This document shows, piece after piece, positions 1 to 64,000 of a stretch of 64,000 bases of DNA. Below the pieces are notes generated by a model that searched no databases, was not told the DNA's origin, and saw nothing but the letters and a program-made list of their open reading frames with translations. The translations under genes were made by a program, and so were the position numbers. Location of the stretch: the sequence record NC_028829.1; one strand, written 5' to 3'. Numbering within the stretch: the first letter of the stretch is position 1; each line of letters starts with the position of its first letter.

Positions 1-539
1 CCATGAGCGTAATGAAATGAAACGTGCGTGTTTGCCCATGATGGCAAGTCAAAGCTCTCTGAAAGCTCTACAGTGACGTGTGTGACCGGATAGCCTTGTA
101 GTTTAAGCTGCTTCAGCAACATATTTTCAAGATACTCGGTTAGATAGTTCATGTACAGCGTATCCGACGGGATGTGAAGATCAGTATCGAATAGCGATAC
201 ATCGACGATCTCTTGATACCAGTCATTGACAGACGAAACAGCAGTGAATAACGGAGAGTCGATTTGTGTACGGTCACGATTTTCAATATCGCTTAACACA
301 TATTCACTGTATCCGTTGACAAGAACTAGACGGTGATCAATTGCGTGTTCAGATTCGTCTACTAACTGCTTGATCGCTTTCTTGCAACCGCTGAAGTCAA
401 TTACGACTTGCTCAGTTTCATCTACTTCGCCGGTGATTTCAACACATAGATTGTAACTCATACCGTTAATTTTACCGTTTTCATCAACGTATGCGTGATC
501 GATGCATGTGATGTTGTTTAAAAACATTGTACTTTTCAT
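1..539 (-). CDS. queD: QueD-like 6-carboxy-tetrahydropterin synthase, long type; 3' end runs off the window
   Basis: Not in the ORF track. Manual translation from the ATG at 539 is open to position 1: MKSTMFLNNITCIDHAY...VVIDFSGCKKAIKQLVD...IDHRLVL...SFHYAHG, matching the long gammaproteobacterial QueD pattern; AG-rich RBS upstream. Confidence 0.75.
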   Translation of the reverse strand, partial: MKSTMFLNNITCIDHAYVDENGKINGMSYNLCVEITGEVDETEQVVIDFSGCKKAIKQLVDESEHAIDHRLVLVNGYSEYVLSDIENRDRTQIDSPLFTAVSSVNDWYQEIVDVSLFDTDLHIPSDTLYMNYLTEYLENMLLKQLKLQGYPVTHVTVELSESFDLPSWANTHVSFHYAH

Positions 540-563
540 ATGTTTCTCTCTTGTTAAAGCTCT

Positions 564-592
564 ATTATAAGTCCGAATTACTTATATTAAAC
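564..592 (-). promoter_or_regulatory. Early promoter for the queD-like gene
   Basis: GTTTAA-17 bp-TATAAT on the minus strand. Confidence 0.55.
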
Positions 593-593
593 A

Positions 594-1046
594 TTATTCG
601 TCTTCGAACATAATAACTTTCACACCACGAGCATCTAGCCAATGCCACCAATCGGGTTGTGAACCGCTGTAAATCGAACCTACAATGAGAATTTTGATAC
701 CAGCCGCGACTATCAGCTTGGCACAGTTATGACACGGCGACGTTGTAACATACATAGTCGCGCCTTCAGTAGAAATGCCAGCGCGTGCAGCGTAGCAAAT
801 CGCGTTTTGTTCCGCATGTATCTCGTGAATTTCTGACCATTCGCGATGTGATAAATCGCCATAGTCTTCGATTTTGTTACAGTGTGTCACACCCGCAGGA
901 ACACCATTGTAACCGTGTGAGATAATACGATCATTCTTGACGATGACAGCACCTACTTGCTTCTGCTTGCAGGTGCTTTTCTTAGCAAATGACTTGGCGA
1001 TGTCAAGATACACCAAGTCATAATAGCTTTTATTCTTCGGGTACAT
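594..1046 (-). CDS. cd: dCMP deaminase
   Basis: HAEQNAI and PCHNC zinc-deaminase motifs, GYNG motif. Confidence 0.95.
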   Translation of the reverse strand: MYPKNKSYYDLVYLDIAKSFAKKSTCKQKQVGAVIVKNDRIISHGYNGVPAGVTHCNKIEDYGDLSHREWSEIHEIHAEQNAICYAARAGISTEGATMYVTTSPCHNCAKLIVAAGIKILIVGSIYSGSQPDWWHWLDARGVKVIMFEDE

Positions 1047-1363
1047 TACGATAACAGAGCAGATTTAACTAGTTCATCAAACTGCGCATCAGCTTTTTTT
1101 ACGTAAACTGGTGCGTTGATTGTGTTGAAGTCAGCAAGAGCAACAGCAGATAGGTTACGAATGTGATATACTGCGTTGCGCGTCTCTGCGTATACTTTGT
1201 TGTCGATTACTTTGAATGATTCAATCGGCGCAGTTAATGCGTGCTCGCCTTGCTCATGACCAACCATTGAATTGAAGAAACGACCTTTGATGCGATTCGT
1301 CTCAACGAATTCTTTAGAAGTAAGTTCGATTGCAGCAGTGAAGTTAACGTTGAATGTAGTCAT
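1046..1363 (-). CDS. Hypothetical protein, weakly paralogous to 1425..1724
   Basis: ORF with RBS; C-terminal VYAETRNAVYHI pattern. Confidence 0.6.
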   Translation of the reverse strand: MTTFNVNFTAAIELTSKEFVETNRIKGRFFNSMVGHEQGEHALTAPIESFKVIDNKVYAETRNAVYHIRNLSAVALADFNTINAPVYVKKADAQFDELVKSALLS

Positions 1364-1424
1364 AATATATTTCTCTCAAAAAGTAATCAAAAATAGTGAA
1401 TTCGTTTGTATTAAAGCAGAATTT

Positions 1425-1724
1425 CTAGTTGTTGTAAAGCGGAATGTTAATACCGCGTTCAGCAGCGTCTTTAATCATTTGCGTAATCTCGTCAAAAGAC
1501 ACGTTGGTTAGTTGATAACGACTCTTAGAGTGCGTCACAGCATACACAATACCGCCATTGATTTCAACATACATGACATTAGAAGTCATGATTTCGCCTG
1601 CGTCATTGAATCGCTCGATTGAGTGACCGCTTGCTTGACCAACTAGAATGTGAGTTTTATTCGGGTTGAACCCTGTGTTCACAAACTGCTTAATTGATAG
1701 TTCTAGCTTACCAGTAATATCCAT
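1425..1724 (-). CDS. Hypothetical protein
   Basis: ORF with GAGG RBS; GH..F....I.TS.V.....VYAVTHSKSRYQL pattern common in small phage proteins. Confidence 0.6.
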   Translation of the reverse strand: MDITGKLELSIKQFVNTGFNPNKTHILVGQASGHSIERFNDAGEIMTSNVMYVEINGGIVYAVTHSKSRYQLTNVSFDEITQMIKDAAERGINIPLYNN

Positions 1725-1736
1725 GTTTGTTACCTC

Positions 1737-1928
1737 TTAAAATTCGATGTTTGATGCTTGAACTGTCTGAACAGCACCGATTTTAGCAGGTTTGCCGAAA
1801 CAGTCAACACCGCCTGTGATTCTAACAGTGTAGTTGTCTTTGTTACCAAGACGGTTTACTGAGTTTTCGTCGTGTGAAACGATTTCAACTTCAGTGTATT
1901 TGCCAAAACCTTGATTGATGCGTGCTTT
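1737..1928 (-). CDS. Small early hypothetical protein (start MKARINQG)
   Basis: Follows the early promoter-leader cassette; ORF-track start is probably too far upstream. Confidence 0.6.
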   Translation of the reverse strand, partial: KARINQGFGKYTEVEIVSHDENSVNRLGNKDNYTVRITGGVDCFGKPAKIGAVQTVQASNIEF

Positions 1929-1952
1929 CATAATGTTCTCTCTCTTTGTTAG

Positions 1953-2008
1953 TAGTCGATGTCGTTTCGATGTAGCTATAATAGGCGTTTCGTGAAATTC
2001 ATGCAACC
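1953..2008 (-). promoter_or_regulatory. Sigma70-like early promoter plus conserved leader
   Basis: TTGCAT-17 bp-TATTAT followed by AGCTACATCGAAACGACATCGACTA; 31 nt identical to 17126..17156. Confidence 0.8.
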
Positions 2009-2031
2009 GTTTTTTTGCTCTAAAACGAAAA

Positions 2032-2051
2032 AAGGTAGCCGAAGCTACCTT
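2032..2051 (-). terminator. Intrinsic terminator after the paralog triplet
   Basis: AAGGTAGC-TTCG-GCTACCTT followed by a T run on the minus strand. Confidence 0.85.
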
Positions 2052-2063
2052 TCTGTATTTAAT

Positions 2064-2939
2064 TTAAGCACCAATTCGTTCTAACGTTGTTTGACTCAAT
2101 TTCGAATCACTTTGGGCTTCAAGAGAACTAACATCACTCCAAACGGTGATCTCATTTCCATTGATTACCCAGATCTTACCAGAAATCATTGCTATACGTT
2201 GCTCATCATCGTAGAAAAGCTCGTCTTCAGGTTCATAATACCACTCTAACGTGTAAAATGATTTATACCAAGCAACATCATCATTGATGCTACCTGCCGA
2301 AAGTTCAACAATACCAGCTTCGATGTTTAACGAGTGACCGCCACGAAGATACCAAATACCATCACCACCCGTTACTTTAACAATAGCAGCGTCGTTGATT
2401 GTAGGTAAATCGAGCAATTCAGTTCCCATTTCTGTATCATATCCAGTCGGGTTATCAGTGTGAACAGGCTTTGGGTCTTCAATAGGAACGATTCTTTCCA
2501 TCACGAATGACGCACCTTCAGATTCATTTGATACTCTCAATTTGAAACCTAAATCTTTGGCAAATCGTTCAGCCATTCTTTTGTATAATCGAGTACGCTT
2601 ACGGGAATCAGAACGATTTGTGTCATCAAATGCTGCAAATGTGATTCGATTTACGATGTTGTTTTGCATCACGTGCTTAATTTCAGAAATAACCGTGGCG
2701 AAAACAGTCATCGCGTCTTTAGAATCACCTTTTGCTAGGCTGTAATTGTAAGACATTGCACCCGCTGGCTTATGCATAAAATCGACACCTAGAGCTTTGC
2801 GATCTTCTTCATAATACAGACCAATCATATACTCAGCGCCGTCTATTTCGAAGTAACTCTGATTACCACGTCGTGCTGTTATGGGTGCAGCGCGGTTAAA
2901 CGCTTCTGTTAGCTCGTTTTGATATTCGCTAAATTTCAT
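2064..2939 (-). CDS. Putative capsid-internal protein, shared-domain family, paralog 1
   Basis: N-terminus MKFSEYQNELTE resembles the T4 IP capsid-targeting sequence; shares a ~110 aa domain with 2941, 3865, 12076 and 39511. Confidence 0.65.
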   Translation of the reverse strand: MKFSEYQNELTEAFNRAAPITARRGNQSYFEIDGAEYMIGLYYEEDRKALGVDFMHKPAGAMSYNYSLAKGDSKDAMTVFATVISEIKHVMQNNIVNRITFAAFDDTNRSDSRKRTRLYKRMAERFAKDLGFKLRVSNESEGASFVMERIVPIEDPKPVHTDNPTGYDTEMGTELLDLPTINDAAIVKVTGGDGIWYLRGGHSLNIEAGIVELSAGSINDDVAWYKSFYTLEWYYEPEDELFYDDEQRIAMISGKIWVINGNEITVWSDVSSLEAQSDSKLSQTTLERIGA

Positions 2940-2940
2940 T

Positions 2941-3861
2941 TTAAGATTCCATTATTTCTGGGTTTAACCACGGCGCATCGAATGCATTCACATATTTGGT
3001 AAACGCTGCATCGTCGGTGTATATTTTTAGACTTGTTTGACTAGTCAAGACGATATAGAAGTTCTTGAATGCACCAACCAGATATGTTCTATCTTCTTCA
3101 GGACCCTCACCATAGTCGAAAATTGGGTGCTGTAGTGCTGCTAACCATCCCTCTCGGTCAGACATTTCATACACAACGCGATTTACACGTAACCTAGCTG
3201 CAATTTCGTCAGCCGCTTTTACAACTGCACGACCTTGCCCTAGAACACCACTAATCATCGAACCATCTTCAACTTCAAACGCTCTTACAAATGCATATGC
3301 ATTGGCGTGAGATAAATTAACTTCAACATGGTCGCTATGTTCTTCAAACCCGACTGGACGACGTGCTCGACGTGAAAAGTCATCTACACGTTGTTGATAA
3401 CCCACATCATACACAATGAATTCACGACCTACGTTTCTGTAATCATACTGAGGGAATTCTCTAAGTTTCGCCTTTGTCATGATCTTATACAGTCTGAGAC
3501 GTTTATCTGCATCACGCTGATCAGCGTCATTGAACGCGCTATATGTTATTTGAGCAGGTGAATTGTCTCTAACAAAACTGAAAATCGCATCGACAACCGT
3601 TGATAATACGACTCGTGCTGTTTTATCATCTTTCTTAGTTAGATTATAACCACTACCATCAAGAGCTTTGAACGACACATCAGCCTTCATAGACTTCATC
3701 CCGTTCGGTTCACGTATAATGCCTTTCTGAATGTCTATTTCATAATAAACACCATCAACTTGAAACTCATACACGTTTAAATTTGGTAACTCACGGACGA
3801 GATTATATTTCGCTGGTCGATCTAACGACTCGTTGAGTCTTTGATATTCGCTAAATTTCAT
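2941..3861 (-). CDS. Putative capsid-internal protein, shared-domain family, paralog 2
   Basis: MKFSEYQRLNE leader; shared domain; C-terminal GQGRAVVKAADEIAARL resembles GNAT motif A. Confidence 0.65.
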   Translation of the reverse strand: MKFSEYQRLNESLDRPAKYNLVRELPNLNVYEFQVDGVYYEIDIQKGIIREPNGMKSMKADVSFKALDGSGYNLTKKDDKTARVVLSTVVDAIFSFVRDNSPAQITYSAFNDADQRDADKRLRLYKIMTKAKLREFPQYDYRNVGREFIVYDVGYQQRVDDFSRRARRPVGFEEHSDHVEVNLSHANAYAFVRAFEVEDGSMISGVLGQGRAVVKAADEIAARLRVNRVVYEMSDREGWLAALQHPIFDYGEGPEEDRTYLVGAFKNFYIVLTSQTSLKIYTDDAAFTKYVNAFDAPWLNPEIMES

Positions 3862-3864
3862 TTT

Positions 3865-4314
3865 CTACCTTTTATCAAGTCTTTCAAGTGAAATAGAACC
3901 CATGTCATACACAACCTTAAACCCAAGTTCATCAGCAAATCGTTTTGCAATACGTTTGTATACACTAAGTCTCTTACGATAATCATCCGCGTTCGAATCG
4001 CTAAATGCGTTGAAATGTATATAATTTACATCTTTGCTACGCATTAATTCTTCAATTTCAGATATAACAGTTGCAAAAACTGTAATCGCGTCTCTAGCAT
4101 CGCCTTTCGCGAGATTATAGCTCCATGTTAGTGATTCTCTGGACATATACATAAACTCAACATTTATAGATTTATCGTATTCTTCATATGCGAGTTCGAC
4201 GATGTAACGTTTGTCACCGACGTTAAAAAAGCTCTTATTTCCACGACGTGCTGTGATCTGTGCTGGTCGGTCAAATGCTTCTGTTAGCTCGTTTTGATAT
4301 TCGCTAAATTTCAT
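3865..4314 (-). CDS. Putative capsid-internal protein, shared-domain family, paralog 3 (single domain)
   Basis: MKFSEYQNELTE leader; consists only of the shared domain. Confidence 0.65.
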   Translation of the reverse strand: MKFSEYQNELTEAFDRPAQITARRGNKSFFNVGDKRYIVELAYEEYDKSINVEFMYMSRESLTWSYNLAKGDARDAITVFATVISEIEELMRSKDVNYIHFNAFSDSNADDYRKRLSVYKRIAKRFADELGFKVVYDMGSISLERLDKR

Positions 4315-4604
4315 TCTAAAAATTCCCCGTCGGGTATCGTGTCTTTGTCGATATTACCATTCAATGGTAGATCGTCGTCAAGACCGACATCTATTGATTT
4401 TAAATGTATTTCTAAGTCGTCGATTGATTGTTCAGTATAGAGGTACTTGCTTCTGTAATCGAAAAATGAGTAGCAATCTTCAGTGTATTCTACTTTCAAA
4501 ATCGTTTCATGACCTGCATGAACATATACTACGGGGTCGCCGAATGCGCTAATGTCCGTATAACTCATCTTCGTGTTTTTCAATAATGCAATTGCTTCTC
4601 TCAT
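4311..4604 (-). CDS. Hypothetical acidic protein
   Basis: ORF coupled to its neighbours. Confidence 0.6.
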   Translation of the reverse strand: MREAIALLKNTKMSYTDISAFGDPVVYVHAGHETILKVEYTEDCYSFFDYRSKYLYTEQSIDDLEIHLKSIDVGLDDDLPLNGNIDKDTIPDGEFLE

Positions 4605-4607
4605 AGA

Positions 4608-4892
4608 TTAACCTATAAAATTGTTTAATGGGCTGCTCAATCTATCAAGTTCTTCTAATATTACATCACCATGACACGCTTTAGGCTTACAATGACAGCC
4701 GAGAATCTTTCCTTTTAGTTGCATAAACTGCTTTTTAAATTCGTCGTCTTGTAATTGAATGCGTAACCACTCGCGATAAAGCTCAATAACTTCGCTTCGA
4801 GTACCGTCAATCCCTGATTTAAATGGGTTCCCAAACGGGGTGCCGCGACCAATGTACACATCAAAAGAATGATGAGCAATGTTAACTATCAT
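4608..4892 (-). CDS. DUF4326-like protein
   Basis: DVYIGRG..FGNPF and GKILGCHCKPKACHGDV motifs. Confidence 0.8.
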   Translation of the reverse strand: MIVNIAHHSFDVYIGRGTPFGNPFKSGIDGTRSEVIELYREWLRIQLQDDEFKKQFMQLKGKILGCHCKPKACHGDVILEELDRLSSPLNNFIG

Positions 4893-5187
4893 TATTTAGC
4901 ACCACTCTAAACCCAACACCGTGAATGACATTAACACAATCAACAAGACTACCGACAATCGGCACTGCTTTAACTTCAGCACGCTCGTAACCTGCGTATC
5001 GTACAAGCTGAAGAACAACCTTTTCATCACAATCTTTGTACATCGTGTAAGAACCGACTAAGAAGATGTCATTGTCATCGGCTATATTGTTGATGATCTC
5101 TCTTCGAGCGTATCTAGCTGCTTGCGTGCGCATATAACGCTCGAAATCACCATTATCGTTTTTCATTCTATTGATTTGTCGTCTCAT
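4882..5187 (-). CDS. Hypothetical protein (start MRRQIN)
   Basis: GAGGTTATTATG RBS and start. Confidence 0.6.
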   Translation of the reverse strand: MRRQINRMKNDNGDFERYMRTQAARYARREIINNIADDNDIFLVGSYTMYKDCDEKVVLQLVRYAGYERAEVKAVPIVGSLVDCVNVIHGVGFRVVLNNDS

Positions 5188-5216
5188 AATAACCTCAAAA
5201 AGCGCCATAAAGGCGC

Positions 5217-5396
5217 TTACTGTTCTGAATATCTAACACCTTTGAGAAATGCCTCAAGGCAATATTCATTATACGATTCGTAAACAACTTGACCGTTGTC
5301 TTTTATCTGCCAGAGTGATTGATTGTGTTCGTCAATTTCTTCGTTCAGAATGAACCCTTGACGTTCAACCATATCTCGTATTTCATGCTTTCTCAT
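5217..5396 (-). CDS. 59-aa hypothetical protein missed by the ORF track
   Basis: GAGGTTATTATG start, MRKHEIRDMVERQGF...LKGVRYSEQ; same RBS/start string as at 5187. Confidence 0.65.
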   Translation of the reverse strand: MRKHEIRDMVERQGFILNEEIDEHNQSLWQIKDNGQVVYESYNEYCLEAFLKGVRYSEQ

Positions 5397-5440
5397 AATA
5401 ACCTCGTTTTAGAGTGGCGACAATCGCCGCCACTAAATCA

Positions 5441-6817
5441 TTAAAGTACGCGCCCACCGCAATGTTCGCCCTTATCAATCTTAGAGCGTACGTACGGAAC
5501 ACGCTCTTCGCTCAAATCTTTCCAGTATTGATCTGTGTTCGGTGTTGAGTTATGACCGTAGCCGTAGTTATGACCGATTTCGTGTAAGAATACGCGAGTG
5601 TTGTGGTCGTAGTTTGCAAGATCGTACATCTTCGACTCAGACTTGGTGTTTGCCGCCCATGCGAAAATCGCAAAGGTTGTGTGTTCGTCGTATGACGGTG
5701 CAACACCGTAAATTGAAGTGACGCCACCTGAATAACCAGGTGCAGGTAAGTAACCTTCATCGCCTGTCATGATCATGTTCGCACGGCACGACTCGAAGTT
5801 GTTATTGAACCCTGCATATGCTTTCATCGACGCGCCGATCAATGCGTTTTCACGCTGCATCTTCAAAATCTCAATTGCACGCACTGAACTGTATTCATAC
5901 AGTGGAATACGACCTTCCAAGTGAGGGAAGTTTCTCAGGTCATCAGTCTGCGGTGAGTAAGTCTGATATAGACCAGAACTGTTACCAGTCAGAATCGGTT
6001 CAATTAAGCCTAGTTTGTAACCAACTTGTACTGAGTTCGAGTTCACTTGTTTTTGCCATGTTTCCCACCACTTCGGGTCTGCCATGTGGAAGTATGATAG
6101 ATTACCATCACCACCCATCCCGGGGATTAATGTCGCGTTCACCATCAAGTACGGACGGTCAAACGTCTTATTCGCTTGATCAATCGATGTCTTGATGCTT
6201 GATAGATCTTCAGTTGTGTGTAACCAGTTCAACGCTTTAATCCAGAAGCCTGCCAGATCACCACCGTAGTTCATGTCGTTAACTGTGTAACATACACGTT
6301 TACCGAGCTGATAACGACAGCTCTCGCGGCGTAAGTTTGCCCAACCCACATCAAGCGAGCCGTTTACATCAAACTTGCTTGAGTCTGCATTCATGCGAAG
6401 CGTGTATTCAAAGCCGTTATCAAAACATGCGCTACCTGATACAGAACATGCCCACTTCAATGGTGCCATAGCAAGTGTACTAAGAGCACGCATATCATCA
6501 CTTGGTGACATTGTACGCATGTCTGTTGAATCTTTCCAGAACCCGTAACCGTTACTGTCCATCGAAATGTAAGTGCTATTGACGGTCTGACTGATTTCAC
6601 CGGTTTTCTTATACTCAGCGTCAGCTTCTTGCATCGCGCTGTTTAACCAGGTACGTAACACTGAGTTGTGATAACCGTTCGTCATATGAGGGAACGTGAA
6701 CTCAGTTGTGAAAGGACTCGGTGTTTCGACACCTTCAGCCGGTAGTCCCGTGAATGTAGCCGCTGTCGTTGACGCAGTAGAACATAACAATGCTAATGAA
6801 AGCCAAAGTTTTTTCAT
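5441..6817 (-). CDS. Secreted metzincin-type zinc metallopeptidase
   Basis: Sec signal peptide MKKLWLSLALLCSTASTTAA; HEIGHNYGYGH fits HExxHxxGxxH. Confidence 0.7.
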   Translation of the reverse strand: MKKLWLSLALLCSTASTTAATFTGLPAEGVETPSPFTTEFTFPHMTNGYHNSVLRTWLNSAMQEADAEYKKTGEISQTVNSTYISMDSNGYGFWKDSTDMRTMSPSDDMRALSTLAMAPLKWACSVSGSACFDNGFEYTLRMNADSSKFDVNGSLDVGWANLRRESCRYQLGKRVCYTVNDMNYGGDLAGFWIKALNWLHTTEDLSSIKTSIDQANKTFDRPYLMVNATLIPGMGGDGNLSYFHMADPKWWETWQKQVNSNSVQVGYKLGLIEPILTGNSSGLYQTYSPQTDDLRNFPHLEGRIPLYEYSSVRAIEILKMQRENALIGASMKAYAGFNNNFESCRANMIMTGDEGYLPAPGYSGGVTSIYGVAPSYDEHTTFAIFAWAANTKSESKMYDLANYDHNTRVFLHEIGHNYGYGHNSTPNTDQYWKDLSEERVPYVRSKIDKGEHCGGRVL

Positions 6818-6892
6818 TTTATACCTATATTTTTAAGTTTTATTTTTATCTGTACAACCTAACCAGACGTGAATTGCAGTACATCGCTGCAA

Positions 6893-6940
6893 TGTGAAAC
6901 TAGTATAGCATCATGTCGTTGATATTAAACTAGTTTCACA
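6893..6940 (-). promoter_or_regulatory. Promoter enclosed by a perfect 12-bp inverted repeat
   Basis: TGTGAAACTAGT (6893..6904) and ACTAGTTTCACA (6929..6940) bracket GTTTAA-17 bp-TATACT on the minus strand. Confidence 0.6.
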
Positions 6941-6946
6941 ATCTTT

Positions 6947-8894
6947 TTAAATTCGTTTACCCCATTCAGAGAAGTCACGACCAGTCCAAATGAACTCGCG
7001 GTTGGTCAACTCTTCGATAGCTTTTTGAGTTGGTTCGAATGTAAATACGTCACCGATATATTCATAGCCGTACTTCGCTTTTGCTGCAATTTCTCGCATT
7101 TCAGCACCTTTTTTCAGCACTTCAGCTTCGCTTTTCGCGATGATGTAACCATCTGGTCGAGTGCCCCAACCATGCTCAACTTCAGTTACAAGTGCACCGT
7201 AACAGACAATCTTTGTTTCAAAACTCATGATAAACCTCTTACTTTGATGTTTTCATACACAGGCGCGACTTTTTCAAACACGACTGATTTAATCGTTGGT
7301 TGATTGTTGTCGATGTTAATCGCATTGATGAACGCAACTATACCGTCAATCGTGTTGAATTCCATTGATTCGAACCCAATCACATAACGACATTTCACTA
7401 GACGCCATTTGCCTTGCTTTTCAAGTGCAATGTAGTTCGATTGGCATGCTTTAGACAACCCCATACCCGATAGATCATAATCTTCGTCTCTCAACGTAGT
7501 ATCAGCTACGATTGCAGTGCGTGGGTTTTGATAATCAACATATAATACAATTTGTTGCATTAAATTTCTCTCATTTTAGAAATGTTTTGCCAGAATTTCG
7601 TTTGCTCGATCTTACATATGATAAACAGAATAAACATAACAATTGACACTAGTAGTGTACCGATAAACCCATATAACATGACCATAATCATGGGTATATT
7701 GTATGTTCGTTCGAATATTATATGCAGACCCATGAAAATCGCGATGATGTTTGAAATTACAAACGTGATAATGAACATAAGAAATAAAAATTCGCCCATG
7801 AGATTAACCCTCGTACTTGTATGTGTAATCTGGTGTTGGTCGAATGAAATCACGACCTTGACGTTGACCTACTAACCAAATTTCTTGAGCACAAGACTCG
7901 CAGTAATACGCTCTCATTGCAACGTTATACGAGCTTGCACCGGGCTTTTGACACTGAGTTACGTTACAGTCGCCGCCTTTCTTACCTTTACGAACATTGC
8001 GTTTAGCAAGGTCAATCATTGCTTCATGACGCTCACGAGAACCTAGACGTTCAATGCGCTCACGTTCATGAATGCGATCCATGATTTCTGCTTGCTTCTT
8101 GGCAGTTTCGTGCATCTTTGACCACTCTTTATCATAGTCGCGTGGCTTGTTTTTCTTTACTTTACGCAATTTGCCGTTGATTACTTGATATGCCATGATT
8201 AAGCTCCGTATGCTTCAATTAGTTGTTGGCGTTTTGCTTGGCGACGTTTCTCTTCTTTCGCTCGCTTCTTAGCAAGAATATCGTTGATTCGAGAACTCAC
8301 GAGATTTGAAATTGCACTGCAAAGTGCTTTCTCTTCGTTATTGGTAAACACGTTTGCAGGCGTCGCGAGACGCATCAATTCGCCAGTATAGCGAAAATCT
8401 TGATACTTCACAACGAATTTCACATCAGTATCACGATCAATTAGCACAATTGAATCATTATTCTCACTAACACACATTTCATTGTTGACGTACTTTGCAA
8501 CGTGAAAACGCTTCGGTTTATTCAGCATCTTGTCGATGATTGCAAGGGTCGGCTCTTCAACACCATAGTCGTAATCAAGATACGTCTTAGTCACGTAATT
8601 TGCGTATTCAGCTTTGCGCTTTATAATTTCTTTCGCTACGCTCGACCAAGTACCTTCGATTTTGTCACAATCATCACGAACATCATGAGACCAATAAGAA
8701 CGTCCGTACTCGGATGCATGTCGCTTACTCACGAACATAACAAATCGTAGTTTGCGTAGATGTGTGTCAGTCAGATAACCGAGAAGTGGTTTACCATTTG
8801 AACCTTTAATTTTAAAGCCGTCTAGATTCACAGACGGCTTTTGAAGCTCATCATGGAAGATGTCGTACACATATTTGCGAGCTGCATTAGTCAT
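6947..8894 (-). other. Early operon of five hypothetical ORFs (8199..8894, 7804..8196, 7560..7853 membrane, 7225..7560, 6947..7228)
   Basis: Translationally coupled ORFs downstream of the early promoter near 8926..8954; 7804..8196 has CxxxC and CxxC motifs. Confidence 0.65.
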
Positions 8895-8925
8895 AGTGTT
8901 CTCTCTTTCGTTTCGATGCGATAGA

Positions 8926-8954
8926 TATTAACCTAAATAAGTAATACAGTCAAC
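8926..8954. promoter_or_regulatory. Overlapping divergent promoters: early (-) and candidate late (+)
   Basis: Minus strand TTGACT-17 bp-TAATAT; plus strand CCTAAATA at 8932..8939 inside its spacer. Confidence 0.55.
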
Positions 8955-8971
8955 CGAATTCGAGAAAAAAG

Positions 8972-10027
8972 ATGATTATTTTTGAAAGCGTTCAATCGCA
9001 GCGTGCATTAGAGTACGCATCTAAGTTTATCGTCGATAAGCTTGAAACACAATTAGAAGCTGCTCTGAGTAGCCCACCATTCGACCCGAACAAACTCGCA
9101 CTTAATACCAAGAATCTGAACATCAAAACTGGTGAAACTGAGTTCGATGCGCTTCTTGCGCGTGGTATCGTTGCTTATCTTAAACTTGATAACCAAAACC
9201 CGACGGAAATGGGTGTTTGGCGTGGTGCTTTACATGACCCTGAAGCTAGCGAAGCGGGAAATCTGCAAATCACCGTTGATATCACTGGTGTTACCGCGGT
9301 AAGTCAAATCATGGCTAAGTTCAGAGTCAAGAAAGAGCAAATGTACAGCACTGCATTGCATGAACTGCAACATGCTTATGATAACTGGCGTTCTGGTGAT
9401 ATAGAAGACTTCGAGACACGCGACGAAGAGGGTGTGTATCAACACTCAGGGCGCAATAGAGCTTACATCGACAAAGAGTTCATCCGTCACGCTAAAAGCG
9501 GACACAAAGCGACTCACGACGAATATCAGAACTATTCGCATGAGATAAACGCTCGTTATGCTCAAGCTATCGCCGATACTAAAGCAGATTTTAAAAATTC
9601 ACCAGCTACTGCTCAGGCATGGATTAATCGATTTAAACACAACTTTGATGGGTGGGAAAATATACCAAGTGATGCTAAGAAACGATTGATCTCACGTGCG
9701 GGTGCTGAACACAGCGAGTCGAGACAGCCGTTCAAAGGTAAAGAAAGTAGTTTGAAGTATTCGTTGAAAGGATTTGATGTAAGATACACCAGAGATCAGA
9801 AATTTAGTAAGATTGGTTATTGGTTTAGTCAGTTTAAATACGACGGTCGCAACTCTAGTGATTTACTAGATAAACTTGAGCTACTAGCACATAAAACTGA
9901 AGGTGTCGTTGCACTACCACTCGATGACATACGAGCAAACCCAGCATTATTCGCTGAAATGCGCAATCGCATGAATCTAGGTACGTGGGAGAGAATGGGG
10001 TCGAATCACATGATTTACCGACCATAA
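8972..10027 (+). CDS. Zincin-like metallopeptidase-domain protein, possibly virion-internal
   Basis: ALHELQHAYD plus a downstream Y...HEINAR motif; opposite orientation to its neighbours; MIIFE start shared with 39511. Confidence 0.65.
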   Translation: MIIFESVQSQRALEYASKFIVDKLETQLEAALSSPPFDPNKLALNTKNLNIKTGETEFDALLARGIVAYLKLDNQNPTEMGVWRGALHDPEASEAGNLQITVDITGVTAVSQIMAKFRVKKEQMYSTALHELQHAYDNWRSGDIEDFETRDEEGVYQHSGRNRAYIDKEFIRHAKSGHKATHDEYQNYSHEINARYAQAIADTKADFKNSPATAQAWINRFKHNFDGWENIPSDAKKRLISRAGAEHSESRQPFKGKESSLKYSLKGFDVRYTRDQKFSKIGYWFSQFKYDGRNSSDLLDKLELLAHKTEGVVALPLDDIRANPALFAEMRNRMNLGTWERMGSNHMIYRP

Positions 10028-10049
10028 AAAGGGGCTTTCGCCCCTTTTT
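10027..10049. terminator. Bidirectional terminator between convergent genes
   Basis: AAAAGGGGC-TTTC-GCCCCTTTTT. Confidence 0.9.
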
Positions 10050-12001
10050 CATTCTCCATCGCAAATCGTATATGCTTCATCTTCGACGATAGTGTGATAT
10101 GTCCATCGGATTTCTCGTTCAGCGTATAGCAAGTTATCCACAAGAAATCCACAGCCATGTGATGAACGCATCCAGCCGTTATATGGCTTGTCAGGTCGAA
10201 CGTCTTCCCAATAAGATTCTAGCTTGAATACTAACGAATCATCGCGAAGATCTTCATAACCGAATTTCCAATCGTGTTCTCGAAGCGTATCAAGACCTTC
10301 AACTTCCCAATCACGATGATCCCCGAAACTATAACCCTCGCGCTTCACACCACATGATTCAACACACTTACAGAGCGGGATATCACCAGTCTCTTTGTTG
10401 ATGATCGCGACAACTATTGCACGGTCAAAGCACGATACTACGTTTTTGATGATTAGTACGTCGTGTTCTTCTCGGTATTTCACATATGCAGGCTCGATTG
10501 ACACATATACGTCAGCATCACCATACCAGATTTCTTTATTGTAGCCAATTTTCGATTTCATATACTCGTAAATTGAAAGAATATTCGGTTTTATTGCCTC
10601 ATTTATAATTCGCGTGTAAACCTTGTTGTTGACTTGATTCAATTCACGTAGGGTCTGTTCAACGTTCATGTTTTCTCTCTATCAGCTATTATAAAAGAAT
10701 AGCCCATCTAATGTTTTCACTGACTCTTCATTGAAGAACCATGCGATTGCGTCTTCACGACGCTTAAAGCGTTTCATATATGATGAATTGTCTGTACCGT
10801 AAAGAACAATTAACCACTCATAACCTTTATTGATTCGCTTCTGCTCTCGTTCTTCTTCATCTGAACGAGTCGCTTGTTGTTCAGAGTCAAATAAATGGAC
10901 AGCGCACCAGCGATGGTCACTCTCAGGTACGTACATTCCCCAAGAATCGCTAGGCGCTGTAATCGGCATGAATCCCAAGAATATCGTACCTTGCACGAAT
11001 TGAGAACTCATGTAATTAACCATGTTCATAAAACGATTGGTCGAATATTTGTGTAACATAACATGATTACTCTATTATAAGAAAAACACAGCAAAGATAA
11101 ACATCATTTGCGAAGTTTTTTAATGATTTTGTCGATTTCGCCGACGTTTTCTTTCCACGACAGAACTCCACGAGCGTAGAATTTTTCTGTGTCTGAGGAA
11201 TCTTCAGTGAGTTCATATGGGGTCGCATTGACAATGCAATCTCTAAAGTACTCAAGTTGCTCGATTGTGTCATCGTACTTCGAGTTCTCGAAATCATACA
11301 TTGGGATATAGCGACGCTCACCACCCCATGCATACACCTCAAGTCGTGTTAAATCGGGTTGAATTTTGTATGCTTCGTCAATGTTGCACAGACGTTCGAT
11401 TGTTCGCTCGTCTTCTGCCATATGAGATTCTAAACGCTTCTTCAACTTTTCTGTTGCTTCGGGGTACTCATCACCGATTTCTTTAATCACACGAGCACAC
11501 CACCCAAGTCTATAATCTGAAGAGTCTTTCACATGTTGAATAATCTCTTCACGCGATAAACGTGTAGGCTCTTTGACTTGCCGAGTCTCGAAATCCATGA
11601 TATAACCATCTTTGAGAGTAATCCCATTACCGTTCGTAGCGAAAAGATGATCTAGTACTGAAAATCGAGTAGGGAAAATCGTGTGATATTCTTGCATCAC
11701 GTGTTTAATGTAGTCAGCTAATAACATCTTACTTCTCTCTAAGTTCAAATTCAATTTCACCAATTTCGTCACCGAACTCGTGTTGTAGTTTCTCGATGAC
11801 GAATTCTTGATACTTTTCTAATTCAAGAGTTGCATCGTCAAACTTCTCAAAAAAGATGCTCACACCTTGTTTAAAAGGCATAAACATACCATGTACGTCG
11901 TCACGGTCAATCGATGCTTCGATTCGATCTAATGTATCATCAACGTCATAATGCTCGTCGTGAATGTTGATGAATATTTCTGTTAAGTCATTAATGTTCA
12001 T
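10049..12001 (-). other. Four hypothetical early ORFs (11729..12001, 11104..11772, 10682..11059, 10049..10669)
   Basis: ORFs with AG-rich RBS; promoters at 12031..12060 and about 11074..11102. Confidence 0.65.
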
Positions 12002-12030
12002 ATTATTCTCTTTTCGTTTTCGATACACAC

Positions 12031-12070
12031 ATGATACAAAAAAGGGCTGACATCTGTCAACCCTTTTTTT
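12031..12070 (-). promoter_or_regulatory. Early promoter fused with a terminator hairpin (PeSL-like)
   Basis: TTGACA-18 bp-TATCAT; the -35 box lies in the stem GGGTTGAC...GTCAGCCC, which is followed by T6. Confidence 0.8.
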
Positions 12071-12075
12071 AAATA

Positions 12076-13527
12076 TTATTCTTCGTCTTCGTCGTCTTTG
12101 TACTCAGATACATCAACGCCGTTTTCTTCAGCAAGCTCAATAAGTGCTTCATCAAATGACGGACCGAAGTTACCATTTATAGCGTATTCAAACACTTCTT
12201 CTTGATATGGATCTGAGTTATTCATCAAGAACTCAGCAGCTTCGCGACCCTCTAACCCCAGTACGTTAAATACCGCACCAATTGCAGATTCGCGAACATC
12301 TTCGTCATGGTCTGCTAGAAGTTCATCAACTCGATAACCTTGCTCGGCTACGTATTGGCGTTCTTCGTAATCATCTGTATCATCGACCATTCTATCCCAG
12401 ATATCTTCTGCCATATCACGACCGAATTCACTTTCGTAGCGTTTCGCATATGTGATACGTGTATCTGCGTCGTCGTTCTCGAAAGACCATTCCCATGCCG
12501 CTTCGCGCACGTCCTCGTCCGAGTCAAGAACAAGATCCCAGATAGCAAAACCATTTTCAGCAGCTTGCTTACGATGTTCCCCTTCATCAGATGTTGCAAG
12601 TTTCTCACCCATTTCGTAATCAGAGGCAATAACTGCATTACGAACGTCTTCGTCATCATGGAAAATCAGCTCTTCGTGCATCAGACCCCAACTAGCAATA
12701 CGAACTAGAGTTTGCCAATCTGCGTGTTCAATGATTTCATCTTCACGACCTTCATTGATCCATGCTTCGATTTGGTATTGATCTGCTTCATCGACGTAAT
12801 CTTCAAGAGACGGACCGCCACCGAATGCAGTGTCGTAGCTGCTAGGACGTTCGTGTTCATTGGTAAGAGTAAACGAAACTGAACCGCTCATACTCATCAA
12901 CGCTTGGTTAACGTCGTTGTCGCTCATTGAAAGAATGCTGCGCGTCACGTTCTTACGAACAGAACGGAAATCGTTTGCACCACCTGCTAGACGTGCAAGC
13001 CAGCGGTCGCTAATCTCAGTCGAATAGCCATATTCTTTACCGAAAGTCAGTGACAGTGCGTAGTACAGCATTGGACGGGAAATCAAGTCTTTCAATAGCT
13101 TTTTCTTACTTTCTTCGTCTAAGCGAGTTGCTTCGCGTCGATTGTTATTCAGTGCGTAGTACTCATGATTTGCTGGTAGCTCGTACGCTGCGCTGAAGTC
13201 ATATTCATACGGCTTCATGCCCATTTCTTCTTCATACGTCTCGGTGAACTCACGTAGAGTCGTCAATACACCAGAGAATACCGCAGCCGCAGAGTGTCCC
13301 GCTTTACCAGTCTGAGCATAACCACCAGAGTTCTGGAATGTGATTGAGAAATAACCAGGGTTGCTTTCGTCTACGCTAACCGAGAATCCTTCCCCCGCTG
13401 CGTTGAATCGCGCTGAAGTCTCGCCCGTCCCGTTCTCATGACCCCAATCCCAATCAATGTCGATATTCGCACGATCAGAAATCTCATCAAGGCGAACTTC
13501 TTGATAAAATTCGTTAAATTGTTTCAT
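12076..13527 (-). CDS. Putative capsid-internal protein: shared domain plus acidic HEAT/LRV-like repeats
   Basis: MKQFNEFYQEVRLDE leader; repeats LIFHDDEDVRNAV, LVLDSDEDVREAA, LLADHDEDVRESA; TCTAAATA box at 13556..13563. Confidence 0.65.
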   Translation of the reverse strand: MKQFNEFYQEVRLDEISDRANIDIDWDWGHENGTGETSARFNAAGEGFSVSVDESNPGYFSITFQNSGGYAQTGKAGHSAAAVFSGVLTTLREFTETYEEEMGMKPYEYDFSAAYELPANHEYYALNNNRREATRLDEESKKKLLKDLISRPMLYYALSLTFGKEYGYSTEISDRWLARLAGGANDFRSVRKNVTRSILSMSDNDVNQALMSMSGSVSFTLTNEHERPSSYDTAFGGGPSLEDYVDEADQYQIEAWINEGREDEIIEHADWQTLVRIASWGLMHEELIFHDDEDVRNAVIASDYEMGEKLATSDEGEHRKQAAENGFAIWDLVLDSDEDVREAAWEWSFENDDADTRITYAKRYESEFGRDMAEDIWDRMVDDTDDYEERQYVAEQGYRVDELLADHDEDVRESAIGAVFNVLGLEGREAAEFLMNNSDPYQEEVFEYAINGNFGPSFDEALIELAEENGVDVSEYKDDEDEE

Positions 13528-13575
13528 TTAATTAACCTTTTAATGTTGTTTCTTCTATTTAGACAAAACAAAAAA

Positions 13576-13601
13576 ATCCCGTCGGTTAAGACGGGATTTA
13601 A
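13576..13601 (-). terminator. Intrinsic terminator
   Basis: AATCCCGTC...GACGGGATT stem with a T run on the minus strand. Confidence 0.8.
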
Positions 13602-14036
13602 CTAGATTTGATTGTCAATTTCGAATTCTAATTCATCATCATCGAAGAACTCTCGCGCTTTTCGCTTGTACCATTCAATAAACTCGTATGTGTGTTGAAT
13701 GAATGCATCATCAAGCTCGATTGTTAGATTCGCAATGTCTTCTTCAGACATACGCGCTTCGAAGTGGTGACGTTCTTCAGCTACGTTCAATACTAGTAAG
13801 TCGCCGTAGAAGTGACCAACATACGGGTGCTCACGTTCTTGTGTTTCAGCTTCAACGATGAAATCAATAAAGTTATCAACGTCGTCGCCAGAAATATTAT
13901 CACTTACAATTTCAATGACCTGAACACCGAAGTTATGACCAGCGATTTCAGTTGACTTGATGATATTTGGGTTGAGTAGTACTACATCTAAATCAAGCAT
14001 CTGATACCACCTTAATATTTTCAAATCGACGGTCAA
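13602..14036 (-). CDS. Hypothetical acidic protein
   Basis: ORF; start codon uncertain. Confidence 0.55.
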   Translation of the reverse strand: MTVDLKILRWYQMLDLDVVLLNPNIIKSTEIAGHNFGVQVIEIVSDNISGDDVDNFIDFIVEAETQEREHPYVGHFYGDLLVLNVAEERHHFEARMSEEDIANLTIELDDAFIQHTYEFIEWYKRKAREFFDDDELEFEIDNQI

Positions 14037-14184
14037 ACGCAGCTAGACATGCATCAGCATAGTTTGTTGCAGTTGATGTTTCTTTACAGTCATTTGCGTT
14101 CGCAGTATGACACCATGCTTTCAACCACACGTCGCGTCGTTGCATTTCATGTTCAACTTCGTGTGCGTAAAGTAATTTAGCCAT
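13993..14184 (-). CDS. Hypothetical protein (start MAKLLYAHEV)
   Basis: GGA RBS before the ATG at 14184. Confidence 0.6.
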   Translation of the reverse strand: MAKLLYAHEVEHEMQRRDVWLKAWCHTANANDCKETSTATNYADACLAAFDRRFENIKVVSDA

Positions 14185-14407
14185 TTGTTTTTCCTTTTCC
14201 AGAATTTGTGTATAAACCGAATATCGCTGCACCTGCACCGACAATAGTCGATACAAATGCAGATTGTGTTGCTGAAGGGTCAGGCAGTGCCATGAACCAT
14301 ATTGCTGTAGTATAAAGCAAGTAGCAATACATTGCAACTAAAATTCGAGGGACAATGCGCCACGAGTCGAAAGCTTCAGCAAGTTTTTTATTTGTTTCAA
14401 AACTCAT
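14177..14407 (-). CDS. Two-TM membrane protein (WRIVPR family, holin-like)
   Basis: Two hydrophobic segments, basic C-terminus. Confidence 0.55.
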   Translation of the reverse strand: MSFETNKKLAEAFDSWRIVPRILVAMYCYLLYTTAIWFMALPDPSATQSAFVSTIVGAGAAIFGLYTNSGKGKTNG

Positions 14408-14574
14408 TTAGGTAATCTCTTTCTAGCTCGTTGCCTTATGATCTTATGACGTAGTTTAACACGTTTAGCCTCACTCTTGTCAATCATTTTCGTAATAAAA
14501 TATACAAATAATGCAATCAATGACAGAATAAGCAATAAAATCAATGCATTAAACGCAAGTTCGGAAGGGAACAT
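14404..14574 (-). CDS. 56-aa single-TM protein missed by the ORF track
   Basis: MFPSELAFNALILLLILSLIALFVYFITKM...basic tail; its stop overlaps the next ATG (ATGA coupling). Confidence 0.6.
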   Translation of the reverse strand: MFPSELAFNALILLLILSLIALFVYFITKMIDKSEAKRVKLRHKIIRQRARKRLPK

Positions 14575-14577
14575 ACA

Positions 14578-15090
14578 TCACCAGTCGATTAATTTATCTT
14601 CTTCAAAATGAACAATAACGATTTCTTTACTACCGCTTGCACGGTCGATGATATCACGAATAATTTCCCAATCACCACCCGCTAGACCCGCACCAATAAG
14701 AGGTAAGTAGATTTTATCGTCATTGCCTTCAAGATAGCGAACGATACCACGCACAGATTCAGCAATTGCAGAGTATTCAGCGTGTCTCTCTTTCGTACCC
14801 ATGCTGAACTGTGTGTACATGTTAAACACAACAGCTTGAGGGACAGTTCCGTGGTCATCAAACAACGCAACCGAGTATTCACCTAGCTTCAGTGGGTCAC
14901 CGCTACGACCGAAGTCGATATCAGCTTGGTAAACTTCAGGAAAACGTCGTAATTGACCTGCAATACCTGCACCTTGTCTGATAAAACAGTTACAACCTTG
15001 TCCCATGATAAAAGTGCGTTGATGATTAGGGTTTTCAATCGCGTGAGCGAGAGTGGCGACTAAATCGCCACGAATCTCAGATACAATCAT
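14578..15090 (-). CDS. Macrodomain ADP-ribose hydrolase (T4 Tk.4-like)
   Basis: GDL...QGCNCF...GAGIA and PLIGAGLAGGDW macrodomain motifs. Confidence 0.85.
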   Translation of the reverse strand: MIVSEIRGDLVATLAHAIENPNHQRTFIMGQGCNCFIRQGAGIAGQLRRFPEVYQADIDFGRSGDPLKLGEYSVALFDDHGTVPQAVVFNMYTQFSMGTKERHAEYSAIAESVRGIVRYLEGNDDKIYLPLIGAGLAGGDWEIIRDIIDRASGSKEIVIVHFEEDKLIDW

Positions 15091-15641
15091 TAGTCAAAGC
15101 TCCCACCACCAGAACTGATATCGCTGCTTGAATAGCTTGAACCACTATCACTCGAACTTGAGTAGCTTGAGCTGCTATCAGAACTACCACCGAATGAGTA
15201 ACTACCCGGGCTAGACACGCGCTCTGGTTCGCTGTAACTCGGCTCAGGTGCAGAGTAGCTTGGTTCAGGGCGTGAGCGTGTTGGCTCGTCTTCAGAATAC
15301 AGACCTACAGGGTCAGTAATCGGGTTTAGAGGATGCAGCGGATTTGTCACGATGTCATCATCTTCACGACGCTTACGAGAAGTACGCGACAGTGATTGAG
15401 TTTTTGGTACATTATGACGCACTGAATGAGTCACGCGAGATTTTGCATTGCTTGATGTACCATTCAACGAACGAAGTTCTTTTGCATCGCGGTCACGCAG
15501 ACGGTCGAGAATGTCAGGGTTTGCTTGTTCACGCATCGACTTCGCGTTTTCTGCTTTTTGCTTGTCTGCCGCACGTTTGTACATGTAAATTACAAACAAT
15601 ACAAACAAGATTGCCGCTACTGTTACTGATAATTCAATCAT
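15090..15641 (-). CDS. N-anchored membrane protein with a Ser/Gly-rich tail
   Basis: N-terminal TM MIELSVTVAAILFVLFVIYMY; PEPSYS repeats; SSDSSSSYSSSSDSGSS tail. Confidence 0.65.
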   Translation of the reverse strand: MIELSVTVAAILFVLFVIYMYKRAADKQKAENAKSMREQANPDILDRLRDRDAKELRSLNGTSSNAKSRVTHSVRHNVPKTQSLSRTSRKRREDDDIVTNPLHPLNPITDPVGLYSEDEPTRSRPEPSYSAPEPSYSEPERVSSPGSYSFGGSSDSSSSYSSSSDSGSSYSSSDISSGGGSFD

Positions 15642-15651
15642 ATTTTTACCT

Positions 15652-16569
15652 TTAAAAGTTACCTGGTTGTACTTGGAACACTTCAACACCTACTTCACGT
15701 AGAGTATTGACTACTTGGTCACGATCATCGAACATCACAATAGGACGACGGAAACCGCGTTCTGCTAATTCTAGCAGCAATTCTAGTTTGATTACCCAAT
15801 CCGGGCGAGAATCGCCTTTCTTGCGCATTACCAAATCAAAACCACTTGAGTGTGTGAATGGCATGTGCTTAGATAACCAACGGCGCGTATGCTCTTCACA
15901 AATACCATCACGACCGCTCATGAAGATGATTGGGTAGTGGGCGCTTAGAAGATCTAGCATTTCGATTACAGTATCACGCGGCGAATCTTCTTCAACACGT
16001 AGCCATTCAAATGGGCTACGACGACCTTTGATACCTTTATGCATTTCAGCAACCGTACCGTCGATGTCTGACAATACACACAAATCAGTACCTGCTTCCC
16101 ACAGAGGTTCAAGCAGTGATTTGAAATGCGCGATAATCAAATCGCGATTGTGTTTGTGATAGTTCTGGAACATAGTTGTTAGAACTTTACCACCGACTGA
16201 CATTTCACGAGCCTTATCGCGTGCAAATGCTTCATCGAAAGAGATATGAAATAACTTCTCTTCGTATTCAGCACCTAGCTCTTGTGCGATGTTTCGCCAC
16301 ACTTCGCGACGTTCAGGCACAAGGTTTGTATCAGAGATAACAACACTCTTACCTTGACGAAGTGCAAGCATAGCTTTGTCTTTGTTGACTTTAGTTACAA
16401 GTTCTTCGTTTTGCTTCGTGAATTTGTATTCGCCCCACTTGAAGGGACCGAACAGTTCTTGACGAGTATCGTCGCGATTGACATTTACTGCTTTTCCGTT
16501 TGCACAGAATTTCTCAGCCCACGTAGTTTTGCCGGACGCAGGCACACCGACTGTTACAATCAGTTTCAT
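15652..16569 (-). CDS. pseT: Polynucleotide 5'-kinase / 3'-phosphatase
   Basis: GVPASGKTT P-loop, NRDD, HAD motif DIDGT, FDDR. Confidence 0.95.
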   Translation of the reverse strand: MKLIVTVGVPASGKTTWAEKFCANGKAVNVNRDDTRQELFGPFKWGEYKFTKQNEELVTKVNKDKAMLALRQGKSVVISDTNLVPERREVWRNIAQELGAEYEEKLFHISFDEAFARDKAREMSVGGKVLTTMFQNYHKHNRDLIIAHFKSLLEPLWEAGTDLCVLSDIDGTVAEMHKGIKGRRSPFEWLRVEEDSPRDTVIEMLDLLSAHYPIIFMSGRDGICEEHTRRWLSKHMPFTHSSGFDLVMRKKGDSRPDWVIKLELLLELAERGFRRPIVMFDDRDQVVNTLREVGVEVFQVQPGNF

Positions 16570-16577
16570 ATTTGTCC

Positions 16578-17109
16578 TTATTTCTTGTATCGAGTCACGA
16601 TAGACTCGGCAATTTCGAGAAGTTGTGTTGTACGAGTTCCAGATAGAGCACTGAATGAATCGAGTTCATTGCGTGCTGCTTTAACAAACACGTTACTCGG
16701 AACAGAAGATTCAAGCTCTTCGATTAAACTTTCAAGCTGAAATACACTACATACACCATATTGGTGAAACTGAGTATTCGCTTCGTTGTATGCATTTTCT
16801 AGATGCTTCATATTACAGCCCTTTTGTGTTTAAGTAAACGTCATTTACGTATTCAATTGCTTCTTTCTTCGTTTTGAAGCCTTCTGCAACTACTAACATT
16901 GTAGAGTCGTCTTTCGACGTAGCACGGAGAACCCAATTCTTGCCAAAGCGACCGCGACGAATACGCAGCTTTTTATGAGTTTCACCAGTTACGTTGTTAT
17001 AAAAGTTACGCTCATTTAAGTCGTCGCTTTTAAGCGAGTCAATAGAATCATAAACCCATATGGAATATTGATTGTCAGAGATAATTTTTCTGCCTTTGAA
17101 TTGAATCAT
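16578..17109 (-). other. Two hypothetical early ORFs (16813..17109, 16578..16811)
   Basis: Downstream of the promoter cassette at 17126..17186. Confidence 0.6.
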
Positions 17110-17125
17110 AATTTACTCTCTTTGT

Positions 17126-17190
17126 TAGTCGATGTCGTTTCGATGTAGCTATAATACGCAAAAAGGGTTGCCGAAGCAACCCTTTTCTTT
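17126..17190 (-). promoter_or_regulatory. Early promoter fused with a terminator hairpin (PeSL-like), plus leader
   Basis: TTGCTT-17 bp-TATTAT; stem GGGTTGC-TTCG-GCAACCC-T5; 40 bp identical to 32205..32244. Confidence 0.85.
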
Positions 17191-17518
17191 AATTATTTTC
17201 ATCTTTTTTCTGAATATTTGCATCTTGCTCTTTGTACAGTCGAATAACCTCAAGTAAATCAAAGTTATATGTCTTGTACGAATGCATCCACTTCGCGAAA
17301 TCTAACCATTCGTCGTATTCAAAACCCACATAAGCTGTATTAGCTTTGATTGTATCAGTCGTAATGACCAATATTTTGACACCGGGATTTGGCGGTGGTG
17401 TTGGAATATTGGGGTGGACGATTTCATTCTTTTGCGGCTCAGGTACTGGCTCTTTTGGTGTACCGATACAACCGACCAGCATGAAGCATAGAGCAATTGC
17501 TATGATTTTATTGACCAT
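17189..17518 (-). CDS. Outer-membrane lipoprotein spanin (Rz1-like, PseT.2)
   Basis: Lipobox LVGC after a hydrophobic signal; Pro-rich; overlaps the upstream i-spanin. Confidence 0.8.
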   Translation of the reverse strand: MVNKIIAIALCFMLVGCIGTPKEPVPEPQKNEIVHPNIPTPPPNPGVKILVITTDTIKANTAYVGFEYDEWLDFAKWMHSYKTYNFDLLEVIRLYKEQDANIQKKDENN

Positions 17519-17891
17519 TTCGCACCTCGTCGAAGAACTTGTCAAGAGCTTTTTGCTCTTTTATTTGAACTAGACCAGGTTTTTGAAATACGATATCTTG
17601 ACGTGATTTGTATGTGTCAATAGTCGCGGTTAACTTGTCCAATTCTGTTTGAAGAGTTTTGCGATATTGTTCCTGTTCACGGTAAACACTTCGCCATTGA
17701 TCTATTGTTAAGTTTTTGTTCTTGATAGTTGTTTGCAAACGCTCATTATCACCCGTTAGTCGCTCAACTTCAGCAGTTTGAGTAACTAAATCTTTCTCAA
17801 GACTTACATTCTCATACTTCAAGTAACCAATAGAACCAATGAAAACAGCAGCAACCGCCAAGAGCACGTAAATTTTATATTGTGAAAACAC
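17508..17891 (-). CDS. Inner-membrane spanin (Rz-like, PseT.3)
   Basis: N-terminal TM followed by a coiled coil; T4 synteny near pseT and rnlA; AATAAATA late-type box at 17925..17932. Confidence 0.8.
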   Translation of the reverse strand: MFSQYKIYVLLAVAAVFIGSIGYLKYENVSLEKDLVTQTAEVERLTGDNERLQTTIKNKNLTIDQWRSVYREQEQYRKTLQTELDKLTATIDTYKSRQDIVFQKPGLVQIKEQKALDKFFDEVRNGQ

Positions 17892-17933
17892 GATAGGTAC
17901 TCCCGTATTAGTTGTATACGAGAGTATTTATTA

Positions 17934-18203
17934 TTAAGAATAGAAGACTGGAGCGAACGTCTGTGTGAAGGGATTTAGATAAAACGTAGATACGACACCA
18001 TTCTTGTCTGATATTTGAACGTCAAGACCTTGAATAGTATCTGTTTTTGATGGGCCCACGTAGACGATTTTACCGCCTCGATTTTTTGGGTCTTCTTCGA
18101 GTTTCTTCTGCAACGCAGGTAAAAACTCTTCTTGTAACTTTTTAATGAATACATTCGGGTCACCGACTTGCATCGGCTCCCCGTCTTGAAATACAAAATG
18201 CAT
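17934..18203 (-). CDS. Hypothetical protein
   Basis: ORF coupled to the rnlA stop. Confidence 0.55.
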   Translation of the reverse strand: MHFVFQDGEPMQVGDPNVFIKKLQEEFLPALQKKLEEDPKNRGGKIVYVGPSKTDTIQGLDVQISDKNGVVSTFYLNPFTQTFAPVFYS

Positions 18204-19349
18204 TTACACCCCGTTTAGATATTTCTCTGGGATTGCTAGTTCTGGTCGCTTCAGATATGCAGTAACTAAAGATTCATAGACACCTTCGACTGTCTGCTTC
18301 TGATACGCGATCATAGCTACCCCGAATTCCCATGGTTTTAATACTTTCTGACCTGCAATTGCATAGTCTTTACGCGCTAGATGACGATTACGAGCATAGA
18401 ACTGACGAACTGCATTGAATGAATTCGTAAGAGTCTTCGTCACGTGAGAATCAAATTCACGAATACGCTCAATCGTCGGTTTGTCATCTGCGAATAGCGC
18501 ATAGAGATCATCGTGATTGCCGTTCAAGATAGTTGTTACCAACTTCTTCGGAACATTCACTGAGTCTTTTTGCGAGTGTAAATCAACATACCATTGAGTT
18601 TTGATTTTCACAGATTGACCGTTTGCAAGACGCAAGATCATGCCTTCAATACCTTTCGTATCTCGCAATTTCTCAACGAAATCTGGTTCATGTGCAGTCG
18701 CTGGGTCGTACTCGTCAACAAGCCACTGTTTAACACGCATCAACGCAGATTGTGGAATGTCGTCGAAACTTACATAATCACCTGTTTCGTTGTCACGAAT
18801 ATTCAAGATAACCAGTTTAGCTTCTGGGTACTCAAGAACGATGCGGTTGTTAGGCGCACACCATTCCATGTTGACAGTCAAACCCGCTTGAGTACAATCG
18901 TCACAGAATTCCCACAAGTCACGATTCTCTGGCTTTTTGATGTAGCGATTAGCCGCAACAGCTTGCTCCGAAAAGATGCTTGTTTTTGACTTCAGCGCGA
19001 AGTTCTCACCTGACAAATACGTGCTAATCAATGAACCATCAGCTTTGTCCATTAGTTGTACAGTGGTCGTCAAGTCAAGTTCCATCGTAAAGGGATTCTC
19101 GTTTAGATTGAAGAATTTCTCCATCGGGCGAGATACGATACGAATCATGTCATCATTATCATCTAATTGAAACATGATACCACGCGCTTCAAGAGCACCC
19201 GGCAAAAGCCAATCAGAATATGAAGCAATATGATAGCTAAACACGCGAAACTTTTCACCAAGCGGTGAAAGATGATCAGCAAAGAAGAACTTGCCTTCAG
19301 CGTCATCAGCTAGAGACATCAAATTTTTGTATAATTCTTGTACGTTCAT
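18204..19349 (-). CDS. rnlA: RNA ligase 1
   Basis: KADGSL adenylation motif, KFFNLNE, EGMIL, KIKTQWY. Confidence 0.95.
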   Translation of the reverse strand: MNVQELYKNLMSLADDAEGKFFFADHLSPLGEKFRVFSYHIASYSDWLLPGALEARGIMFQLDDNDDMIRIVSRPMEKFFNLNENPFTMELDLTTTVQLMDKADGSLISTYLSGENFALKSKTSIFSEQAVAANRYIKKPENRDLWEFCDDCTQAGLTVNMEWCAPNNRIVLEYPEAKLVILNIRDNETGDYVSFDDIPQSALMRVKQWLVDEYDPATAHEPDFVEKLRDTKGIEGMILRLANGQSVKIKTQWYVDLHSQKDSVNVPKKLVTTILNGNHDDLYALFADDKPTIERIREFDSHVTKTLTNSFNAVRQFYARNRHLARKDYAIAGQKVLKPWEFGVAMIAYQKQTVEGVYESLVTAYLKRPELAIPEKYLNGV

Positions 19350-19379
19350 GTTATTTTCCTCTCAAAATAGTCTTTTAAC

Positions 19380-19408
19380 AGTGTACATGAGTTCATGCAC
19401 ACTGTCAA
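19380..19408 (-). promoter_or_regulatory. Early promoter for rnlA
   Basis: TTGACA-17 bp-TACACT. Confidence 0.7.
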
Positions 19409-19412
19409 CAAC

Positions 19413-19715
19413 TTATTTCAAGATTTCTGTGATGATTTCTTTAACCTTTGATAGGTTAAGTTCGACTCGGGGCGGAATGACGATGCCATGAATCGACGGC
19501 TCTTCGTTTTTAAACGTCAACGATAATACATTATTATCATGATCAACATACCAAGATGAAATATCGAGTTGAATGTCACGCTCGTATTTGACGTATCTTA
19601 TTTCATCAATACCAAGTTCACGAGCAAAATCAGTGCGCATTTCTGCGCTACTGATTTCAATTTTATCTACATTAGCCAAAGAAGCTCTCCAATGTGATGG
19701 TTTTCTTGTAGTCAA
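19413..19715 (-). CDS. Hypothetical protein
   Basis: ORF overlapping the 3' end of gene 43; start uncertain. Confidence 0.45.
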
Positions 19716-22224
19716 ACTTGATTGCTTCAGAAATCGCAGTCAATGGTTTGATGAACTTATCTTCGTACAAACGATTGTAATCTACGTGGTCAATCAAGTA
19801 TGAGATTGGTTCAGGTAGTTTACCACCAGATGGGTAAGCAATACGGTCAATGCCGTGTTTGTTTCGAGTCAAGAACACAACAGCGATTTTATCACCTTCG
19901 TTGATCTTGTCGAACCCATGTTGTGCAGCTAGTTTGTTGTAGTACAACGCACCTTTTACATGACCTGGACAACCTTTACCTGGGTTACCTTGCTCGTCAG
20001 AGTATTTGTTCATGTTGTTCGCGCTAGACACAAACGACACTTCTTGATACGGAGCTACTTTGAACTCTTTCTCATACTCTTTAACGAATTCTTGAAGCTT
20101 CTCTTCGCCTTCTTGCAGAATCAAACGAATTGCTTCTTTAAGACCTTTTTGGCAAAGTGGTGGTGTTGAACTACGTTGAGTTTCAATACCCATGATTTTC
20201 AGCTTCGGTTTACGAATGCCTTCGTTATCTTGTACGTCAAGCGCGTAACGCTTTTTCGCGATAAAGAAGCCAGTACGTGCTAGAACTTCTCGGTCCATGA
20301 ACATTTGACGCTCATACGTGTTCATGTACTTGTGCAGTGCTTCGTATGACGGGTTGATAACTTTCGTTTCAACTGTCTCACAGACTTTAGAGAATTTATC
20401 TGTGTATTCATCACCTTCAAGTTTGTTAACGCCAGTAAGTTCAAGAAGCGGATCAAAGTTAACGTAGATTGAGTCGGTATCACCGTAAATCACGTAGTCT
20501 TTGTCAGTTGTCTTACAAACTTTGTTCAACCAGATGTTAACGTCACGCGCTACCCATTTGATTGCAAGCTGACCGTATGCGGTTACAGCTTCTGCATTAC
20601 GTAGATCGTAGAAGCGGAAGTATTCGTTACCTAACGCACCATAGAGTGAGTTGATCAAGATCTTACGTGCCATTTGCTGTACGTCGTAGATCTTCGCTTC
20701 ATGTTTCGCGTGCTCGTATGCTTCACGAAGTTCAGGTGTTTCACCTTCTTCGTCCATTTTTTTCTTGATGTCGATTGCTTGCTGTTCGTATTCGAACGCT
20801 TTCTTCTTATTAGCTTTACGCTGGAAGAAGACTTTCTCAATCTCAATCGGGATTACACCACGCACGTCTTTGCGATATTGCATACCGTTCGCGCTGTTTG
20901 AAATGTCATCAGCAGGGAACGTAATAGCCATGTCAACAATCTTGTCGATACGATCTTCAAGTGTACCTTCATAGTCAAGCTGACCAACGATTGTTTCTGG
21001 TGAAATGTTACACTCACGAATAATCGACGGGTACAGTGATGTTAAGTCGAAAGAGCCAATGCCGCGATGATAACCCACTTGAGGTGCTTTTACAAACGCG
21101 CCCATGAATCGACCACCTTCGTGGGATGTCATCATAGGTACTACTTTCTTCTCAGCTTTCAAACTGTTGAAGATGATTGCATCCCACGGTTTAATCGTAC
21201 CAAGTACCGTCTGATAGTTGATACCCGCATAGTACGCTAGAGAAACAGTCAAAAGCATCAACTGAAGTTTCTCATCAAGTCGTTTAACCAAGTTAACGTC
21301 TTGAATCTGATAGTCAATGAAGTTCTGATAATCTTGCTCATAGAACTCTAGGTAGTTCGCTTGTGTAAACTCAACTTTTTTCTCATCAAGTTCAACTTCA
21401 CCGATGTAATCAAGACGATAAGATGGTCGAGTCACGTAAGTGAATTTCTTGTAAAGCTGAAGATAATCGAGTTCAGATACGCCGACGATATTCACTTTAC
21501 AGATTTCTTGACCGTAATCGTTAGTCATCGTCGAAATGTGAACTTTACCCCACGGTGACAAGCTATTCATCACCTTCTCACCAAACAGATTTTTGTATCG
21601 ATTGACAATGTATGGCATATCGAACGATTCAATGTTCCAACCTGTTACGATTGCTGGGGTCTTTTCGCGCCAGAATTGCAGATACTTAACAAGTAACTCT
21701 TTTTCAGTTGCACAGCGAATATACACTGTTTTTTCTAGAAGTTCTGGCTTAACGATGCTGCTTTCACGCGACCATTCTTCATTTGATGGAATACCGTAAA
21801 CGTAGAATTTATCGTCGATGTTGTCATAGTGACCGATTGAAGTAATAGGCACTGGAGCGTGCGCTGCTTCAGGGAACTCAACAGACGGGGTTTCGATATC
21901 GATATTTGCAATTCGAATACGATTGATGTCGAAGTTACGTTCTTTGTAAGTATCAGAGATATAAGTTACAACGAAGTCGTCCATACCGAGTACTTCATGA
22001 TGCTGCTTAGTGTCTTTGATGTACTTACTAGCTTCGCCCATTGTGTCAAACATCTTTGGGCGACAGTTGCGACCGTAGATGTCGTTGTAACCAGTTTCTT
22101 CGTTACAGTGAATGAACAGAGTCGGTTCATATTTGACTTTGCGCATATGCTCAAACCCGTCATCATCTAAATAACGTTCACAAAGATTAGAGCCGATTCG
22201 TTCAATTGATGTATAGATTGCCAT
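19672..22224 (-). CDS. 43: Family B DNA polymerase (gp43), unsplit
   Basis: DIET exonuclease motif, [24 protein letters not shown]. Confidence 0.98.
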
Positions 22225-22258
22225 GATATTCCTTCACAAGTTGTTACGTGTTGTTATA

Positions 22259-22870
22259 TTAAAGTGCAATACACTTCTTATAAACATTCTTTATGTATTT
22301 TTTCAAATATTCTTTAGTGATTTTCTCATTTGTATACTTTTCAACTGAGCGATTAATTGCGTATCTGGCGTCTTTATTAAATCGAACAATTGGCTTGTGT
22401 TTAGATAAATCCCATGCAATATGTAAGTTCTCAGGGTTTTTCCCGTGCGTATTGAATTCACTAGATGAAATATAGAGATTGGTATAATCAGGTAAATCAC
22501 TGATAAGATAGATGTCATATGTTGAGCGATCAACGAATAGAAAATAAAACTTTATATTATCTCGACCCTCGTCGTTGACAATACCAATATAGTCATGATA
22601 TTTGAATTGATCGATATAAAGTATTTTCACACCGTCGATGCTTGGGTGATAAGATACGTATGACTTGACTTTGGCATCAAGCCCGTAAATGATGTCTCCG
22701 CCGAAACGATGAGCACCTTCGAAAACAACATCATAATCATAATTGCAACGACCATGTTGATCTCGATATTTGTCAGTACGAGCGACAAGAGTACATCCGA
22801 GATAGTCAGGTAAGATTGCTTCAGCTAGATATTCACCAACTAAACCAATTTCAAATCTTGCGTCTGCCAT
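22259..22870 (-). CDS. Putative PD-(D/E)XK nuclease, possible free-standing homing endonuclease
   Basis: G.VGEYLA, YDYD and DAKVK motifs; visibly AT-rich; sits between regA and 43. Confidence 0.45.
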   Translation of the reverse strand: MADARFEIGLVGEYLAEAILPDYLGCTLVARTDKYRDQHGRCNYDYDVVFEGAHRFGGDIIYGLDAKVKSYVSYHPSIDGVKILYIDQFKYHDYIGIVNDEGRDNIKFYFLFVDRSTYDIYLISDLPDYTNLYISSSEFNTHGKNPENLHIAWDLSKHKPIVRFNKDARYAINRSVEKYTNEKITKEYLKKYIKNVYKKCIAL

Positions 22871-22887
22871 AATACATTCCTCAAAAT

Positions 22888-22908
22888 AAAGGGGCTTAAT
22901 TGCCCCTT
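22888..22908 (-). terminator. Terminator after regA
   Basis: AAGGGGC-TTAATT-GCCCCTT stem. Confidence 0.75.
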
Positions 22909-22941
22909 ATTAATTAAAACCAGTCTTCTTCCCGTCTCATA

Positions 22942-23322
22942 TTAACCGCCAATTTTATATTTGTAACGTAAATTCCAGTTTTTAGAATCACGGAACGAAA
23001 TAACTCGAAACTTATTATCGCCAGTAAATTCGTGCGACTCAGGGTGCGCGATCTTACATAGATTCCAATCTTCAAGTAATTTAGCAATGTTATTACGACG
23101 CTCAATATCTTCGTCTGTTATTTCAACGCAACGACCGTCAAGTGCTAAAAGCTCTTTAAAATGTACGAGGAAATAAACGCCACGTTTCTGAAGAATATGG
23201 CACGATTGATATAGAGTATTTGTTTTGTTGTTCGCGATGCCGATTCGCGTTAATGTCTCGCGAATCTTTAGAAATGCATCGTCGTCTGGTAATTGAATTT
23301 CAAGTTTGTTAATAATGTCCAT
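22942..23322 (-). CDS. regA: Translational repressor RegA
   Basis: FLKIRETLTRIGIAN, LYQSCHILQK, HFKEL. Confidence 0.95.
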   Translation of the reverse strand: MDIINKLEIQLPDDDAFLKIRETLTRIGIANNKTNTLYQSCHILQKRGVYFLVHFKELLALDGRCVEITDEDIERRNNIAKLLEDWNLCKIAHPESHEFTGDNKFRVISFRDSKNWNLRYKYKIGG

Positions 23323-23356
23323 GATTAATCTCAACAGCATAATAAAAATATATTTA

Positions 23357-23851
23357 TTAGCGTGTTAAGCCCCCCGTTCGTGAGTCGTACCATTCTTGTA
23401 ATTGATTCAACTCTTCGGGCGTTAGACGATTTGAAATACTAATTGCATGTGATTTATTGACGTTGTATACATCAACAATTAGATCAACATAGTCATATTT
23501 CGGTTCTTTTGCCCATGAATTGAATCGCTTACCTTTACGAACTGCATGATACAAATAATCATATTGCATTTCATTCGGTAACTTACTACCAACCGAATCC
23601 ATGATATACGCATGAAGAACTGTATCGATGCCGTTGCTCAATGCGCGATTCACCATAAATGGTAGATATTGCTCATCAACAACCGCATCTGGTAAACGTT
23701 TCTTCATGTAGATACTGTCAACGAAATCAAACGGTGAATATTTCTCTGCTTTCTTCGCTTTCTTCAGCTCTTCTTCGTATTCTTTTTCTTCTTCAGCGAT
23801 TCTCGCTTCAGTTTCTTCGCCTTTCGCTAGGAATTCAAAGATGTCCATCAA
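23357..23851 (-). CDS. 62: Clamp loader small subunit gp62
   Basis: FMVNRALS...YDYL...V.KGKRF..WAK; synteny. Confidence 0.9.
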   Translation of the reverse strand: MMDIFEFLAKGEETEARIAEEEKEYEEELKKAKKAEKYSPFDFVDSIYMKKRLPDAVVDEQYLPFMVNRALSNGIDTVLHAYIMDSVGSKLPNEMQYDYLYHAVRKGKRFNSWAKEPKYDYVDLIVDVYNVNKSHAISISNRLTPEELNQLQEWYDSRTGGLTR

Positions 23852-23857
23852 ACCCCC

Positions 23858-24808
23858 TTATACGAAAGTACACTCAAGCATGATTTGAACAAGCGTGTAC
23901 GCTAGTAGAATTTCAGTATCGACACAAGTTGTAGCGTTGTTGTTTGCTTCGCCTACAATTTGAATGAATGTCGGGATGCTATTACCGTCTAAGTCAGTAT
24001 ATGCCGCTTTGTAAAGATTATGTAGAAACGACGCAAGATCTCCAGAGTATTTCGGAATCAGACCGCGAATCGTTTTGAAGTCTTTCGATTTCAAAGCCGC
24101 AATCATTTCAGAAATATCATCGTTTGCTGTGATCTCTGAAAGAATACCTTCGTCGATAACACCTTTACGAGAATAATTCTGCAACGCAACAACAGTTTTA
24201 CGATTGTCTGGGTAATTGCGTTTTACAAGCTCTTTCAACACCGCTGCATTGGTCACAGAAATGCCTTCTTGCTTACAAATACTCATCGAACGCAGAATCA
24301 TTTGCTTGATACACGATAGTCGCTCGTCTTTGTCGTATACAAACTCGAATGTCTGTAGACGTGAACGAATCGGTGTTAAGATTTTCTGAGAATAGTTACA
24401 TGTCAGAATAAAGCGAACGTTTTTGCTGTATTGCTCAATCAAACCACGTAGTGCTTTCTGAGCATCTGGTGTTAAGTTGTCTGCCTCATCAAGAATGATT
24501 GCTTTTGGCTTACCAGAGAATGATACAGTCGAACAGAATGCAGGTAAATCGTTCTGTACAAGCTTGATGCCGCGACTAGATGATGCGTTAATGAAAAGCA
24601 CTTCATAACCCATATCTGCAAGCACAGCACGCGCAACAGTCGTTTTACCAGTACCAGGTGAAGAACTTGCTAACAGCATGTTTGGGATTTCACCCGAATC
24701 AATCATCGCTTGAAAGTGTTCACGCACGCGCTCGGGTAATACACAGTCGTTGATTGTTTGTGGACGGTAGCGTTGTTCCCATAGAAGTTCTTTCGGATCA
24801 AAATTCAT
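23858..24808 (-). CDS. 44: Clamp loader ATPase gp44
   Basis: WEQRYRP, SPGTGKTT, DEAD, SRL. Confidence 0.97.
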   Translation of the reverse strand: MNFDPKELLWEQRYRPQTINDCVLPERVREHFQAMIDSGEIPNMLLASSSPGTGKTTVARAVLADMGYEVLFINASSSRGIKLVQNDLPAFCSTVSFSGKPKAIILDEADNLTPDAQKALRGLIEQYSKNVRFILTCNYSQKILTPIRSRLQTFEFVYDKDERLSCIKQMILRSMSICKQEGISVTNAAVLKELVKRNYPDNRKTVVALQNYSRKGVIDEGILSEITANDDISEMIAALKSKDFKTIRGLIPKYSGDLASFLHNLYKAAYTDLDGNSIPTFIQIVGEANNNATTCVDTEILLAYTLVQIMLECTFV

Positions 24809-24838
24809 TTAGTCGTTTCCCATAATAAAATTTTCAAA

Positions 24839-24858
24839 AAAGGGGCTTTGCAGCCCCG
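24839..24858 (-). terminator. Terminator after gene 45
   Basis: GGGGC-TTTGCA-GCCCC with an A/T run. Confidence 0.7.
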
Positions 24859-24874
24859 ATAACTTACAAATAAC

Positions 24875-25540
24875 TTAAAGTGCTTCGGTTGCAATGAAGT
24901 ACTCAAGTGATAGACCCAAGAAGCGAGAAATACCCGCTGGGTGAATCGAAACTTTGTAGTCTTGGTCAACGATGTTCAAACGCTCTGCTTTGAAGAAGAA
25001 CTTGAATTCAACGTCTGATTCAACTTCACCAACGTTGATTTCAAACGTGTGTTTGCTTGAACCTTGTGCATCAGTAGCTGATAGCGTGATTGCAGTGCTA
25101 CCCGCTTCAGTTCGAACACAAATGTCAGAAAGACCTAGTGTCGCAGACGCTTTTTTAACGCGCTGTAGATCTTCACCTTTGAGATCAAACTCAGCACCGC
25201 CGTCTAGTTCAGTAGGGAAGTTTACCTTTTCGGGTGCTTCAGTTACAAACTCAGCGTTTGCATATTGGAACGTAAGCTTCGTACCACCATCACCAGTAAC
25301 GACAACGTATTTTTCTTGGAAATCAAGTTCAGCATTGTCAAGCAAGTTCAACGCGCTTAGAAACTCACCCAGATCGTACACTGCAAACTCTACAGGGAAC
25401 GAATCTTCGATGTCAGCGTAAGCGATTTGCTTGTTCAAGTTGTCTTGAGTACGTAGTCGAGAACCTTGATGGATAACCATGCCGTTGTTGATGCCTGCAA
25501 AGTTTTTCAGTACTTCGATTGTAGATTTAGATAGTTTCAT
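24875..25540 (-). CDS. 45: Sliding clamp gp45
   Basis: MKLSKSTIEVLKNFAGIN, FAVYDLGEFL. Confidence 0.95.
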   Translation of the reverse strand: MKLSKSTIEVLKNFAGINNGMVIHQGSRLRTQDNLNKQIAYADIEDSFPVEFAVYDLGEFLSALNLLDNAELDFQEKYVVVTGDGGTKLTFQYANAEFVTEAPEKVNFPTELDGGAEFDLKGEDLQRVKKASATLGLSDICVRTEAGSTAITLSATDAQGSSKHTFEINVGEVESDVEFKFFFKAERLNIVDQDYKVSIHPAGISRFLGLSLEYFIATEAL

Positions 25541-25574
25541 TCTTTTACCTTCAAGATTATGATATTTTATTCAA

Positions 25575-25841
25575 TTAAAGTTTAAAGCCACGTTCAGTAT
25601 ATTCAAAGTTATACTCGTAAGCAGTAAAGTAGTCGTCTAGACCAGATGTGATTTTCAACCAACGCTCTTTACCGAACGCTTCTAGTAGTTGAGCCTCAGG
25701 GATGATTTTTTCTTCGCCAGTGAATGCATCAATGATAACCCAATGTTTTATCTCTGGCATAGATTGATAATTGTCTAAGTTCATTTGCATTTCCTCAATA
25801 GCTGCGCTTATATTAGCACGGCTATTTACCGGTCTAAACAC
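25575..25841 (-). CDS. rpbA: RNA polymerase-binding protein RpbA-like
   Basis: Position upstream of gene 45; HWVI...AFG.ERW.KI pattern. Confidence 0.7.
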   Translation of the reverse strand: MFRPVNSRANISAAIEEMQMNLDNYQSMPEIKHWVIIDAFTGEEKIIPEAQLLEAFGKERWLKITSGLDDYFTAYEYNFEYTERGFKL

Positions 25842-26305
25842 TATTGAATGAAGAAAAACGCAGTTTTCTTGTTAAACTCACGATGCAAAATATGCATCAA
25901 TTCATCTACTTTCGTAGATACACCGCGAATGCGTTGTTCAGCAAACGAATATGTGTCAAACAAGATGATGTCTGGCATATTTGCATTGCCACGACCTACG
26001 AATGCGTTGTGATAAACCCCATCACGAACGATCTTGTCATAAGTCGTTGCCATGTCATGATTACAACCACGGCGATTCATCGAACGATTTAATTCGTTGT
26101 AATAGACTTCAAGCACATTGAAACCTTCGCGTCGTAGACGCTCTGCGGCTTTTACCATCGAAGTTGTATGACCAGTCGCACGACCGAGCATAAAGCGCCC
26201 GATCTTCGTTTCTGGACATTCTGTGTGTGTGTCGTTAAGTAAAAGATACTTACACATCGTGTAAATATCTTCACTGTAATCGACCGTCATCGGTACGAGT
26301 TTCAT
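25841..26305 (-). CDS. Hypothetical protein with a Walker-A-like remnant
   Basis: GRATGHTT segment; position equivalent to T4 45.2. Confidence 0.55.
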   Translation of the reverse strand: MKLVPMTVDYSEDIYTMCKYLLLNDTHTECPETKIGRFMLGRATGHTTSMVKAAERLRREGFNVLEVYYNELNRSMNRRGCNHDMATTYDKIVRDGVYHNAFVGRGNANMPDIILFDTYSFAEQRIRGVSTKVDELMHILHREFNKKTAFFFIQ

Positions 26306-28539
26306 TTGACCTCTCTTGTGAAATTACCTTTCTTGGCAAATTTAATATGCTTATCAAACATGCTTTGTTCATGCTTCTCACTGTGTGAGATGATAAACAC
26401 GTTATCTTGAATACTGCTCAAGATTTGATTGATAGAATCAACACCATCAGTATCAGCAGCCGAATCAAATACTTCATCGAGTACTAATAGGTTGGTCATC
26501 GAACCTGTACGAGCACTTACTAAGTCACGGAACGCGAATAGCAATGCCAAGTCAATACGACAACGTTCACCTTGAGAGAATGACGTGTAACTAAAGTCGT
26601 CACGACCACGAGATTTAATCGTCTCGTTGAATTCTTCATCAAGAACAAAGTTGTAGTTTGCATTCATAGTCTTCAAGTAGTCATTGATATACTTGTTGAT
26701 CATCGGAATGTACTGGCGAACGATCATCGACTTCACGCCGTCATCTTTCAATAATGTACCAACGATGGTACGACAGTGCTTAGTCTGCAAATCATTTTGC
26801 AAGCCTGCTTTCACTTCACGAACTTCAGCAGTCAGTTTCTTGATCAGCGCCGAGCGGTCTTCCGTTGCAGCTTTCGCTTTTACGTCTTCAATGTCTGCAT
26901 TGATAGTCGCAATCTTGGACGTCAAGTTCTGCTCGTTAGTTATTGCTTTCGCTAATTCAGCTTTGTCTTTAGCGATGTTATTCGCTAATTCTTCGCGTTC
27001 ACTCGCACCCTTATCGGTCAATGACGCTTTGATGTCAGCAAACTGCGCAACTGATTCTGCACGAGCTTTAGATTGTTCTTCACGTAACAACGTCAGTGTA
27101 TCGTTGAAAATACTGGTTTTCTTCGACATTTCTTCACGCTGCGCTTCGATTACTTCAGCACGCTTCTCTGATTGCTTCTTAACGAGCACAGAACGCTCTG
27201 TACGCTGTTTCTCATCTAAAGCTGAACGTTCACTCGCACGAGTGCTAATATACTCACTACGAGCTTTAGACTGCGCTTGAGCAGCACGAATCTTTTCAGC
27301 AAGTGCTTTGCTTTCTTCAGTAAGAGTTGCGATCTGCGAATCAGCCATATCAATGACACTTTGCGCGAAATCAGACGAAATTGTTTGCTTACACGTCGAA
27401 CATTCACAGTCACCGTTCTTCTCAAAGAATTCTTTATTCTCTTTGAGCTTCGCGATTTCTTTCTTGTTGCTCAACACCGTCGAAGTATCAGCAGCAATAG
27501 CATCAGCATCGGGTGCTTCTGGTGTGTTTTTCTCGGTCTCTTTATCGAAATCAATCAATTCTTGTGAGTGTTCTTTGTCGAGGTCGAGAACTTCTTGTTC
27601 ATTCAGCTCGTCGATTACGTTCTGTTCGCTTGTTTGCTTAGCCTTGAGTTCATCAAGTTCTTCTTTCTGTTTAGATTCGATCTCGTTGATATTGGCACGA
27701 TGCTCAGAATCTAACGCAGCAAGTTCAGTTTCGTGCTCTTCTTCTGCCGCTGACAGCTCAAAATCAAGCTTCTGTTTCAGATCACGTAGAATCTTACTAT
27801 CGCCGCTGATTTGATTTTCAAGCTCTGCGATTTCACTACCAAGTGGTACCAATTCAGCTTCTGCTTCAGCTTTACGCTTTTCAAGTTGTGCAAGGTCACC
27901 ATCACGATTTTCTTGCTGCTCTTTTTGAAACTCAACGTGCAGTTTAAGCTCGCCCATGCGACGCTCAATTTCAGCTTCAGTTTCTTTGATCTTGTCGTTT
28001 AGATTTTTCAACTCGACTTTGTTCAATGATGCCATATCACTGAAAATACCAATGTCTAGTAAATCTTCTACGATTTCACGACGCTTACCCGCAGGTAGCA
28101 ACATAAACGGCGTATAACCCGCGGTACCAAGAACTGCAATCTGCTTAAACGTGCTCAAACTCATCTTCAAAATGTTCTTTTCGAGCATGTCTTGATAATC
28201 AGCGACCGCAGCTTCTTGAGGGATCAACTCATCATCTTTGTAGATTTCAAACTTGTTTGGTTTGATACCGCGAATAACTTTGTAAATGTGCTTGTTGTCT
28301 TGAAATACAATTTCAACCAACAGCTTTTTCTTATTCACTGCGTTGACAATCTGAGTTTTCTTGATATTACGGAATGGTTTACCGTACAATGCAAAACAGA
28401 CTGCTTCAATGAACGTCGATTTACCTGCACCGTTTGTGCCTGTAATCAAAGTCTTGTTAAATTCGTCTAGTTCAATCGTAATCGGCGTATTACCAACCGA
28501 CATGATATTACTATACGTTACTGTATCAAATTTAATCAT
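26302..28539 (-). CDS. 46: Rad50-like recombination ATPase gp46 with extended coiled coil
   Basis: GTNGAGKST, CSTC zinc hook, FSQGE signature, LDEVFD. Confidence 0.97.
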   Translation of the reverse strand: MIKFDTVTYSNIMSVGNTPITIELDEFNKTLITGTNGAGKSTFIEAVCFALYGKPFRNIKKTQIVNAVNKKKLLVEIVFQDNKHIYKVIRGIKPNKFEIYKDDELIPQEAAVADYQDMLEKNILKMSLSTFKQIAVLGTAGYTPFMLLPAGKRREIVEDLLDIGIFSDMASLNKVELKNLNDKIKETEAEIERRMGELKLHVEFQKEQQENRDGDLAQLEKRKAEAEAELVPLGSEIAELENQISGDSKILRDLKQKLDFELSAAEEEHETELAALDSEHRANINEIESKQKEELDELKAKQTSEQNVIDELNEQEVLDLDKEHSQELIDFDKETEKNTPEAPDADAIAADTSTVLSNKKEIAKLKENKEFFEKNGDCECSTCKQTISSDFAQSVIDMADSQIATLTEESKALAEKIRAAQAQSKARSEYISTRASERSALDEKQRTERSVLVKKQSEKRAEVIEAQREEMSKKTSIFNDTLTLLREEQSKARAESVAQFADIKASLTDKGASEREELANNIAKDKAELAKAITNEQNLTSKIATINADIEDVKAKAATEDRSALIKKLTAEVREVKAGLQNDLQTKHCRTIVGTLLKDDGVKSMIVRQYIPMINKYINDYLKTMNANYNFVLDEEFNETIKSRGRDDFSYTSFSQGERCRIDLALLFAFRDLVSARTGSMTNLLVLDEVFDSAADTDGVDSINQILSSIQDNVFIISHSEKHEQSMFDKHIKFAKKGNFTREVK

Positions 28540-28828
28540 TTCTTTTATTCCTATGTCGCATAAACGATTTAACGAACACGTAAATGAATATTAAAAAGCT
28601 CAAAAACAGTGATACCAGCGACGAACAAAAAAAACCGATTAAAAACAGCAGCAATGTAACTACAAACATTGATGTTATTTGTTTGTGCTGTGCAGTTAGA
28701 CCACGCATAGAGTCCATTCTATCGGGTTCAATTGAAACCACTGTTCCTATCTCGCTTCGTTGAATTGTCTTAATTTTGCGTTTGCTTATCGGTAAAGCAG
28801 TCCTAAACCACTGATTGAATTTAATCAT
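28532..28828 (-). CDS. Two-TM membrane protein
   Basis: Hydrophobic C-terminal half. Confidence 0.5.
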   Translation of the reverse strand: MIKFNQWFRTALPISKRKIKTIQRSEIGTVVSIEPDRMDSMRGLTAQHKQITSMFVVTLLLFLIGFFCSSLVSLFLSFLIFIYVFVKSFMRHRNKRND

Positions 28829-29051
28829 TTGCTATTTCATCCCATCGGTCGATTGCTTCTTCTTTCGTTGCACCATAGACAACTAGGTTATGCTCAACGA
28901 ACGGCGGCGTGCGCTGATCATCGTCATCATTATCACACTCAACAATCCACGCTGTGAACGAACAACCATTCGCCATTACGGGTGACTTATGAATAAACGG
29001 AAGCTTACCGCAAATTTTACAAGGACTCACTAATTCACGTTCTGACATCAC
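28821..29051 (-). CDS. Lar-like (restriction alleviation family) small protein
   Basis: ELVSPCKICG ... IVEC ... TKEEAIDRW pattern. Confidence 0.5.
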   Translation of the reverse strand: MMSERELVSPCKICGKLPFIHKSPVMANGCSFTAWIVECDNDDDDQRTPPFVEHNLVVYGATKEEAIDRWDEIAND

Positions 29052-30091
29052 GAATTCTCCAAAGCTTCAGCCCGAAGCGCCGAGAATATTGCTTTGACTT
29101 TCGTCTTGACTTCAGTCGATTCGTCTAACGTATCTGCATACTCTGCAACATAATCGTCGATGTCTTTAATCGATTTGATGTCATCAGCAACGTCTTTCTT
29201 GATGTCAAGTTCATCGAGCGTCTGGCACGCATGTGCAATTTGCGCAATACGGTCTTCAACAACGTCAAATGAAATCTCTCTCTTATCGCTTGAACGTCGC
29301 TCAACGATGATTTTAACGTTTTTATCTTCGTAAGACGGGATTGATTTTGCATCAAACGTTTCTGCATCAAAGTACAGTTTAGTGTGCCAACAATCAGGAT
29401 TTTCGATGAACTCAAGTTCATGTGTTTCAGTGTCAAACAAGAAGAACCCGCGCTTATCGTCAGCATCTGCAAGTGTCAAAGTATAAGGCGTACCTAGATA
29501 CTTGATATTACCTGCTTCAGATTGCGTATGGAAGTGACCTGACCAAACTTGCTTGTATTTCTTCAAGAACCCAGAATCAAGACATCCCGTTGCTTTTTGA
29601 CCGCGGTGAAACTCGAAGCCGTTTAGCTCAAAGTGACCTACACAGTACTCAGATGTACTATTTTTAATGAATTCATCAATTTCAACAGCGTTTTCTTTAC
29701 AAATCCACGGGATAATGTCAATTTTAACACCATCAAACTCAACAGTCGTCGGTTTCTCGTAGATTGTAACATCAGGTACGATGCTTAGTACTTCATACGG
29801 AGTATTCGGTACAATGCATTCGCGCAAGTGCATGTCATGGTTTCCCACAAGAACGTGAGTGTCATATCCCTTTAACATGCCGTTTAGATATGTTCGCTGA
29901 AACATCAATGTTTCTTGAGTTGCGCCACGACGAACATCAAACCAGTCACCTAGTTGAATAATCTGTTTGACGCCGCGCTTTTCAAGTTCAGCAAACATGA
30001 AGTCGAAGAATTTTCGTTGGTAGTTTTGCACCCACAAATCGTCATCTTTAATGCCGATGTGCAAGTCACCCAACAATGCTATTTTGCTCAT
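29048..30091 (-). CDS. 47: Mre11-like nuclease gp47
   Basis: GDLH, GDWFD, GNHD, SGHFH. Confidence 0.97.
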   Translation of the reverse strand: MSKIALLGDLHIGIKDDDLWVQNYQRKFFDFMFAELEKRGVKQIIQLGDWFDVRRGATQETLMFQRTYLNGMLKGYDTHVLVGNHDMHLRECIVPNTPYEVLSIVPDVTIYEKPTTVEFDGVKIDIIPWICKENAVEIDEFIKNSTSEYCVGHFELNGFEFHRGQKATGCLDSGFLKKYKQVWSGHFHTQSEAGNIKYLGTPYTLTLADADDKRGFFLFDTETHELEFIENPDCWHTKLYFDAETFDAKSIPSYEDKNVKIIVERRSSDKREISFDVVEDRIAQIAHACQTLDELDIKKDVADDIKSIKDIDDYVAEYADTLDESTEVKTKVKAIFSALRAEALENS

Positions 30092-30600
30092 TTTTTCTCA
30101 CTCGTAAGGTAAGTCACAACCGAAACCCAATCAGGGAATTCGTCTGTGCCAAAGTGAATGTGTTCGCCCATAAACTCACCTGCACCATTTTTAGTGCGAT
30201 CATCGATGAGATAATGACCGAAGTTCAATTGCTTATTATGCGACAAGATCAGTCGTTTGTAAGCGGCTTTACCTAAGTAACGCTCAACCCACAATCGTTT
30301 ATCTTGCCACGCACCGGGATTATCCCACGGCGCAGTAGACAGTATATAGCAATCGAAGTGCTTGTTCAACATTTCAAATGCTGCAACCGCACCTGATAAC
30401 GGCTTCATATGAGAGAATATACCCGGGCATTCGTCATAACGCCCCTCGTATTGATTCTTTTCCCACAACGAAAGCGAATTAATACCGCTTTGAAAATCGA
30501 CAAGAACATTGTCCATGTCAATGTATACAATCGGCTTGTCCACTTTCTTCGCACGACGAATCGCACGAATCATCAATTTAACTACGTTCATTAGATTCAT
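30088..30600 (-). CDS. 5'(3')-deoxyribonucleotidase (HAD/NT5C family)
   Basis: YIDMDNVLVDF, YLIDDR. Confidence 0.9.
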   Translation of the reverse strand: MNLMNVVKLMIRAIRRAKKVDKPIVYIDMDNVLVDFQSGINSLSLWEKNQYEGRYDECPGIFSHMKPLSGAVAAFEMLNKHFDCYILSTAPWDNPGAWQDKRLWVERYLGKAAYKRLILSHNKQLNFGHYLIDDRTKNGAGEFMGEHIHFGTDEFPDWVSVVTYLTSEKK

Positions 30601-31042
30601 TCTGCAAATGGTCCCGTATCTCTGTCAATCGGCTACAGAATTCTTGTACAGTTAAAACCGTCTCTGCCTGCTTCTTACGCCCGATTGAATGAGTAAGGGT
30701 AGCTTTACCAGTAGCAAGCAGTGCCTTTTGAAATTTGACGTTCTGAGCCAACGCAGCGTACGCATCATCGAGTAACGATTGATAACCAACCGAACCTCTC
30801 TGAATCGGCTCACCTTGCCAATAAAGTGTCTGAGTGCGCTGCCAGTTCTTCTTTGCACCGCGTGCTTTAGCAACTTTACCTACAAGCTTGCAGACTTCAC
30901 GTTGCATATCAGGGTTTTTAAACTTCAGTGACTGAAGAAACCCTTCCATTGAAGCACATTCAACGCCACGCACAGTGAATGCGTGTGGCGCAAAGTTCGA
31001 CAGCGCACTGGCTGGGTAACCAGCGCCTGATTTGATGTCCAT
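30578..31042 (-). CDS. NADAR-family ADP-ribose hydrolase (T4 gp30.3-like)
   Basis: ALSNF...SMEGFLQSLKF...LYWQG. Confidence 0.85.
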   Translation of the reverse strand: MDIKSGAGYPASALSNFAPHAFTVRGVECASMEGFLQSLKFKNPDMQREVCKLVGKVAKARGAKKNWQRTQTLYWQGEPIQRGSVGYQSLLDDAYAALAQNVKFQKALLATGKATLTHSIGRKKQAETVLTVQEFCSRLTEIRDHLQNESNERS

Positions 31043-31392
31043 TACTGACCCGCTTTCGCTTCTGCGAAAGAGCGTACGATAGTCAATACTTGTTCACGAC
31101 TTGTTTCCCAAAGCGTCTCAAGCACATCGTCACCGACAGTTTGACCAGTAATAGAACGCAGCTTACGAATTGCGTAGATATAACCCGCTTTGTTCTCTTC
31201 AATTAAACACTTTTCAGCGTGCTTACGCAGACGTTTAATCTCACGCGAGTTCTTTTTGATGCGTCGTTTAGCTTCTTTCTCAATCAAAGCACGGCGTTGA
31301 GCGTTAATCTGTTCGAGATATTCTTGTACCTCTTGATCATCGACTACATCAACAATTTCGTCGTCTTTAAGTAAATCTGGCTTTTCTTGCAT
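31042..31392 (-). CDS. T4 a-gt.4-like conserved protein
   Basis: EAKRRIKKN.REIKRL..HAE, YIYAI.KLR; position near gene 55. Confidence 0.8.
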   Translation of the reverse strand: MQEKPDLLKDDEIVDVVDDQEVQEYLEQINAQRRALIEKEAKRRIKKNSREIKRLRKHAEKCLIEENKAGYIYAIRKLRSITGQTVGDDVLETLWETSREQVLTIVRSFAEAKAGQ

Positions 31393-32167
31393 TACTGCTC
31401 CTTAGTATCGACCTGAATCTTTAAATGGTCGATGATGAATTGAAATTGTGTATGTGTTGAAAATGGAAGAATCTTACCATCTTTCTGAGCGTGAAGCTTC
31501 AGTTCATGACGATCTTCAGCAATCAATAGTGTATCGCGAGTATGCTCGACTTCTTGAAAGTCAGTGTACATTACATCAACGTTTAATTGCTTACCGAGCG
31601 TATCAAACCAAGCGCGTTGTTGTTCAGCAATAACCGAAACTTTGCTCAAAACGGCAATGAATGAAATCTTTTGATTTAAGAGAAAATCAAGGACAGCAGT
31701 TGACGGTAGACGCTCATAAAGCTTGACTTCAATTGCTTTATTGAGTACGTTGTCACGCTCTTTTTTCTCAAGCTGGTCGATTTGAGGCGCACCTGCAATT
31801 GCAAACCCAAGAGTGTCATCAGATAGAATGTTGCTCGTTTCAATATAAATCATAATGTTTCCTTCAATGTTTGAGTATTATATCTAACAAATACGAGCAG
31901 TTAAACTATTCGTTTTGCTCGTTTTGCTCGTTCTGTAAGTGCATCTGAGAATTCCGCTTCTAATGTTTCTAATGTATCGTCTAATGTTACAGTAACAACA
32001 CACATAGAGTCAAGAAGAATAAATGTCACTTTTTCTTCGTCTGTCTTGATTGTTAAATCTTCGTCAGGCATAATCATGAATTCTCGCGACCAGAATGCGA
32101 AAGACGTAGCAGGGCAGTCTAGCATATCACGTACAGTAGTAAGACGAATTGATTCAGTAATCATCAT
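31392..32167 (-). other. Two hypothetical ORFs (31901..32167, 31392..31853)
   Basis: ORFs with RBS; TTTAAC-17 bp-TATAAT promoter at about 31877..31905. Confidence 0.6.
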
Positions 32168-32204
32168 AATGTACTCTCTTTGTTTTCGTATCTCGTTTCG
32201 ATAG

Positions 32205-32244
32205 AGCTATAATACGCAAAAAGGGTTGCCGAAGCAACCCTTTT
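32205..32244 (-). promoter_or_regulatory. PeSL-like promoter/terminator, identical to 17147..17186
   Basis: 40-bp perfect direct repeat; TTGCTT-17 bp-TATTAT. Confidence 0.85.
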
Positions 32245-32261
32245 ATTCAAATAATTTCAAA

Positions 32262-32909
32262 TTATTTTGTCCAAACTACCGAAGCACCTGAACCAGATTT
32301 CTTGTAACCGTACTTTGAAAGGTCTGGAATACGTTGAAAGCTGTCTTTCGCTGTAACTACACCGCGAGTAGCAATTTCTTTAGCCACGTCTCTTGTTGCA
32401 TTACCTGCTTCAATCTGCATAGACAGATCTGGATATTCTTGAGCAATGAATTGCATCATGATATCGTTTTTGCTTTTACCACTGATCACGTTCAACACAG
32501 TTTGAGTAATGTCAGTACCGCGAGTGATATGGAAAACTTTACCACGAGCACGAGACTCAACATCACGAATAATCTCTGCTTCGACTTCTTCAGGTACAAC
32601 GTTCAGTACGTAAGAAGTAAACGCCGTATCGAATGATTCCCCATTTGGGATAGTCAGACTGACATCAGTCCAACCATCAGAAGATGTACCATTGAATTTG
32701 TCATATGCATACGTTTTGATGCCTTCAGAGCGTAAAAATTCAGCGTTACGACCGTATTTACCAGCACCATAGTCAAGAGCAGTACCACCCGGTGTAAACA
32801 TACCTTTTTTGTATAGTTTAACTAGTGCTGCTACTTCTTTACCACGTATCGACGTTGCTGCGGAACTGTACTTTTGTACTTCAGTTAAAAATTCACCAAA
32901 TTGCTTCAT
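32262..32909 (-). CDS. Class I SAM-dependent methyltransferase with a capsid-targeting-like leader
   Basis: ALDYGAGKYG motif I, YAYD, FD..FTSYVLNVV; MKQFGEFLTE start at 32909. Confidence 0.8.
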   Translation of the reverse strand: MKQFGEFLTEVQKYSSAATSIRGKEVAALVKLYKKGMFTPGGTALDYGAGKYGRNAEFLRSEGIKTYAYDKFNGTSSDGWTDVSLTIPNGESFDTAFTSYVLNVVPEEVEAEIIRDVESRARGKVFHITRGTDITQTVLNVISGKSKNDIMMQFIAQEYPDLSMQIEAGNATRDVAKEIATRGVVTAKDSFQRIPDLSKYGYKKSGSGASVVWTK

Positions 32910-32916
32910 TGCACAC

Positions 32917-34362
32917 CTACTTAATATCAATATCAATCAGATAGTTCGTTGCGTTAACGCTGAACTCAATCAAAGTACCGTCAACCGAAACGTCAACGCC
33001 GTTTTCAACGATGTTTTCCATCATCGAGTAAAGTGTTTCTTGATCAAGCATCGCTTCAGAGAAAGATTGACCAACCTTGAATGAACTGAACTGATCATTT
33101 GCAAGAGCACGAATCAGTGAATCAACATCATCAACCATTTCAGTCACTGGACGTAGACTAGACATGATATTCGGGTGGAATACACGATTCGACTCAGCCA
33201 TTGTTGAAAATGCAGTCACTGTTTGACGCTCAGGGGTAACACAACCATCGAACGATAGCATAGCTTCAGCAAATGCTTTACAGTCAAAACGTTTCACGCC
33301 TTTACGTTCCATCATCGCAATCATATCAAGAAGCGGGTAACCTGCTTCAGATAATTCAACGCGATATTCTTCACACACACGACCTGCACGCATAGCATGT
33401 TCCGCGTTTGTTAGAACAATACTTGTGTTGTTGTGTTTCAGCTTCCAACCGTTGTCAAAATACGCTTCTTTCACATCAACAAGATTTTGCCATGCAGTCG
33501 ATGTCAGTGGCGCAGTCGCGATTTCTTTCGTGAAAACGTTCTGAGCATGTTCAATCATGGTGATGTTCTGTTTCAGATCGTATGCTTTGAAGCCTTCTAG
33601 CATCGGCAAGCCAGTATCGTCTTTACGTTCACGAGCGTATGATACGTCTTTCGCTTCTTTTACAATGAACAAGTCCATGATTTTACGGTTCAGTGCAGCC
33701 AATGTCAGTGCATTTTTACCAGACTTGATTTTCATCTCAGTGATGTCAGACAGTTCAGCTTTTGAGTCAACCGATTCAACAGTCACATAAACGTCACCAA
33801 GCTCGATGTTTTCAGCCATTGACAGTACTTCGGAGGCTGAATTGTCGTCGATTGATAGCGATTCAATTACAAGCTTATCAGAATCAGCAAGATTAATTTT
33901 CATTTCACGCATAGGGAAAACAACGTGAATGTCATTTTTCTTATAACCAAGCTTAGTCGCTTCAGCAACAACTTGATCTAAGTAACCGCCTTTAATCACG
34001 ATGCTAGGAAGACGCGCTTCAGTACACATGATCATAGACTTAACTTGCTGTAGCTCATGTGCTGGCAATGATAAGAATTCGTTTTCCATAAGCAAGTTGA
34101 TTGTGCTTACGTTCTCGCTCAGATTGATATCGAAGTTTTTCTCATCGACGTTTTTATCTTCAGCAAGTTTAGTACTCATGATAGATTTAAGCTCATTTGC
34201 CTTTTCCATCATGCCGATAGTTGTTTCAACGCCTTTGCCTTTGCTGAACTCAGTAGATGCAGTGCCTAGCTCAACAATAACTTGACCAAACTTAGGGTAG
34301 ATTTTACCACCCTGAGTTTGACGGCGATTTTCACTCAGAAATGAGTCAAAGTTACCTAACAT
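32917..34362 (-). CDS. Putative capsid-internal protein, possibly a degenerate P-loop kinase
   Basis: MLGNFDSFLSE leader; IYPKFGQVIV followed by a non-canonical Gly loop. Confidence 0.5.
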   Translation of the reverse strand: MLGNFDSFLSENRRQTQGGKIYPKFGQVIVELGTASTEFSKGKGVETTIGMMEKANELKSIMSTKLAEDKNVDEKNFDINLSENVSTINLLMENEFLSLPAHELQQVKSMIMCTEARLPSIVIKGGYLDQVVAEATKLGYKKNDIHVVFPMREMKINLADSDKLVIESLSIDDNSASEVLSMAENIELGDVYVTVESVDSKAELSDITEMKIKSGKNALTLAALNRKIMDLFIVKEAKDVSYARERKDDTGLPMLEGFKAYDLKQNITMIEHAQNVFTKEIATAPLTSTAWQNLVDVKEAYFDNGWKLKHNNTSIVLTNAEHAMRAGRVCEEYRVELSEAGYPLLDMIAMMERKGVKRFDCKAFAEAMLSFDGCVTPERQTVTAFSTMAESNRVFHPNIMSSLRPVTEMVDDVDSLIRALANDQFSSFKVGQSFSEAMLDQETLYSMMENIVENGVDVSVDGTLIEFSVNATNYLIDIDIK

Positions 34363-34371
34363 GTTAATTCC

Positions 34372-34884
34372 TTAATCGTAAAATTTCTGTAAGTTAAGTG
34401 GTTCTTTCTGTTCATCTGGTTGAGCTTTAGCAGTCTTGCCAGATTCGTAAGAATTGACACGTTCTAACATCTGTTGAAGAAAATCGAAATCAGTTTCTTC
34501 ACCATCAATCGAGTAGTTAGACGAATCACATAAGAATACTTTATATTTAATCGCTGTATCTTTTCTTTCTTTCTTAATACGTTGTACAAACGCATTGAAG
34601 CAAATACGAGTGATATAAGCGTGTGGGTTGTTATACTTGTCAGTGTCGAAGTTCTTGATATAGCGCAAGCAATGTTCGATTGCGTCACCAATCATCTCTT
34701 CTTTCCAGGTTGCAGTATACCCACTAAAATTGTAACGGCGAGATAAATTCTCGCTGATCTTCATGATACTGATTGCTACCACGTCAGGGACGGGAATTGC
34801 AGCATCAGGGTGTTTCTTCATTTCGCTTTTCCATTCGCATAAAGATGCGTACAGGGCTTTATTATCTACATAATGATTTTTCAT
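34372..34884 (-). CDS. 55: Late sigma factor gp55
   Basis: HYVDNK.LY, FSGYT.TWKEEMIGDAIE, NPHAYITRICFNAFVQRIKKE. Confidence 0.97.
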   Translation of the reverse strand: MKNHYVDNKALYASLCEWKSEMKKHPDAAIPVPDVVAISIMKISENLSRRYNFSGYTATWKEEMIGDAIEHCLRYIKNFDTDKYNNPHAYITRICFNAFVQRIKKERKDTAIKYKVFLCDSSNYSIDGEETDFDFLQQMLERVNSYESGKTAKAQPDEQKEPLNLQKFYD

Positions 34885-34892
34885 GTCACACC

Positions 34893-35792
34893 TTATACCG
34901 TTACTGCGTGAGTGTATGACAGCTTAGAACTGTTCGCAAGAACACCAAGATTATCCCAATCGATTTCAACTGCACCCGTTTGATTATCTTCTAATGGTGC
35001 AACGGTCAATGCGTATCGAGCAATCACACCGTAAATTGGGTGGAATGATTTTGAGTCTTGTGTTTTATATTGATATGCAATACCAGCGTCTGTTGCTTTG
35101 TCAAAGTTGTATGGGCTGAATACTAAACTTGAGATTTCATAATCACCAAGTTCTTTCTTAACACCAATTGTTACGTAGTCAGTCGTTGCATACTTGTCAT
35201 GAACTAGATATAACCCAGAGTCACATTTATACATGCTAGTATCACCAATCTGTGTAGCCATACCAGTGCCCGTCAATAGACCAAATGCTTCACCACCTGC
35301 TACGATATATGTACCTGTACAACCCGTTGACTTTTCAATCTCAGCAGCAGATGCATGGACGAACGAGTATAATTCTCGACCTTTATCAAAACGGTTAGTA
35401 ATAGCAGATAGCGTAATTGCACTACCAACAGTTGAAATACTGTTTAGTGCATCGATGATATTAGTGTTGATGTCATCTGCGATTTGATCAGCAATAGAAT
35501 CTGTGATAATCGATTCATTGACACCAAGTGCTTGCATGTCTTGAATTGTTTCAAGTGAGATTTCAGTTTTTAGCTTTGATGATTGAACTTGTGCATACCA
35601 GCGATCAAGTCTAAAACCATGTGGCAGCCACCCACTCGCGTCATCAGCTTCAGCTACAGATTTGAAACCGAACGCAGTCGCAACCGGTTGAGTTGTTGGC
35701 TGTTCTGAAACGATTTGCGTAAATATTAACGGGTATAGTCGTTTTTGAACAGAAACAATGTCTGGTAAACCGTTACTATTAGATACAGTCAT
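34893..35792 (-). CDS. Truncated gp23/gp24-like capsid protein paralog
   Basis: KRLYPLIFTQIVSEQPTTQPVATAFG and FSPY...FHPIYGVIARYAL resemble T4 MCP motifs; TATAAATA at 35849..35856. Confidence 0.7.
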   Translation of the reverse strand: MTVSNSNGLPDIVSVQKRLYPLIFTQIVSEQPTTQPVATAFGFKSVAEADDASGWLPHGFRLDRWYAQVQSSKLKTEISLETIQDMQALGVNESIITDSIADQIADDINTNIIDALNSISTVGSAITLSAITNRFDKGRELYSFVHASAAEIEKSTGCTGTYIVAGGEAFGLLTGTGMATQIGDTSMYKCDSGLYLVHDKYATTDYVTIGVKKELGDYEISSLVFSPYNFDKATDAGIAYQYKTQDSKSFHPIYGVIARYALTVAPLEDNQTGAVEIDWDNLGVLANSSKLSYTHAVTV

Positions 35793-35847
35793 TGTATGAT
35801 TCCTTTAATTTATTGCCGCATTTCAGCGGAGAGAATGTTATTTTCTT

Positions 35848-36087
35848 TTATTTATATGTCTGGTTATCAACCCATTGCTTGAGTTCTGGAAGATGACCTA
35901 TGTATGTATCACCATGCATAGCAAGAGGCACGCGAATGTTGCGCACCCCACCAAGTTTCTCATGCAATTTATCGATATCAGATTGAGACTGTAACTCTAT
36001 TACAGTGTACGGGACGTTTTTGAACTTACAGAGGGAAATTGCGTGACGACAGCCGTCACAGTTGGGAATTGTGTATATCGTTATCAT
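35848..36087 (-). CDS. Glutaredoxin (NrdC/NrdH-like)
   Basis: CDGC active site, VP, IG. Confidence 0.9.
   Translation of the reverse strand: MITIYTIPNCDGCRHAISLCKFKNVPYTVIELQSQSDIDKLHEKLGGVRNIRVPLAMHGDTYIGHLPELKQWVDNQTYK
35849..35856 (-). promoter_or_regulatory. Consensus T4 late promoter
   Basis: TATAAATA upstream of the capsid-like gene. Confidence 0.8.
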
Positions 36088-36141
36088 TTCTTCACCTCGA
36101 CCTATATTATACGTCTGCCAAGGTGGTTATTAAACAAATCT

Positions 36142-36186
36142 TACTAATACTTCTAATATTACTAAAAGCACTAATACTACTAAGAT
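36142..36186. repeat. Five tandem 9-bp imperfect repeats (iteron-like)
   Basis: TACTAATAC TTCTAATAT TACTAAAAG CACTAATAC TACTAAGAT, intergenic. Confidence 0.85.
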
Positions 36187-36211
36187 GAGACGGAATTTTT
36201 CCGCTCAAACC

Positions 36212-36237
36212 AAAAAAAAAAGCCCCTTTCGGGGCTA
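36212..36237 (-). terminator. Intrinsic terminator
   Basis: AGCCCC-GAAA-GGGGCT then T10 on the minus strand. Confidence 0.85.
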
Positions 36238-36254
36238 TAAAGAGAACAACAATG

Positions 36255-37082
36255 TTATAAACCGTGAGATTTTTTGAAAGTGTCTAGACGCTTTTCGATT
36301 GTGTGAGCTTCTAGTTCAATAATGATGTACCAATCTTTGTATTTACCACGCTGTTCAAATGACACTGACTTACAACCTTTGTGAGTAGTATTCATTACGA
36401 TTTCTGCGATTGCGTCACGAGCAGCTTGACCACGTGCGTTTACTTTCTTAGCAGGCTTAGGCGCTTCAGCTTTCTTTTCAGCTTTCGGTGCAGGTGCTGC
36501 TACAGGTTCAACTGCTTTAGTATTTTCAGCTTTCTTAGCTTCGTGATCTGCTTTGATAGCGTTGAATGTTGATGTTGCAACGCAACGAAGTTGACCTTCA
36601 GTTTCAGCTTTACGACCTTTCACGTATAGAGACTTGATGTGTACTGGTTGAAAACGCTTAGTCAAACGATCTGTTTTCTGAACTACTTCAATTTCACCTT
36701 GAGCGTTTTCGAAGAAAACAACGTACTTGCTATCTACAGCATCAGGGTTAGATACAGTTGAGCAACGCTTTGCATCGCCACCTAGTTGACGGTGTACACG
36801 CTTCCAGATAGCACCGTGACCACGTTCGTTGTAATCAGTGTAAGCAATCGCGTGAGCCATTTCGTGAGTGATTGTGATGATTTGCTCTTCTTTAGTACGA
36901 GCGTTCAAGAATTTTTCAGAAAGACGTAGTGTTTTAGTACGGTAGTTACAATCACCTAGTGCAGCTTTACGTTTTGAAAATTCGAATGACCAACCTTCTG
37001 CAATCAGATCGCGCTTCATCAAGTTGTTACCAGACATAAGGTCGATTGCGATAGCTTTCATTTCTGCTTTAGTGATTGTCAT
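36255..37082 (-). CDS. SprT-like zincin protein with a Lys/Ala/Pro-rich linker
   Basis: LGDCNY, THEMAH, GHGAIWK. Confidence 0.8.
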   Translation of the reverse strand: MTITKAEMKAIAIDLMSGNNLMKRDLIAEGWSFEFSKRKAALGDCNYRTKTLRLSEKFLNARTKEEQIITITHEMAHAIAYTDYNERGHGAIWKRVHRQLGGDAKRCSTVSNPDAVDSKYVVFFENAQGEIEVVQKTDRLTKRFQPVHIKSLYVKGRKAETEGQLRCVATSTFNAIKADHEAKKAENTKAVEPVAAPAPKAEKKAEAPKPAKKVNARGQAARDAIAEIVMNTTHKGCKSVSFEQRGKYKDWYIIIELEAHTIEKRLDTFKKSHGL

Positions 37083-37127
37083 AATGTTCTCTCTTTAAGT
37101 AGTTCGTATCTCGTCTTGATGTGTTTA

Positions 37128-37159
37128 TTATCGGGGATTGACGTGTTATTGTCAATCCC
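37128..37159 (-). promoter_or_regulatory. Early promoter with the -35 box inside a hairpin
   Basis: TTGACA-17 bp-GATAAT; stem GGGATTGAC/GTCAATCCC. Confidence 0.7.
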
Positions 37160-37190
37160 TAAAACTACTTTTTTCGTGAATTATTTCAAA

Positions 37191-37694
37191 TTATTCACTA
37201 ATTGACTTCACTTTTTCGATAATTTCAACGATTTCTTTCGCTGAACGATTCGAAAATATGATTGTCGATTTTTTGCGTCGCTGTACTTCTTTATGCTTTG
37301 CTGGGTTTAGATGTCCAAGTTCGCGATCAAGTTCCTTATTTGATAATACACTAGAACGAATCATTACGCGATGACTATCAGGCAGTCCAGTAGTCACGTA
37401 TACATTTAGACCGTGCTCTTCAGAGTCCATACCAGGCTGAGATTCTCGAATCTCCCAAAAATCTGAAGACTCGCTTTGTAGTTCTGCAAGTAGTTCTTCA
37501 GCAGTTGCTTTAGGCTGTGCTTCAGCGCGTACTTTACGTGCTTTCTTCGTCTTAGCAGCTTTCATTGCTTTCTGACGAAGGTCTGTTAAATAATGACGAC
37601 GACCTTTCTCATCAACAGCTTGAAAACCGTTTGAGTCTACTGTCATGTTGAAGTAAGCAGCAAGTTGTTCGTTAGTCAGTGATTGTACATTCAT
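37191..37694 (-). CDS. Hypothetical early protein
   Basis: Follows the promoter TTGCAC-17 bp-TAATAT and the conserved leader. Confidence 0.65.
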   Translation of the reverse strand: MNVQSLTNEQLAAYFNMTVDSNGFQAVDEKGRRHYLTDLRQKAMKAAKTKKARKVRAEAQPKATAEELLAELQSESSDFWEIRESQPGMDSEEHGLNVYVTTGLPDSHRVMIRSSVLSNKELDRELGHLNPAKHKEVQRRKKSTIIFSNRSAKEIVEIIEKVKSISE

Positions 37695-37852
37695 AATTAT
37701 TCTCTCTGTTCGTTAATTCGTTTCGATGAAGCTATATTAGGTCTATATTGTTTTTCGTGCAACCTTTTTCTTACAAAAAGTTTAAAATAATTTCAACGGG
37801 TGTTATGAGCAATCATAAATACACATATATTTCTAAAGGGTGAGTCTATAAA

Positions 37853-39481
37853 ATGATTGGATTTCAACAATTAAATGAAAACATGAGCGCAACGTACGAC
37901 TATTATCCGGCTCGCTCGACCAAAGAAAACAAATTCTTTGTGATCGACATGAAAGGCGAAGCCAGAGACATCGTTGTTTCGTTCACAACTAAAACAAAAT
38001 CAGATATCGGAAATCGCGGTAAACGTGCGTGGTTCTGTACTGTATCAGCAATGCGCGGCAAAAAAGGCGGTGTTACTATTCGTGAAATGGGAGATGAACA
38101 AAAGCTTCAACAAACTATTGTTAAAGTGGTTCAAGATTTCATGATCAAACGTCGTGCGAATGTCGTTTCAATGCGTGTGCAGAAACTAGGTACGGGTAAG
38201 ATGTTCGACTTGCGCGTTAAAACGTTGTTTAAAAAGCTACGTTACGGCTGTGATACAACTAAGATCATTGGCGTGGGTGGTGAAGAAATTTCGCAAGATT
38301 ACAGCTTCTTTATTGTAACCAAACCAGGGTATAATGCCGATAAGCTATTCGAAGCATCTGAAGAAACAATTAACGATATTGCGTTAAAAATGTCACTCGA
38401 AACTGATATTTCAAGCAAGAAAACGATTATCGTAACTGCCGATGCTGCGTATGACGACTATGAAGATGACGTACTAGGTAAATGGGTAGAAGAAAACCCC
38501 GCTGCACGTGTTCCAAATGATGTTCTTCAAATGCCTCAATATGAAGCGCGTGTAAGTTCGTCTGTTCGTTCTCAATTGAATGAAAGCAATGAACATGTTC
38601 TTGCTAATGCTGCGAAAGGTTTAATTGATATGAGTTTGAATCTTGAAACTGTGGCAGTTTCATTGAATTCATATATCGCCGAATCGAAGAAGCCTCAAAG
38701 CGTTCTGAATAGTATCATGGAATCTCGCTCACGTGCTCATGCAAGTCAGTATGAACGTCTTTCTTTGCAACTTATGCAGGAAGATTCATTTGCGGGTCTA
38801 TCGTCACTTACACAAGCTGCTATTGCTAGATACTCCGCGACTCGTTTTTCATGGAAGGTGAATGAAGAGTTATTACACGGAACGGGTGTTGATAAAGAAT
38901 CACAGATTGTCTCACGCATCGACCAAGCGTTTTCTGAAGCTGGTATGATTGCTGGTGGAATGACGTTATATCGTGGCTGTGAAATGTCAAGTAAACATGT
39001 GCGCTCTATTCTTGAATCTGGCTCGTTTGTTTCGACTGCGTTTATCTCAACGTCAATCGACCCTCTTGTTGCTTGTAAGTTCGTTGAATCAAGCTCTAAG
39101 AACATCATTGATTCAACTGCTAAGAATAGTAAATCAGATATGCGTTCTCTGCTTGAGTCAGATAAGAAAATGAATGTTGTATTCATCATAGAAGCGAGCG
39201 GCTTGCCTGTTTTAGCTTCAGGTAAACACGGTATGAAAGACTCAAAAGAGATTATCATCAACCGTAATACGATGTTTGAAGCTGACGTTGTTCAAATGTC
39301 TGAATACGACGCTGTAATTCGATTGAAAATCAAAGAAGATACGAAGCAAGGTGTATTGTCTGCTTTCAAAAAGCAAGAGCGTTTACACGAGCTTTCAGAA
39401 GTAGCCAATTTCATGCGTTCTGTTGATGTAGATATCGATGCAGATAGACTAACAAAAGAGCGTAGTCCTCTAACACCATGA
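37853..39481 (+). CDS. alt: Alt/Mod-like NAD:protein ADP-ribosyltransferase
   Basis: LYRG, FISTS and a catalytic E in DSKEIII; MIGFQQLNE leader; CATAAATA at 37814..37821. Confidence 0.75.
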   Translation: MIGFQQLNENMSATYDYYPARSTKENKFFVIDMKGEARDIVVSFTTKTKSDIGNRGKRAWFCTVSAMRGKKGGVTIREMGDEQKLQQTIVKVVQDFMIKRRANVVSMRVQKLGTGKMFDLRVKTLFKKLRYGCDTTKIIGVGGEEISQDYSFFIVTKPGYNADKLFEASEETINDIALKMSLETDISSKKTIIVTADAAYDDYEDDVLGKWVEENPAARVPNDVLQMPQYEARVSSSVRSQLNESNEHVLANAAKGLIDMSLNLETVAVSLNSYIAESKKPQSVLNSIMESRSRAHASQYERLSLQLMQEDSFAGLSSLTQAAIARYSATRFSWKVNEELLHGTGVDKESQIVSRIDQAFSEAGMIAGGMTLYRGCEMSSKHVRSILESGSFVSTAFISTSIDPLVACKFVESSSKNIIDSTAKNSKSDMRSLLESDKKMNVVFIIEASGLPVLASGKHGMKDSKEIIINRNTMFEADVVQMSEYDAVIRLKIKEDTKQGVLSAFKKQERLHELSEVANFMRSVDVDIDADRLTKERSPLTP

Positions 39482-39486
39482 TCGAA

Positions 39487-39512
39487 AAAGGGAGCAATTT
39501 GCTCCCTTTTTT
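39487..39512. terminator. Bidirectional terminator
   Basis: AAAAGGGAGCAA-T-TTGCTCCCTTTTT between convergent genes. Confidence 0.9.
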
Positions 39513-40398
39513 ATTCAACTCTAATAAGACTATGACCCCAAACTTCTTCAAAGTCGCTTACCTTTTCAACCATGTAAAGTGTGTTGTAGTCAAGAATCAG
39601 CATTTTACCATCTTCTAGAATCGCGCCCTTCTCTAGTAATTCAGCTTCTCCATCACCACCCCATGCAGGTTTAGCAATAATAGTACCTAGCAGACTTTCC
39701 CATATTTCAACCGTGTCTAAATTATCAAATTTATTACCATTGATTGATGCTTTAATTTGAACTGTTTTATCATTAACTCGTTTGATTGTAGCGAACCCAT
39801 TTGTCATACGAATCAATTCAAAATCACCAGGTCGTTCACACTCAAATAGCGTCGCCCATGTGAATGCGTTCACTCTAGGGAAATCAACATATGTGATCTC
39901 ATCTTCGACTTTAATACCATCATTTGGTAGTCGTCTAATTTCATTAGATGGGTTGTTGTTTTTTAATACAAACATACGCCCGTGCGTTTGTAAAGTATAG
40001 TCCATCTGCTTTGCGTATCGTTCAGCCATGCGCTTGTAAAGATTATAGCGTTTCTTTGCATCTCTGTCGTCATGGTCTGCAAATGCGCTGAATGTAATGT
40101 AATCTGGGTTTTCTCGTTTAGCCTTGTCAAACGTAGCTGCAAGCACCGTACTCATTACCATCAATGAATCTTTCGCGTTGCTCGATTTCTTTAATTCATA
40201 TGAATACTGACCATCTGGTCTTTTCCACATAAATGAAACGTCAATTATGCGTCCGCGTGCTTCATCTTTGCTAGTTATGATTGCTTTATACATAGTCCCG
40301 CCGATTTCAAAAAACGCTTCGTCGTCGGTCAGCCAGTCATAATTCGCTGCTCTATCAAACGCTTCAAATAGCGCGTCATATCCCTCGAATATAATCAT
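39511..40398 (-). CDS. Putative capsid-internal protein, shared-domain family, paralog 5
   Basis: LFE-AFDRAA leader; ITFSAFADHDDRDAKKRYNLYKRMAERYA; TATAAATA at 40422..40429. Confidence 0.7.
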   Translation of the reverse strand: MIIFEGYDALFEAFDRAANYDWLTDDEAFFEIGGTMYKAIITSKDEARGRIIDVSFMWKRPDGQYSYELKKSSNAKDSLMVMSTVLAATFDKAKRENPDYITFSAFADHDDRDAKKRYNLYKRMAERYAKQMDYTLQTHGRMFVLKNNNPSNEIRRLPNDGIKVEDEITYVDFPRVNAFTWATLFECERPGDFELIRMTNGFATIKRVNDKTVQIKASINGNKFDNLDTVEIWESLLGTIIAKPAWGGDGEAELLEKGAILEDGKMLILDYNTLYMVEKVSDFEEVWGHSLIRVE

Positions 40399-40440
40399 TT
40401 TATTGTCTCTCTAAATGAAAGTATTTATACGCACAAACGC

Positions 40441-40464
40441 AAAAAGGGGCATAAGCCCCCTTTA
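40441..40464 (-). terminator. Terminator after DNA ligase
   Basis: GGGGC-TTAT-GCCCC with a T run. Confidence 0.8.
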
Positions 40465-41802
40465 TTAACCTTTGAACCCGCTCATTTCTTCAAGCGCATT
40501 CGCAACATCTTTGTCATCACGGAATTGCACGAAAATAGGCAAGAAACAAGACCATGTTTCTTTATTACGTGCGCGTGTGATTGCGTTGTAGTTGATTTCA
40601 ACAATCATACCGATTACTTCATCACGACGTTCCCAAATTTCAGCACGCTGTTTATCACTGAAGCCACTACCGACTTTAGTAATCAACATACCGCAAGCTG
40701 AACGAAGAAGAAGAGCACCCATTTTGCCTTTGTTCTTCTTGTCGCCTTCGATTACTTCAATGATCTCTAAATCACCATCGTGAACTTCTTTGTATTTCAC
40801 AAGTGATTTGCTTCGCTTGTTTTCCCAGAGTGCATCTGGGTCTTTCAAGATGATACCTTCTAGACCTTGAGCAACGTACTGATTGTAGATTTCAGATGCT
40901 TGTTCTTTTGTAGAAACAGTCTGCCACGGAATCGGTTCGATGATACCACGTGCTTTAATAGCAACATCTGCAAGAATCTGTTTACGTTTACTGTACGGCA
41001 TGTTCAATTCATTCGAGTTACCGAAATAAACGTCTTCAGGGATGATATCCCATACTTGAAATACAATGTCAGCCTGTTCTTTCGGTGTGATTGTACCTTT
41101 ACTTGCTTTGTTGACAATGCCATTACCAGTCGAACGGTCTTCAACCTCATGTAAACCGTTTGGCGCGTACACAAGCTCACCGTCGATAACAAAGCCGTTT
41201 ACACCCATTTCAGTCAAGCCTTTCTCAACTTTGACTAGACCTTGATAGCGTTTACCGTTACGCGATGTAAGAGTAATGTTACCATCTAAGTCAACATGAG
41301 CGAAACAACGAGCACCATCAGCTTTTAATTCAGCGTATGCGATTTTAGTTAGAATCGCGTCGATTAGTTTGTCGTTCTTCGGGCTTGCAAGCATTTGAGG
41401 TTGTTCTGGAATCAGTTTCTTCCAAACTTTGTTTGCAGTACCACCCGTACAACCAGTTCGAAGATCTTTCAAGATAACACGACGAATCACTTCCGCGTCG
41501 TCTTCAGAAACTGAAGCGAGTATACGAGCAACAAAATCTTGTGCAGAATGACCGCGCACTTGATTCACAACCAACGCACTAAACACTTGCTCTAGTGCAT
41601 CTTCTAGTTCGGTATATTCATGCACATATGCTTCACCTGCATTCACTTCAGGCAGTTTCTTCATATTAAACTGATACGTAGGTGTGTATGCAAGCTCAAA
41701 TACACGCTTTAGCAATTCATTGTCTTTTTCAGACTTCAGGATTGCTTCTTTTTCAGTGCGTTTAGTCGTTGCTGCTAGTTTATTCAGGATTGGTAGAATC
41801 AT
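40465..41802 (-). CDS. 30: ATP-dependent DNA ligase gp30
   Basis: KADGAR, DGEL, EGIILK. Confidence 0.97.
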   Translation of the reverse strand: MILPILNKLAATTKRTEKEAILKSEKDNELLKRVFELAYTPTYQFNMKKLPEVNAGEAYVHEYTELEDALEQVFSALVVNQVRGHSAQDFVARILASVSEDDAEVIRRVILKDLRTGCTGGTANKVWKKLIPEQPQMLASPKNDKLIDAILTKIAYAELKADGARCFAHVDLDGNITLTSRNGKRYQGLVKVEKGLTEMGVNGFVIDGELVYAPNGLHEVEDRSTGNGIVNKASKGTITPKEQADIVFQVWDIIPEDVYFGNSNELNMPYSKRKQILADVAIKARGIIEPIPWQTVSTKEQASEIYNQYVAQGLEGIILKDPDALWENKRSKSLVKYKEVHDGDLEIIEVIEGDKKNKGKMGALLLRSACGMLITKVGSGFSDKQRAEIWERRDEVIGMIVEINYNAITRARNKETWSCFLPIFVQFRDDKDVANALEEMSGFKG

Positions 41803-42233
41803 CTGGACCCTCTATATAAATTTCAGGACGAACACGTGCAACAAAGCACTGTTCGTGTAAATCATTTTTGTACAACACTTTAAGTGCATCTTGCTCTTTC
41901 AGGTACAATGCAGGCATTGTAACATCACCGAGATCAATAATCGCCACTTCTTGGTTGCTTTTCATTAGTATAGCAAACATCATTTTCCTCAAAATATACG
42001 TTGCCGTTGTTGATTGTTACTAAGAATGGCTTACCTGCGATATGATCACCGTAAATGTGAACAATATAATCACAAGCTTCTTTGTTCCATTCTTGCCAAT
42101 CGGTTTGCAATTCAGCTTCCCATTCTTCTCGATTCGAAAAGAACGGCTTGCCTTTTGACTCTCGCTTATCTAACGCAACAGCACGTTTTGCAAGTGCGCT
42201 ATCAGCATGAATAATATAAGCTCGTTTAATCAT
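41780..42233 (-). other. Two hypothetical ORFs (41934..42233, 41780..41992)
   Basis: TTTAAC-17 bp-TATAAT promoter at 42266..42294. Confidence 0.55.
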
Positions 42234-42296
42234 AATTAACCCAAAAAAGCCCCGACAGGAGCTTTATTATATGATGAATGTAAGACGTGTTAAACT

Positions 42297-42890
42297 TTAT
42301 TCGTGAATAAAATCTAATAGCTTTGACATATGATGAACGTCTGCTCGTTCGTCATATCGATTGAGGTGTACCACTTTAAGGTCGTGAAAACACTTCTTGA
42401 TTTGCTCAGTATTTTCTAACTGATCATCAATGAAACCGATCACGTCGTGATCTGATACTAGCTGAGAGACATAACCGACTTTGCTCTCATCACCGCGAAT
42501 AGTAATCAATTCGCTGAAACAACCCGGGAAGAATGTTTCTAAGTTGAACTTGCGCACAAGCCAGTGATCAGTTGAATCACCGAATTTAGTCAGCGCAACA
42601 AGATTGTATTCTTTCGCGATTTTGTGAACGTTCTCTACCGCATCAGGGAACGCAGTCATGTACTTACCGTGCTCAAGATTATACTTCTCAAGTAAGTCAA
42701 ATGCTATTGAACGCTGCTCGACACCGAATAAATCACGTACGTCAACATGCTCTTTAGCAGTGAAGTGTTTTAATGCAAGAACGGGGTCGATACCACATCG
42801 CTTGCAGAATAGCGGTAGCTGGCTTGCCCAATCAATAAGCACACCATCAACGTCGAAAATTAGAGTAGGTTTTTGTTTCTTGTCTGTCAT
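42297..42890 (-). CDS. HAD-family phosphatase (T4 30.2-like)
   Basis: FDVDGVL, FIDD; upstream of gene 30. Confidence 0.85.
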   Translation of the reverse strand: MTDKKQKPTLIFDVDGVLIDWASQLPLFCKRCGIDPVLALKHFTAKEHVDVRDLFGVEQRSIAFDLLEKYNLEHGKYMTAFPDAVENVHKIAKEYNLVALTKFGDSTDHWLVRKFNLETFFPGCFSELITIRGDESKVGYVSQLVSDHDVIGFIDDQLENTEQIKKCFHDLKVVHLNRYDERADVHHMSKLLDFIHE

Positions 42891-42903
42891 AATATATTTC
42901 TCG

Positions 42904-43101
42904 TTACATATATTCAGCGCCCGTGAAGGCAATGAACATAAAAGTAAAACAAAACACAGCAACAGCTACTAACAATGCAGTTACACTAGCTATCATTGAA
43001 TCGAATTCGTCTTCAATAATCTTATTGACTACATATACTAATGGCGTTGCTGATACGAATACTAGAATAACACCTAGTGTTGCTAATAAAATTTGAATCA
43101 T
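42904..43101 (-). CDS. Two-TM membrane protein
   Basis: Two hydrophobic helices. Confidence 0.55.
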   Translation of the reverse strand: MIQILLATLGVILVFVSATPLVYVVNKIIEDEFDSMIASVTALLVAVAVFCFTFMFIAFTGAEYM

Positions 43102-43127
43102 ATTGTGCTCCTTTATTTGAAGCATCT

Positions 43128-43164
43128 ATGATAATGAAAAGGGCTGCAAATTGCAACCCTTTTG
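43128..43164 (-). promoter_or_regulatory. PeSL-like promoter/terminator
   Basis: TTGCAA-17 bp-TATCAT; stem GGGTTGCAA/TTGCAGCCC plus T4. Confidence 0.75.
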
Positions 43165-43165
43165 T

Positions 43166-44209
43166 TTATTTCATCCACTGTTTGCGCTTTTTAGAGCGTT
43201 TCCACCCGCGCTGTGGAGATTTGTAAGACGATAGACCATCCCAATCTAGAAGACAGCGAACTGTATGAGCACGTTTTTTGCGAACTACTTTACCGTATTC
43301 GGCTTCAATCTCGTCTTCACAGAACTTGTTATGATGCATTTCAGACATCAAACCGTTACCGCGTCGAGCATGAATCCAGTTCTTGTAGCAACCAGTATGT
43401 GGCACTGGCGTGTAACGAAACACGTAGTTACCTTTGTAACGTGCTAGACATTCACCATTCCGAATTAGGTCAATCATACGTCTTGCGCTAGTTGACATGT
43501 AAAACCCAACACGTTCTGGGCTCCAGAAGCTCTGATAACGAACGTATGTTCTAGCCCACTCTGGTACCCATTCACCATCCCATAATTCGAAAACATGATG
43601 AGGTCCCATTTCGCGTGAGTTGTATAGTGGTAGATCTTTTTCTTTTACGCCTTTGTATTTTTTGACTTCAGTCATCGTTGTTTCTCCAAGTTAAATTACT
43701 TAGTGAAACAACTCCTTACGATGAAATTTCTTCATTATTCAATTACCTCATACGCTTCGTTAAGGAAGTCATCAACATCATCTACGTTGATTTTGTCTTC
43801 ATCTATTGCTAGTAAATCACATAGCAATTCTAAAATATCATGTTTACGAATTGTCCCATGACTGAATACAGTCTGACCAATCCATTCGGCTACCGACCAG
43901 TAATAGTCTTCAAAATCACCATCGCATTCGTAATTTGCTAGGTTGTACTGCTCTAGAAGCATATTCAAATCGTGCGTCATTGTATTACCTTTTATTGTTT
44001 TATTTGACGCACGTATTTAATCATTTAATTTTGAACAATTTCATCACGATTAGAGCAATCATTAGTACTGGCGTGATGACTGTTGATAATAAATTCACCA
44101 CGCCTTTACTCGATTGACCACCGTTTTGGCGGTACGTTTCGTGTAATGTATCTTGAATCGCAACTGTCAAAAGTGCACCAATCAATAAGTAAACAAAAAT
44201 AAAAGTCAT
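43166..44209 (-). other. Three hypothetical ORFs (44021..44209 membrane, 43735..43980, 43166..43675 basic)
   Basis: ORFs with RBS. Confidence 0.55.
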
Positions 44210-44934
44210 ATGTCGAAAATCCTAAGCCCATATTCTGGGTTTTCTGAGCCGTATGCACGTGGGTTACACAGTACATTACAGCCATTTACGTGATAGTCAA
44301 ATTCTTGATGAACATGACCGTGAATTGCAAAACTGAACCCTTCAAGTAAATGGTCAAGGTCAGTGCAATAAAAACTATTCGTACTTGAATACGCATAGTA
44401 AGATGAAATGCTCTTCAGAGAAGGGGCGTGATGTGTGATTAACACTTTCTTACCTTCAATCTCGCGACATTTCTCAATAAATTTGACTGATTTACAATGA
44501 AGTGCATGTACATCTTCACCGTACAAAGGTCGCCATTGCGGACCGCGAATCTTACGACGGTCATTCATGTTGTCTTTCCAACGTTGACCCTCAAACCAGT
44601 CATTGACTTCGTGCCACAGCGTAGTTCCGCAGAATGTCACGTCGTCAATCTGAACTGTATTTTCAAGCAAGACGTGAACATTGTCAACCGAAGTTTCAAA
44701 TTTATGTCGCTCGTGAATCGCAAGACCCCACCAATCGTGATTTCCCGGCACTGCGATAACAGCGCGCCAACGGTCGGCTACAGCTTCTAAATCGCGCACT
44801 GTGCGCCCTTTGCTGTTAATGTCACCCGCTACTACCAATACAGCGTCTTTGTCGCCTGTAATCGATTCTAGCGCGTTCTCTGCGTGATAGTCGTTGTGAA
44901 TATCACTACAGTAATAAACTTTTAAATTTGCCAT
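44206..44934 (-). CDS. Calcineurin-like metallophosphoesterase
   Basis: SDIH, AGD, GNHD, THHAP, HGHVH. Confidence 0.92.
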   Translation of the reverse strand: MANLKVYYCSDIHNDYHAENALESITGDKDAVLVVAGDINSKGRTVRDLEAVADRWRAVIAVPGNHDWWGLAIHERHKFETSVDNVHVLLENTVQIDDVTFCGTTLWHEVNDWFEGQRWKDNMNDRRKIRGPQWRPLYGEDVHALHCKSVKFIEKCREIEGKKVLITHHAPSLKSISSYYAYSSTNSFYCTDLDHLLEGFSFAIHGHVHQEFDYHVNGCNVLCNPRAYGSENPEYGLRIFDI

Positions 44935-46333
44935 CGAATCTCCAAAATGTTATCGACATAAAATGCGTTGTAGTTGTGTAAACGCAGATATTCAATCAAT
45001 AGACGTTTCATGCTATGACTTTCAATACCTGGCAATTCGTCTTGCATTCTGATATTAATACCAAAGCGCATTTCATCAGTTGCTTGTGCAATGCGCTCAT
45101 CTAGATGTTCTAGATCATCAACGGGAAACTTCTCTTCCATTACTTTGATGCTGCGTGCGCGTGCTTCTTCTGCTTTCATAATCATGCTCATGACTTTCGC
45201 CTCCAGTCAATTATAGTCAATATCATGCGTTCAGAACCGTGTTCCATCAACATACGATTCACATAAGCAAGTGCTAAACTGTGAGTCTCGTATTGCAAGT
45301 AGCCAATTTCTGACGGCTCGTGAGGGTTGATTCGATTTTTAATATCGAATGTATTCTTCACTGCTCTGATATTGTAACCTAATTTCTCGAACTCTGCAAC
45401 CGCTGATTCATAAAATTCAGCTTTTATACCGACTTTTATCTCAAGCTCTGTATCAGCTATTTTATCAATTGATTTCAAAGTGTTATACAGAAAATCTTGA
45501 AATTCTTCGATTTTCTTTAACTGACGGTCGGACGGTTGCTTCGGCTTATAGCGTGACCGCATACTAGCAGCATCAAACATAATATTTTCTCTCAGAAGTA
45601 GTCAGCGTACCTATCTAAGATTCGCTTCGGGATTTTTAAGTTTACAAATCTCTTACCTTTCAAACCACCATCATATGCGATTTCTGCAATCAGATCTTCG
45701 TACATGTCTGGTTCAAGTTCGTCGATAATGTCCTTGTACTCTTGTGGAAGCTGTCTCTTCAGCTTCTTAACGAGCGCGTGAATCTCATTTATCGTGAGAT
45801 CACGCAACTCTTGGTATGTCATTTCGTTTAGGGATATTTCAATAAAAGACTTTAGCATAATGCCACCTCCGTCTCTTATTTAATCCCTAGTAGCTTACCA
45901 ATTACGGTCATTGGTAGATAAAAAATGACATAAAACAAAATGTAAATCGCAATCTGTACGCCGAAACCTAGTGATAGCATAGCGACGTAAAGCTGCACGA
46001 GGTAATAATCTACCTCGGCTGTCGCTGCTTCGTTCAGTTCGCCGCGAAACTCGCGACACATATCTTCTAGAATTCGAATGAAATTGCTCATTACCACATC
46101 ACCTCAAGTTTCTCACCTGTAATGAACGCATCATAGCCGAGACTAATCAAAATACTACGAATAGTATCGCGCTCACTTTCAGTCAATTTTTCTGTTTTGA
46201 AGTCAACTCGCGACTTCGTGGGAGAAGCGACTTGAATTGCAAAATCTAGCTCTTCAAGTGACTTCTCAACAGCAGGCGAAAGTTTCTTCCGCTTTGCTCT
46301 TGCCTCTTTTGCTGTAATCATTGGGTCATCCAA
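44922..46333 (-). other. Small hypothetical ORFs 46091..46333, 45876..46097, 45592..45858, 45188..45580, 44922..45191
   Basis: Coupled ORFs; 45592..45858 has an MLKSFIEISLNE leader and ATTAAATA at 45877..45884; 46091, 45188 and 44922 share an (M)xAxxxRx(K/R) start pattern. Confidence 0.55.
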
Positions 46334-48123
46334 TCCTTACGTTTATCAGTGTCATTACCGAATAATAATTCAAAACAATTTGGGTCATCGATTACAATAT
46401 CATCAAAAACTGGCTCGTTAATAACTTTTTTGTATTCTTTTTCAGTCAGTGAACCCAAACCCTTAATGTAACGAATCTTCCACGTTTTACTCAGTTTCGC
46501 CTTGCGATACTCTTCAATAGAATAAAACCATTTCGTTTCTTTATTCTTCGATGCAATGACTACTGGTGTACGAACGAACTTGATTCGCTTCTGCTTGTAA
46601 AGCTCTGGCCAGTTGTAGAAAAACGCAAGCAACAACGGGAAAATCGAACCTTTACCATCAACGTCCGCATCAACTAAGATACCAATGTCTTTATAGTACA
46701 TGTCTCGAATGTCGTCATTACCGAGCTGAATGTTCAGCACTGACATGATATCGCATAGCTCTTTGTTTTTCATGATCTCGGCAGGGCGTTTACCCCATGT
46801 GCTCAGTACTTTACCGCGCAACGGAATACCACCATGCTTTTTACTGTCACGAACTTTAATCAAGTAACCAATCGCGGACTTACCCTCAGTCAAGAACAGC
46901 GTACCACCTGGCTGAGAAGCCTTGATATGCTCTGCAACTTTCGCTTGTTGAGCTTTCTTCTGCTTGCGTGCTAGTTCTCGCGCTTCGGCTGCTTGTTGTT
47001 TAGCAAGTAACGCTTCAATAATCGGCATGATGATATCATCTTCTGCCAGAATCTTCTTAGCGATTTTGTCATATGCTAAGTCTTTCAAGTATGGTGACAC
47101 TTCACCTTGGGAACTAGTTAGACGTTCTTTTGTCTGACTGTCAAACTTAGGGTCTGTGAAGTTACGAATGAACAACCCGAGTGTCAAACCATTCTTTAAT
47201 TGTGGTTTTGGTACATTGATTTTATGCTTGCGCTTAATCATCGGGATTAATTCATCTGAAAGTTTATTGATGAAGTAATCTACGTGTGTACCACCATTAG
47301 ATGTATTTACACCATTGATGAAGCTGTTATGTCTGAATTCATCAGACGGCGCGACAAACAGCGCAACGTTGTCAAATTCAAACGCAACTTCTGTGTTAAA
47401 CATCTTTGCGTATTGCTTCAGCGTAGGGGCGTGTTTCTTCCCGTTGTACTTGAACGTAATCTCAGGGAATGCGACTGACAACGACGCGAGACGGTCTTTG
47501 ATGATCTCTTCGTCTTGAGGGGAGATACCAAATACACCAAAGCGGTTAAAATCAGGGATGAATTCAACTGAAGTCCCTTTCGTACCGCCTTTCGAAGTTC
47601 TAACGAAAATACGATCTGCATTGTTAGAACAGCTTACTGTTACTGTGTTTTTACCGTCACACGTCTTACCAATGAATTGATGACTGAAGTAGTTGGTCAG
47701 TGCAGCGCCAACACCGTTCATACCAACAGTTGTTCGGTCATCTTCGAAGTTACTACCTGCTTTAGTACGTGTCCATGCAGCTTCAGGTCGAAGAAGCTCT
47801 TTACCATCTGGGTCTAGAACTTTGTCTTGCGGAATACCGCGACCGTTATCTGAGATAGTGATTCGATTACCTTCGATTTTCACTTCAATAACATTGGCAA
47901 ATTTGAACTTAGTTCGAATCGCTTCATCAAGAGAGTTATCAATAACTTCGTTGATAATCTTCACAAGACCCGGTACGTACTCGATTTTCTTGAAATCACC
48001 TAAGACAAAACGCTCATGTTCTTCTCGATCAACTGACCCGATGTACATACCCGGTCGTTTAAGAACGTGTTGTTTGTCTGATAAAATTTGAAAGTTGTCT
48101 TTTTTAGACATCATGTTCCTCAC
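46318..48123 (-). CDS. 39: DNA topoisomerase II large subunit (gp39 and gp60 in one ORF)
   Basis: RPGMYIGS, EVIDNS, DNGRGIP, GMNGVG, TEGKSA, PLRGK, DADVDG, YIKGLG. Confidence 0.97.
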   Translation of the reverse strand: MRNMMSKKDNFQILSDKQHVLKRPGMYIGSVDREEHERFVLGDFKKIEYVPGLVKIINEVIDNSLDEAIRTKFKFANVIEVKIEGNRITISDNGRGIPQDKVLDPDGKELLRPEAAWTRTKAGSNFEDDRTTVGMNGVGAALTNYFSHQFIGKTCDGKNTVTVSCSNNADRIFVRTSKGGTKGTSVEFIPDFNRFGVFGISPQDEEIIKDRLASLSVAFPEITFKYNGKKHAPTLKQYAKMFNTEVAFEFDNVALFVAPSDEFRHNSFINGVNTSNGGTHVDYFINKLSDELIPMIKRKHKINVPKPQLKNGLTLGLFIRNFTDPKFDSQTKERLTSSQGEVSPYLKDLAYDKIAKKILAEDDIIMPIIEALLAKQQAAEARELARKQKKAQQAKVAEHIKASQPGGTLFLTEGKSAIGYLIKVRDSKKHGGIPLRGKVLSTWGKRPAEIMKNKELCDIMSVLNIQLGNDDIRDMYYKDIGILVDADVDGKGSIFPLLLAFFYNWPELYKQKRIKFVRTPVVIASKNKETKWFYSIEEYRKAKLSKTWKIRYIKGLGSLTEKEYKKVINEPVFDDIVIDDPNCFELLFGNDTDKRKDWMTQ

Positions 48124-48373
48124 TCAATTTCACATAGCAGTACGTTAACAATGCACCTAGTATAGACGCACAACCTGCTAAAATATACAACTTATCTAGA
48201 ATGAGTAAAAAAGCTGCTATGAATGACATAACAGCCCCACTTCCACTAACGATTAACGCTATTCCCTCGATAGTCAAGTAGACCATTAGGAAAATTGCGT
48301 GAAATATGTTCTTCAATGTGCGTATCAATTTCATCGAATGCCTCAGTGGCTGGCTTATTGATGAATACGTCAC
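48104..48373 (-). CDS. Membrane protein
   Basis: Hydrophobic ORF; true start probably internal. Confidence 0.4.
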   Translation of the reverse strand: MTYSSISQPLRHSMKLIRTLKNIFHAIFLMVYLTIEGIALIVSGSGAVMSFIAAFLLILDKLYILAGCASILGALLTYCYVKLSEEHDV

Positions 48374-49007
48374 ACATACGAATCGCTTCGTTTAGTGCAG
48401 AATGTTTTTCAGTGTCAATGCCAGTCGGGTTAATCAGAATGAATTTACAGCCCGTCGCAGACAAATCCCAATGAATCGGGTTAATCTCAAGCGTCGAACC
48501 AACAACAATTGCAATGTCAGTCGGCAATAGAGTGTCAATATCACCCCAGAAATGGGTGTATAATGGTGCGCCTTCATTGAAGAACACAACACCCGGTTTA
48601 TCACGACGACCTGTACGCAACTCGTATTCATTGTACCCGATGTCAATAACTGTACTGTCTTTTGACGTGTAATCTTGCACGATCTTTGTCAACTCACCGT
48701 GAATATGCTTAACGTCTTTACAACCTGCACGCTCAAGTAAATCTGATACGTTCGCAGTGTAGTTGTCAACGTCGTATTTTTCACACAGTTCAGCAATTTT
48801 GTAGTGTGCTGAATTCGGGTGAACTTCAGCTAATTGTTTACGACGCTCATTGTAGAAACGATGTGTCACTTCATAATTGTTTGCAAATGTGTTGATGTTA
48901 CACACTTCCATGATGTCATGATTTTCCCACAGACCATTTGCGTCTCGAAACGTACTGATACCTGATTCTGCATCAAGACCAGCACCGCTAAAAATGAAAA
49001 TTCTCAA
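48246..49007 (-). CDS. Sir2-family NAD+-dependent protein
   Basis: SGAGL.AESGISTFRD, HIHGEL, KPGVVFF.E, VVGSTL. Confidence 0.93.
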   Translation of the reverse strand: MRIFIFSGAGLDAESGISTFRDANGLWENHDIMEVCNINTFANNYEVTHRFYNERRKQLAEVHPNSAHYKIAELCEKYDVDNYTANVSDLLERAGCKDVKHIHGELTKIVQDYTSKDSTVIDIGYNEYELRTGRRDKPGVVFFNEGAPLYTHFWGDIDTLLPTDIAIVVGSTLEINPIHWDLSATGCKFILINPTGIDTEKHSALNEAIRMCDVFINKPATEAFDEIDTHIEEHISRNFPNGLLDYRGNSVNR

Positions 49008-50364
49008 AATGATTCCTTAATTGTTGCCGAGGGACCTTGTTGCCACTCAGAGTATTGTTGCTTAACTAACTTGTCAGGAATATCATAACGCACGAAAAAC
49101 GTGTTATAAACTTTTTCATTTACAGTGTTCGATTCACCAAACCACGTTTCAACTTCTTGGTCTTTAAACCATTCCTTGGCTTCGTCTAGCGACATGCCAG
49201 TATAGCGCCGAATCTCATTATATACACCATACAATGCTTCTTTGATGTATATCGAATCCATTTCGCCGTCTTCTTGAACAGGGATAGCAAAAATATCACA
49301 GTGCAAATCAGGGTCATATACGTCTGATTTTCGATATTCATCAGCGAGACGTTCCATTAAATTACAACTCATGGGTATACCTCGATCAACGTTTCGACTG
49401 CTTCTTTCGTTGGGTTTGCAATAGTTGCCAAATGCCACTCTTCACCGTAAAGCTCATAACACGACCATGTCTGTTCTTCTTCGTCGAAGTACGGGCGGTC
49501 AGTCCAACCCATTACGTAACCGTTTCCATCAACAGTCACGTACTCAGTTTCGTGATCTACAACTAACGGTACACCACTCACGGTTACGACAGTTGAACAG
49601 CCTTTTTGCATTGATAGTAAATAGCTCATTTTATGCTCCAATCATACCTTGGCTTACTAGTGAACCTTTGAAACGTTTAAGAACGCCTTCCCATGCTTCG
49701 TCTGTGTAAGCATCAATATTGAACACTGCGCGAATCTTGTCAAAAAGTTCTCGACGCTGTTCGAGTGGCATTTCTTTGCAGAATATCATGATTGCACCTT
49801 GATATTCACGTGCTGTCTCATGCAAACCTTTGTACATAAGATGATGTAGATCTAGACCTTTATGGTCAATTTCATGTGAAATCTCGCGTGATAGATGCTC
49901 ACGCTTCATTTCAGTTTTGAAAATATACTTGCCTTCATCCCCAGCAGCAAGTTGACCCATGTCGTAGATTTTCTTGTGCATCTCTTCAAGACGCCCGATT
50001 TTCTTTTCCCACATTTGATAAAATTCTGACATGATTAACCCTCAAATGATTCGATAAGACGAAAGTTTTCGTAGTCTGCTTCTGAAGCAGCACGCCAATG
50101 TTTAAGTGAAACTTTACTCGCTGCTTTGATTTTGTCAATAAGCTGTGCTGACTCATAACCTGGCCATGCACATTTCTTTTCAACTGTAGTGCTCCACAGT
50201 TTGCGACTTTCACAATATGAACCTTTCGAATCCATGAAAAGCACTTCATGCAGCATGATTGTACCATCTTCAAGGCGCATTGCTACTTTTTGGTGTTCTG
50301 CACGCATAGAATAAACGACTTTGATTTCAGCAAATTTGATGTCGAATTTAGTTTGGTCAGTCAT
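49004..50364 (-). other. Four hypothetical early ORFs (50035..50364, 49631..50032, 49369..49629, 49004..49372)
   Basis: Operon downstream of the promoter at 50409..50438. Confidence 0.6.
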
Positions 50365-50408
50365 AATGTTCTCTCTTTGTTTTAGGTCAACATCGTGTTG
50401 ATGTAGCT

Positions 50409-50445
50409 ATAATACACAAAAGGGCTGACCGCAGTCAACCCTTTT
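50409..50445 (-). promoter_or_regulatory. PeSL-like promoter/terminator
   Basis: TTGACT-18 bp-TATTAT; stem GGGTTGAC/GTCAGCCC plus T4. Confidence 0.75.
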
Positions 50446-51196
50446 CTTCAAGAATATTCAAATTATATTTCGGCTTCATGTAATGACTCATGTTTGCACA
50501 AATGAAATCACATGCCCAATTCTTAGTAAGCCGTGTAATTGTCTTCTTCAACGCATGATTCCACGCATTCAACGGCATCATTCCGTGAACAATGTATCGT
50601 TCAATTGCGATTACCGAAATTTCTTCGTGGAATAAATTGATCTTGTCTTCGAACGACAATTGTTCGAACTTCTCTTTACTGACTAAAACATCACAGCCGT
50701 CTTTGAGAATTTTCTCATACAACGGGCGGTTAGGTGCTGCGACCATTCGATGAAGCTCATCATGTTCATACACGTATCGAACTTTGTCATTAAAGAAGTC
50801 GTCTGCGTCTTTGTTCAAACACAGATAATCTTTATTGCCAAGCTCTTTTCGCCAGTGATTCGTCAACGCCGCGTATAGCTCAGGCTTGATTTTGCAGAAT
50901 CGCGATAAAGCAATAACATCACGCTTATGCTTGTCCCACAACGTCGAACCACCAAACTGACTATACCCGACTTTATGTTCATCCCAACCAAGATGGCTGC
51001 ACTTAATCGTATATATTTCATCAGCAGTTGCTATATCACCGTCGAACATCTGCAATATCTCGACGGGCATGACAATGAAATCATCCCCGTCGTTAGCCGA
51101 GTCGGGAGAGTCTACGAATACATCTAGGTCTTTAATGGTATTACGCAGTCGAATACCATTATGATGCAACGCAGTTGACCCGACAACAATACGCAT
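50435..51196 (-). CDS. Putative Pol-beta-like nucleotidyltransferase-fold protein
   Basis: VVGSTAL...KDLDVFV; HDELH. Confidence 0.5.
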   Translation of the reverse strand: MRIVVGSTALHHNGIRLRNTIKDLDVFVDSPDSANDGDDFIVMPVEILQMFDGDIATADEIYTIKCSHLGWDEHKVGYSQFGGSTLWDKHKRDVIALSRFCKIKPELYAALTNHWRKELGNKDYLCLNKDADDFFNDKVRYVYEHDELHRMVAAPNRPLYEKILKDGCDVLVSKEKFEQLSFEDKINLFHEEISVIAIERYIVHGMMPLNAWNHALKKTITRLTKNWACDFICANMSHYMKPKYNLNILEEKG

Positions 51197-51198
51197 TA

Positions 51199-51492
51199 CT
51201 AAGGAGTGCTCGTGAATTGAGTTATCGTAACTTGCTTTGGGTATACTTCAACGAAGTGATCCCCGTAGTTATCGTAACCGTGGTAGCTGTAGTAGCTGTA
51301 TTCAGTCTTGAAATAGCGATCAGCTTTCTTCAAGATAGTGTAACAGTACTCAGAGCCGCCTTCACCCCCACCATCTTGTTCAACGAACTCGACACCCGGG
51401 TATTCACCATCACCGTCTAACAGAAAGTCAAGATAATCCGTATCGTCGTAGTCTTCACCAAGAATTTCTTCAAATGTATAACGATTTGTCAT
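51199..51492 (-). CDS. Acidic hypothetical protein
   Basis: D/E/Y-rich, GGGEGGSEY. Confidence 0.6.
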   Translation of the reverse strand: MTNRYTFEEILGEDYDDTDYLDFLLDGDGEYPGVEFVEQDGGGEGGSEYCYTILKKADRYFKTEYSYYSYHGYDNYGDHFVEVYPKQVTITQFTSTP

Positions 51493-51813
51493 TTATTTCA
51501 CCATTTTTTCAGTTTTTGCTTTGTGTTCGTTTTCTTTTCGCTCCCATTTGGCGAGCTTGTTTCGAACAACGTTCATGATTTCTGCTTCAGTGATGTTCGG
51601 GTTATCAACGTAAATCAGATCAACAAGACACAAAATCCCGTCTACTGCTTCACCTAGAATGCCGTCAACGTCAGCGTTTTTGTACGACGTACCGTACTTG
51701 ACGCGAACTTCAGTTGCTAGTTCGCCTACTTCTTCAACAACGCTCATGTGAACGTCTTTTACTGTTCGACCGTTGTCGATTCGCTTACTTGAAGCTAGAA
51801 TTTCATTGATCAT
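51493..51813 (-). CDS. MazG-like nucleotide pyrophosphohydrolase
   Basis: EEVGELA...GEAVD. Confidence 0.85.
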   Translation of the reverse strand: MINEILASSKRIDNGRTVKDVHMSVVEEVGELATEVRVKYGTSYKNADVDGILGEAVDGILCLVDLIYVDNPNITEAEIMNVVRNKLAKWERKENEHKAKTEKMVK

Positions 51814-52502
51814 AGAGTATTCAACACATCAACAATTTGAATTTTTTCAACAGTGTGAAATCCATATTCACAGTAAGGCATTTGTTCAGAAATGAACTGA
51901 ATATCATCTTCACTGAACTCAGGGTATACTTCTGAGTTCGGACGCTCTTGACATTCGCCTTCTGTCCAACTCGCCAGAGAATCACCAGAAAGATGTACGA
52001 GCGTTTCAAATCGCTCAACTTCTTCACTCGATGCCGGTTTCAAATCGCCAACGTAATCACCATCATTGGTGTCAACTTCTACGTAAATATGTAACGCCAT
52101 TACAAATTCCTCATTATTGTGCCTATTAAAGCGAAAACAATCGCCGAGATGATCAATACAACCCACCCAGCGACTGTATGACCCGAAATGATGAGCCATG
52201 CACCGAAGATAAGCCCGCCAACTGACAATCCGAGAATAACCAACATTGCGACGATACCGAACGCAATCAATGTCAACAACCCCGTTACGAACTCACCTAA
52301 GTTCATGTTACTCACCAATTTCAAAGTCAAAAAGATAGTGAATCTTGCCGTCAGTTAGCGAATCGCCGATGAGCGGGTCGTTAGCTGCAACAACTTTGCT
52401 GTACGGAAGTTTGATAAGCTCACCGTCGATTGTGTCAATTCGCTCAATTACAATGATTGGCGTACCTGTTTTCAGTTCAAAATAATCTGTTTTACTAATC
52501 AC
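51810..52502 (-). other. Three small ORFs (52308..52502, 52100..52306 membrane, 51810..52100 acidic)
   Basis: Coupled ORFs. Confidence 0.55.
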
Positions 52503-53401
52503 GACATTTTACCTTTTAGGGTTGGGTATGGGTCATAGTCATATACGCGAAAATCACTTGCGCGTTTAGTTAACAACTGTGACAACGTTTCAAATTCAGG
52601 AAGTTCAATCTGAGGTAGCGCACGCGGCGTACGTCTCATTTGCTTCATTACTTGTATTAGATGATCTTCATAAATGTGAACATCACCACCAGAGAAAATC
52701 AATTCACCGACACCTAAGCCAGTCAATCTAGCTAGTATATGCACTAGCAAAGCATACGATGCGATATTGAACGGTAGACCTAAGAATGTGTCAACTGAAC
52801 GCTGATTCCATTTCAAGCTGATCTTACCATTACGCACGAACACTTGAAAGCCGTAATGACATGGCGGTAGAGCTACGTCAACTGAGTTACTTTCAGTATG
52901 GAAGTACGGGTCCCATGCTTCAACAAGCATACGACGTTGCGCACTTTGCGTCGGGTCTTCATTAACCGCTGCAATATCGCACAGCAATTGATGAATCTGG
53001 TCAAACTCAACAATTTCTCGCTCTGCATTTACAGATAGACGTTTACGCCACACTTTGCCATAGACATAACCAAGGTCGTCTTCATTGCGAACAATACCTG
53101 CTTCTTTCGCACGCTCGTTCAGCTCGTCGAGATTTTGTTGCCAGATACAGAAATCTTCGTCTGATAATTCAGTGTATTTTCTCAGTTCAGAAATCGAACC
53201 TGAACCGCTCAAGAACCATAGCAACTCACCGAAAATAGCTCTTGTCGCCATTTTCTTAGTCGTTAGCAACGGGAAACCTTTTTCTAAGTCCCATCGAAGC
53301 TCACGCGAAACAACACTAACAGTATTCGTGCCTGTTCTATTCTCAAGAAAATCACCATTTTCTAGAATATCTTTACAAAGTTCCAAGTAGTTTTTCATCA
53401 A
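52499..53401 (-). CDS. td: Thymidylate synthase, intronless
   Basis: RTGT, LPPCH, QRSVDTFLGLPFNIASY, DVHIYEDH. Confidence 0.98.
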   Translation of the reverse strand: MMKNYLELCKDILENGDFLENRTGTNTVSVVSRELRWDLEKGFPLLTTKKMATRAIFGELLWFLSGSGSISELRKYTELSDEDFCIWQQNLDELNERAKEAGIVRNEDDLGYVYGKVWRKRLSVNAEREIVEFDQIHQLLCDIAAVNEDPTQSAQRRMLVEAWDPYFHTESNSVDVALPPCHYGFQVFVRNGKISLKWNQRSVDTFLGLPFNIASYALLVHILARLTGLGVGELIFSGGDVHIYEDHLIQVMKQMRRTPRALPQIELPEFETLSQLLTKRASDFRVYDYDPYPTLKGKMS

Positions 53402-53407
53402 TTACCT

Positions 53408-53611
53408 TTAAAAATCATCGTCCCATACTGCTTGCACGGGAGTACATTGCATCAACTGACCGTCAATTTCATAAGTCTCTGATTGCGGTTGAGTACTGTA
53501 AGATGTAGGTTGTTCAGCCTCAAACAACGTACCAGCAGCTACCGACGCTAGAATCCCTAGAATCGCAATCAAAACAATCAATTCGATCAGAGTAAAACCT
53601 TTAGATTTCAT
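53408..53611 (-). CDS. Prepilin-type N-terminal cleavage/methylation peptide
   Basis: MKSKG-FTLIELIVLIAILGILA class III signal. Confidence 0.8.
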   Translation of the reverse strand: MKSKGFTLIELIVLIAILGILASVAAGTLFEAEQPTSYSTQPQSETYEIDGQLMQCTPVQAVWDDDF

Positions 53612-53647
53612 AATATTACACTCACAAAGTTAGTTAATAAACAGTTT

Positions 53648-53878
53648 TTACGGCAGTTTGCTCGTTTTGCGTGCTTGCTTTGCCGTTTCAGGTAGTTTCA
53701 CTTCAAAGTGCTCTGCTTGTGAAACGTACAATACGCGCTCTGCAAGTAATTCACCGTTCTCGTAAACAGTCGTAATGAATTCAGGACCAGAAGAGCTATT
53801 TTTAACATCAACACCTGGTTTTGTCATTAGCTCTTCAAAGCGAGTCGCAGTAGTCAATTTAAGATTTAAGTTATCCAT
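53648..53878 (-). CDS. Hypothetical protein
   Basis: ORF overlapping the upstream stop. Confidence 0.55.
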   Translation of the reverse strand: MDNLNLKLTTATRFEELMTKPGVDVKNSSSGPEFITTVYENGELLAERVLYVSQAEHFEVKLPETAKQARKTSKLP

Positions 53879-54317
53879 GATGAGAATGAAACCCCTCTAA
53901 GTATTTTGCAAGTTCATATGTTCGACCGTATTTGTAGAACATATCTGAATCAAAGTCGCGACGCTTTAGACCTTCGCCGATCTTACGCAGTTCACGCCAT
54001 TCTTTCATTTCTGCTTGAACTTGCATTAGCGTGTCGTCGCCAATGAATGCTACACCTGTTAGTGAGTGATGTAAACCTTCTTCTTGAAAAAATGTAATGT
54101 CTTCAACAACACCCATTTCACGAATTGTCTCTTCGATTTCTTCAAGATGGTCATGACTAGCCGCTGACAGAATAACGATTGTTTCGTCTTCGTTCAACCA
54201 CTTGTCAAAGATCGGCTTTTCTGCTTTACGCGCAAGACGTAGCAGCGCATGTGCGCCTTGAATACCAGCTTGAATGCCTTTACAATAGCGATTCACGAAA
54301 ATATATGCTTTACTCAT
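53871..54317 (-). CDS. Peptidyl-tRNA hydrolase 2-like protein
   Basis: GIQAGIQGAHAL...W....ETIVIL...F.E.....LTGVAF. Confidence 0.55.
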   Translation of the reverse strand: MSKAYIFVNRYCKGIQAGIQGAHALLRLARKAEKPIFDKWLNEDETIVILSAASHDHLEEIEETIREMGVVEDITFFQEEGLHHSLTGVAFIGDDTLMQVQAEMKEWRELRKIGEGLKRRDFDSDMFYKYGRTYELAKYLEGFHSHHG

Positions 54318-54368
54318 TAAAAATTCCAAAATTATTCAAAAATTACACTAAAACATGACCTTTCATAT

Positions 54369-54376
54369 TATAAATA
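54369..54376 (+). promoter_or_regulatory. Consensus late promoter for the endonuclease
   Basis: TATAAATA then an AGGAG RBS. Confidence 0.85.
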
Positions 54377-54393
54377 AAATAAAAGGAGATTGC

Positions 54394-55044
54394 ATGTTTC
54401 ACATCATATACAAAATTACAAACGAAATCAACAAAAAAATTTACGTCGGTAAGCATAGCACACACAACATTGACGACTCTTACATGGGCTCTGGAGTTGC
54501 GCTGCAACGAGCATTCGACAAGTATGGTATAGAGAACTTCACAAAGGAAATTATTCACGTGTGCGATACTTGCGAAGATGCATTGATACTCGAATCAGAG
54601 ATCGTCGATCTCGATTTCGTCAATCGCAAAGACACATATAACCTAGTTGTTGGCGGTCTAAGCGGCTCAACCGGTACCATAGTCAGCGAAGAAACTCGCC
54701 AAAAACAGTCGGCGGCAAAGAAAGGTCGCAAGCTAACTCAAGAACACAAAGACAAAATTGCCGATTCATTGCGTGGTAAACCTAGTCGTGCAGCCGGTTC
54801 GGTCAAAAGCGAAGAGGCTAAACGAAAAACGTCGGAAGCATTAAAGGGTCGAACTTCACCGATGAAAGGCAAAACTCACTCAGAAGATACCAGACAGGCA
54901 TTATCTGAATTGAATAAAGGTCGACCAAAGCCCGTTGTTACATGCCCACATTGTGGCAAATCGGGCGGCGCTTCAGCAATGAAACGTTGGCATTTTGATA
55001 ATTGCAAACTTAAAGATCACAAATCTTTTCCTCACAATACATAA
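54394..55044 (+). mobile_element. Free-standing Seg-type GIY-YIG homing endonuclease with NUMOD3 repeats
   Basis: IIYKITN...IYVGKH...YMGSG; SEETRQKQS, SEEAKRKTS and HSEDTRQALS repeats; CPHC tail; inverted orientation. Confidence 0.9.
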
Positions 55045-55264
55045 AGCCATGAGCGTTTCTAGTTAATTCACTCACAACTGTGCCATTAATCATGTCGATG
55101 TTCACAGTGTTCAATTGAACTTCATTACCTGCGTCATCAACAAGTCGTAGAAAATCACCACGTGCCCATAGACACGGTGCAATATCAACCAACTGACCAA
55201 AAAAGCTCTCTTGGTCTAGTCTTTCAGTGACCTCGATATAGTCACCAAGTCTAATTTGCTTCAT
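55010..55264 (-). CDS. Hypothetical protein
   Basis: 3' end overlaps the endonuclease convergently. Confidence 0.55.
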   Translation of the reverse strand: MKQIRLGDYIEVTERLDQESFFGQLVDIAPCLWARGDFLRLVDDAGNEVQLNTVNIDMINGTVVSELTRNAHGFMYCEEKICDL

Positions 55265-55649
55265 TTTGCTTTCTGCTTATATCAATCAAAAAGAATTTAT
55301 CATGGTTTTGCTTATTTTCATTACGATATATCGTCGTAATCAAAATACAACCTTTAATTCCCTTCTCAAATATTATGTAAATATCTTCACGCTTGATAGC
55401 AAGCTCACGCTTTTCAGCACTGTAATACCAATACAGAACTTCACCTAAGTGCTTGTTTACTGTATGATACAGCATTCTACGCAATGTTGAATGTTCAGCA
55501 GCACAGAATCGGTCATATACTCGATGTGTGAAGTGTTTCTTCATAACAAAGTCAACAGTCCCGACTAAGCCACGCTGCTTCTCAATCGCGTAATTGTTGA
55601 ATTCAAATGAAAATCTTTTCCATTTGTACATGAACGAATGCAAATTCAT
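55251..55649 (-). CDS. Hypothetical protein, possible RelE/RegB-like RNase fold
   Basis: HFTHRVYDR and ILITTIY motifs. Confidence 0.35.
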   Translation of the reverse strand: MNLHSFMYKWKRFSFEFNNYAIEKQRGLVGTVDFVMKKHFTHRVYDRFCAAEHSTLRRMLYHTVNKHLGEVLYWYYSAEKRELAIKREDIYIIFEKGIKGCILITTIYRNENKQNHDKFFLIDISRKQNEAN

Positions 55650-56010
55650 AACGTTTTTTCAAACTCATTGATTTGCGAATTAAGCTCTTCGCGAGTACGA
55701 GCAACTAAAACAGTACCGTCTTTGTATGTCGCGATGAACTGAGCTTTCTTTTCGATTGTCCAATCTAAGCGATTCGTTGTCATAATATTGTTCTCTTTTC
55801 GTTGTCGATGTGAGTATATTACACAAGTCACATCGACAACGCAACCACTTTTTACATATTTTCTGTAATTCTGAAAATATTAATCAGTGGGTATTTGTAA
55901 ACCATACCGTCTTTCATCATCAAGCAGTAAAGACCGTCTTTGGTGTAAGCGTTCTTTACATTATCATGAACAACTGGCTTGGCTTGTGATAGTAAATGTA
56001 CAGCAATCAT
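55646..56010 (-). other. Small ORFs 55852..56010 (52 aa, not in the ORF track) and 55646..55783; early promoter at 55816..55844
   Basis: MIAVHLLSQAKPVVHDNVKNAYTKDGLYC...; TTGCGT-17 bp-TAATAT. Confidence 0.55.
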
Positions 56011-56702
56011 CATAGTAGCCCAAGTTCCTCTTTCTCTTCGTCAGTGAAATCAACCGATACTTCATGACATTCCATTTTCTCGGGTAGTTCTTCTAAATCA
56101 AGTGCGTAACGCGCTGCCATGATAAGCATCATTGCATCTTTCGCACAGTCGTGTACGCCGTTGTGGTGAATGAAACCTGGCATTGCGTCACGACGAATTG
56201 GCACTTTACACATGTCACGTTGTAACATCAATGCTTCAATACGAGTACGAACATCACGGAATTTCCAGAATCGTTCGATGACTGCATGACGCAAGCCGCT
56301 GTACTTGAAGCAATCTGCCATTAACGGGATATCGTAGTTATTACCGCGACAGTACAAGTGTGAACGACCGTCGTAGCGAGTGTTTTCTTCGATCCACTCA
56401 ATGAACAACTTGTGACCTTCTTCAACCGACACGTCTTCTGCGCTAGGTATTAGAATTTCTTTCGCTTCTTTTGATTGCTCAGACCACCATTGCACAGTAG
56501 CTTTGTTAATGCTTCGCTTACCTTTCTGAGTTTTGATCTCAAACTTGCAACGAAAAGAGTTTTTCACAAGCTCTTGGTAGTCAGGGACTTTCGTAAAATC
56601 GTGCTCGAATTCAACTGCACCTAGTTCAATAACCGCAGCGTCAGGGGTCACGTCGAACCCCTCATAGTCAATCAGTATGTCGTAAATGGGTTTATCATTC
56701 AT
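56010..56702 (-). CDS. dexA: DexA-like 3'-5' exonuclease
   Basis: DYEGFD, WWSEQ, RGNNYDIP, FRDVRT, HNGVHDCAKD. Confidence 0.9.
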   Translation of the reverse strand: MNDKPIYDILIDYEGFDVTPDAAVIELGAVEFEHDFTKVPDYQELVKNSFRCKFEIKTQKGKRSINKATVQWWSEQSKEAKEILIPSAEDVSVEEGHKLFIEWIEENTRYDGRSHLYCRGNNYDIPLMADCFKYSGLRHAVIERFWKFRDVRTRIEALMLQRDMCKVPIRRDAMPGFIHHNGVHDCAKDAMMLIMAARYALDLEELPEKMECHEVSVDFTDEEKEELGLL

Positions 56703-56941
56703 GATATTTCTCTCTTCACATTTAGTAAATCATGCAGCAATTCAAGCTTGCTTTCGATTTTGTGTTGTTGATCTTGAATCTGACCAAGAGTCGCTTTACG
56801 AGCATTGATCATCTTCTCTTTTTCTTCTTGATCGCGTGCAACATCGAGACGAAGCGCACTTTCTACGCGCTCGTCTGTCAGAATTATACGCATTGAATTT
56901 AGAATACGGTCAGTATCCAACAAATCATCTTCATTTGACAT
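56699..56941 (-). CDS. Hypothetical coiled-coil protein
   Basis: Coupled ORF. Confidence 0.55.
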   Translation of the reverse strand: MSNEDDLLDTDRILNSMRIILTDERVESALRLDVARDQEEKEKMINARKATLGQIQDQQHKIESKLELLHDLLNVKREIS

Positions 56942-57540
56942 TATTTCACCCCGCTACCGCCAAACCCACGAGCACCGCGGTCAGTTTTTTTGTCAAAAGT
57001 ATCAACTTCTTCAAACTGCACGTTTTTCACGTAAGTATGGAAAATCAATTGACAGATACGATCACCGCGCTCAATATGCAGCACATCGTCGCCTTCGTTG
57101 CGAATCTTGATCATGATTTCGCCTTGATAGTTCGCGTCGATAATCCCGATTGTGTTTGCTAGACGCAAGAAGTGCTTGAACCCAAGACCACTGCGCGGTG
57201 CAATCGCGCCGTATACACCAATCTCATCAGCATAATGAGGAAATCCAAACGAGTTTTTATGTGCGAAATAACGCATAATACGTCGAAATGCTTCAAATGT
57301 ATTGCTCAAATTCACATTATTTTGATGAATCGAGTGAGAACCAATATGAATCTTGACACCAGACGGGATAACGACTGAATCACCCGGTTGTAGCTCGATT
57401 GACTCTTCAATTGCAGCACGCAGATCAATACCCGCGTCATCTGGGTCTTTCACACCAATTGGCTCAATTGCTTTTAGACCAAGTTCTTTGTTTTCTTTGT
57501 AGTGAGGCAGGTAAATAATCTTCATTAAATTTTCTTCCAT
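56941..57540 (-). CDS. dut: Trimeric dUTPase with an internal insertion
   Basis: AGIDL, PRSGLG, GIIDANYQGEI, RICQL, RGARGFGGSG. Confidence 0.95.
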   Translation of the reverse strand: MEENLMKIIYLPHYKENKELGLKAIEPIGVKDPDDAGIDLRAAIEESIELQPGDSVVIPSGVKIHIGSHSIHQNNVNLSNTFEAFRRIMRYFAHKNSFGFPHYADEIGVYGAIAPRSGLGFKHFLRLANTIGIIDANYQGEIMIKIRNEGDDVLHIERGDRICQLIFHTYVKNVQFEEVDTFDKKTDRGARGFGGSGVK

Positions 57541-58583
57541 CTGTTAAGTCGATTTGTAGCCATTAGACCGCTAACGGCATTTTCATAAATGTATTGCTGA
57601 ATGAACTCAGCAGACACACCAGCTTTGACAAAATCATTGATGTCTTTCTTATCAATAATTTGAGGTGGGAGCTTATCCCAAATAACAACACGCTCACCTG
57701 CTCTGATTAGAACTTGAAGACGCTTTACAACGTCTGGGTGCCGAGGCTCATTATCAAGCGCCCAAATGCGATTCCCCGCATAAGGTGCATTTTGTGGACT
57801 GACTTGTCCACCTACTATAGCACAGCAATTGTAGAGGAATAAACTATCAATCGGGCCCTCAACGAAAATAACAGGGTCATCTTCATTGATACGCTCTGTG
57901 CCGTATATCTTGTTGAAATCGTCGTCAATTTTAATGGTCATGTATCGTTGAGCATGTTTGTTTGTCAACGCACGACCTTGAACAGCAATCAAACCTTCTT
58001 TGTTATAGATAGGTATTACCAATCGAGGGTGGTCATTTCTAATCTCACCTTCGTACAAATCTGGGCGAAGCGTCTTAGCCATTTGAGACCAGCCACGAGT
58101 AAACCCAAGCAAATGCCACTTGTCTTTAGGGATTTTTCTAGATTCGAGGTATTTGTGCATCACATGACCATCTTTAAGGGCAGTGATATTATAGAAAAGT
58201 TGCTCTTCTTGTTCTTTCTCAACGACAGTCGCTTCTTTCTTTTCAACGACTGGTTCAGGTTCGCGTTCTTTACGCTCACGAGAATTGCGCTCTTTGAATA
58301 ACTCGACGCGATACTGAGAAAACAACGATGGTTCGTGATCTTTCAAAAAAGTATACAGAGATTCGTTATAGTCACAGTTCCAGCAACTACAACGTAAATG
58401 AATCTCACCAGAACGTGTCTTAACTTCATTAATCCAGAAACGTGTCTTGTACTTGTTCTTTTTCGAGTCACCACAAATCGGGCATCTTGCATTGATTTTG
58501 AATGGACGATGACTATGCACCGTAGGGAGTAGTAATCGATGCTGAAGCATCTTGGCGTATTGTATATCAATCAATATTTGCAT
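57525..58583 (-). CDS. 61: DNA primase gp61
   Basis: CPICGDS...CWNC zinc finger, EGPIDSLF, DNEPR, KDIND; promoter GTTTAT-17 bp-TATAAT near 58605..58633. Confidence 0.97.
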   Translation of the reverse strand: MQILIDIQYAKMLQHRLLLPTVHSHRPFKINARCPICGDSKKNKYKTRFWINEVKTRSGEIHLRCSCWNCDYNESLYTFLKDHEPSLFSQYRVELFKERNSRERKEREPEPVVEKKEATVVEKEQEEQLFYNITALKDGHVMHKYLESRKIPKDKWHLLGFTRGWSQMAKTLRPDLYEGEIRNDHPRLVIPIYNKEGLIAVQGRALTNKHAQRYMTIKIDDDFNKIYGTERINEDDPVIFVEGPIDSLFLYNCCAIVGGQVSPQNAPYAGNRIWALDNEPRHPDVVKRLQVLIRAGERVVIWDKLPPQIIDKKDINDFVKAGVSAEFIQQYIYENAVSGLMATNRLNRWKKI

Positions 58584-58636
58584 AATTCAACCTCCGTGTA
58601 GTGATTATACACGGCATCACGATACGATAAACATAA

Positions 58637-58661
58637 AAAAAGCCCCGTTTCCGAGGCGTTT
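58637..58661 (-). terminator. Terminator
   Basis: GCC(C)CG/CG(A)GGC stem with a T run on the minus strand. Confidence 0.65.
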
Positions 58662-58663
58662 TA

Positions 58664-59143
58664 TTATTCGAAATGTCTGAACTTCTTCAGCTTTTTCTTT
58701 TTCTTTTTCTTACCGATAGTTTCAGGACCTGCATTAGTTACAGCACCAGTCGTTTCACCAGAAGCAATCGACTCTGGTGAGCTACTACCGTCACCCGCAT
58801 CACCTGCAACAACAGCTTCTTCGACTCGAATACACTCTTTCGCGAAATCTTCAGATAACCCGTATTCTTTTGCAAGCTCAATCAGCAACAAATAAGACGC
58901 GCCATAATCAAGTGCTGTTTTACCACCTGGTAATGCACCAACCATGCGCTTGATATTTCTCACAGTAACATGAAACATCGTCCAGTTACTTTTCTCTTGT
59001 GCAGTTACAGGGTCACGCAACTTCTTACCATCTGCGTCGATGATACCCATTCGATATGCTTCCCAACGTTCAAAACGAAGATGAAGCAAACGAGACAGAC
59101 GAAGAGCATAAAAACCATCTGCACCACGTTTAGCTACACTCAT
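58664..59143 (-). CDS. T4 gp61.1-like conserved protein
   Basis: RLSRLL...FE.WEAY.MGIID..GK.L, NIKRM; position upstream of gene 61. Confidence 0.8.
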   Translation of the reverse strand: MSVAKRGADGFYALRLSRLLHLRFERWEAYRMGIIDADGKKLRDPVTAQEKSNWTMFHVTVRNIKRMVGALPGGKTALDYGASYLLLIELAKEYGLSEDFAKECIRVEEAVVAGDAGDGSSSPESIASGETTGAVTNAGPETIGKKKKKKKLKKFRHFE

Positions 59144-59967
59144 TATGCCCCCAAGATTTGCTCAAGTTGACGATCAAAGATCTTCTCTGCTTCATCAAGT
59201 GGTAATGGTACGCTGCGCATGAATTCGTGCAGATTATCTTCGCGAATCAGATTTTCAATAGTACTAGATGGTACTTTGTTCTTGACTTCAACGATCTCGA
59301 ATCGTGTTCCACCTACACGTAGGAAGTGACGACCTAGACGGCGATACTCAGCTACTTTGTTCGCTTCTACAAATGCAAACACGCGAGTGATACCTTTTTG
59401 AATCATAGTCTCTACTTCAGCAAACATCACGCCTTTCGGTGCAACATCGACATCAGAGAACGATTCAAATAATTCAACGCGCTCTTGAAGTGATAAAACC
59501 TTGTTCTGAGCTTCAGGTACAAACACTTTACCAACAGCACCAACGTGTTCACACGCTTCAGATAATGTTTTAGTCAATTCTTTATGACCAACTGAAGGAA
59601 TGCTTGAATCCACGTCCATGATACACGCAGCGTCAATCGCACACTCATTCACAACGGTTTCATGTTCGAAGAAATCTTTTTCCGAAACGACAAATAGACC
59701 CTCATCAAGTTTAGCTGCAATTGCTTCAGCTTCTTGTTGTTGTTTCTTCATCGTTGCTTCTTCTTTTTCAGCAGCAGATTCTTTGTCAAACATAGTGATT
59801 TTGCCGCGAATTGCGTCTCGAACACGAATGTCCATCATCGGTGTGATGTTCGCCCCGAGTTCTTTTTTCTTTTGCGTATATAGTTTCTCGATTTCAACTA
59901 CACCGTCTTTGGTAGTACATTGGTGAACCGACGCAATAAGTTCTTCCAATTTATCTTTGATAGCCAT
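59143..59967 (-). CDS. Degenerate HIGH-family cytidylyltransferase-like protein
   Basis: PSVGHKEL, LSLQERVEL, SSTIENLIREDNLHEFMRSVP. Confidence 0.45.
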   Translation of the reverse strand: MAIKDKLEELIASVHQCTTKDGVVEIEKLYTQKKKELGANITPMMDIRVRDAIRGKITMFDKESAAEKEEATMKKQQQEAEAIAAKLDEGLFVVSEKDFFEHETVVNECAIDAACIMDVDSSIPSVGHKELTKTLSEACEHVGAVGKVFVPEAQNKVLSLQERVELFESFSDVDVAPKGVMFAEVETMIQKGITRVFAFVEANKVAEYRRLGRHFLRVGGTRFEIVEVKNKVPSSTIENLIREDNLHEFMRSVPLPLDEAEKIFDRQLEQILGA

Positions 59968-59970
59968 TAG

Positions 59971-60816
59971 CTACTCCTCGTAAACAATCGTATTTTTAGT
60001 AATTCTTGATTCGAATACAACTTCAACACGTACACCATAAGGCAATGCCTTAGAACGGCGACATGCATCATTTCTAATCAACATATACGGGTGATATACA
60101 GTATCTTTAATATCTTTCGCGTTCAACAAAACATCACCGTTAATATGCAAGGTACCGCGTTTGAATACAAAATCATCTAGTGTAAAGCTATTGACTACAA
60201 CAAGACCGTTATTGAGAATGTCTGAACCAAATACAACATGATTTATTTCGTCGTCTCGTAGTCTGCGTGCGATTGGCTGGCTAAGTCTCTTCACTTTACC
60301 ATCGTCAGAATAGTCCGATAATGTAACCATTTTCTTGACTATCATTTGTGATAAAAGCTTACGAGCTTCAGTGCCGTGAATAACGTCAGTACTCGCCCAA
60401 CGTTCGGCATTTGATTTTTTAATTGAAATCGGAAAATCGCCGCTTACGGTCTTCAATACCATATCGGCTTTTTTGTTGTTTTTTGTGTCGTGACCAGTCA
60501 TTTCAATCGACTGAACACCTTTTATTACTCGTCGACCAATTTTAATCCGAGTACAGCCAGAATCAATGTGTTGCTTTACAATATTATAGAAATTGCGTTC
60601 ATTCTCGATGCCCGGATTAGATGTTGGTTTGACGTATACTCTGCATTTTTCCATCTGTATACAACCAATTGAACTGCCTGGGTCGCACTTCTTGTACGTC
60701 CCGTCAAGCTCTTTCGCAAGTTTAACAATTAGACCAAGTCGATTTTCATCTGTGTAGATAACGATCTTTCGGCTATTGATAATTCTCGCGTCATATCTTA
60801 ACAAAACATCTATCAT
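59971..60816 (-). CDS. Putative PD-(D/E)XK (Hef-like) nuclease
   Basis: ENE.NF, KKADMVL, PISIKK; TCTAAATA at 60850..60857. Confidence 0.5.
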   Translation of the reverse strand: MIDVLLRYDARIINSRKIVIYTDENRLGLIVKLAKELDGTYKKCDPGSSIGCIQMEKCRVYVKPTSNPGIENERNFYNIVKQHIDSGCTRIKIGRRVIKGVQSIEMTGHDTKNNKKADMVLKTVSGDFPISIKKSNAERWASTDVIHGTEARKLLSQMIVKKMVTLSDYSDDGKVKRLSQPIARRLRDDEINHVVFGSDILNNGLVVVNSFTLDDFVFKRGTLHINGDVLLNAKDIKDTVYHPYMLIRNDACRRSKALPYGVRVEVVFESRITKNTIVYEE

Positions 60817-60880
60817 AGTGCATGAACACCATCTTTAATACCATACCAGTATTTAGATGTTCATGCAGATAGACTACCAC

Positions 60881-61405
60881 TTAGAAGTCGTAACTTACCT
60901 CTTTGGACTCACGACGTTTGTCAAGAAGTTGTCGCAGATCAGTTAAACGAATCATCGGCTGACCGATGTTACGCTGCAAGTTATCACAACAAACGTTCAC
61001 GTAACGATAGTCATCAATCGTTGCGTAATGCACGTGCCCGTGAATGCTGAAATGACCACGCAGTTCATCGGGGTGTAATGGAAAATGACTCAACCAACCC
61101 AACTTTTTGTACTTTTCACAACCGCGAATCACGTCAAACGCACGCATGTAGCTTGAAACAGGAAGATCGTCATGATTCCCGCCATATTGTACTTTACGAC
61201 CCGGTAGACCAGCAAGAATGCCAACAGCTTCTTCAGTAAATGCAGTATCACCAAGCATAATCACAGTGTCACGCTTGCGAACGTTCTTCAACCAGAAGTC
61301 AACAATCCAGTCGGTGTTCGCTTGAGTGTCTTCAATGTCATCTCGAAACTTACCAATATTTTTGTGACCTAAATGCAGATCACTTGTAATCCAAACACAA
61401 CTCAT
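60881..61405 (-). CDS. Calcineurin-like metallophosphoesterase
   Basis: SDLHLGH, LGD, GNHD, SHFP, HGHVH. Confidence 0.9.
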   Translation of the reverse strand: MSCVWITSDLHLGHKNIGKFRDDIEDTQANTDWIVDFWLKNVRKRDTVIMLGDTAFTEEAVGILAGLPGRKVQYGGNHDDLPVSSYMRAFDVIRGCEKYKKLGWLSHFPLHPDELRGHFSIHGHVHYATIDDYRYVNVCCDNLQRNIGQPMIRLTDLRQLLDKRRESKEVSYDF

Positions 61406-61881
61406 TAATTTCTCTCTTTATCAATAACCATTTCATCATTTACCCGAACGTACAAGATTTGATTATCAGAGCCACGCCACGCTTTCTGCGTCGGTTGATG
61501 TCTCTTGTACCGACCATCAATGAAAACATCAATATAATTCATTATCTCTAAATGATAAACATGAGATAATTTGTAACCGCTCCACAACCAAATATCTTTA
61601 TCGGGATATCGATCTTTCACTGATTTACAAATACGCAATATTTCGTCGCGATTGCTCGGGTGCAACGGGTCTCCTCCCGAAAGACTCAACCCATCGTGCT
61701 GCTCTAAGCTCGTCAAAACGTCTCTAAGCGTTTCTTCAGTGAAATCGATACCATCGTTCGAGTCCCACGTAGATTCGTTGTAGCAGCCCTTACAGCGATG
61801 CTCACAACCAGAAACGAAGATGCTCAATCGAACACCTTCGCCGTTTGCAAAATCAAATTCGTTAATCTTCTGATACTTCAC
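61405..61881 (-). CDS. nrdG: Anaerobic ribonucleotide reductase activase
   Basis: GCEHRCKGCYN radical SAM motif, SGGDPL, DGRY. Confidence 0.97.
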   Translation of the reverse strand: MKYQKINEFDFANGEGVRLSIFVSGCEHRCKGCYNESTWDSNDGIDFTEETLRDVLTSLEQHDGLSLSGGDPLHPSNRDEILRICKSVKDRYPDKDIWLWSGYKLSHVYHLEIMNYIDVFIDGRYKRHQPTQKAWRGSDNQILYVRVNDEMVIDKERN

Positions 61882-62882
61882 TTACCTGCCATCCCGCAAA
61901 AACATCAATATTGAGGCGACAAGATTTTTTGATACCATCATTCGATACATGAACAATATTTTTGTTCATAGCTTCGCGTCGAGAAAATGTAAACGGTACA
62001 TCATCTGCAACAACTGTGATGAAATCATCATTACAAAACACAACTGTTGCTTCTTCTTGTCTCGGCTCGAATTGACAGTTCAAGTATACGTCAATCGTGT
62101 CACCTTCGTTGATACGAACATATTCCATCTTCGTTTCAATCGTTTCTTTATTGTATGACAGCACACCGTCGTGATTAAACAATTCTTGAAACGTTTCTCG
62201 TTCTTCAAAACGTGAAATGATACCAAAGCTAGAATTATCGCTGACTCGACTGCCTTGAACAATAAACGTCAAAGAACTCATATAATCATACAAAACACAG
62301 TCGCCAGTTTCGTCTTGATATATAAATCGAGCATCTATAGTATCACTCGCACTTAAACTCAAGCTGCTACTACTCATAGGTTCGACGTATACTCTAACAT
62401 CTTTACCAATTTCTAAAGCTGTCGGCGTGTATGTAGGTATTCTTCGTTCTTTTTGCGTAAACATTTTAAAACTCCCAATTTATTTTAGACGTGTGACCAT
62501 GTACTAACGTCCAACAGCCGCCCCGAACCCATTGACCAGACAACTTACGGCGATAGTATTTGCCACCCGTTGATGTCGTGATCATCTTCATTGTTTTTGA
62601 AATCTTCGTGATTACACCGTCGGGATGACTGTCACCATTGAAACAATAGCTAACTGCATCACCTACACGTGGCTTTTTGATAATATCAAAGCGCGGCAAG
62701 CAACCTGAACCTGCGTCCACAACCATGTATAGATCTTGGTCGAGCATGTTGCAGACTTCAGTAACTCGCTCTAATGTTTTCCAATCTCGTCGAGATTCAA
62801 CAGTGTGACCCTCTTGGCGGCACTTTTTAGCTACTGAGTGTTCGTCGATAACGCTGCAAGTTGTCAAGTTGATGTATAGCAT
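61862..62882 (-). other. Two hypothetical ORFs inserted between nrdD and nrdG (62466..62882, 61862..62464)
   Basis: They have their own early cassette, TTGCAA-17 bp-TAATAT at 62926..62954. Confidence 0.6.
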
Positions 62883-62978
62883 AATTTTTCTCTCTCTGTT
62901 AGTCGATATCGTCTCGATGAAGTTAATATTACGCACTTATGATTCGTGTTGCAACCTTTTTCTTCGTCAAAAACAAAA

Positions 62979-63000
62979 AAAGCGCCCGAAGGCGCTTTCT
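62979..63000 (-). terminator. Terminator after nrdD
   Basis: AAAGCGCC-TTCG-GGCGCTTTTTT. Confidence 0.9.
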
Positions 63001-64000
63001 CAACAGTGTTTAACTCGATTTTGCATTTCTACAGTCTTGCCGTGATTCCAACCACGAGCACCCGGGTTACCGAGATAGCCGCAGACACGTCTCGTTACAT
63101 TGAGCTTTTCAGGGTCGCGTTCACCGCAAACAGGACAAGAATAACCCAGTGAATCACCATGAGCTTCACCAGACCAACCACACGTACACTGATCAATCGG
63201 GGTATTCGTACCGAAGTAAGCTACTTTAGTGTAAGCATAATCCCATACGCGCTCTAGACCTTTGATGTTGTCTCGCATATTCGGGAACTCAGCATAACAG
63301 ATGAAACCACCGTTTGCATGAATTGGGTATGCAGCTTCAAAATCAATTTTCTCAAATGGGTTCACTTTCTTGAACACGTCTAAGTGAAACGAGTTTGTGT
63401 AATAGTCTTTGTCATTGATACCTGTAATAACACCGTATTTCTCTTGGTCGAGACGACAGAAACGATCACATAGCGATTCACTTGGTGTACTGTACAGACT
63501 GAAACCGTAGCCCGTCAGTTCTTTCCATGCATCGGTGTACGCTCTAAGAGTTTCCACAATCTTTTCAGCGAGGAATTGTTTGTGTTGTGACTCAAACGTA
63601 TGCATGTCTTTATCTGGCGAAAGCAACGTTACTGCTTCGTGTAACCCGATATAACCAAGCGAGATACTTGAACGACCGTGTTTGAAAACTTCACTGACTT
63701 TATCAGTTGGCTTCAAGCGTACGCCCATTGCACCTTCACAGTATAGAATTGGAGCAACTGATGCAGTTACATCATCAAAACGCTTAATACGCAACATCAA
63801 TGCTTCGTAAGCTAGTTTACAACGCTCGTGTAAGATCTCGAAGAAGCGTTCAGTATCACCCGATGCTTCAATAGCAATACGCGGGATATTGATTGAGACG
63901 ACGCCTAAGTTATTACGACCATCGAATACCGTTTCACCATCTTCGTTCTTCCAGTCACCCAAGAATGAGCGACAGCCCATTGGAGACTTAAACCCACCAG
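63000..64000 (-). CDS. nrdD: Anaerobic ribonucleotide reductase, 3' portion (5' end outside the window)
   Basis: PMGCRSFL, NLGVVS, STPSESLCDRF, YYTNSFH, RRVCGYLG. Confidence 0.97.
   Translation of the reverse strand, partial: GGFKSPMGCRSFLGDWKNEDGETVFDGRNNLGVVSINIPRIAIEASGDTERFFEILHERCKLAYEALMLRIKRFDDVTASVAPILYCEGAMGVRLKPTDKVSEVFKHGRSSISLGYIGLHEAVTLLSPDKDMHTFESQHKQFLAEKIVETLRAYTDAWKELTGYGFSLYSTPSESLCDRFCRLDQEKYGVITGINDKDYYTNSFHLDVFKKVNPFEKIDFEAAYPIHANGGFICYAEFPNMRDNIKGLERVWDYAYTKVAYFGTNTPIDQCTCGWSGEAHGDSLGYSCPVCGERDPEKLNVTRRVCGYLGNPGARGWNHGKTVEMQNRVKHC

Follow-up and report, generated by a model that had tools for sequence, protein, structure and literature searches.

A candidate set of T4-type head-targeted proteins in the Vibrio phage ValKK3

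That T4-like phages load varied proteins into their heads by means of a targeting sequence is an idea already published (PMC9026906). [quoted passage not shown] In the giant phages phiKZ and SPN3US, ejection proteins are processed by a T4-like prohead protease, and many head-internal proteins, including paralogue families, lose propeptides after a glutamate (PMC5694885). Finally, the polyvalent proteins of phages and conjugative elements (Iyer et al. 2017, PMC5512222) bear payloads that, by prediction, accompany the DNA into the host.

The window considered here, 64,000 nucleotides long, corresponds to positions 62001-126000 of the record (NC_028829.1) of Vibrio phage ValKK3, which is KVP40-like and T4-related. 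It holds about ten leader-bearing genes (Table 1), and further ones lie elsewhere in the genome. The ten N-termini quoted in the original prediction, which read the leaders as capsid-delivery tags, were each found exactly where it placed them, the true start of the ORF given at 32262 (-) being 32909, in agreement with the annotation; all seven TAAATA hexamers are likewise present and match its NNTAAATA coordinates. Their location among early genes is also borne out, as the neighbours serve replication and nucleotide metabolism and, with few exceptions, lie on the minus strand. It is fairly likely that the ten genes encode T4-type head-targeted proteins that are made late, targeted by their leaders, cleaved and retained in the capsid. 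We infer that, after late transcription and synthesis, a short N-terminal targeting propeptide would carry these proteins into the prohead core, where the gp21-type prohead protease would trim them after [L/I/F]-x-E; the trimmed products would stay within the DNA-filled capsid, like T4 Alt and the internal proteins, and would then be ejected and might act on the host. Observed directly are the motifs and their conservation, the domain homologies and folds, the sites that look like promoters and terminators, and the protease gene. This mechanism of head targeting is already known, and the enlarged T4-type set would add members to it. Two architectures are present: six proteins have a leader plus a DUF6934-like module, and four have a leader placed directly on another domain.

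Table 1. Leader-bearing genes and associated sites, in window coordinates.
Feature	Position	Strand	Description
Terminator-like hairpin	2029..2054	-	Closes ORF149-ORF145 block
ORF145, 291 aa	2064..2939	-	Leader to LTE-12; DUF6934-like (residues 1-149, E 8e-31); uncharacterised C-terminal domain
ORF146, 306 aa	2941..3861	-	Leader to LNE-11; DUF6934-like (E 5e-25); uncharacterised C-terminal domain
ORF147, 149 aa	3865..4314	-	Leader to LTE-12; DUF6934-like only (E 3e-30); minimal member
TAAATA box	4893..4898	-	6 nt before ORF149 start
TAAATA box	8934..8939	+	38 nt upstream of ORF158
ORF158, 351 aa	8972..10027	+	MIIFE leader; HExxH and HEINAR motifs; neighbours on opposite strand
Sigma-70-like site	12031-12060		After ORF163
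ORF163, 483 aa, pI 4.18	12076..13527	-	Leader to LDE-15; DUF6934-like (residues 1-175, E 1e-8); HEAT-like repeats
TAAATA box	13556..13561	-	34 nt upstream of ORF163
Strong terminator-like hairpin	13574..13599	-	Directly upstream of ORF163 late box
ORF195, 215 aa	32262..32909	-	Leader MKQFGEFLTE; class I SAM-methyltransferase fold
ORF196, 481 aa, pI 4.8	32917..34362	-	Leader to LSE-11; N-domain akin to zeta-toxin-type P-loop kinases
gp24 (head vertex) and gp55 (late sigma)	34372..35792	-	Directly upstream of ORF196 and ORF195, one tight block
TAAATA box	35849..35854	-	62 nt upstream of gp24
TAAATA box	37816..37821	+	37 nt upstream of Alt
Alt homologue (ORF202), 542 aa	37853..39481	+	Leader to LNE-9; DUF6934-like N-domain (residues 1-117); C-terminal ADP-ribosyltransferase
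ORF203, 295 aa	39511..40398	-	MIIFE then LFE-12 leader; DUF6934-like (E 8e-29); uncharacterised C-terminal domain
TATAAATA-type (TAAATA) box	40422..40427	-	29 nt upstream of ORF203
Terminator-like hairpin	40443..40463	-	Between DNA ligase gene and ORF203 late box
ORF215, 88 aa	45592..45858	-	Leader to LNE-12 (FTE in 6E35.1a)
TAAATA box	45877..45882	-	24 nt upstream of ORF215

The window members stand apart from the T-even internal proteins: at 149-542 aa most are large, besides being acidic or neutral and resembling enzymes or having several domains, whereas those of T4 are small and basic according to a review (PMC9026906), which counts against head targeting. Moreover, the window genes are scattered among early genes instead of lying in an ip locus, and the similarity is confined to the leader, T2 Ip4 belonging to DUF7412 and not DUF6934. 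The phiKZ and SPN3US propeptides, often longer than 100 residues and ending in A/S/G-x-E, are likened to the ValKK3 leaders in their processing rather than in sequence. The polyvalent proteins share the payload repertoire (ADP-ribosyltransferases, methyltransferases, zincin peptidases and kinase-like domains) but join 2-15 domains in one polypeptide (PMC5512222), whereas the ValKK3 payloads are separate, each with its own leader. As for T4 Alt, whose propeptide up to ITE-6 (PMC5694885) is short and has a hydrophobic-x-E end, as does the ValKK3 leader up to LNE-9, ORF202 shares the Alt-type domain and is the true Alt-like ADP-ribosyltransferase that had been predicted. However, the Alt family profile aligns only to its C-terminal 266 residues, the N-terminal domain being a weak DUF6934-like match (E 3e-4), and LHE and LSE near the end do no more than hint at C-terminal processing. 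The gene adjoins that of DNA ligase on the opposite strand and has a late box, a likeness to T4, where alt adjoins gene 30.

Whether the leaders exceed chance depends on how they are defined. A plain [LI]-x-E occurs in the first 15 residues of 27 of the 109 window genes and, being common, is weak evidence. The loose pattern of an aromatic residue plus L-x-E is found at 51 of 339 N-termini, where shuffling gives 25 +/- 4.4, and in 6.9% of internal windows; its enrichment is thus only about two-fold, and among its false positives are DNA polymerase, gp44, gp62 and a pilin-like protein. A stricter scan, trained only on the leaders of T2 Ip4, Ip7 and Ip5 (MH751506.1) and hence independent of the earlier gene choice, returned six ValKK3 N-termini scoring at least 25 (0.33 expected), those of ORF195 and ORF163 among them, and 11 scoring at least 20 (1.8 expected), a clearly positive result. 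The leaders of ORF195 and ORF163 almost match the three T2 ones, and the proposed likeness to the capsid targeting sequence defined by experiment in T-even phages holds. The top three matches fall outside the window in a variable locus beside the tRNAs, 57A and gene 1, syntenic with the T2 ip locus. By the same scan, Alt, ORF203, ORF158 and ORF215 do not have T2-like leaders, which counts against head targeting. Across three divergence tiers, including KVP40 and 6E35.1a, [L/I/F]-x-E is kept in all ten leaders while its middle residue varies. Nevertheless, ten genes do not amount to ten independent events, since a homologous N-terminal domain is common to six.

Late-promoter boxes are associated with the leader genes, as had been proposed: TAAATA stands at -15 to -75 of five of the ten leader genes and of 5 of the 99 others (Fisher p = 4e-4), and such boxes precede 26 of 112 structural-region genes versus 1 of 118 early-region genes. 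ORF163 and ORF203 each have a terminator and then a late box. The box before ORF149 may be where late transcription of the closely spaced ORF148-147-146-145 begins, judging from the box and the gene packing, and that before gp24 may do the same for gp24-gp55-ORF196-ORF195; both would reach leader genes only by read-through across several other genes, which counts against the proposed reading.

What is new here is the make-up of ORF145, ORF146, ORF147, ORF203, ORF163 and Alt, in which a leader and a DUF6934-like domain of ~130 residues precede differing C-termini: an ADP-ribosyltransferase, acidic HEAT-like repeats (in ORF163, as anticipated), two or three uncharacterised domains, or nothing. 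The E-values come from a profile made only from external sequences. The notion of a delivery tag fits the four unrelated domains, whereas in these six the whole homologous module recurs. Because one carrier domain, hitherto uncharacterised, is fused to different payloads in six proteins, ValKK3 probably packages a varied set. The domain is GNAT-like and has 862 representative relatives, and fold search connects it with several phage proteins that carry Alt or ART annotations. Its conserved start is L-x-E followed by A-F-D-R-P, which hundreds of relatives have at their very N-terminus; in the 6E35.1a orthologue of ORF203, the fastest-evolving of the ten, I-F-E still abuts A-F-S-R-P despite a deletion. 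Stand-alone relatives start with T-even-like leaders, and one adjoins another leader-bearing small gene. Some relatives elsewhere are multi-domain or tandem, the tandem ones repeating the L-x-E junction. As L-x-E followed by A-F-D-x-P also occurs internally in proteins of this family, it could be a structural element and no cleavage site. In the ORF147 model (pLDDT 85.6), the leader is a helix of residues 3-14 that spans the proposed cut, which counts against cleavage. The ORF163 leader itself is T-even-like (T2-scan score 25).

Among the four remaining proteins, the payload predictions largely stand for three: the methyltransferase fold of ORF195, the kinase-related domain of ORF196, whose P-loop is degenerate, and the zincin-like ORF158. 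The ORF195 leader is the closest to the T2 ones within the window (score 28); in the model, residues 1-17 have pLDDT below 50 and thus lie outside the fold, and the protein, 215 residues long, has a single [LI]-x-E, at position 10. Most of 30 aligned ORF195 relatives have a short leader ending in [LIF]-x-E; the gene of one is found 8 kb downstream of a portal gene of T4 type. The ORF196 relative KP15_200 combines a T-even-like leader with a late box and is oriented opposite to its neighbours. In the ORF158 family, HExxH and HEINAR are invariant, as is E5 of the leader, down to ~20% identity. ORF215 is the weakest member (T2-scan score 14).

The genome encodes a gp21-type prohead protease with 48% identity to T2 gp21, and the gp23 propeptide region contains L-I-E followed by A-F-N and L-N-E followed by A; the first 25 residues of gp24 lack [LI]-x-E, so the protease may obey other rules than in T4, which counts against the proposed cleavage. 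Taken as a whole, the original interpretation is partly supported: it gains from leader likeness, conservation, late boxes, protease and payloads, and loses from the module shared by six, from the core-like conservation of five and from the idea being already published. The proteins might instead be late-expressed but non-virion, acting late in the cytoplasm, with the motif being an intrinsic structural element (the first DUF6934 helix or an amphipathic N-terminus) or arising incidentally from codons favoured near the start. The internal recurrence of the domain motif, the single ORF147 helix and the frequency of the loose pattern in unrelated enzymes speak for this, and a literature search found no virion proteome or other proteomic data, N-terminal sequence or transcript map for any KVP40-like phage. 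It is nonetheless unlikely, as it leaves unexplained the near identity to T2 leaders on unrelated folds (methyltransferase, zeta-like), the extreme N-terminal placement in hundreds of relatives and the disordered ORF195 leader, and the family of the Alt homologue is known to be packaged (PMC5694885, PMC9026906).

Less probable again is that these are prohead-core or scaffold accessories, targeted and cleaved but mostly degraded or expelled, which help to build the long KVP40-type head and are not effectors. ORF163 (pI 4.18), ORF196 (4.79) and ORF145 (4.74) are indeed acidic like gp22 (4.52), ORF196 and ORF195 come immediately behind gp24 and gp55, the prohead protease also cuts gp67 and gp68 of the T4 core (PMC9026906), and gp68 of ValKK3 begins with a similar leader. 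ORF195, ORF196, ORF163 and ORF215 are also conserved like core genes; with ORF158 they match ordinary core genes and are not fast-evolving arms-race genes, which counts against the main reading. Yet the leader proteins have an ordinary or low [LI]-x-E density (0.5-2.2 per 100 residues versus 4.96 in gp22), ADP-ribosyltransferase, methyltransferase and HExxH folds are unexpected in a scaffold, and the DUF6934 paralogues evolve fast, with copy numbers of 3, 2 and 1 in three phage groups. Highly improbable, and already disfavoured, is chance combined with paralogy, in which duplicated genes and a common L-x-E mimic a family: the ten include three tandem paralogues, one domain recurs in six and a quarter of N-termini have L-x-E, but against this stand the T2-trained scan, the late-box association and the conservation of the leader by four unrelated domain families in distant relatives.

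The ten genes considered here (ORF145, 146, 147, 158, 163, 195, 196, 203 and 215, together with ORF202, the Alt gene) are most economically read as an expanded repertoire of head-targeted proteins of the T4 type, a reading that we regard as probable. Head targeting by a capsid targeting sequence (CTS), trimming by gp21, the packaging of Alt and the diversity of internal proteins among T-even phages are established. The window belongs to Vibrio phage ValKK3 (KP671755 / NC_028829), a 248-kb KVP40-like phage of the genus Schizotequatrovirus, with which its DNA polymerase gene is 100% identical, and it has the same orientation as positions 62001-126000 of that record. Nearly all of its 109 annotated genes lie on the minus strand, and they are mostly dedicated to replication or nucleotide metabolism, or are small unknowns. 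The ten N-termini quoted in the original prediction all match the sequence, and all seven of the TAAATA boxes listed there (7/7) were found in place; the gene given at 32262 has the N-terminus described for it, but its true start is at 32909, as annotated.

The leader is a short N-terminal stretch that ends in [L/I/F]-x-E, and its recognition depends strongly on how it is defined. A bare [LI]-x-E is present within the first 15 residues in 27/109 window genes, and a loose rule combining an aromatic residue with [LIF]-x-E fits 51/339 N-termini, compared with 25 +/- 4.4 when residues 2-20 are shuffled, as well as 6.9% of internal windows. Both patterns were dropped as criteria because they are too unspecific, DNA polymerase, gp44, gp62 and a pilin-like protein also fitting; the genome-wide link of the loose pattern to late boxes is marginal (p = 0.048). 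An independent yardstick was provided by the annotated ip4, ip7 and ip5 genes of phage T2 (MH751506.1), whose leaders were read from the record: over their first ten residues, Ip4, Ip7 and Ip5 nearly coincide with ORF195 and are close to ORF163. Each ValKK3 N-terminus was scored against these three leaders, with the expectation taken from internal windows (99th percentile of the null, 17). Six N-termini score at least 25 against 0.33 expected, and 11 score at least 20 against 1.8 expected. The enrichment of the loose pattern, by comparison, is genuine but only 2-fold.

By this score, CTS-like leaders are carried by ORF195 (28), ORF163 (25) and ORF145/147 (20), with ORF196 being borderline (17); none was recognized in Alt, ORF203, ORF158 or ORF215 (14 or less), whose hydrophobic-x-E starts seem closer in kind to the T4 Alt propeptide, of 6 residues with ITE (PMC5694885). 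The gp21 cleavage motif (L/I)-x-E closes the leader in 10/10 cases, at residues 5-15. When two tiers of divergence were compared, namely KVP40 (Alt 69% identical) and Vibrio phage 6E35.1a (Alt 46%), [L/I/F]-x-E proved to be kept in every leader in both phages, with a variable middle residue and one L to F change. In the 6E35.1a orthologue of ORF203, seven leader residues are gone and I-F-E still abuts A-F-S-R-P. Internal [LI]-x-E sites are clearly depleted in ORF195 and ORF158 only, not across the whole set. ORF231, a false positive of the loose pattern and a gene type that is odd in a phage, has counterparts in KVP40 and 6E35.1a carrying the same annotation.

TAAATA boxes, which are candidate late promoters, give a second line of evidence. 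TAAATA at -15 to -75 precedes 26/112 genes in the two structural regions (gp23, gp22, sheath, tube, baseplate and fibres) and 1/118 genes in the early region (1-50 kb). Within the window, the genes preceded by such a box are ORF158 (box at 8934), ORF163 (13556), Alt (37816), ORF203 (40422), ORF215 (45877) and five others including gp24, so that 5/10 leader genes have it as opposed to 5/99 of the remainder (p = 4e-4), which upholds the association originally proposed. The other five leader genes have operon-level boxes only: ORF145-147 lie in a tightly packed block that is downstream of one box and is closed by a terminator, and ORF196 and ORF195 come after gp24 and gp55, downstream of another, such that read-through from these two boxes would reach them. 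In both ORF163 and ORF203 a terminator-like hairpin is found immediately 5' of the box, and ORF163 is followed by a sigma-70-like site that is near consensus; the two genes look like late-only cassettes inserted in early transcription units. A box also lies ahead of regA, which hints that this translational repressor gene may have a late promoter.

The same genome encodes the prohead protease and core proteins, and its gp21 homologue aligns with T2 gp21 from end to end at 48% identity. Given this identity, and since the major capsid protein contains L-I-E/A-F-N and L-N-E/A in its propeptide region (the slash marking the junction), it is plausible that the ValKK3 protease shares the T4-type specificity.

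Downstream of their leaders the proteins are diverse, each carrying at most one payload. Alt reaches 24.2 bits on Pfam ADPrib_exo_Tox (cutoff 23.4) and matches PHROG 802 'Alt-like' at E 1.4e-88, characterizing it by sequence as a genuine Alt-like ADP-ribosyltransferase. ORF195 has 232 relatives in the protein collection, Methyltransf_23 being found in 18/30 of those sampled; its model (pLDDT 89) has 161 PDB matches at E <= 1e-3, of which the best 50 are all methyltransferases, with modest TM-scores of 0.35-0.54, and the glycine-rich SAM loop D-x-G-A-G-K is invariant in 30 relatives. The predicted fold is therefore that of a class I SAM-dependent methyltransferase, and ORF195 a putative enzyme. 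A short leader ending in [LIF]-x-E is present in most of its relatives down to 35-40% identity, two of them having leaders nearly identical to the T2 type, and one relative is encoded on the same strand as a T4-type portal gene, 8 kb further downstream. One relative, from a 72-kb contig with many glycan enzymes, is found behind two additional methyltransferase-like genes. ORF158, a candidate zincin metallopeptidase, contains HExxH and a downstream HEINAR motif, both invariant in 16 relatives, and its E5 is invariant even at 20% identity; no match was obtained for it in Pfam, NCBIfam or PDB sequences. Its distant relatives P0285 and P0286 are fused to a NUDIX domain. The N-domain of ORF196 shares 27% identity with the Klebsiella phage KP15 protein KP15_200, which has a T-even-like leader, a late box and an orientation opposite to its neighbours. 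KP15_200 passes Pfam Zeta_toxin (30.6 bits, cutoff 22.3), whereas ORF196 is itself unmatched in Pfam and has an insertion in its P-loop region, without an intact Walker A. ORF196 is therefore related to Zeta-toxin-type P-loop kinases and probably inactive; the disrupted P-loop makes the earlier label 'pseudo-kinase' a reasonable one. Neither single-sequence nor profile searches of PDB sequences yielded a match for ORF195, ORF158 or ORF196, and a search of NCBIfam gave no matches. Finally, ORF163 is very acidic and has HEAT-like repeats of the D-E-D-V-R type.

Several of these payloads follow a common N-terminal module of about 130 residues, the DUF6934-like domain. ORF145, 146, 147 and 203 are paralogues, as is ORF276, which is encoded beyond the window among the head genes and in which the domain is internal and N-L-T-E/A-F-D-R-P stands just before it. 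Scored directly on DUF6934 (PF22028), the window proteins reach 17-18 bits, under the cutoff of 27. When the four window copies were made into a profile and searched against 1.84 billion proteins, 862 representatives matched at E <= 1e-3; these relatives score 31-163 bits on PF22028, and some have GNAT domains too. A word-indexed search with the 149-residue ORF147 returned one near-identical protein only, because of its length window. An external profile of 30 relatives, none from ValKK3, was searched against all 534 ValKK3 ORFs of at least 60 residues and matches ORF276, 145, 147, 203 and 146 at 3e-36 to 5e-25 (5e-25 to 8e-31 for ORF145, 146, 147 and 203 alone), ORF163 at 1e-8 (residues 1-175) and Alt at 3e-4 (residues 1-117), the next best in the genome being 0.085. 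Thus, six of the ten share leader plus domain and differ downstream. Because the relatives match PF22028 and the external profile finds the window proteins, the latter may be divergent DUF6934 members or a sister family. With hhalign, the DUF6934 profile gave a probability of 24-33% for Alt and a negative result for ORF196. The ORF147 model (pLDDT 85.6) weakly resembles GNAT-like PDB domains and shows clear likeness to predicted viral proteins (40 matches at E <= 1e-3), including four annotated as Alt or ART, a zeta-toxin-domain protein, a ParB-like protein, a 'structural protein' and a deaminase-domain protein with two copies.

Among the relatives, the domain occurs stand-alone (about 150 residues), at the N-terminus of proteins of about 290 residues, or repeated in tandem, with two to five copies, within proteins as long as 2200 residues. 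Stand-alone relatives open with a T-even-like leader followed by A-F-D-K/R-P, the glutamate being invariant in 34 sequences, and one such gene is followed by a small gene that is also leader-bearing. In the tandem proteins, [LIVFM]-x-E/[AS]-[FL]-D-x-P precedes most domain copies: P0122 has four to six of these junctions, P0131 has three and P0134 has four, but none was found in the five-copy P0136. We tentatively propose, as an idea with distinctly less than even chances, that the domain is a widespread carrier of capsid-internal proteins in T4-like and other large phages, constituting the N-terminal part of Alt, bearing swappable enzymes and forming cleaved tandem polyproteins. Such a carrier would enter the prohead behind a T-even-type leader, with C-termini comprising an ADP-ribosyltransferase or HEAT-like repeats here and zeta-kinase, deaminase or ParB-like domains elsewhere, and tandem arrays would be cut by the prohead protease at each L-x-E/A-F-D-x-P junction. 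If the head-targeting reading of the ten genes holds, this would be the first functional context for DUF6934, with its hundreds of uncharacterised relatives, and for the N-terminal half of Alt. Apart from one incidental mention, nothing was found in the literature on DUF6934.

The most divergent window genes (1st-28th percentile) include ORF203, ORF145, ORF147 and Alt, and tandem copies number 3, 2 and 1 in three phage groups; ORF195, 196, 163, 215 and 158 show average to high conservation relative to other window genes, so that the look of an arms race appears confined to the former group.

Other explanations have to be set against this evidence. Chance plus paralogy could draw on the domain shared by six of the proteins and on the commonness of L-x-E, and has against it the T2-trained excess and the association with TAAATA boxes; it is very improbable. 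Late cytoplasmic proteins in which the N-terminal motif is structural are an unlikely alternative, to be read beside the ORF195 model, where residues 1-17 lie outside the fold. A role as core or scaffold accessories, with cleavage and subsequent expulsion, is quite unlikely, enzyme-like folds not being expected of scaffold proteins. Head-targeted proteins are the preferred reading. That they are ejected and act before transcription as enzymes or counter-defence proteins is graded lower, at somewhat under even chances, and would follow by analogy with Alt, IPI and IPIII (PMC9026906, PMC9391042).

A recent review suggests that the CTS may allow T4-like phages to load varied proteins (PMC9026906), and packaged multi-enzyme 'polyvalent' proteins have been described (PMC5512222). 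The window set resembles the latter in repertoire but differs in architecture, given the 2-15 effector domains per polypeptide of polyvalent proteins (PMC5512222). No account of such leaders in KVP40-like phages came up in a literature search that did not include the KVP40 genome paper or the T4 genome review. As CTS targeting and gp21 trimming are established for T4, what is new is the added membership of a CTS-type set and one lead, the DUF6934 carrier; the advance is one of scope and membership, not of principle. If the reading is correct, KVP40-like phages would deliver a pre-made protein set much larger and more enzymatic than that of T4. In the window it would comprise at least two payloads, of ADP-ribosyltransferase type or unknown, that share a carrier, together with a methyltransferase and proteins resembling a kinase and a metallopeptidase. 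A simple sequence rule would then serve for predicting capsid cargo in marine T4-like phages, namely a T-even-like leader and a late box in a genome that also encodes a gp21-type protease.

Locations of features in the window and in fetched genome loci (L-numbers)
Feature	Location	ValKK3 position	Strand	Characteristics
Terminator	window 2029-2054			closes ORF145-147 block
TAAATA box	window 4893			upstream of ORF145-147
ORF152	window 5441-6817		-	458 aa; signal-peptide-like start
TAAATA box	window 23322-23360		-	~34 nt upstream of annotated regA start
TAAATA box	window 35849			upstream of ORF196 and ORF195
ORF210	window 43735-43980		-	81 aa; pI 4.05; TAAATA box 39 nt upstream; L-L-E ending at residue 10
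ORF225	window 51199-51492		-	T2-leader score 22 (Y-T-F-E-E-I-L-G-E); without late box
ORF231	window 53408-53611		-	67 aa; type IV pilin/pseudopilin-like start, G-F-T-L-I-E then hydrophobic helix
ORF272, ORF275, ORF276	L003 18673-21731	144673-147731	+	between two pip-like genes near head cluster; ORF275 pI 9.5, leader ending L-T-E-7, late box; ORF276 pI 8.4, MSIIFE start, C-terminal DUF6934 domain
gp20, 67, 68, 21, 22, 23	L003 25237-30600			prohead protease and core proteins
ORF327, ORF330, ORF339	L007 20300-32200	about 196300-208200		small; leader and late box each
ORF358	L008 1355-2464	226654-227763	-	annotated poly(ADP-ribose)-polymerase-like; T2-leader score 22, ending L-V-T-E; TAAATA box upstream
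ORF195 relative	L015 8851-10693			behind two methyltransferase-like genes

At least nine further candidates are found elsewhere in the ValKK3 genome. Within the window, ORF210 is a possible additional head-targeted protein, and neither KVP40 nor 6E35.1a has a gene of the size of ORF152 in the syntenic position. ORF358 is possibly a second packaged ART, and the basic ORF275 and ORF276 look like internal-protein genes. Finally, the three top T2-leader scorers lie outside the window, in a 26-tRNA cluster beside gene 1 and 57A, the position that the ip locus occupies in T2; ORF327, ORF330 and ORF339 are located in or just past this cluster, and their region corresponds in position to the ip locus of T-even phages.

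What the first reader, a model, noticed from the sequence alone, without database searches (positions are those of the whole stretch)
2064..4315. Tandem paralog triplet with identical 5' DNA: a gene accordion or domain-shuffling locus
Seen: three adjacent genes share a 23-nt start block, and two share 39 identical nt (2902..2940 and 4277..4315) plus a further near-identical TAR RGN-coding stretch, yet the C-terminal halves diverge strongly or are absent (3865..4314). Inference: these short repeats are substrates for T4-type recombination, which could delete, duplicate or swap payloads behind a constant packaging leader. This resembles the known hypervariability of T-even IPI loci.
Basis: partly seen in the sequence, partly recalled or inferred. 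Interest (0 to 1): 0.7.

Follow-up and report, generated by a model that had tools for sequence, protein, structure and literature searches.

The report
Tandem phage genes sharing capsid-targeting-like leader
Three neighbouring genes of the T4-like Vibrio phage ValKK3 start with the same 23 bases, which encode a leader much like the tag T4 uses to load proteins into its head; related phages have gained or lost whole genes exactly at this shared block.

Summary
The window is Vibrio phage ValKK3, a KVP40-like relative of T4. Three minus-strand genes, A (3865-4314, 149 aa), B (2941-3861, 306 aa) and C (2064-2939, 291 aa), share an exact 23-nt start block. A and C share 39 nt.

All three carry an N-terminal domain of about 135 aa that belongs to Pfam DUF6934. 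The domain has a GNAT-like fold and also occurs at the N-terminus of Alt-type ADP-ribosyltransferases. B and C add a fast-evolving C-terminal domain; A is the N-domain alone.

Copy number varies among relatives from one to three genes. Two independent gene gains or losses have their junctions exactly in the block: gene A (ValKK3 versus VH7D) and gene B (CZ01 versus nt-1).

The leader MKFSEYQNELTE|AFD resembles T4's capsid-targeting sequence and ends in an L-x-E motif, the type cut by the T4 prohead protease. A leader model built only from metagenomic relatives ranks T4 IPII, IPIII and IPI 2nd to 4th of 1579 candidate T4 start sites.

My best reading is that these are head-packaged, injected proteins. 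This is inferred, not shown, and A-C have no late promoter. Payload swapping among B, C and D is not supported, because their C-terminal halves are collinear distant homologs.

The parts
3865..4314 (-). Gene A (ValKK3 ORF147), 149 aa. It consists of the leader plus the DUF6934-like N-domain only and ends at the domain boundary. It is present in ValKK3, phi-Grn1, phi-ST2 and in runs X1 and X2.
2941..3861 (-). Gene B (ORF146), 306 aa: leader MKFSEYQRLNE|SLD, N-domain and a B-type C-terminal domain. It is 86% identical to KVP40.0115.
2064..2939 (-). Gene C (ORF145), 291 aa: leader MKFSEYQNELTE|AFN, N-domain and a C-type C-terminal domain. It is the fastest-evolving member, only 58-63% identical to its counterparts in KVP40 and Va3.
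4293..4315 (-). 23-nt start block, copy at gene A. It is one boundary of the 453-bp indel.
3840..3862 (-). 23-nt start block, copy at gene B. It is the other boundary of the 453-bp indel.
2918..2940 (-). 23-nt start block, copy at gene C. It extends to a 39-nt identity with gene A (2902-2940 versus 4277-4315).
4311..4604 (-). Upstream gene ORF148 (97 aa, phrog_13971). Its 3' end (GGAATTTTTAGA) is the conserved left flank of the array in all relatives.
2029..2054 (-). Intrinsic terminator directly after gene C, marking the end of the transcription unit.
1978..2006 (-). Early-promoter-like TTGCAT-N17-TATTAT. Together with the terminator it forms a PeSL-like cassette at the right edge of the variable segment.
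   Evidence: consensus TTGYVH N17 TAWWAT taken from PMC4122927
39511..40398 (-). Paralog D, 295 aa (phrog_6387), with leader MIIFEGYDALFE|AFD. It lies between the DNA ligase gene and the Alt-like gene.
40422..40429 (-). TATAAATA, the T4-type late-promoter motif, 23 nt upstream of D and just after the ligase terminator.
37853..39481 (+). Alt-like ADP-ribosyltransferase, 542 aa. Its N-terminal residues 5-133 align with the same domain, and ATAAATA lies 31 nt upstream (37815-37821).
12076..13527 (-). Further family member, 483 aa, with leader MKQFNEFYQE and the N-terminal DUF6934-like domain.

Best explanation
A, B and C are tandem paralogs of a phage protein family. Each begins with a short N-terminal leader that ends in an (L/I)-x-E motif, followed by a ~135-aa DUF6934 domain with a GNAT-like fold. 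The same domain sits at the N-terminus of Alt-type ADP-ribosyltransferases. B and C add a rapidly diverging C-terminal domain.

I propose the following mechanism. The leader works like the T4 capsid-targeting sequence. It brings the proteins into the prohead core, the prohead protease removes it after E11 (B) or E12 (A, C), and the mature proteins enter the host cell with the DNA, as T4 IPI-III and Alt do. The variable C-terminal domain would then act on host or defence targets.

Because the leader is held constant, even at synonymous sites, every gene start carries the same 22-23 nt. Homologous recombination between these blocks adds or removes whole genes.

Shown here: the repeats, the domain family, copy-number variation, and junctions lying in the block.
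Inferred: packaging, cleavage, injection and the role of the C-terminal domains.
For: Repeats and paralogy.

Indels at the block:
- Gene A between ValKK3 and VH7D/Va3.
- The same 453-nt joint in runs X3 and X4.
- nt-1's C body sits behind the B-position flank and GTG start of CZ01.

Domain family:
- A profile of the N-domain finds 813 cluster representatives, among them stand-alone ~150-aa proteins and proteins with 2-5 copies.
- Large relatives score above threshold for DUF6934.
- The model of A has pLDDT 87.9.
- About 40 of the top 50 PDB matches are GNAT folds, Z 6.2-7.8, and they cover residues ~15-148, so the leader lies outside the fold.

Link to Alt:
- BFVD matches with TM 0.57-0.68 to at least 6 proteins annotated as Alt or ADP-ribosyltransferase.
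- hhalign of Schizotequatrovirus Alt residues 5-133 against the domain profile gives E 5.5e-5.

Leader:
- The family consensus is MKxFxxYIxE-LFDKP with an invariant E12.
- T4 IPII and IPIII begin MKTYQEFIAE|A and IPI begins MKTFKEF.
- T4 Alt is processed at ITE-6 followed by LFD (PMC5694885).
- A position-specific scoring matrix (PSSM) built from 17 metagenomic leaders ranks IPIII, IPII and IPI 2nd to 4th of 1579 T4 start sites, scoring 17.2, 17.2 and 9.1. The next score is 2.7.
- The leader is modular. Contigs L013 and L014 carry the same leader on a DUF6934 body and on a DUF6267 body.

Expression and constraint:
- Paralog D and the Alt-like gene each have a late-promoter motif.
- Codons 1-7 are identical in 90 of 90 synonymous comparisons, against 47% further on.
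Against: - No TATAAATA or ATAAATA motif lies upstream of A, B or C within more than 10 kb on their strand. They sit at the end of an operon in an early-type region next to cd and an nrdA.1-like gene.
- No virion proteomics or expression data were found for these genes.
- The [LIVM]xE-xFD motif is also kept in 43 of 45 internal domain copies. It could therefore be a structural element of the domain rather than a cleavage site.
- T4 Alt itself does not match the domain significantly by sequence.
- The GNAT-like Z scores fall in the range the tool calls common.
- The top PSSM hit in T4 is gp61.1, which as far as I know is not a known head protein.
Confidence: 0.55

Rival explanations
1. A-C are ordinary early cytoplasmic proteins of a hyperplastic region and are not packaged. 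The N-terminal conservation reflects the first helix of the DUF6934 domain and constraints on translation initiation. The resemblance to the T4 CTS is convergence in a short, simple motif.
For: - The genes lie in an early-type operon with no late-promoter motif.
- The motif is retained in internal domain copies.
- The predicted helix 3-14 is part of the model.
- Synonymous-site conservation points to an RNA- or DNA-level constraint.
Against: - The PSSM built from unrelated sequences singles out the T4 internal proteins.
- The same leader is found on non-DUF6934 proteins.
- The fold matches exclude residues 1-14.
- Paralog D and the Alt-like gene have late-promoter motifs.
- The T4 Alt cleavage site coincides with the family motif (PMC5694885).
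Confidence: 0.3
2. The identical 5' DNA is only a footprint of recent gene conversion or duplication among the paralogs. It has no function of its own and plays no special role in later rearrangements.
For: Within ValKK3 the block is identical in all three genes, while the rest of the genes is 32-54% identical at the protein level.
Against: - The same 22 nt are kept in distant phages such as D527, whose C protein is only 48% identical.
- Codons 1-7 are identical in 90 of 90 comparisons.
- KVP40 and QD01 B have synonymous changes yet keep MKFSEYQ.
- Two independent indels have their junctions in the block.
Confidence: 0.07
3. The N-domain is an active GNAT-type acyltransferase that modifies a host or phage target, and the C-terminal domain sets the substrate. 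This could hold whether or not the proteins are packaged.
For: - GNAT folds dominate the structural matches.
- The family consensus TGxG...VFATV and SRxxLYxRM recalls GNAT motifs A and B.
- Some large relatives also carry a canonical GNAT domain.
Against: - Z is only 6-8.
- The G-x-G loop is not kept in A-D (A has KGDARD, B has KKDDKT).
- There is no Pfam acetyltransferase hit.
- The co-occurring GNAT domains are separate domains.
Confidence: 0.12

Closest known systems
T4 internal proteins IPI, IPII and IPIII with their capsid-targeting sequence (CTS)
   Same: - N-terminal leader of the type MK[TF][YFS]x[EQ][FY], ending in (L/I)-x-E.
- Several genes sharing one leader on different bodies.
- Loci that vary between close relatives.
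- Minus-strand orientation among early genes (PMC9958956; PMC4122927).
   Different: - The T4 IPs are small proteins without the DUF6934 domain.
- The leader here is 11-12 aa rather than 10.
- T4 IP genes are known to be packaged and processed, which is untested here.
- No late promoter was seen for A-C.
T4 Alt (head-packaged ADP-ribosyltransferase) and its neighbours alt.-1 and alt.-2
   Same: - Alt-type proteins carry the same fold at their N-terminus.
- T4 Alt is cut at ITE-6 before LFD, which is the family motif (PMC5694885).
- The T4 record annotates alt.-1/alt.-2 as an old tandem duplication of the first part of alt. This parallels gene A, which is an N-domain-only copy.
- Paralog D sits beside the Alt-like gene and the DNA ligase gene, as alt does in T4.
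   Different: - A-D have no ADP-ribosyltransferase domain.
- T4 Alt itself is not significantly similar by sequence.
- alt.-1/alt.-2 is broken into two ORFs, whereas A is intact.
Pfam DUF6934 (PF22028)
   Same: - The reciprocal profile search retrieves proteins that score 49-80 bits for DUF6934.
- A-D and the Alt-like protein all give weak hits in the correct register.
   Different: - A-D score 15-18 bits, below the 27-bit cut-off.
- The family has no described function. The only paper that mentions it does so in passing.
PeSL-mediated modular shuffling in T4-type phages (PMC2839356, PMC4122927)
   Same: - Short conserved sequences flank variable ORFs and serve as recombination sites.
- The effect is seen between nt-1 and KVP40.
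- A PeSL-like terminator-plus-promoter cassette lies right after gene C.
   Different: The junctions here lie in a coding start block of 22-23 nt, not in a promoter/stem-loop cassette.
SPN3US gp53/gp54, paralogous head proteins with identical 15-residue N-termini (PMC5694885)
   Same: Paralogs that diverge overall but keep an identical N-terminal propeptide containing prohead-protease motifs.
   Different: This is a phiKZ-like giant phage with different proteins and much longer propeptides, and it is proven by mass spectrometry.

Membership tests
T4-type CTS-bearing internal head proteins | N-terminal 10-20 aa leader resembling MKT(Y/F)(Q/K)EF | tested here: met
   A, B and C begin MKFSEYQ. 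A family leader PSSM built without T4 or window genes ranks T4 IPIII, IPII and IPI 2nd to 4th of 1579 start sites. The A-C leader is 1-2 residues longer, so the fixed-length PSSM does not score it.
T4-type CTS-bearing internal head proteins | (L/I)-x-E prohead-protease site at the end of the leader, and actual cleavage there | tested here: inconclusive
   The motif is present: LTE12 in A and C, LNE11 in B, LFE12 in D. It occurs in 49 of 60 N-terminal family members. Cleavage cannot be tested with these tools. The motif is also kept in internal domain copies.
T4-type CTS-bearing internal head proteins | Protein present in the mature head and injected with the DNA | not testable with these tools
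   No virion proteome of a Schizotequatrovirus was found.
T4-type CTS-bearing internal head proteins | Late transcription from a TATAAATA promoter | tested here: not met
   No TATAAATA or ATAAATA motif lies upstream of A-C. The feature is met for paralog D (motif at 40422-40429) and for the Alt-like gene (37815-37821).
Pfam DUF6934 | Significant match to the family profile | tested here: met
   The direct hits are sub-threshold (E 0.003-0.006, 17-18 bits). A profile of A-D, however, retrieves 813 representatives, and the large ones tested score 49-80 bits for DUF6934.
Alt N-terminal domain | Homology or fold identity with the N-terminal region of Alt-type ADP-ribosyltransferases | tested here: met
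   BFVD gives TM 0.57-0.68 and probability 1.0 to proteins annotated as Alt or ADP-ribosyltransferase. hhalign of Schizotequatrovirus Alt residues 5-133 against the domain gives E 5.5e-5, P 66%. T4 Alt itself shows only the ITELFD motif.
GNAT acyltransferase superfamily | GNAT fold | tested here: inconclusive
   Most of the top 50 PDB matches are GNATs, but Z is 6.2-7.8, a range the tool notes is common. Foldseek TM is 0.3-0.43.
GNAT acyltransferase superfamily | Acyl-CoA pyrophosphate loop (Q/R-x-x-G-x-G/A) | tested here: not met
   The wider family has TGxG, but A-D do not keep it. The motif definition is from my own knowledge.
PeSL recombination cassettes | Indel junctions lie in promoter-plus-stem-loop cassettes | tested here: not met
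   The junctions lie in the coding start block. A PeSL-like element exists only downstream of C (consensus from PMC4122927).

The most novel reading that the evidence does not exclude
DUF6934 is the module that places Alt and a large, unrecognised class of phage proteins in the prohead core. The [LIV]-x-E / (A/L)-F-D-x-P motif at the start of every copy is then a prohead-protease site. On this reading, stand-alone proteins, two-domain proteins such as B-D, effector fusions (ADP-ribosyltransferase, zeta-toxin-like, deaminase, ParB-like) and giant proteins with 2-5 copies are all capsid-loaded. The giant ones would be cut into pieces there and injected. The T4 CTS would be the detached leader of this family.
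Probability: 0.3. Interest if true: 0.75.

Novelty: new variant of a known kind. Interest (0 to 1): 0.6.

Why it matters
How T4-type phages select proteins for the prohead core is still called mysterious (PMC9958956). The short CTS is documented only for the T4 internal proteins. If the leader plus DUF6934 module is a general loading device, three things follow:
- Hundreds of uncharacterised phage proteins, including fusions to effector-like enzymes, could be predicted to be injected.
- It would explain how Alt is loaded.
- It would give a portable tag for packaging cargo in Vibrio phages that are used in aquaculture.

The locus is also a clean natural example of a coding start block, rather than a regulatory cassette, acting as the crossover point for gene gain and loss.

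Tried and rejected
- The single-sequence AlphaFold model of C was unusable (pLDDT 45) and was not used for fold searches.
- The PDB holds no sequence relative of the domain or of T4 Alt.
- The Swiss-Prot AlphaFold search gave only weak RNase E/G and acyltransferase matches and did not list T4 Alt.
- A homolog search seeded with the T4 Alt N-terminus returned only near-identical T4-type proteins, so no diverse T4 Alt profile could be built. It did show a newer Pfam family, PF26846, on T4 Alt. That family is not in the local Pfam copy and I could not identify it.
- Atlas searches for the C-terminal halves of B and C gave nothing above noise.
- The KVP40 genome paper is not held. Searches for KVP40 virion proteomes or transcriptomes found nothing.
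- Public runs are held only as contigs. They showed other natural forms of the locus but cannot reveal rare recombinants in a lysate.
- The idea that A is a recent in-situ duplicate of C was rejected. A is 54-57% identical to every C allele, no closer to its own genome's C.
- The idea that B, C and D carry unrelated payloads was rejected.
Full report
**Identity of the window.** The region is 100% identical to Vibrio phage ValKK3 (KP671755), a KVP40-like member of Schizotequatrovirus in the T4 family Straboviridae. The three genes are ORF147, ORF146 and ORF145, all annotated as hypothetical proteins.

**The observation.** Three minus-strand ORFs lie head to tail with gaps of 3 and 1 nt:
- A: 3865-4314, 149 aa
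- B: 2941-3861, 306 aa
- C: 2064-2939, 291 aa

The 23-nt block AATGAAATTTAGCGAATATCAAA occurs exactly three times in the window, once at each start. No match appeared in 100 shuffles. A and C share 39 identical nt within an 88-nt stretch that is 86% identical. At the protein level A is 54% identical to C and 32% to B, only over the first ~135 residues, and A ends there.

**What the proteins are.**
- Pfam gives only sub-threshold DUF6934 hits for A, B and C. PHROGs places them in families of unknown function.
- A profile of the N-domains of A-D was scored against 1.84 billion cluster representatives and found 813 proteins at E<0.001.
- The hits include stand-alone ~150-aa proteins, ~290-aa proteins with the domain at the N-terminus, and 400-2200-aa proteins with 2-5 copies.
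- All nine large hits tested score above threshold for DUF6934, and two also carry a GNAT domain.
- With a 48-sequence alignment, the model of A is confident (pLDDT 87.9).
- A search of 48,161 PDB chains that does not rely on Foldseek returns mostly GNAT acyltransferases. Z is 6.2-7.8 over residues ~15-148. That is a GNAT-like fold at a level the tool warns is common, and the first ~14 residues lie outside it.
- The G-x-G loop seen in the wider family is not kept in A-D.

**Link to Alt.**
- Against predicted viral structures, the model matches many phage proteins at TM 0.57-0.7.
- These include at least six annotated as Alt or ADP-ribosyltransferase: HY03, Melville, phiAS5, Henu6, CF1 and SP18.
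- They also include fusions annotated as zeta-toxin-domain, deaminase and ParB proteins.
- The window itself encodes an Alt-like ADP-ribosyltransferase at 37853-39481.
- A profile of its N-terminus (residues 5-133) aligns end to end with the domain profile, E 5.5e-5, probability 66%.
- T4 Alt alone matches only at its first residues, MELITELFD.

**More members in the window.**
- Paralog D (39511-40398, 295 aa) lies between the DNA ligase gene and the Alt-like gene.
- A 483-aa protein (12076-13527) also carries the domain at its N-terminus.

**The C-terminal halves.** They fall into B, C and D types. Profile comparison shows they are collinear remote homologs:
- B versus D: probability 90%, E 1.5e-6
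- B versus C: probability 73%, E 3e-5
- C versus D: weak

Each type keeps its own pairing of N- and C-terminal halves in all genomes examined. Payload swapping among B, C and D is therefore not supported. A equals the commonest architecture of the family, the stand-alone domain.

**Comparative anatomy of the locus.**

| Phages | Genes at the locus |
|---|---|
| ValKK3, phi-Grn1, phi-ST2 | A+B+C |
| VH7D, Va3, KVP40, QD01, CZ01 (R10Z, R11Z and PVA23 inferred from 88% coverage) | B+C |
| XZ1 | remnant of B, plus C |
| nt-1, D527 | C only |
| 1.081.O | C, plus a second family member in a different position |

- In XZ1 the remnant of B was left by a deletion between two copies of TTACCAAAT.
- ValKK3 and VH7D are 96-100% identical on both sides of a clean 453-bp gap whose ends are the block.
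- The same joint, with 23 nt fitting both sides, is present in contigs of two public runs. One of those runs also has an in-frame 618-nt deletion inside C. Two other runs carry A with 5 extra nt between A and B.
- nt-1's C gene has the GTG start and upstream flank that B has in CZ01, while its body is 95% identical (N-domain) to CZ01's C. This is a second, independent gain or loss with its junction in the block.
- Va3 is 93-100% identical to ValKK3 until about 60-90 nt into C. Identity then falls to 50-65% up to the terminator, and the next gene is different.
- C is the fast-evolving member: 58% identical between ValKK3 and KVP40, against 86% for B.
- A terminator and a TTGCAT-N17-TATTAT element lie right after C. 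They fit the nt-1/KVP40 PeSL consensus (PMC4122927).

**The leader.**
- Family members with an N-terminal domain typically begin MKxFxxYIxE-LFDKP, and the E is invariant.
- T4 IPII and IPIII begin MKTYQEFIAE|A, and IPI begins MKTFKEF...ITE|A.
- All T4 internal head proteins are said to reach the core through a CTS, and the leaders are removed by gp21. T4 Alt is processed at ITE-6, which is followed by LFD (PMC5694885). That is exactly the family motif.
- I built a scoring matrix from 17 ten-residue leaders of metagenomic family members, excluding T4 and the window's relatives. I scanned 1579 candidate start sites covering 94% of the T4 genome.

| Rank | T4 protein | Score |
|---|---|---|
| 1 | gp61.1 (MKTFKEFIKE) | 21.1 |
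| 2-3 | IPIII and IPII | 17.2 each |
| 4 | IPI | 9.1 |
| 5 | next best start | 2.7 |

- The leader is modular. In metagenome contig L013 three tandem DUF6934 genes share their 5' DNA. In its sister contig L014 the third gene keeps MISFKRYI but continues as a DUF6267 protein.
- In the window, a 215-aa protein with a weak methyltransferase-like hit begins MKQFGEFLTE.

**Constraint on the block.** Among C-type genes and A, codons 1-7 use identical codons in 90 of 90 comparisons of conserved residues. The figure is 69% for codons 8-22 and 47% for the rest of the domain. The block is unchanged even in D527, whose C protein is 48% identical. KVP40 and QD01 B carry two synonymous changes yet keep MKFSEYQ. 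So there is protein-level selection, plus either a nucleotide-level constraint or repeated homogenisation.

**Expression signals.** ATAAATA is depleted in the window (6 found, 13.8 expected). All six copies lie 10-56 nt upstream of an ORF on the same strand. One is a full TATAAATA 23 nt before D, just after the ligase terminator, and one lies before the Alt-like gene. None lies upstream of A-C. Those genes end an operon in a region that also holds cd and an nrdA.1-like gene. The T4 IP genes are also on the 'early' strand, so orientation says nothing, but the missing motif is the main weakness of the packaging reading for A-C.

**Conclusion.** The repeats are real and have been used for gene gain and loss. 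The genes belong to a widespread DUF6934 family related to the N-terminus of Alt. Their shared start encodes a leader that looks like the T4 capsid-targeting sequence with a protease site. Head packaging and injection are the best-supported function, but they remain an inference. A precedent for an N-domain-only tandem copy exists in T4: the record annotates alt.-1/alt.-2 as an old duplication of the first part of alt.

Noticed in passing
window 12076-13527 (-): A 483-aa protein (phrog_13195) with an N-terminal DUF6934-like domain (E 3.7e-10) and leader MKQFNEFYQE. It follows a terminator and a TCTAAATA motif. It is a further member of the family, with a long unknown C-terminal part.
   Followed up: partly
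window 32262-32909 (-): A 215-aa protein that begins MKQFGEFLTE, the best window hit of the CTS-like leader model (11.8). It has only a weak methyltransferase-type Pfam hit (E 0.015) and a DYGAGKYG motif. It may be another leader-bearing protein.
   Followed up: partly
T4 (L017) 18966-19130 (-), gene 61.1: T4 gp61.1 (54 aa, hypothetical) begins MKTFKEFIKE and scores higher on the leader model than IPII and IPIII. It is either an unrecognised CTS-bearing protein or a false positive.
   Followed up: no
window 37815-37821, 40422-40429 and four other sites: ATAAATA is under-represented (6 found, 13.8 expected). All six copies lie 10-56 nt upstream of an ORF on the same strand, as expected for T4-type late promoters.
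   Followed up: partly
window 1978-2054 (-): A terminator followed by TTGCAT-N17-TATTAT. This is a PeSL-like cassette at the downstream edge of the variable segment. The gene after it differs in Va3 and is absent in KVP40.
   Followed up: partly
window 5441-6817 (-): A 458-aa protein with a signal peptide and HEIGHNYGYGH, giving weak reprolysin-type metallopeptidase hits. A secreted zinc protease would be unusual in a phage.
   Followed up: no
L003 (phage XZ1) 3733-3869; run X3 contig: Two further natural lesions. In XZ1, B is reduced to a 28-codon remnant by a deletion between TTACCAAAT repeats. One public run has an in-frame 618-nt deletion inside C (window 2112-2729).
   Followed up: yes
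L013 2295-3639 and L014 382-1292 (metagenome contigs): A tandem triplet of stand-alone DUF6934 genes with shared 5' DNA in an unrelated uncultured phage. In the sister contig the third gene has the same leader on a DUF6267 body.
   Followed up: yes
T4 Alt hits: T4 Alt carries a newer Pfam family, PF26846, in its N-terminal part. That family is absent from the local Pfam copy, and its relation to DUF6934 is unknown.
   Followed up: no

Follow-up and report, generated by a model that had tools for sequence, protein, structure and literature searches.

Genes and features at the locus

The window, which is the whole stretch of 64,000 nucleotides that was analysed (NC_028829.1), comes from the KVP40-like, T4-type myovirus Vibrio phage ValKK3. 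The five ORFs described in the first-pass annotation are present as reported, all on the minus strand. ORF147 (3865..4314, 149 aa, PHROG 27801) encodes a single-domain protein, in which the leader MKFSEYQNELTE (codons 1-12, 4279..4314) is followed by a DUF6934-like domain (residues 13-149, 3868..4278); the gene is restricted to ValKK3, phi-Grn1 and phi-ST2. ORF145 (2064..2939, 291 aa, PHROG 6387) consists of a leader (2904..2939), a DUF6934-like domain (~2499..2903, pI 9.5) and an acidic C-terminal domain (2067..2498, pI 4.1). The same order is found in ORF146 (2941..3861, 306 aa), with the leader MKFSEYQRLNE (3829..3861), the DUF6934-like domain (~3412..3828) and the acidic domain (2944..3411), and in ORF203 (39511..40398, 295 aa), with the leader MIIFEGYDALFE (40363..40398), the DUF6934-like domain (~39964..40362) and the acidic domain (39514..39963). 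In ORF163 (12076..13527, 483 aa), the leader MKQFNEFYQEVRLDE (13483..13527) precedes a diverged DUF6934-like domain (12940..13482) and a very acidic region (12079..12939, pI 4.05) with matches to HEAT repeats.

ORF203 is flanked by a DNA ligase gene and by an Alt-like ADP-ribosyltransferase gene on the plus strand (37853..39481). The Alt-like gene encodes the leader MIGFQQLNE (37853..37879), a probable, strongly diverged N-terminal copy of the domain (~37880..38251) and an ADP-ribosyltransferase (ART) domain (~38801..39337), whose ADPrib_exo_Tox match is above the Pfam cut-off. A seventh copy is located outside the window, at the C-terminal end of ORF276. The full-length ValKK3 proteins are acidic (pI 4.2-5.9), and only their N-domains are basic.

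The acidic second domain is unrelated to the DUF6934-like domain (hhalign 0.2%) and gave no match to the Pfam GNAT models. The stretch in the second domain of ORF146 that had been read as GNAT motif A thus belongs to an unrelated domain without GNAT signal, while the VD(L/F)P..N pattern noted in the second domains is a genuine family conservation.

A T4-type late-promoter box, TATAAATA, is found in exact form 24 nt ahead of the ATG of ORF203 (40422..40429, minus strand), and a terminator hairpin precedes it (40442..40463, dG -18.3, z -3.2). There are only three exact boxes in the 64 kb, and the other two precede the genes for the gp24 head-vertex protein and for a homing endonuclease. A box with one mismatch, TCTAAATA, lies 29 nt in front of the ATG of ORF163 (13556..13563, minus strand) behind a terminator-like hairpin (13574..13599); as one-mismatch boxes showed no overall enrichment, it is suggestive by position alone. 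No convincing late promoter of its own was found for the ORF145-147 cluster.

A common domain that belongs to a divergent branch of DUF6934

At least five ValKK3 gene products have a domain in common, as the first-pass annotation had proposed. The N-terminal domains of ORF145, ORF146, ORF147 and ORF203 share 31-55% identity with 25 invariant columns in the four-copy alignment, and an HMM of these four sequences matched just these four among the 645 six-frame ORFs of the window (E 4e-70 to 5e-58). This HMM missed ORF163 (E 5.6). A 124-sequence family profile built without ORF163 recovered its residues 12-175 (E 1.6e-9), and hhalign aligned the family with the N-terminus of the ORF163 family over 137 columns (98%, E 1.9e-13), so the diverged copy suspected there is upheld; it differs by an insertion of ~29 residues placed between strand 5 and helix 4. 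The N-terminus of the Alt-like protein is probably a sixth copy, judging from its matches to the family HMM (E 6e-4), to the family by hhalign (82.6%, E 9.6e-6, 116 columns) and to Pfam DUF6934 (E 0.044). The blocks of the earlier consensus (VFATV, ITF.AF and KR..LYKR) are the most conserved ones among the 124 sequences, but the domain measures ~135-145 aa and not ~110 aa.

A profile of the window copies retrieved 859 representative proteins at E<=1e-3. Many of them carry 2-5 abutting tandem copies, many members are the domain alone, and arrays of 3-5 copies free of cargo also occur. Pfam DUF6934 (PF22028) was matched by 84 of the 124 aligned domains at E<=0.01, with 59-163 bits for the multi-copy relatives, well over the cut-off. 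ORF145, ORF146, ORF147 and ORF203 (15.3-17.9 bits) and the Alt-like protein (14.2 bits) stayed under the 27-bit gathering cut-off with collinear matches, and ORF163 gave no match to this model. Against the two Pfam families DUF6934 and DUF6169 (PF19666), relatives lie far over the cut-off, with up to 162 bits. The ValKK3 copies reach only 14-18 bits and so make up a divergent branch of DUF6934.

Partner domains in the relatives include PolyA_pol, HD, NT5C, GGACT, Amidoligase_2 and GNAT. Giant relatives of 1,000-2,200 aa combine arrays with enzymes, but they are distant from the ValKK3 proteins, which have one or two domains and 149-483 aa; the comparison with phage polyvalent proteins made at first is not supported. 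In the parts of the literature that were searched, mention of DUF6934 was confined to a bacterial genome report.

Leader and candidate protease site

The most informative feature, which the first-pass annotation did not contain, is a targeting-type leader with a candidate protease site. Every domain copy opens with [LIV]-x-E|[ALS]-[FL]-D. Its Glu occurs without exception (124/124 sequences); position -2 is L/I/V in 113/124 and aliphatic or Phe in 121/124, position -1 holds T, N, D or S, and the Glu is followed by A/L/S, then F/L, then D/N. Directly before the domain is a leader of 9-15 residues, with aromatic residues near positions 3-7 and the end (L/I/V)-x-E. The T4 CTS is MKTYQEFIAE, with a single cut behind it; its residues 4 and 7 govern targeting, and 8 and 10 govern processing. 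Compared with it, the leaders of ORF147, ORF146, ORF203, ORF163 and the Alt-like protein are all of the T4 type (6-20 residues, aromatics, (L/I)-x-E end).

T4 Alt has two processing sites, ITE-6 and LTE-619. Alt proteins start with MELITE|LFD (T4-type) or MLLTE|VFD (Aeromonas), and the start motif of the DUF6934-like units is identical to the proven T4 gp21 site in Alt (ITE-6|LFD). The same type of site is seen in the ValKK3 head proteins gp22 (MQIKEQLLE|AV), gp21 (MELQLLIE|DW) and gp23 (GLNE|AV). In the tandem paralogues ORF145-147, the leader-coding DNA is identical at 21/21 nt, while third positions outside the leader are 26-39% identical. The invariant Glu could also have a structural or catalytic role instead of being a cleavage site.

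Orthologues in phage particles

Particle presence is known through orthologues, namely four families and Alt in phage 6E351A, plus gp135 of PA5oct. Virion mass spectrometry of the related phage 6E351A (PMC12028318, Tables S4 and S8; spectral counts of two replicates unless given as a mean) detected the syntenic ORF145 orthologue VP6E351A_0154 (37/51), the ORF203 orthologue VP6E351A_0094 (16/61), the ORF163 orthologue VP6E351A_0134 (QZI87349.1, 58/109), VP6E351A_0018 (mean 11.5) and an abundant Alt (122/233); the tail tube gave 47/58. As 94 of ~430 CDS were seen, the chance of finding 5/5 is ~5e-4. These particles were PEG-precipitated and not gradient-purified, and some non-structural proteins, namely spanins, GTP cyclohydrolase and, at low counts, ligase, were also detected, so carry-over is possible. 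The single-domain member gp135 of PA5oct (E 1e-31) carries the annotation "structural protein, ESI-MS/MS". The earlier idea that these proteins travel with the DNA agrees with the virion proteomics of relatives.

Interpretation and alternatives

It seems likely that the ValKK3 genes encode internal head proteins that are processed by the prohead protease and correspond in function to IPI-III and Alt of T4. As relatives of them occur in phage particles, they are probably injected with the DNA; acetyltransferase activity is putative. Each protein would have three parts: a short T4-CTS-like leader ending in (L/I/V)-x-E, a gp21-type prohead protease site directly behind the leader Glu, and a ~135-residue alpha/beta DUF6934 domain of GNAT-like topology. 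Most copies are followed by a C-terminal module that varies: it is an ADP-ribosyltransferase, a beta-rich acidic domain or a set of acidic HEAT-like repeats. After late synthesis, the leader would dock the protein on the scaffolding core; the docked proteins would be trimmed once, stay inside the head together with the DNA, and be ejected into the host for takeover or counter-defence. Counting against the internal-protein reading, T4 IPs are described in the T4 literature as basic, and the full-length ValKK3 proteins are acidic.

The domain might instead be a packaging or adapter module, not an effector, which binds the scaffolding core or DNA and brings variable cargo into the head. We regard this as possible but doubtful. 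The domain is the sole element common to proteins with an acidic domain, HEAT repeats or ART, its partners in relatives are diverse, basic N-domains are joined to acidic cargo, and every carrier tested by mass spectrometry was found in particles. However, a 10-residue CTS is enough for targeting in T4, the single-domain members and cargo-free arrays are left unexplained, and the ORF276 domain is placed C-terminally. Conserved polar residues (T82, R115, Y119 and the TGxGD loop) also suggest a putative binding site.

An active GNAT-type, acyl-CoA-dependent acetyltransferase, injected to modify host targets, is unlikely. Such an enzyme would be comparable to the GNAT anti-CRISPR AcrVA5, which acetylates Cas12a. 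The AF2 model of ORF147 (pLDDT 88.2, pTM 0.81; residues 1-10 only 59) has a predicted GNAT-like C-terminal half of strand-loop-helix-strand-helix-hairpin order, which equals that of the CoA-binding half of GNATs. In this model, the first predicted helix ends with the motif Glu. VIA-align returned acetyltransferase or GNAT-type chains for ~44 of the best 50 PDB matches, GNAT clusters in the Atlas reached TM ~0.54, and the model matched GNAT structures as a two-layer alpha/beta fold over ~100-107 residues (rmsd 3-3.9 A). For the C-terminal half, the element order is alike in RimI (3dns/5isv), EctA (6sk1), AcrVA5 (6iuf) and the ICL2 C-terminal domain (6edw). In the wider family, the consensus T-G-x-G-D lies N-terminally on the central helix, in the position that the motif A pyrophosphate loop Q/R-x-x-G-x-G/A before alpha3 takes in GNATs; S-R-x-x-L-Y is reminiscent of motif B with its Tyr, and true GNAT domains share giant proteins with the family domain. 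Nevertheless, Foldseek gave TM ~0.39, and strands 1 and 2 of the model are not separated by an alpha1-alpha2 pair. None of the 124 family members matched the GNAT Pfam (Acetyltransf) models, hhalign against the true GNAT domains of the same giant proteins gave 0.1%, and a PDB sequence search found no match. Motif A is missing from the four clear copies (AKGDARD, AKGDSKD, TKKDDKT and KKSSNAKD), which have replaced both T-G-x-G-D glycines; these are kept only in ORF163 (TGKAGH) and ORF276. The GNAT-like fold first proposed is thus supported in part, by the predicted topology of the C-terminal half, and membership of the GNAT family is not supported. A ligand- or partner-binding body, possibly a pseudo-enzyme, is more likely than an active acetyltransferase.

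Finally, a purely structural start motif in ordinary early or middle non-virion proteins that were carried over into the preparations is very improbable: the PEG-only particles with a few clearly non-structural proteins, the lack of a visible late promoter at ORF145-147 and the motif's place inside the first predicted helix are outweighed by counts equal to or above those of tail tube and prohead protease, detection of 5/5 family members, independent support from an unrelated jumbo phage, the identity with the proven Alt site, the exact late box ahead of ORF203 and the low pLDDT of residues 1-10.

KVP40-type vibriophages have a broad host range and are used for biocontrol in aquaculture, and to our knowledge none of their internal proteins has been identified so far. 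Injected proteins act ahead of any phage gene expression, which makes them prime candidates for first-line counter-defence. If the internal-protein reading is true, seven "hypothetical" genes receive a role, and DUF6934 gains a location, the head interior, and a processing signal. The combination of leader, [LIV]xE|[ALS][FL]D and DUF6934 would also be a simple sequence rule by which hundreds of uncultured large phages could be searched for injected proteins. More tentatively, DUF6934 may be a widespread, hitherto unrecognised fold of phage ejected proteins, whose arrays of 3-5 abutting units, each opening with the start motif, are polyproteins that the prohead protease would cut in the head into many ~16-kDa units. 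Batteries of counter-defence effectors derived from GNATs could be loaded and diversified in this manner. In that case, the ValKK3 genes are an unlinked version of the same system, and a polyprotein route to effector loading would be possible.

Comparison with known systems

Like the T4 IPs, which keep the CTS while their mature parts differ, the ValKK3 proteins have a short aromatic N-terminal leader ending in (L/I)-x-E, occur as several divergent paralogues per genome with conserved leaders and diverging bodies, are found in the particle (in ValKK3 via orthologues), and are encoded by non-core genes that vary between related phages. The mature parts of the two groups have no sequence similarity. 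T4 IP bodies are small, basic and unrelated to each other, whereas the ValKK3 bodies share the conserved ~135-aa DUF6934 fold, and several are two-domain proteins, acidic overall. The resemblance to Alt includes the ART domain and the leader ending in LNE of the Alt-like protein, the T4-type start MELITE|LFD with the motif that opens every DUF6934-like unit, and the abundance of the Alt orthologue in 6E351A particles. Between the T4 Alt N-terminal region and the domain, hhalign found no homology (1.9%). The giant phages phiKZ, 201phi2-1 and SPN3US have paralogous head-internal families that are cut behind Glu by a gp21-related protease, and their ejection or inner-body paralogues keep identical N-termini (PMC5694885). 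Unlike the ValKK3 proteins, these belong to other protein families, whose propeptides are longer and whose motif is A/S/G-x-E, and tandem arrays of the same domain are not described there.

Copies of the domain in ValKK3

ValKK3 belongs to the genus Schizotequatrovirus and is a T4-type myovirus of the KVP40 kind; the window covers positions 62001-126000 of its record NC_028829.1. The first-pass annotation had described a domain of about 110 residues occurring five times in the window. All five of the named genes, ORF145 (2064..2939), ORF146 (2941..3861), ORF147 (3865..4314), ORF163 (12076..13527) and ORF203 (39511..40398), are present on the minus strand and annotated as hypothetical proteins. 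The N-terminal ~140 residues of ORF147, ORF145, ORF146 and ORF203 aligned with 31–55% identity and 25 invariant columns, and an HMM built from these four clear copies matched these four alone among 645 six-frame window ORFs (E 4e-70 to 5e-58). ORF163 was noise to the four-sequence HMM in the same set (E 5.6), but it was found by a 124-sequence family profile built without it (E 1.6e-9), and hhalign between the family and the ORF163-family N-terminus gave 98% probability (E 1.9e-13, 137 columns), in a match that begins past the leader, the short stretch before the domain, and contains an insertion of ~29 residues. Since both methods recovered ORF163, the five copies are confirmed, although the domain is about 135–145 residues long.

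The N-terminus of the Alt-like ADP-ribosyltransferase (ART) gene (37853..39481, plus strand) is probably a sixth copy, judging from its match to the same 124-sequence profile (E 6e-4), a collinear Pfam DUF6934 match beside the ART domain (E 0.044) and hhalign (82.6%, E 9.6e-6, 116 columns). Outside the window, where record positions 1-50000 and 126001-176000 were scanned, a seventh copy was found in ORF276 (record 146811-147731, plus strand; 306 aa, PHROG 16075). Its domain is C-terminal (E 3e-39), is preceded by ...NLTE/AFDRP (the slash marks a putative prohead-protease cut throughout) and retains the family T-G-R-G-N and S-R-x-x-L-Y motifs. ORF276 is close to the head gene cluster, and the genes around it include ones annotated 'prohead protease inhibitor'.

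Searches of NCBIfam and PADLOC gave no meaningful match, a PDB sequence search with the domain gave no match, and a homologue search with the family alignment returned close Vibrio-phage relatives only. ORF147 was found only in ValKK3, phi-Grn1 and phi-ST2. The copy number differs among relatives, and at the ORF145-147 locus phage 6E35-1b has a single gene.

The DUF6934 family

When searched against 1.84 billion representative proteins, the four-copy profile retrieved 859 (E<=1e-3), many of them single-domain proteins of ~150 aa and many others carrying 2–5 abutting copies and reaching lengths of up to 2,215 aa. Pfam DUF6934 was matched by 84 of 124 aligned domains (E<=0.01). The window copies score 14–18 bits, below the cut-off of 27, and thus form a divergent DUF6934 branch. 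Among the partner domains of the large relatives are true GNATs, PolyA_pol, HD, NT5C, GGACT, Amidoligase_2, DUF192 and DUF5661. In giant metagenomic relatives, DUF6934 arrays are fused to all of these except DUF5661 and, by a weak match, to a ParB-like nuclease, an effector repertoire of the kind known from polyvalent or ejected phage proteins. Two genomic contexts of relatives were inspected and had the appearance of large phages. In the searched literature, mention of DUF6934 was confined to a bacterial genome report.

Domain-start motif and leaders

In the 124-sequence alignment, the glutamate at the domain start is invariant (124/124), with Tyr119 the sole equally invariant residue. Position -2 before it is L, I or V in 113 of 124 sequences (121 when any aliphatic residue or Phe is counted), position -1 is T, N, D or S, and the glutamate is followed by A/L/S, F/L, D/N, any residue and P. 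Units of the tandem arrays abut, and each begins with this motif; leaders of the first unit include MRYNEIINE/LFN and MKLTNILLE/VFD. The window proteins begin likewise with MKFSEYQNELTE/AF (ORF145 and ORF147), MKFSEYQRLNE/SL (ORF146), MIIFEGYDALFE/AF (ORF203), MKQFNEFYQEVRLDE/IS (ORF163) and MIGFQQLNE/NM (Alt-like), and the same kind of site is found in the ValKK3 head proteins gp22 (MQIKEQLLE/AV), gp21 (the prohead-protease homologue, ORF283; MELQLLIE/DW) and gp23 (...GLNE/AV). The 76-aa product of ORF166 (14177..14407, minus strand) begins MSFETNKKLAE/AFD, but it is a membrane protein with two predicted TM helices and no domain match, and the resemblance is probably coincidental.

The tandem paralogues ORF145, ORF146 and ORF147 are 27–51% identical as proteins and 26–39% identical at third codon positions, and yet their first seven codons are identical at 21 of 21 nucleotides (leader-coding DNA at 2904..2939, 3829..3861 and 4279..4314, respectively, minus strand). 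Such identity points to gene conversion or to a constraint on the leader DNA at the nucleotide level. The identical start DNA runs for 21–22 nt across the three paralogues and for 38 nt in the pair ORF145 and ORF147, against saturated synonymous sites in the rest of the genes.

Orthologues and relatives in virions

The virion mass spectrometry of the related Schizotequatrovirus phage 6E351A (PMC12028318, Tables S4 and S8) gives counts in two replicates. VP6E351A_0154, the syntenic orthologue of ORF145/146 (PHROG 6387, beside dCMP deaminase), had 37/51 counts, VP6E351A_0094, the ORF203 orthologue between ligase and Alt, had 16/61, the ORF163 orthologue VP6E351A_0134 (QZI87349.1) had 58/109, the ORF276 orthologue VP6E351A_0018 had a mean of 11.5, and Alt had 122/233 (PMC12028318). 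For comparison, the tail tube had 47/58 and the prohead protease 17/28 (PMC12028318). As 94 of roughly 430 CDS were seen, all five would turn up by chance with a probability of about 5e-4. This detection carries the caveat that the particles were PEG-precipitated and yielded a few non-structural proteins too (PMC12028318).

A single DUF6934-like domain (E 1e-31) with the N-terminus MHLFE/LFD is also found in gp135 of PA5oct, an unrelated Pseudomonas jumbo phage, which is annotated as 'structural protein, ESI-MS/MS'; the study behind this annotation reported 93 virion proteins. The neighbours gp133 and gp136 (region 2063..4627) are MS-confirmed as 'structural', are function-unassigned and are without the domain.

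Putative late promoters

Exact T4-type late boxes, TATAAATA, occur only three times in the 64-kb window: at 35849..35856 (minus strand) before the gp24 head-vertex gene, at 40422..40429 (minus strand) before ORF203 and downstream of a strong terminator hairpin, and at 54369..54376 (plus strand) before the homing endonuclease gene ORF234. All three lie in short intergenic spacers with a same-strand ATG immediately downstream, which fits functional T4-type late promoters in ValKK3. Boxes with one mismatch showed no enrichment (61 observed, 81 expected), and therefore the exact boxes and positions alone were used. One-mismatch boxes at matching positions before ORF163 and the Alt-like gene are suggestive as candidate late promoters.

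Fold of the domain and the GNAT question

The first-pass annotation had proposed a possible GNAT-like fold. AlphaFold2 modelling of ORF147 with the 124-row alignment (pLDDT 88.2, pTM 0.81) gave helix 3-13, four to five meander strands, helix 73-91, strand 98-101, helix 109-130 and hairpin 132-145. Foldseek of this model against the PDB found no match at E<=1e-3; the best matches, at TM about 0.39, were the acetyl-CoA-binding GNAT-like domain of M. tuberculosis ICL2, the DNase I-like subdomain of RNase E and some Nat enzymes. The nearest Atlas clusters were DUF6934 and DUF6169 (TM 0.72–0.73), and GNAT clusters reached about 0.54. The modelled topology is GNAT-like, chiefly in the C-terminal half, and a distant structural relationship is plausible. 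The proposal holds to that extent, but no profile link accompanies it: GNAT Pfam models matched 0 of 124 aligned family domains, and hhalign found no link between DUF6934 and the co-resident true GNAT domains. The model is also without the alpha1-alpha2 pair of GNATs. A family T-G-x-G-D loop stands where GNATs have motif A, and both of its glycines are gone in the four clear window copies. Compared with a cofactor-binding body or a carrier, an active acetyltransferase is judged the least likely role for the window copies.

Second domains

The C-terminal domains of ORF145 (2067..2498), ORF146 (2944..3411) and ORF203 (39514..39963), all on the minus strand, are mutually homologous (PHROG 6387), and a G, an N, a second G and a W are invariant in them. 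A stretch like GNAT motif A had been noted in the second domain of ORF146; the second domain had no Pfam match and no PDB sequence match, and a GNAT identity was rejected. A further copy of the N-terminal domain was also ruled out (hhalign 0.2%), and scores in the Atlas comparison were 0.49 at most. The N-terminal domains are basic (pI 8–9.5) and the attached C-terminal domains acidic (pI 4.1–4.9). In ORF163, the C-terminal 287 residues (12079..12939, minus strand) form HEAT-like repeats with the motif D-E-D-V-R-E/N and are extremely acidic (pI 4.05; 81 Asp/Glu, 28%), a composition that recalls DNA-mimic proteins.

Proposed role and comparison with T4

Taken together, the best-supported reading, made from sequence and from orthologues, is that the window proteins are internal head proteins. 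The leader would direct the protein into the head, the prohead protease would trim it, and the trimmed proteins, with a shared DUF6934 body and on most a variable C-terminal module, would leave the head with the DNA. The tandem arrays of uncultured phages may be polyproteins, cut by the prohead protease at the motif of each unit.

In the searchable literature we found no link between KVP40-type phages and proteins bearing a capsid-targeting sequence (CTS); the KVP40 genome report (Miller et al. 2003) may remark on CTS-like N-termini. In T4, the CTS is MKTYQEFIAE and a single cut removes it; targeting depends on residues 4 and 7 and processing on residues 8 and 10, and a change of the Glu to Asp in T4 stops processing while targeting persists. 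T4 Alt has two gp21 processing sites, ITE-6 and LTE-619. The Alt-like protein of ValKK3 has ...HELSE/VANF ~30 residues before its C-terminus (39400..39481, plus strand), a possible counterpart of LTE-619. The N-terminal region of T4-type Alt was not supported as a copy of the domain. The starts of T4-type Alt (MELITE/LFD) and Aeromonas phage 31 Alt (MLLTE/VFD) carry the same motif that begins each DUF6934-like unit. In the T4 IP proteins the CTS is retained and the mature parts differ, and the leader is likewise conserved in ORF145, ORF146 and ORF147.

What the first reader, a model, noticed from the sequence alone, without database searches (positions are those of the whole stretch)
5441..6817. 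Secreted metzincin protease in a lytic phage
Seen: a Sec signal peptide, several Cys pairs and HEIGHNYGYGH near the C-terminus. Established: HEVGHNYGLGH is the active-site string of M66 mucinases (E. coli StcE, Vibrio TagA). Inference: a host-derived or novel periplasmic or secreted protease that might clip receptors (superinfection exclusion), degrade biofilm or mucus proteins, or assist lysis. Secreted proteases are rare cargo in T4-like phages.
Basis: partly seen in the sequence, partly recalled or inferred. Interest (0 to 1): 0.65.

Follow-up and report, generated by a model that had tools for sequence, protein, structure and literature searches.

The report
Orphan exported zinc-protease-like phage protein
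A T4-like Vibrio phage carries an early-expressed accessory gene for an exported, cysteine-rich protein that ends in a zinc-protease motif. It has no relatives outside about a dozen vibriophages, so it is probably a new kind of phage-made envelope or extracellular protease, but neither its fold nor its activity could be confirmed.

Summary
Window 5441-6817 (-) is ORF152 of Vibrio phage ValKK3, a 458-aa protein. It has a Sec-type signal peptide, six conserved cysteines in the mature part, and HEIGHNYGYGH at aa 412-422.

E. coli StcE does carry HEVGHNYGLGH, but the similarity covers 13 residues, and Pfam M66 scores below its cut-off. No Met-turn methionine follows the motif. The motif glycine is Asp in the phage nt-1 ortholog. 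AlphaFold2 failed twice (pLDDT about 30), so a metzincin fold is not shown.

An exhaustive HMMER search of representatives of 15 billion proteins found only the nt-1 ortholog (63% identical) and a 42-aa deletion remnant. "Host-derived" therefore has no support.

The gene is under purifying selection (dN/dS about 0.2) and has its own conserved T4-type early promoter. It is absent from the KVP40 clade. It has been deleted at least twice (phi-ST2/PVA23 and a sequencing run).

Best reading, confidence 0.55: an exported zinc metallopeptidase of an orphan, metzincin-like but Met-turn-less family, acting on envelope or extracellular proteins. The substrate is unknown. Interest is moderate.

The parts
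5441..6817 (-). ORF152 coding sequence (458 aa plus stop); predicted mature protein about 437 aa, 49 kDa, pI 5.4
   Evidence: dN/dS about 0.21 against the nt-1 ortholog
6755..6817 (-). Sec-type signal peptide (aa 1-21), signal peptidase I type, no lipobox
   Evidence: Sequence inspection and hydropathy. Conserved in nt-1, where it ends ASA/F. Retained in the phi-ST2 remnant.
5948..6754 (-). N-terminal mature region (aa 22-290) of unknown fold, holding the close cysteine pairs C124/C131 and C167/C176; at least as conserved as the motif region
   Evidence: No Pfam hit and no Atlas lead. Sliding identity to nt-1 is 62-80%.
5552..5584 (-). HEIGHNYGYGH (aa 412-422): putative zinc ligands H412, H416 and H422, and catalytic E413
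   Evidence: local hits to Reprolysin_5/3/2/4, M66 and M10; MMP-12 and matrilysin motif matches
5444..5551 (-). 36-aa C-terminal tail after the third His. It contains no methionine. P426, D429, Y431, W432, D434 and C453 are invariant.
5624..5635 (-). Invariant S-K-M-Y (aa 395-398), the nearest Met to the zinc motif, but 15 residues upstream of it rather than downstream
   Evidence: any structural role is conjecture
6902..6930 (-). T4-type early promoter-like site, GTTTAA-N17-TATACT, about 85 nt upstream of the ATG
   Evidence: The pattern occurs 5 times in the window, all on the - strand, against 0.15 expected. Both hexamers are invariant in nt-1. The T4 early consensus is GTTTAC/TATAAT (PMC1524935).
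6818..6895 (-). Predicted 5' leader, with a 7-bp hairpin at 6873-6893 kept in nt-1 through a different sequence
   Evidence: folding energy is not unusual (z = -0.8)
5422..6710 (.). Segment cleanly deleted and replaced by 9 bases in phages phi-ST2 and PVA23 and in a metagenome contig, leaving a 42-aa remnant ORF
   Evidence: run X3

Best explanation
ORF152 encodes an accessory protein that is probably an exported, disulfide-bonded zinc metallopeptidase. It would be transcribed from its own sigma-70-type early promoter. The Sec system would export it to the periplasm of the infected Vibrio, and signal peptidase I would cut it near residue 21. Three disulfides would stabilise it.

Its C-terminal part would carry a zincin active site. 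H412, H416 and most likely H422 would bind zinc, and E413 would act as the general base. The site resembles the metzincin type, but the Met-turn methionine is missing and the C-terminal subdomain is minimal.

I infer that it cleaves host envelope proteins (periplasmic or outer-membrane) from early in infection. It could also act on extracellular proteins once lysis releases it. It helps the phage under some natural conditions but is dispensable for growth.

Shown: the gene, its conservation, the motif, the export-type N-terminus, the promoter-like site, and the presence/absence pattern. Inferred: zinc binding, proteolysis, localisation, timing and substrate.
For: - The ORF is real and under purifying selection (dN/dS about 0.21).
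- The signal peptide and six Cys are invariant between two phage genera.
- The long zinc motif occurs once in the window against none in shuffles. H, E, H and H are invariant.
- Six metzincin Pfam families give local hits. The nt-1 ortholog passes the Reprolysin_5 cut-off (29.0 against 27 bits, E = 1.5e-6).
- The motif matches StcE at 10 of 13 residues and MMP-12 over HEIGHxxGxGHxSxP.
- The 36-aa tail has the length of an MMP C-terminal subdomain (my reading of the chain spans).
- An early promoter-like site is conserved in nt-1.
- There is a precedent for a phage-associated secreted metzincin that alters the envelope: Listeria Mtz/Tim (PMC8235301).
Against: - No fold evidence. AlphaFold2 gave pLDDT 30.6 for the full length with 3 sequences and 29.7 for aa 288-458.
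- All family similarity disappears when the motif is removed.
- No Met follows the motif, and the motif Gly is Asp in nt-1.
- The ValKK3 protein is below every Pfam cut-off.
- No expression data: no RNA run holds the gene.
- The gene is lost repeatedly without loss of phage viability.
- No substrate-binding or partner gene gives a hint.
Confidence: 0.55

Rival explanations
1. It is an active protease whose real site of action is outside the cell. It folds in the periplasm and is set free at lysis (or through the host type II secretion system). It then degrades biofilm matrix, debris-bound receptors or animal mucus, so that progeny phage spread.
For: Export signal and disulfides. The host vibrios are biofilm-forming animal pathogens. 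The active-site helix resembles that of the mucinase StcE. Dispensability in laboratory culture fits a role that matters only in nature.
Against: The early-type promoter points to a need before lysis. No carbohydrate- or mucin-binding domain was detected. M66 membership fails. No secretion signal for the outer membrane can be recognised.
Confidence: 0.2
2. It is a diverged homolog of the M66 mucinases (StcE/TagA), picked up from a Vibrio host.
For: 10 of 13 identical residues around the zinc motif. Weak Pfam M66 hit.
Against: The similarity covers only 13-18 residues. Scores of 14.0-15.6 bits fall under the 20.6 cut-off. Only 36 residues follow the third His, and none is Met. No cellular relative exists among representatives of 15 billion proteins or in GTDB genomes.
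Confidence: 0.04
3. It is not a protease. It would be an exported binding or structural protein (for example a blocker of a host envelope component), in which the His/Glu string binds a metal for stability or is a relic.
For: The defining Met-turn is absent and the Gly is not conserved. The large N-terminal part is as conserved as the motif region. There is no fold support.
Against: All four catalytic-type residues are invariant. The flanks match the active-site helix of several metzincin families, with one ortholog over a Pfam cut-off.
Confidence: 0.17
4. It is a cell-wall-directed peptidase that weakens the envelope and helps lysis, as the Listeria phage-remnant metzincin Mtz does.
For: Periplasmic targeting. 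Precedent in PMC8235301.
Against: The early promoter-like site rather than a late TATAAATA one. No peptidoglycan-binding domain. No TIMP-like partner gene nearby. Loss of the gene leaves phages viable.
Confidence: 0.08

Closest known systems
Metzincin clan of zinc endopeptidases (MMPs, adamalysins/reprolysins, astacins, serralysins)
   Same: The HExxHxxGxxH string sits in what looks like an active-site helix with hydrophobic flanks. Asn or Asp follows the third His, as in adamalysins. Pro stands at +4 and an aromatic residue at +9, as in MMPs. The protein is secreted and disulfide-bonded. The tail after the third His is about as long as in MMP catalytic domains.
   Different: No Met-turn methionine: Gln or Ser stands at the MMP Met position. 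The motif Gly is Asp in the nt-1 ortholog. There is no detectable similarity outside about 45 residues. About 390 residues of unknown fold precede the motif. The fold is unverified.
Peptidase M66: E. coli StcE (pO157 tagA/stcE) and Vibrio TagA
   Same: Nearly the same active-site string: F-x-HE-[IV]-GHNYG-x-GH, 10 of 13 identical. The protein is secreted.
   Different: Nothing else aligns, and the score is below the Pfam cut-off. StcE has about 440 further residues after the motif, whereas this protein has 36. This protein has no lipoprotein signal.
Listeria monocytogenes Mtz/Tim (secreted metzincin plus TIMP-like lipoprotein of phage origin, PMC8235301)
   Same: A phage-associated, secreted metzincin-type protein that changes the bacterial envelope and phage-mediated lysis. 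It is the nearest functional precedent.
   Different: It comes from a Gram-positive host and a prophage remnant under a CI/Cro switch, and it has a dedicated partner protein. No sequence relation was tested or is expected, and no partner gene is present here.
T4 early periplasmic or membrane accessory proteins (Imm, Sp, RI)
   Same: These are early-expressed, exported, dispensable accessory proteins of a T4-type phage that act in the envelope (my own knowledge of T4 biology).
   Different: They are small and non-enzymatic. None is a protease, and none shares sequence with this protein.

Membership tests
Metzincin clan | Long zinc-binding consensus HEXXHXXGXXH/D (definition: PMC9848320) | tested here: met
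   HEIGHNYGYGH at aa 412-422. In the nt-1 ortholog the Gly is Asp, HELGHNYDYGH, so the Gly is not a family invariant.
Metzincin clan | Met-turn methionine downstream of the third zinc ligand | tested here: not met
   No Met in the 36 residues after H422 in ValKK3 or in the nt-1 tail. The last Met is M397, upstream of the motif.
Metzincin clan | Catalytic-domain fold: five-stranded sheet, backing helix, active-site helix and C-terminal helix | tested here: inconclusive
   Two AlphaFold2 runs gave mean pLDDT 30.6 and 29.7. No fold search was worth running.
Metzincin clan | Zinc-dependent endopeptidase activity | not testable with these tools
   Needs biochemistry.
Peptidase M66 (StcE/TagA) | Match to Pfam PF10462 above its gathering score of 20.6 bits | tested here: not met
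   14.0 bits for the full protein and 15.6 bits for the C-terminal fragment, covering profile positions 193-210 of 306 only.
Peptidase M66 (StcE/TagA) | Similarity to StcE beyond the zinc motif | tested here: not met
   The best BLASTP segment is 13 residues. All other segments have E > 1.
Reprolysin-like M12B (Pfam Reprolysin_5, PF13688) | Match above the gathering score of 27 bits | tested here: inconclusive
   ValKK3 scores 23.8 bits, below the cut-off. The nt-1 ortholog scores 29.0 bits, above it. Both cover only about 41-52 of 196 profile positions. Nothing matches once the motif is cut off.
Sec-exported proteins cut by signal peptidase I | Positive n-region, hydrophobic h-region, small residues at -3/-1, and no lipobox | tested here: met
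   By inspection and hydropathy only. No SignalP was available.
T4-type early genes | GTTTAC-like -35 and TATAAT-like -10 hexamers upstream, in the right orientation | tested here: met
   GTTTAA-N17-TATACT at 6902-6930 (-). The pattern is enriched (5 against 0.15 expected) and conserved in nt-1. Transcription itself was not shown.

The most novel reading that the evidence does not exclude
This is the founding member of a phage-only zinc-protease family that keeps the metzincin zinc motif but has replaced the Met-turn. A T4-like phage would export it early into the periplasm to cut host envelope proteins, for example its own receptor, giving superinfection exclusion or protecting progeny from debris. 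That would be a proteolytic mode of envelope takeover with no described precedent.
Probability: 0.12. Interest if true: 0.8.

Novelty: new variant of a known kind. Interest (0 to 1): 0.5.

Why it matters
Exported enzymes are unusual cargo for T4-type phages, and almost nothing is known about how these phages remodel the host envelope by enzymatic means.

If ORF152 is an active protease, it gives a tractable case. There is a single gene with its own promoter. Two phages isolated on the same host strain form a natural plus/minus pair (phi-Grn1 has the gene, phi-ST2 has it deleted). A point mutation, E413Q, would test the activity.

For protease biology, an active enzyme with the metzincin zinc motif but no Met-turn methionine would bear on what that residue is for.

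For phage therapy in aquaculture, where these phages are being developed, a secreted protease in the phage preparation is a property worth knowing about.

Tried and rejected
1. Structure prediction. AlphaFold2 on the 3-sequence alignment and on aa 288-458 alone both gave pLDDT about 30. I therefore ran no fold search, because the matches would be meaningless.
2. Homolog searches for a deeper alignment or an origin.
- The word search found only phi-Grn1 and nt-1.
- The C-terminal domain alone found nothing at E <= 10.
- Exhaustive HMMER over 1.84 billion representatives found only nt-1 and the 42-aa phi-ST2 remnant.
- IMG/VR and GTDB genome scans found none.
- The cluster look-up found four distinct sequences in all.
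- The PDB profile search found only noise.
- The ESM Atlas gave scores of 0.88 or less for the whole protein and nothing for the N-terminal part.
3. M66 membership is rejected.
4. A lipoprotein is rejected, because Leu or Val stands at -1 of C12. A GlyGly-CTERM sorting signal is rejected, because no transmembrane helix follows GG.
5. No late promoter TATAAATA lies near the gene.
6. The neighbours are not a dedicated partner, inhibitor or chaperone. They have no family hits and are also present in phages that lack ORF152.
7. No RNA run holds the gene.
8. The window's own assembly is not held for genome search. I did not obtain a Vibrio genome handle, so no per-genome sensitive search of host genomes was done.

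Full report
**What and where**

The window is Vibrio phage ValKK3 (KP671755; Straboviridae, Schizotequatrovirus), a virulent T4-like phage of about 248 kb that infects V. alginolyticus. Window position 1 corresponds to about record position 62001. The finding is ORF152 (AJT60993.1, "hypothetical protein"), at window 5441-6817 on the - strand, 458 aa. PHROGs places it in phrog_18844, of unknown function. Two papers on these phages, searched by term (ORF152 or AJT60993 in the ValKK3 paper; protease/peptidase in both), do not discuss it.

**Checking the observation**

- **Signal peptide.** The N-terminus has the charge, hydrophobic core and small-residue end of a Sec signal peptide. The likely cut is near residue 21. 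There is no lipobox. The most hydrophobic windows of the protein are at aa 3-22.
- **Cysteines.** Six cysteines of the mature part are invariant in the 63%-identical ortholog of phage nt-1: C124, C131, C167, C176, C344 and C453. Two close pairs and one long-range pair are the obvious pairing. This fits a protein that folds in the oxidising periplasm.
- **Motif.** HEIGHNYGYGH is at aa 412-422. The pattern HExxHxxGxxH occurs once in all six frames of the window and never in 40 shuffles.
- **StcE string.** StcE does read HEVGHNYGLGH.

**A real, selected gene**

Against the nt-1 ortholog, dN is about 0.27 and dS about 1.28 (close to saturation), so dN/dS is about 0.2. The N-terminal 260 residues are at least as conserved as the motif region. 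The large N-terminal part is therefore functional. It is more than a spacer.

**Family membership**

Sequence similarity to known families is confined to the zinc motif and about 20-30 residues before it.
- **Pfam, ValKK3 protein.** All hits are sub-threshold: Reprolysin_5 at 23.8 bits (cut-off 27), then Reprolysin_3/2/4, M66 (14.0 bits, cut-off 20.6) and M10.
- **Pfam, nt-1 ortholog.** It passes the Reprolysin_5 cut-off (29.0 bits, E = 1.5e-6), but over only 52 of 196 profile positions.
- **Motif removed.** With the motif cut off, neither aa 288-409 nor aa 190-409 hits anything. The N-terminal 267 residues also hit nothing.
- **StcE.** BLASTP aligns 13 residues, 10 identical, and nothing else.
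- **PDB.** The C-terminal 89 residues match only the HEIGHxxGxGHxSxP stretch of MMP-12 and matrilysin.

M66 membership is therefore tested and not met.

The metzincin clan is defined by the long motif plus a downstream Met-turn methionine (PMC9848320). The motif is present. No methionine exists anywhere after residue 397 in ValKK3, and none follows the motif in nt-1. At the position where MMPs have the Met (+8 from the third His) stands Gln in ValKK3 and Ser in nt-1, followed by invariant Tyr-Trp. The motif glycine is Asp in nt-1, which reads HELGHNYDYGH. From my own knowledge, Asp, like Gly and Asn, tolerates the left-handed turn conformation, so this substitution need not break the site.

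The 36 residues after the third His match the length of the C-terminal subdomain of an MMP catalytic domain (my reading of the chain spans). An invariant S-K-M-Y lies 15 residues upstream of the motif. Whether it could stand in for the Met-turn is pure conjecture.

**Fold**

AlphaFold2 on the three-sequence alignment gave mean pLDDT 30.6. On aa 288-458 alone it gave 29.7. No fold search was sensible, so the fold is undetermined. This is the main weakness of every functional reading.

**Relatives and origin**

The word-indexed search of 5.8 billion clusters found only phi-Grn1 (98% identical) and nt-1 (63%). An exhaustive HMMER profile search of 1.84 billion representatives of about 15 billion proteins found only the nt-1 representative and a 42-aa fragment. 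That search was justified because the claim rests on the absence of relatives. IMG/VR and one-genome-per-species GTDB scans found none. The whole collection holds four distinct sequences.

Among 50,697 phage records, tblastn finds the gene in 12:
- ValKK3, VH7D, R10Z, R11Z, Va3, XZ1 and phi-Grn1, at 97.6-100% identity;
- the Mylasvirus phages nt-1 and CZ01, at about 63%.

"Host-derived" therefore has no support. This is an orphan family of T4-like vibriophages.

**Genomic setting**

The gene sits in a stretch of small genes of unknown function, all on the - strand. None of its neighbours has an informative family match.

The position is the same in ValKK3 and nt-1: after the ORF153 homolog and before the ORF151 homolog. 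In nt-1, four small genes lie between the gene and the ORF151 homolog. One encodes a 77-aa protein with two hydrophobic segments, and another a 54-aa protein. Both have homologs in KVP40 (KVP40.0109 and KVP40.0110). KVP40 and its close relatives have those small genes but not ORF152, while ValKK3 has ORF152 but not them. No neighbour co-varies with ORF152, so there is no sign of a dedicated inhibitor, chaperone or partner.

**Expression signal**

An intergenic gap of 129 nt precedes the gene. It contains GTTTAA-N17-TATACT at 6902-6930 (-). The pattern GTTTAM-N16-18-TATAMT occurs five times in the window, always on the transcribed strand, against 0.15 expected. It matches the T4-type early consensus GTTTAC/TATAAT (PMC1524935). 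Both hexamers and much of the about 85-nt leader are invariant between ValKK3 and nt-1, although synonymous sites in the gene are near saturation. No TATAAATA late promoter is nearby. I infer early transcription by the host polymerase. No RNA data exist to confirm it.

**Dispensability**

In phi-ST2 and PVA23, window 5422-6710 is replaced by nine bases. The promoter, the signal peptide and 15 more codons remain as a 42-aa ORF. Because a remnant is left, this is a deletion in those phages, not an insertion in ValKK3.

The same junction appears in a contig of metagenome run X3. A run labelled with a single organism (X2) holds a different deletion, 5230-6943, in its main contig. That run also holds a low-depth contig that still carries part of the gene (the stretch laid was 1,901 letters, within the operators' limit). 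Runs X1 and X4 hold fragments about 89-96% identical, so somewhat diverged copies exist in nature.

The gene is thus accessory. It has been lost at least twice, yet it is kept under purifying selection in two genera.

**How it most likely works**

The most economical reading is an exported zinc metallopeptidase:
- Sec export and signal-peptide cleavage;
- disulfide formation in the periplasm;
- zinc held by H412, H416 and probably H422, with E413 as general base.

Early expression and periplasmic targeting point to substrates in the envelope of the infected cell. Release at lysis could extend its action to debris, biofilm matrix or mucus. I give 0.55 to [quoted passage not shown]. The choice of substrate is open.

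Rival readings:
- a mainly extracellular role after lysis (0.2);
- a non-catalytic exported protein (0.17);
- a lysis-assisting wall peptidase like the Listeria Mtz/Tim system, PMC8235301 (0.08);
- a true M66 mucinase homolog (0.04).

**Novelty and interest**

This is a new, very narrow family whose only recognisable feature is a known catalytic motif in an atypical form. It has no Met-turn and a non-conserved Gly, and the motif sits at the extreme C-terminus behind about 390 residues of unknown fold. It occurs in an unusual carrier, a T4-type phage, with an export signal and an early promoter. I class it as a new variant of a known kind. Interest is moderate (0.5). It is unusual and directly testable, and the phi-Grn1/phi-ST2 pair on the same host strain is a ready-made comparison. 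Activity, fold and substrate are all unproven.

Noticed in passing
window 564-592, 6902-6930, 31877-31906, 36106-36135, 42266-42295 (all - strand): GTTTAM-N16-18-TATAMT, a T4-type early promoter pattern, occurs five times against 0.15 expected, always on the transcribed strand. It could seed a promoter model for this phage group.
   Followed up: partly
window 6873-6893 (-), in the ORF152 leader: A 7-bp hairpin lies just after the predicted transcription start. nt-1 keeps it with a different stem and loop sequence. The next 25 nt of the leader are nearly invariant between the two genera. The folding energy is not unusual.
   Followed up: partly
window 8972-10027 (+): ORF158 is the only + strand gene in this neighbourhood. 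It is 351 aa with no signal peptide and contains an HELQH (HExxH) string. It is conserved in phi-ST2 and nt-1 (phrog_15811, unknown function) and has no significant Pfam match. It may be a second, cytoplasmic zincin-like protein.
   Followed up: partly
window 7560-7853 (-): A small, very hydrophobic protein (97 aa from the GTG start, 79 aa as annotated) with several membrane-spanning stretches lies three genes upstream of ORF152. It is also present in KVP40. It has a weak SUR7-like Pfam hit below the cut-off.
   Followed up: no
L003 5350-5583 (phage nt-1) and L004 1767-2015 (KVP40): A protein of 77-82 aa with two hydrophobic segments lies directly after the ORF152 ortholog in nt-1 and at the same place in KVP40. 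It is missing from ValKK3. This short stretch gains and loses genes between close relatives.
   Followed up: partly
window 5230-6943, run X2: The main contig of a sequencing run labelled with a single organism joins 5229 to 6944, removing ORF152 with its promoter and most of ORF151. A low-depth contig of the same run still carries part of ORF152. The sample may hold a mixed population with and without the gene.
   Followed up: no
window 6911-6956 (-): A 10-bp inverted repeat, GTGAAACTAG ... CTAGTTTCAC, brackets the -35 and -10 hexamers of the ORF152 promoter in ValKK3. It is not kept in nt-1.
   Followed up: no
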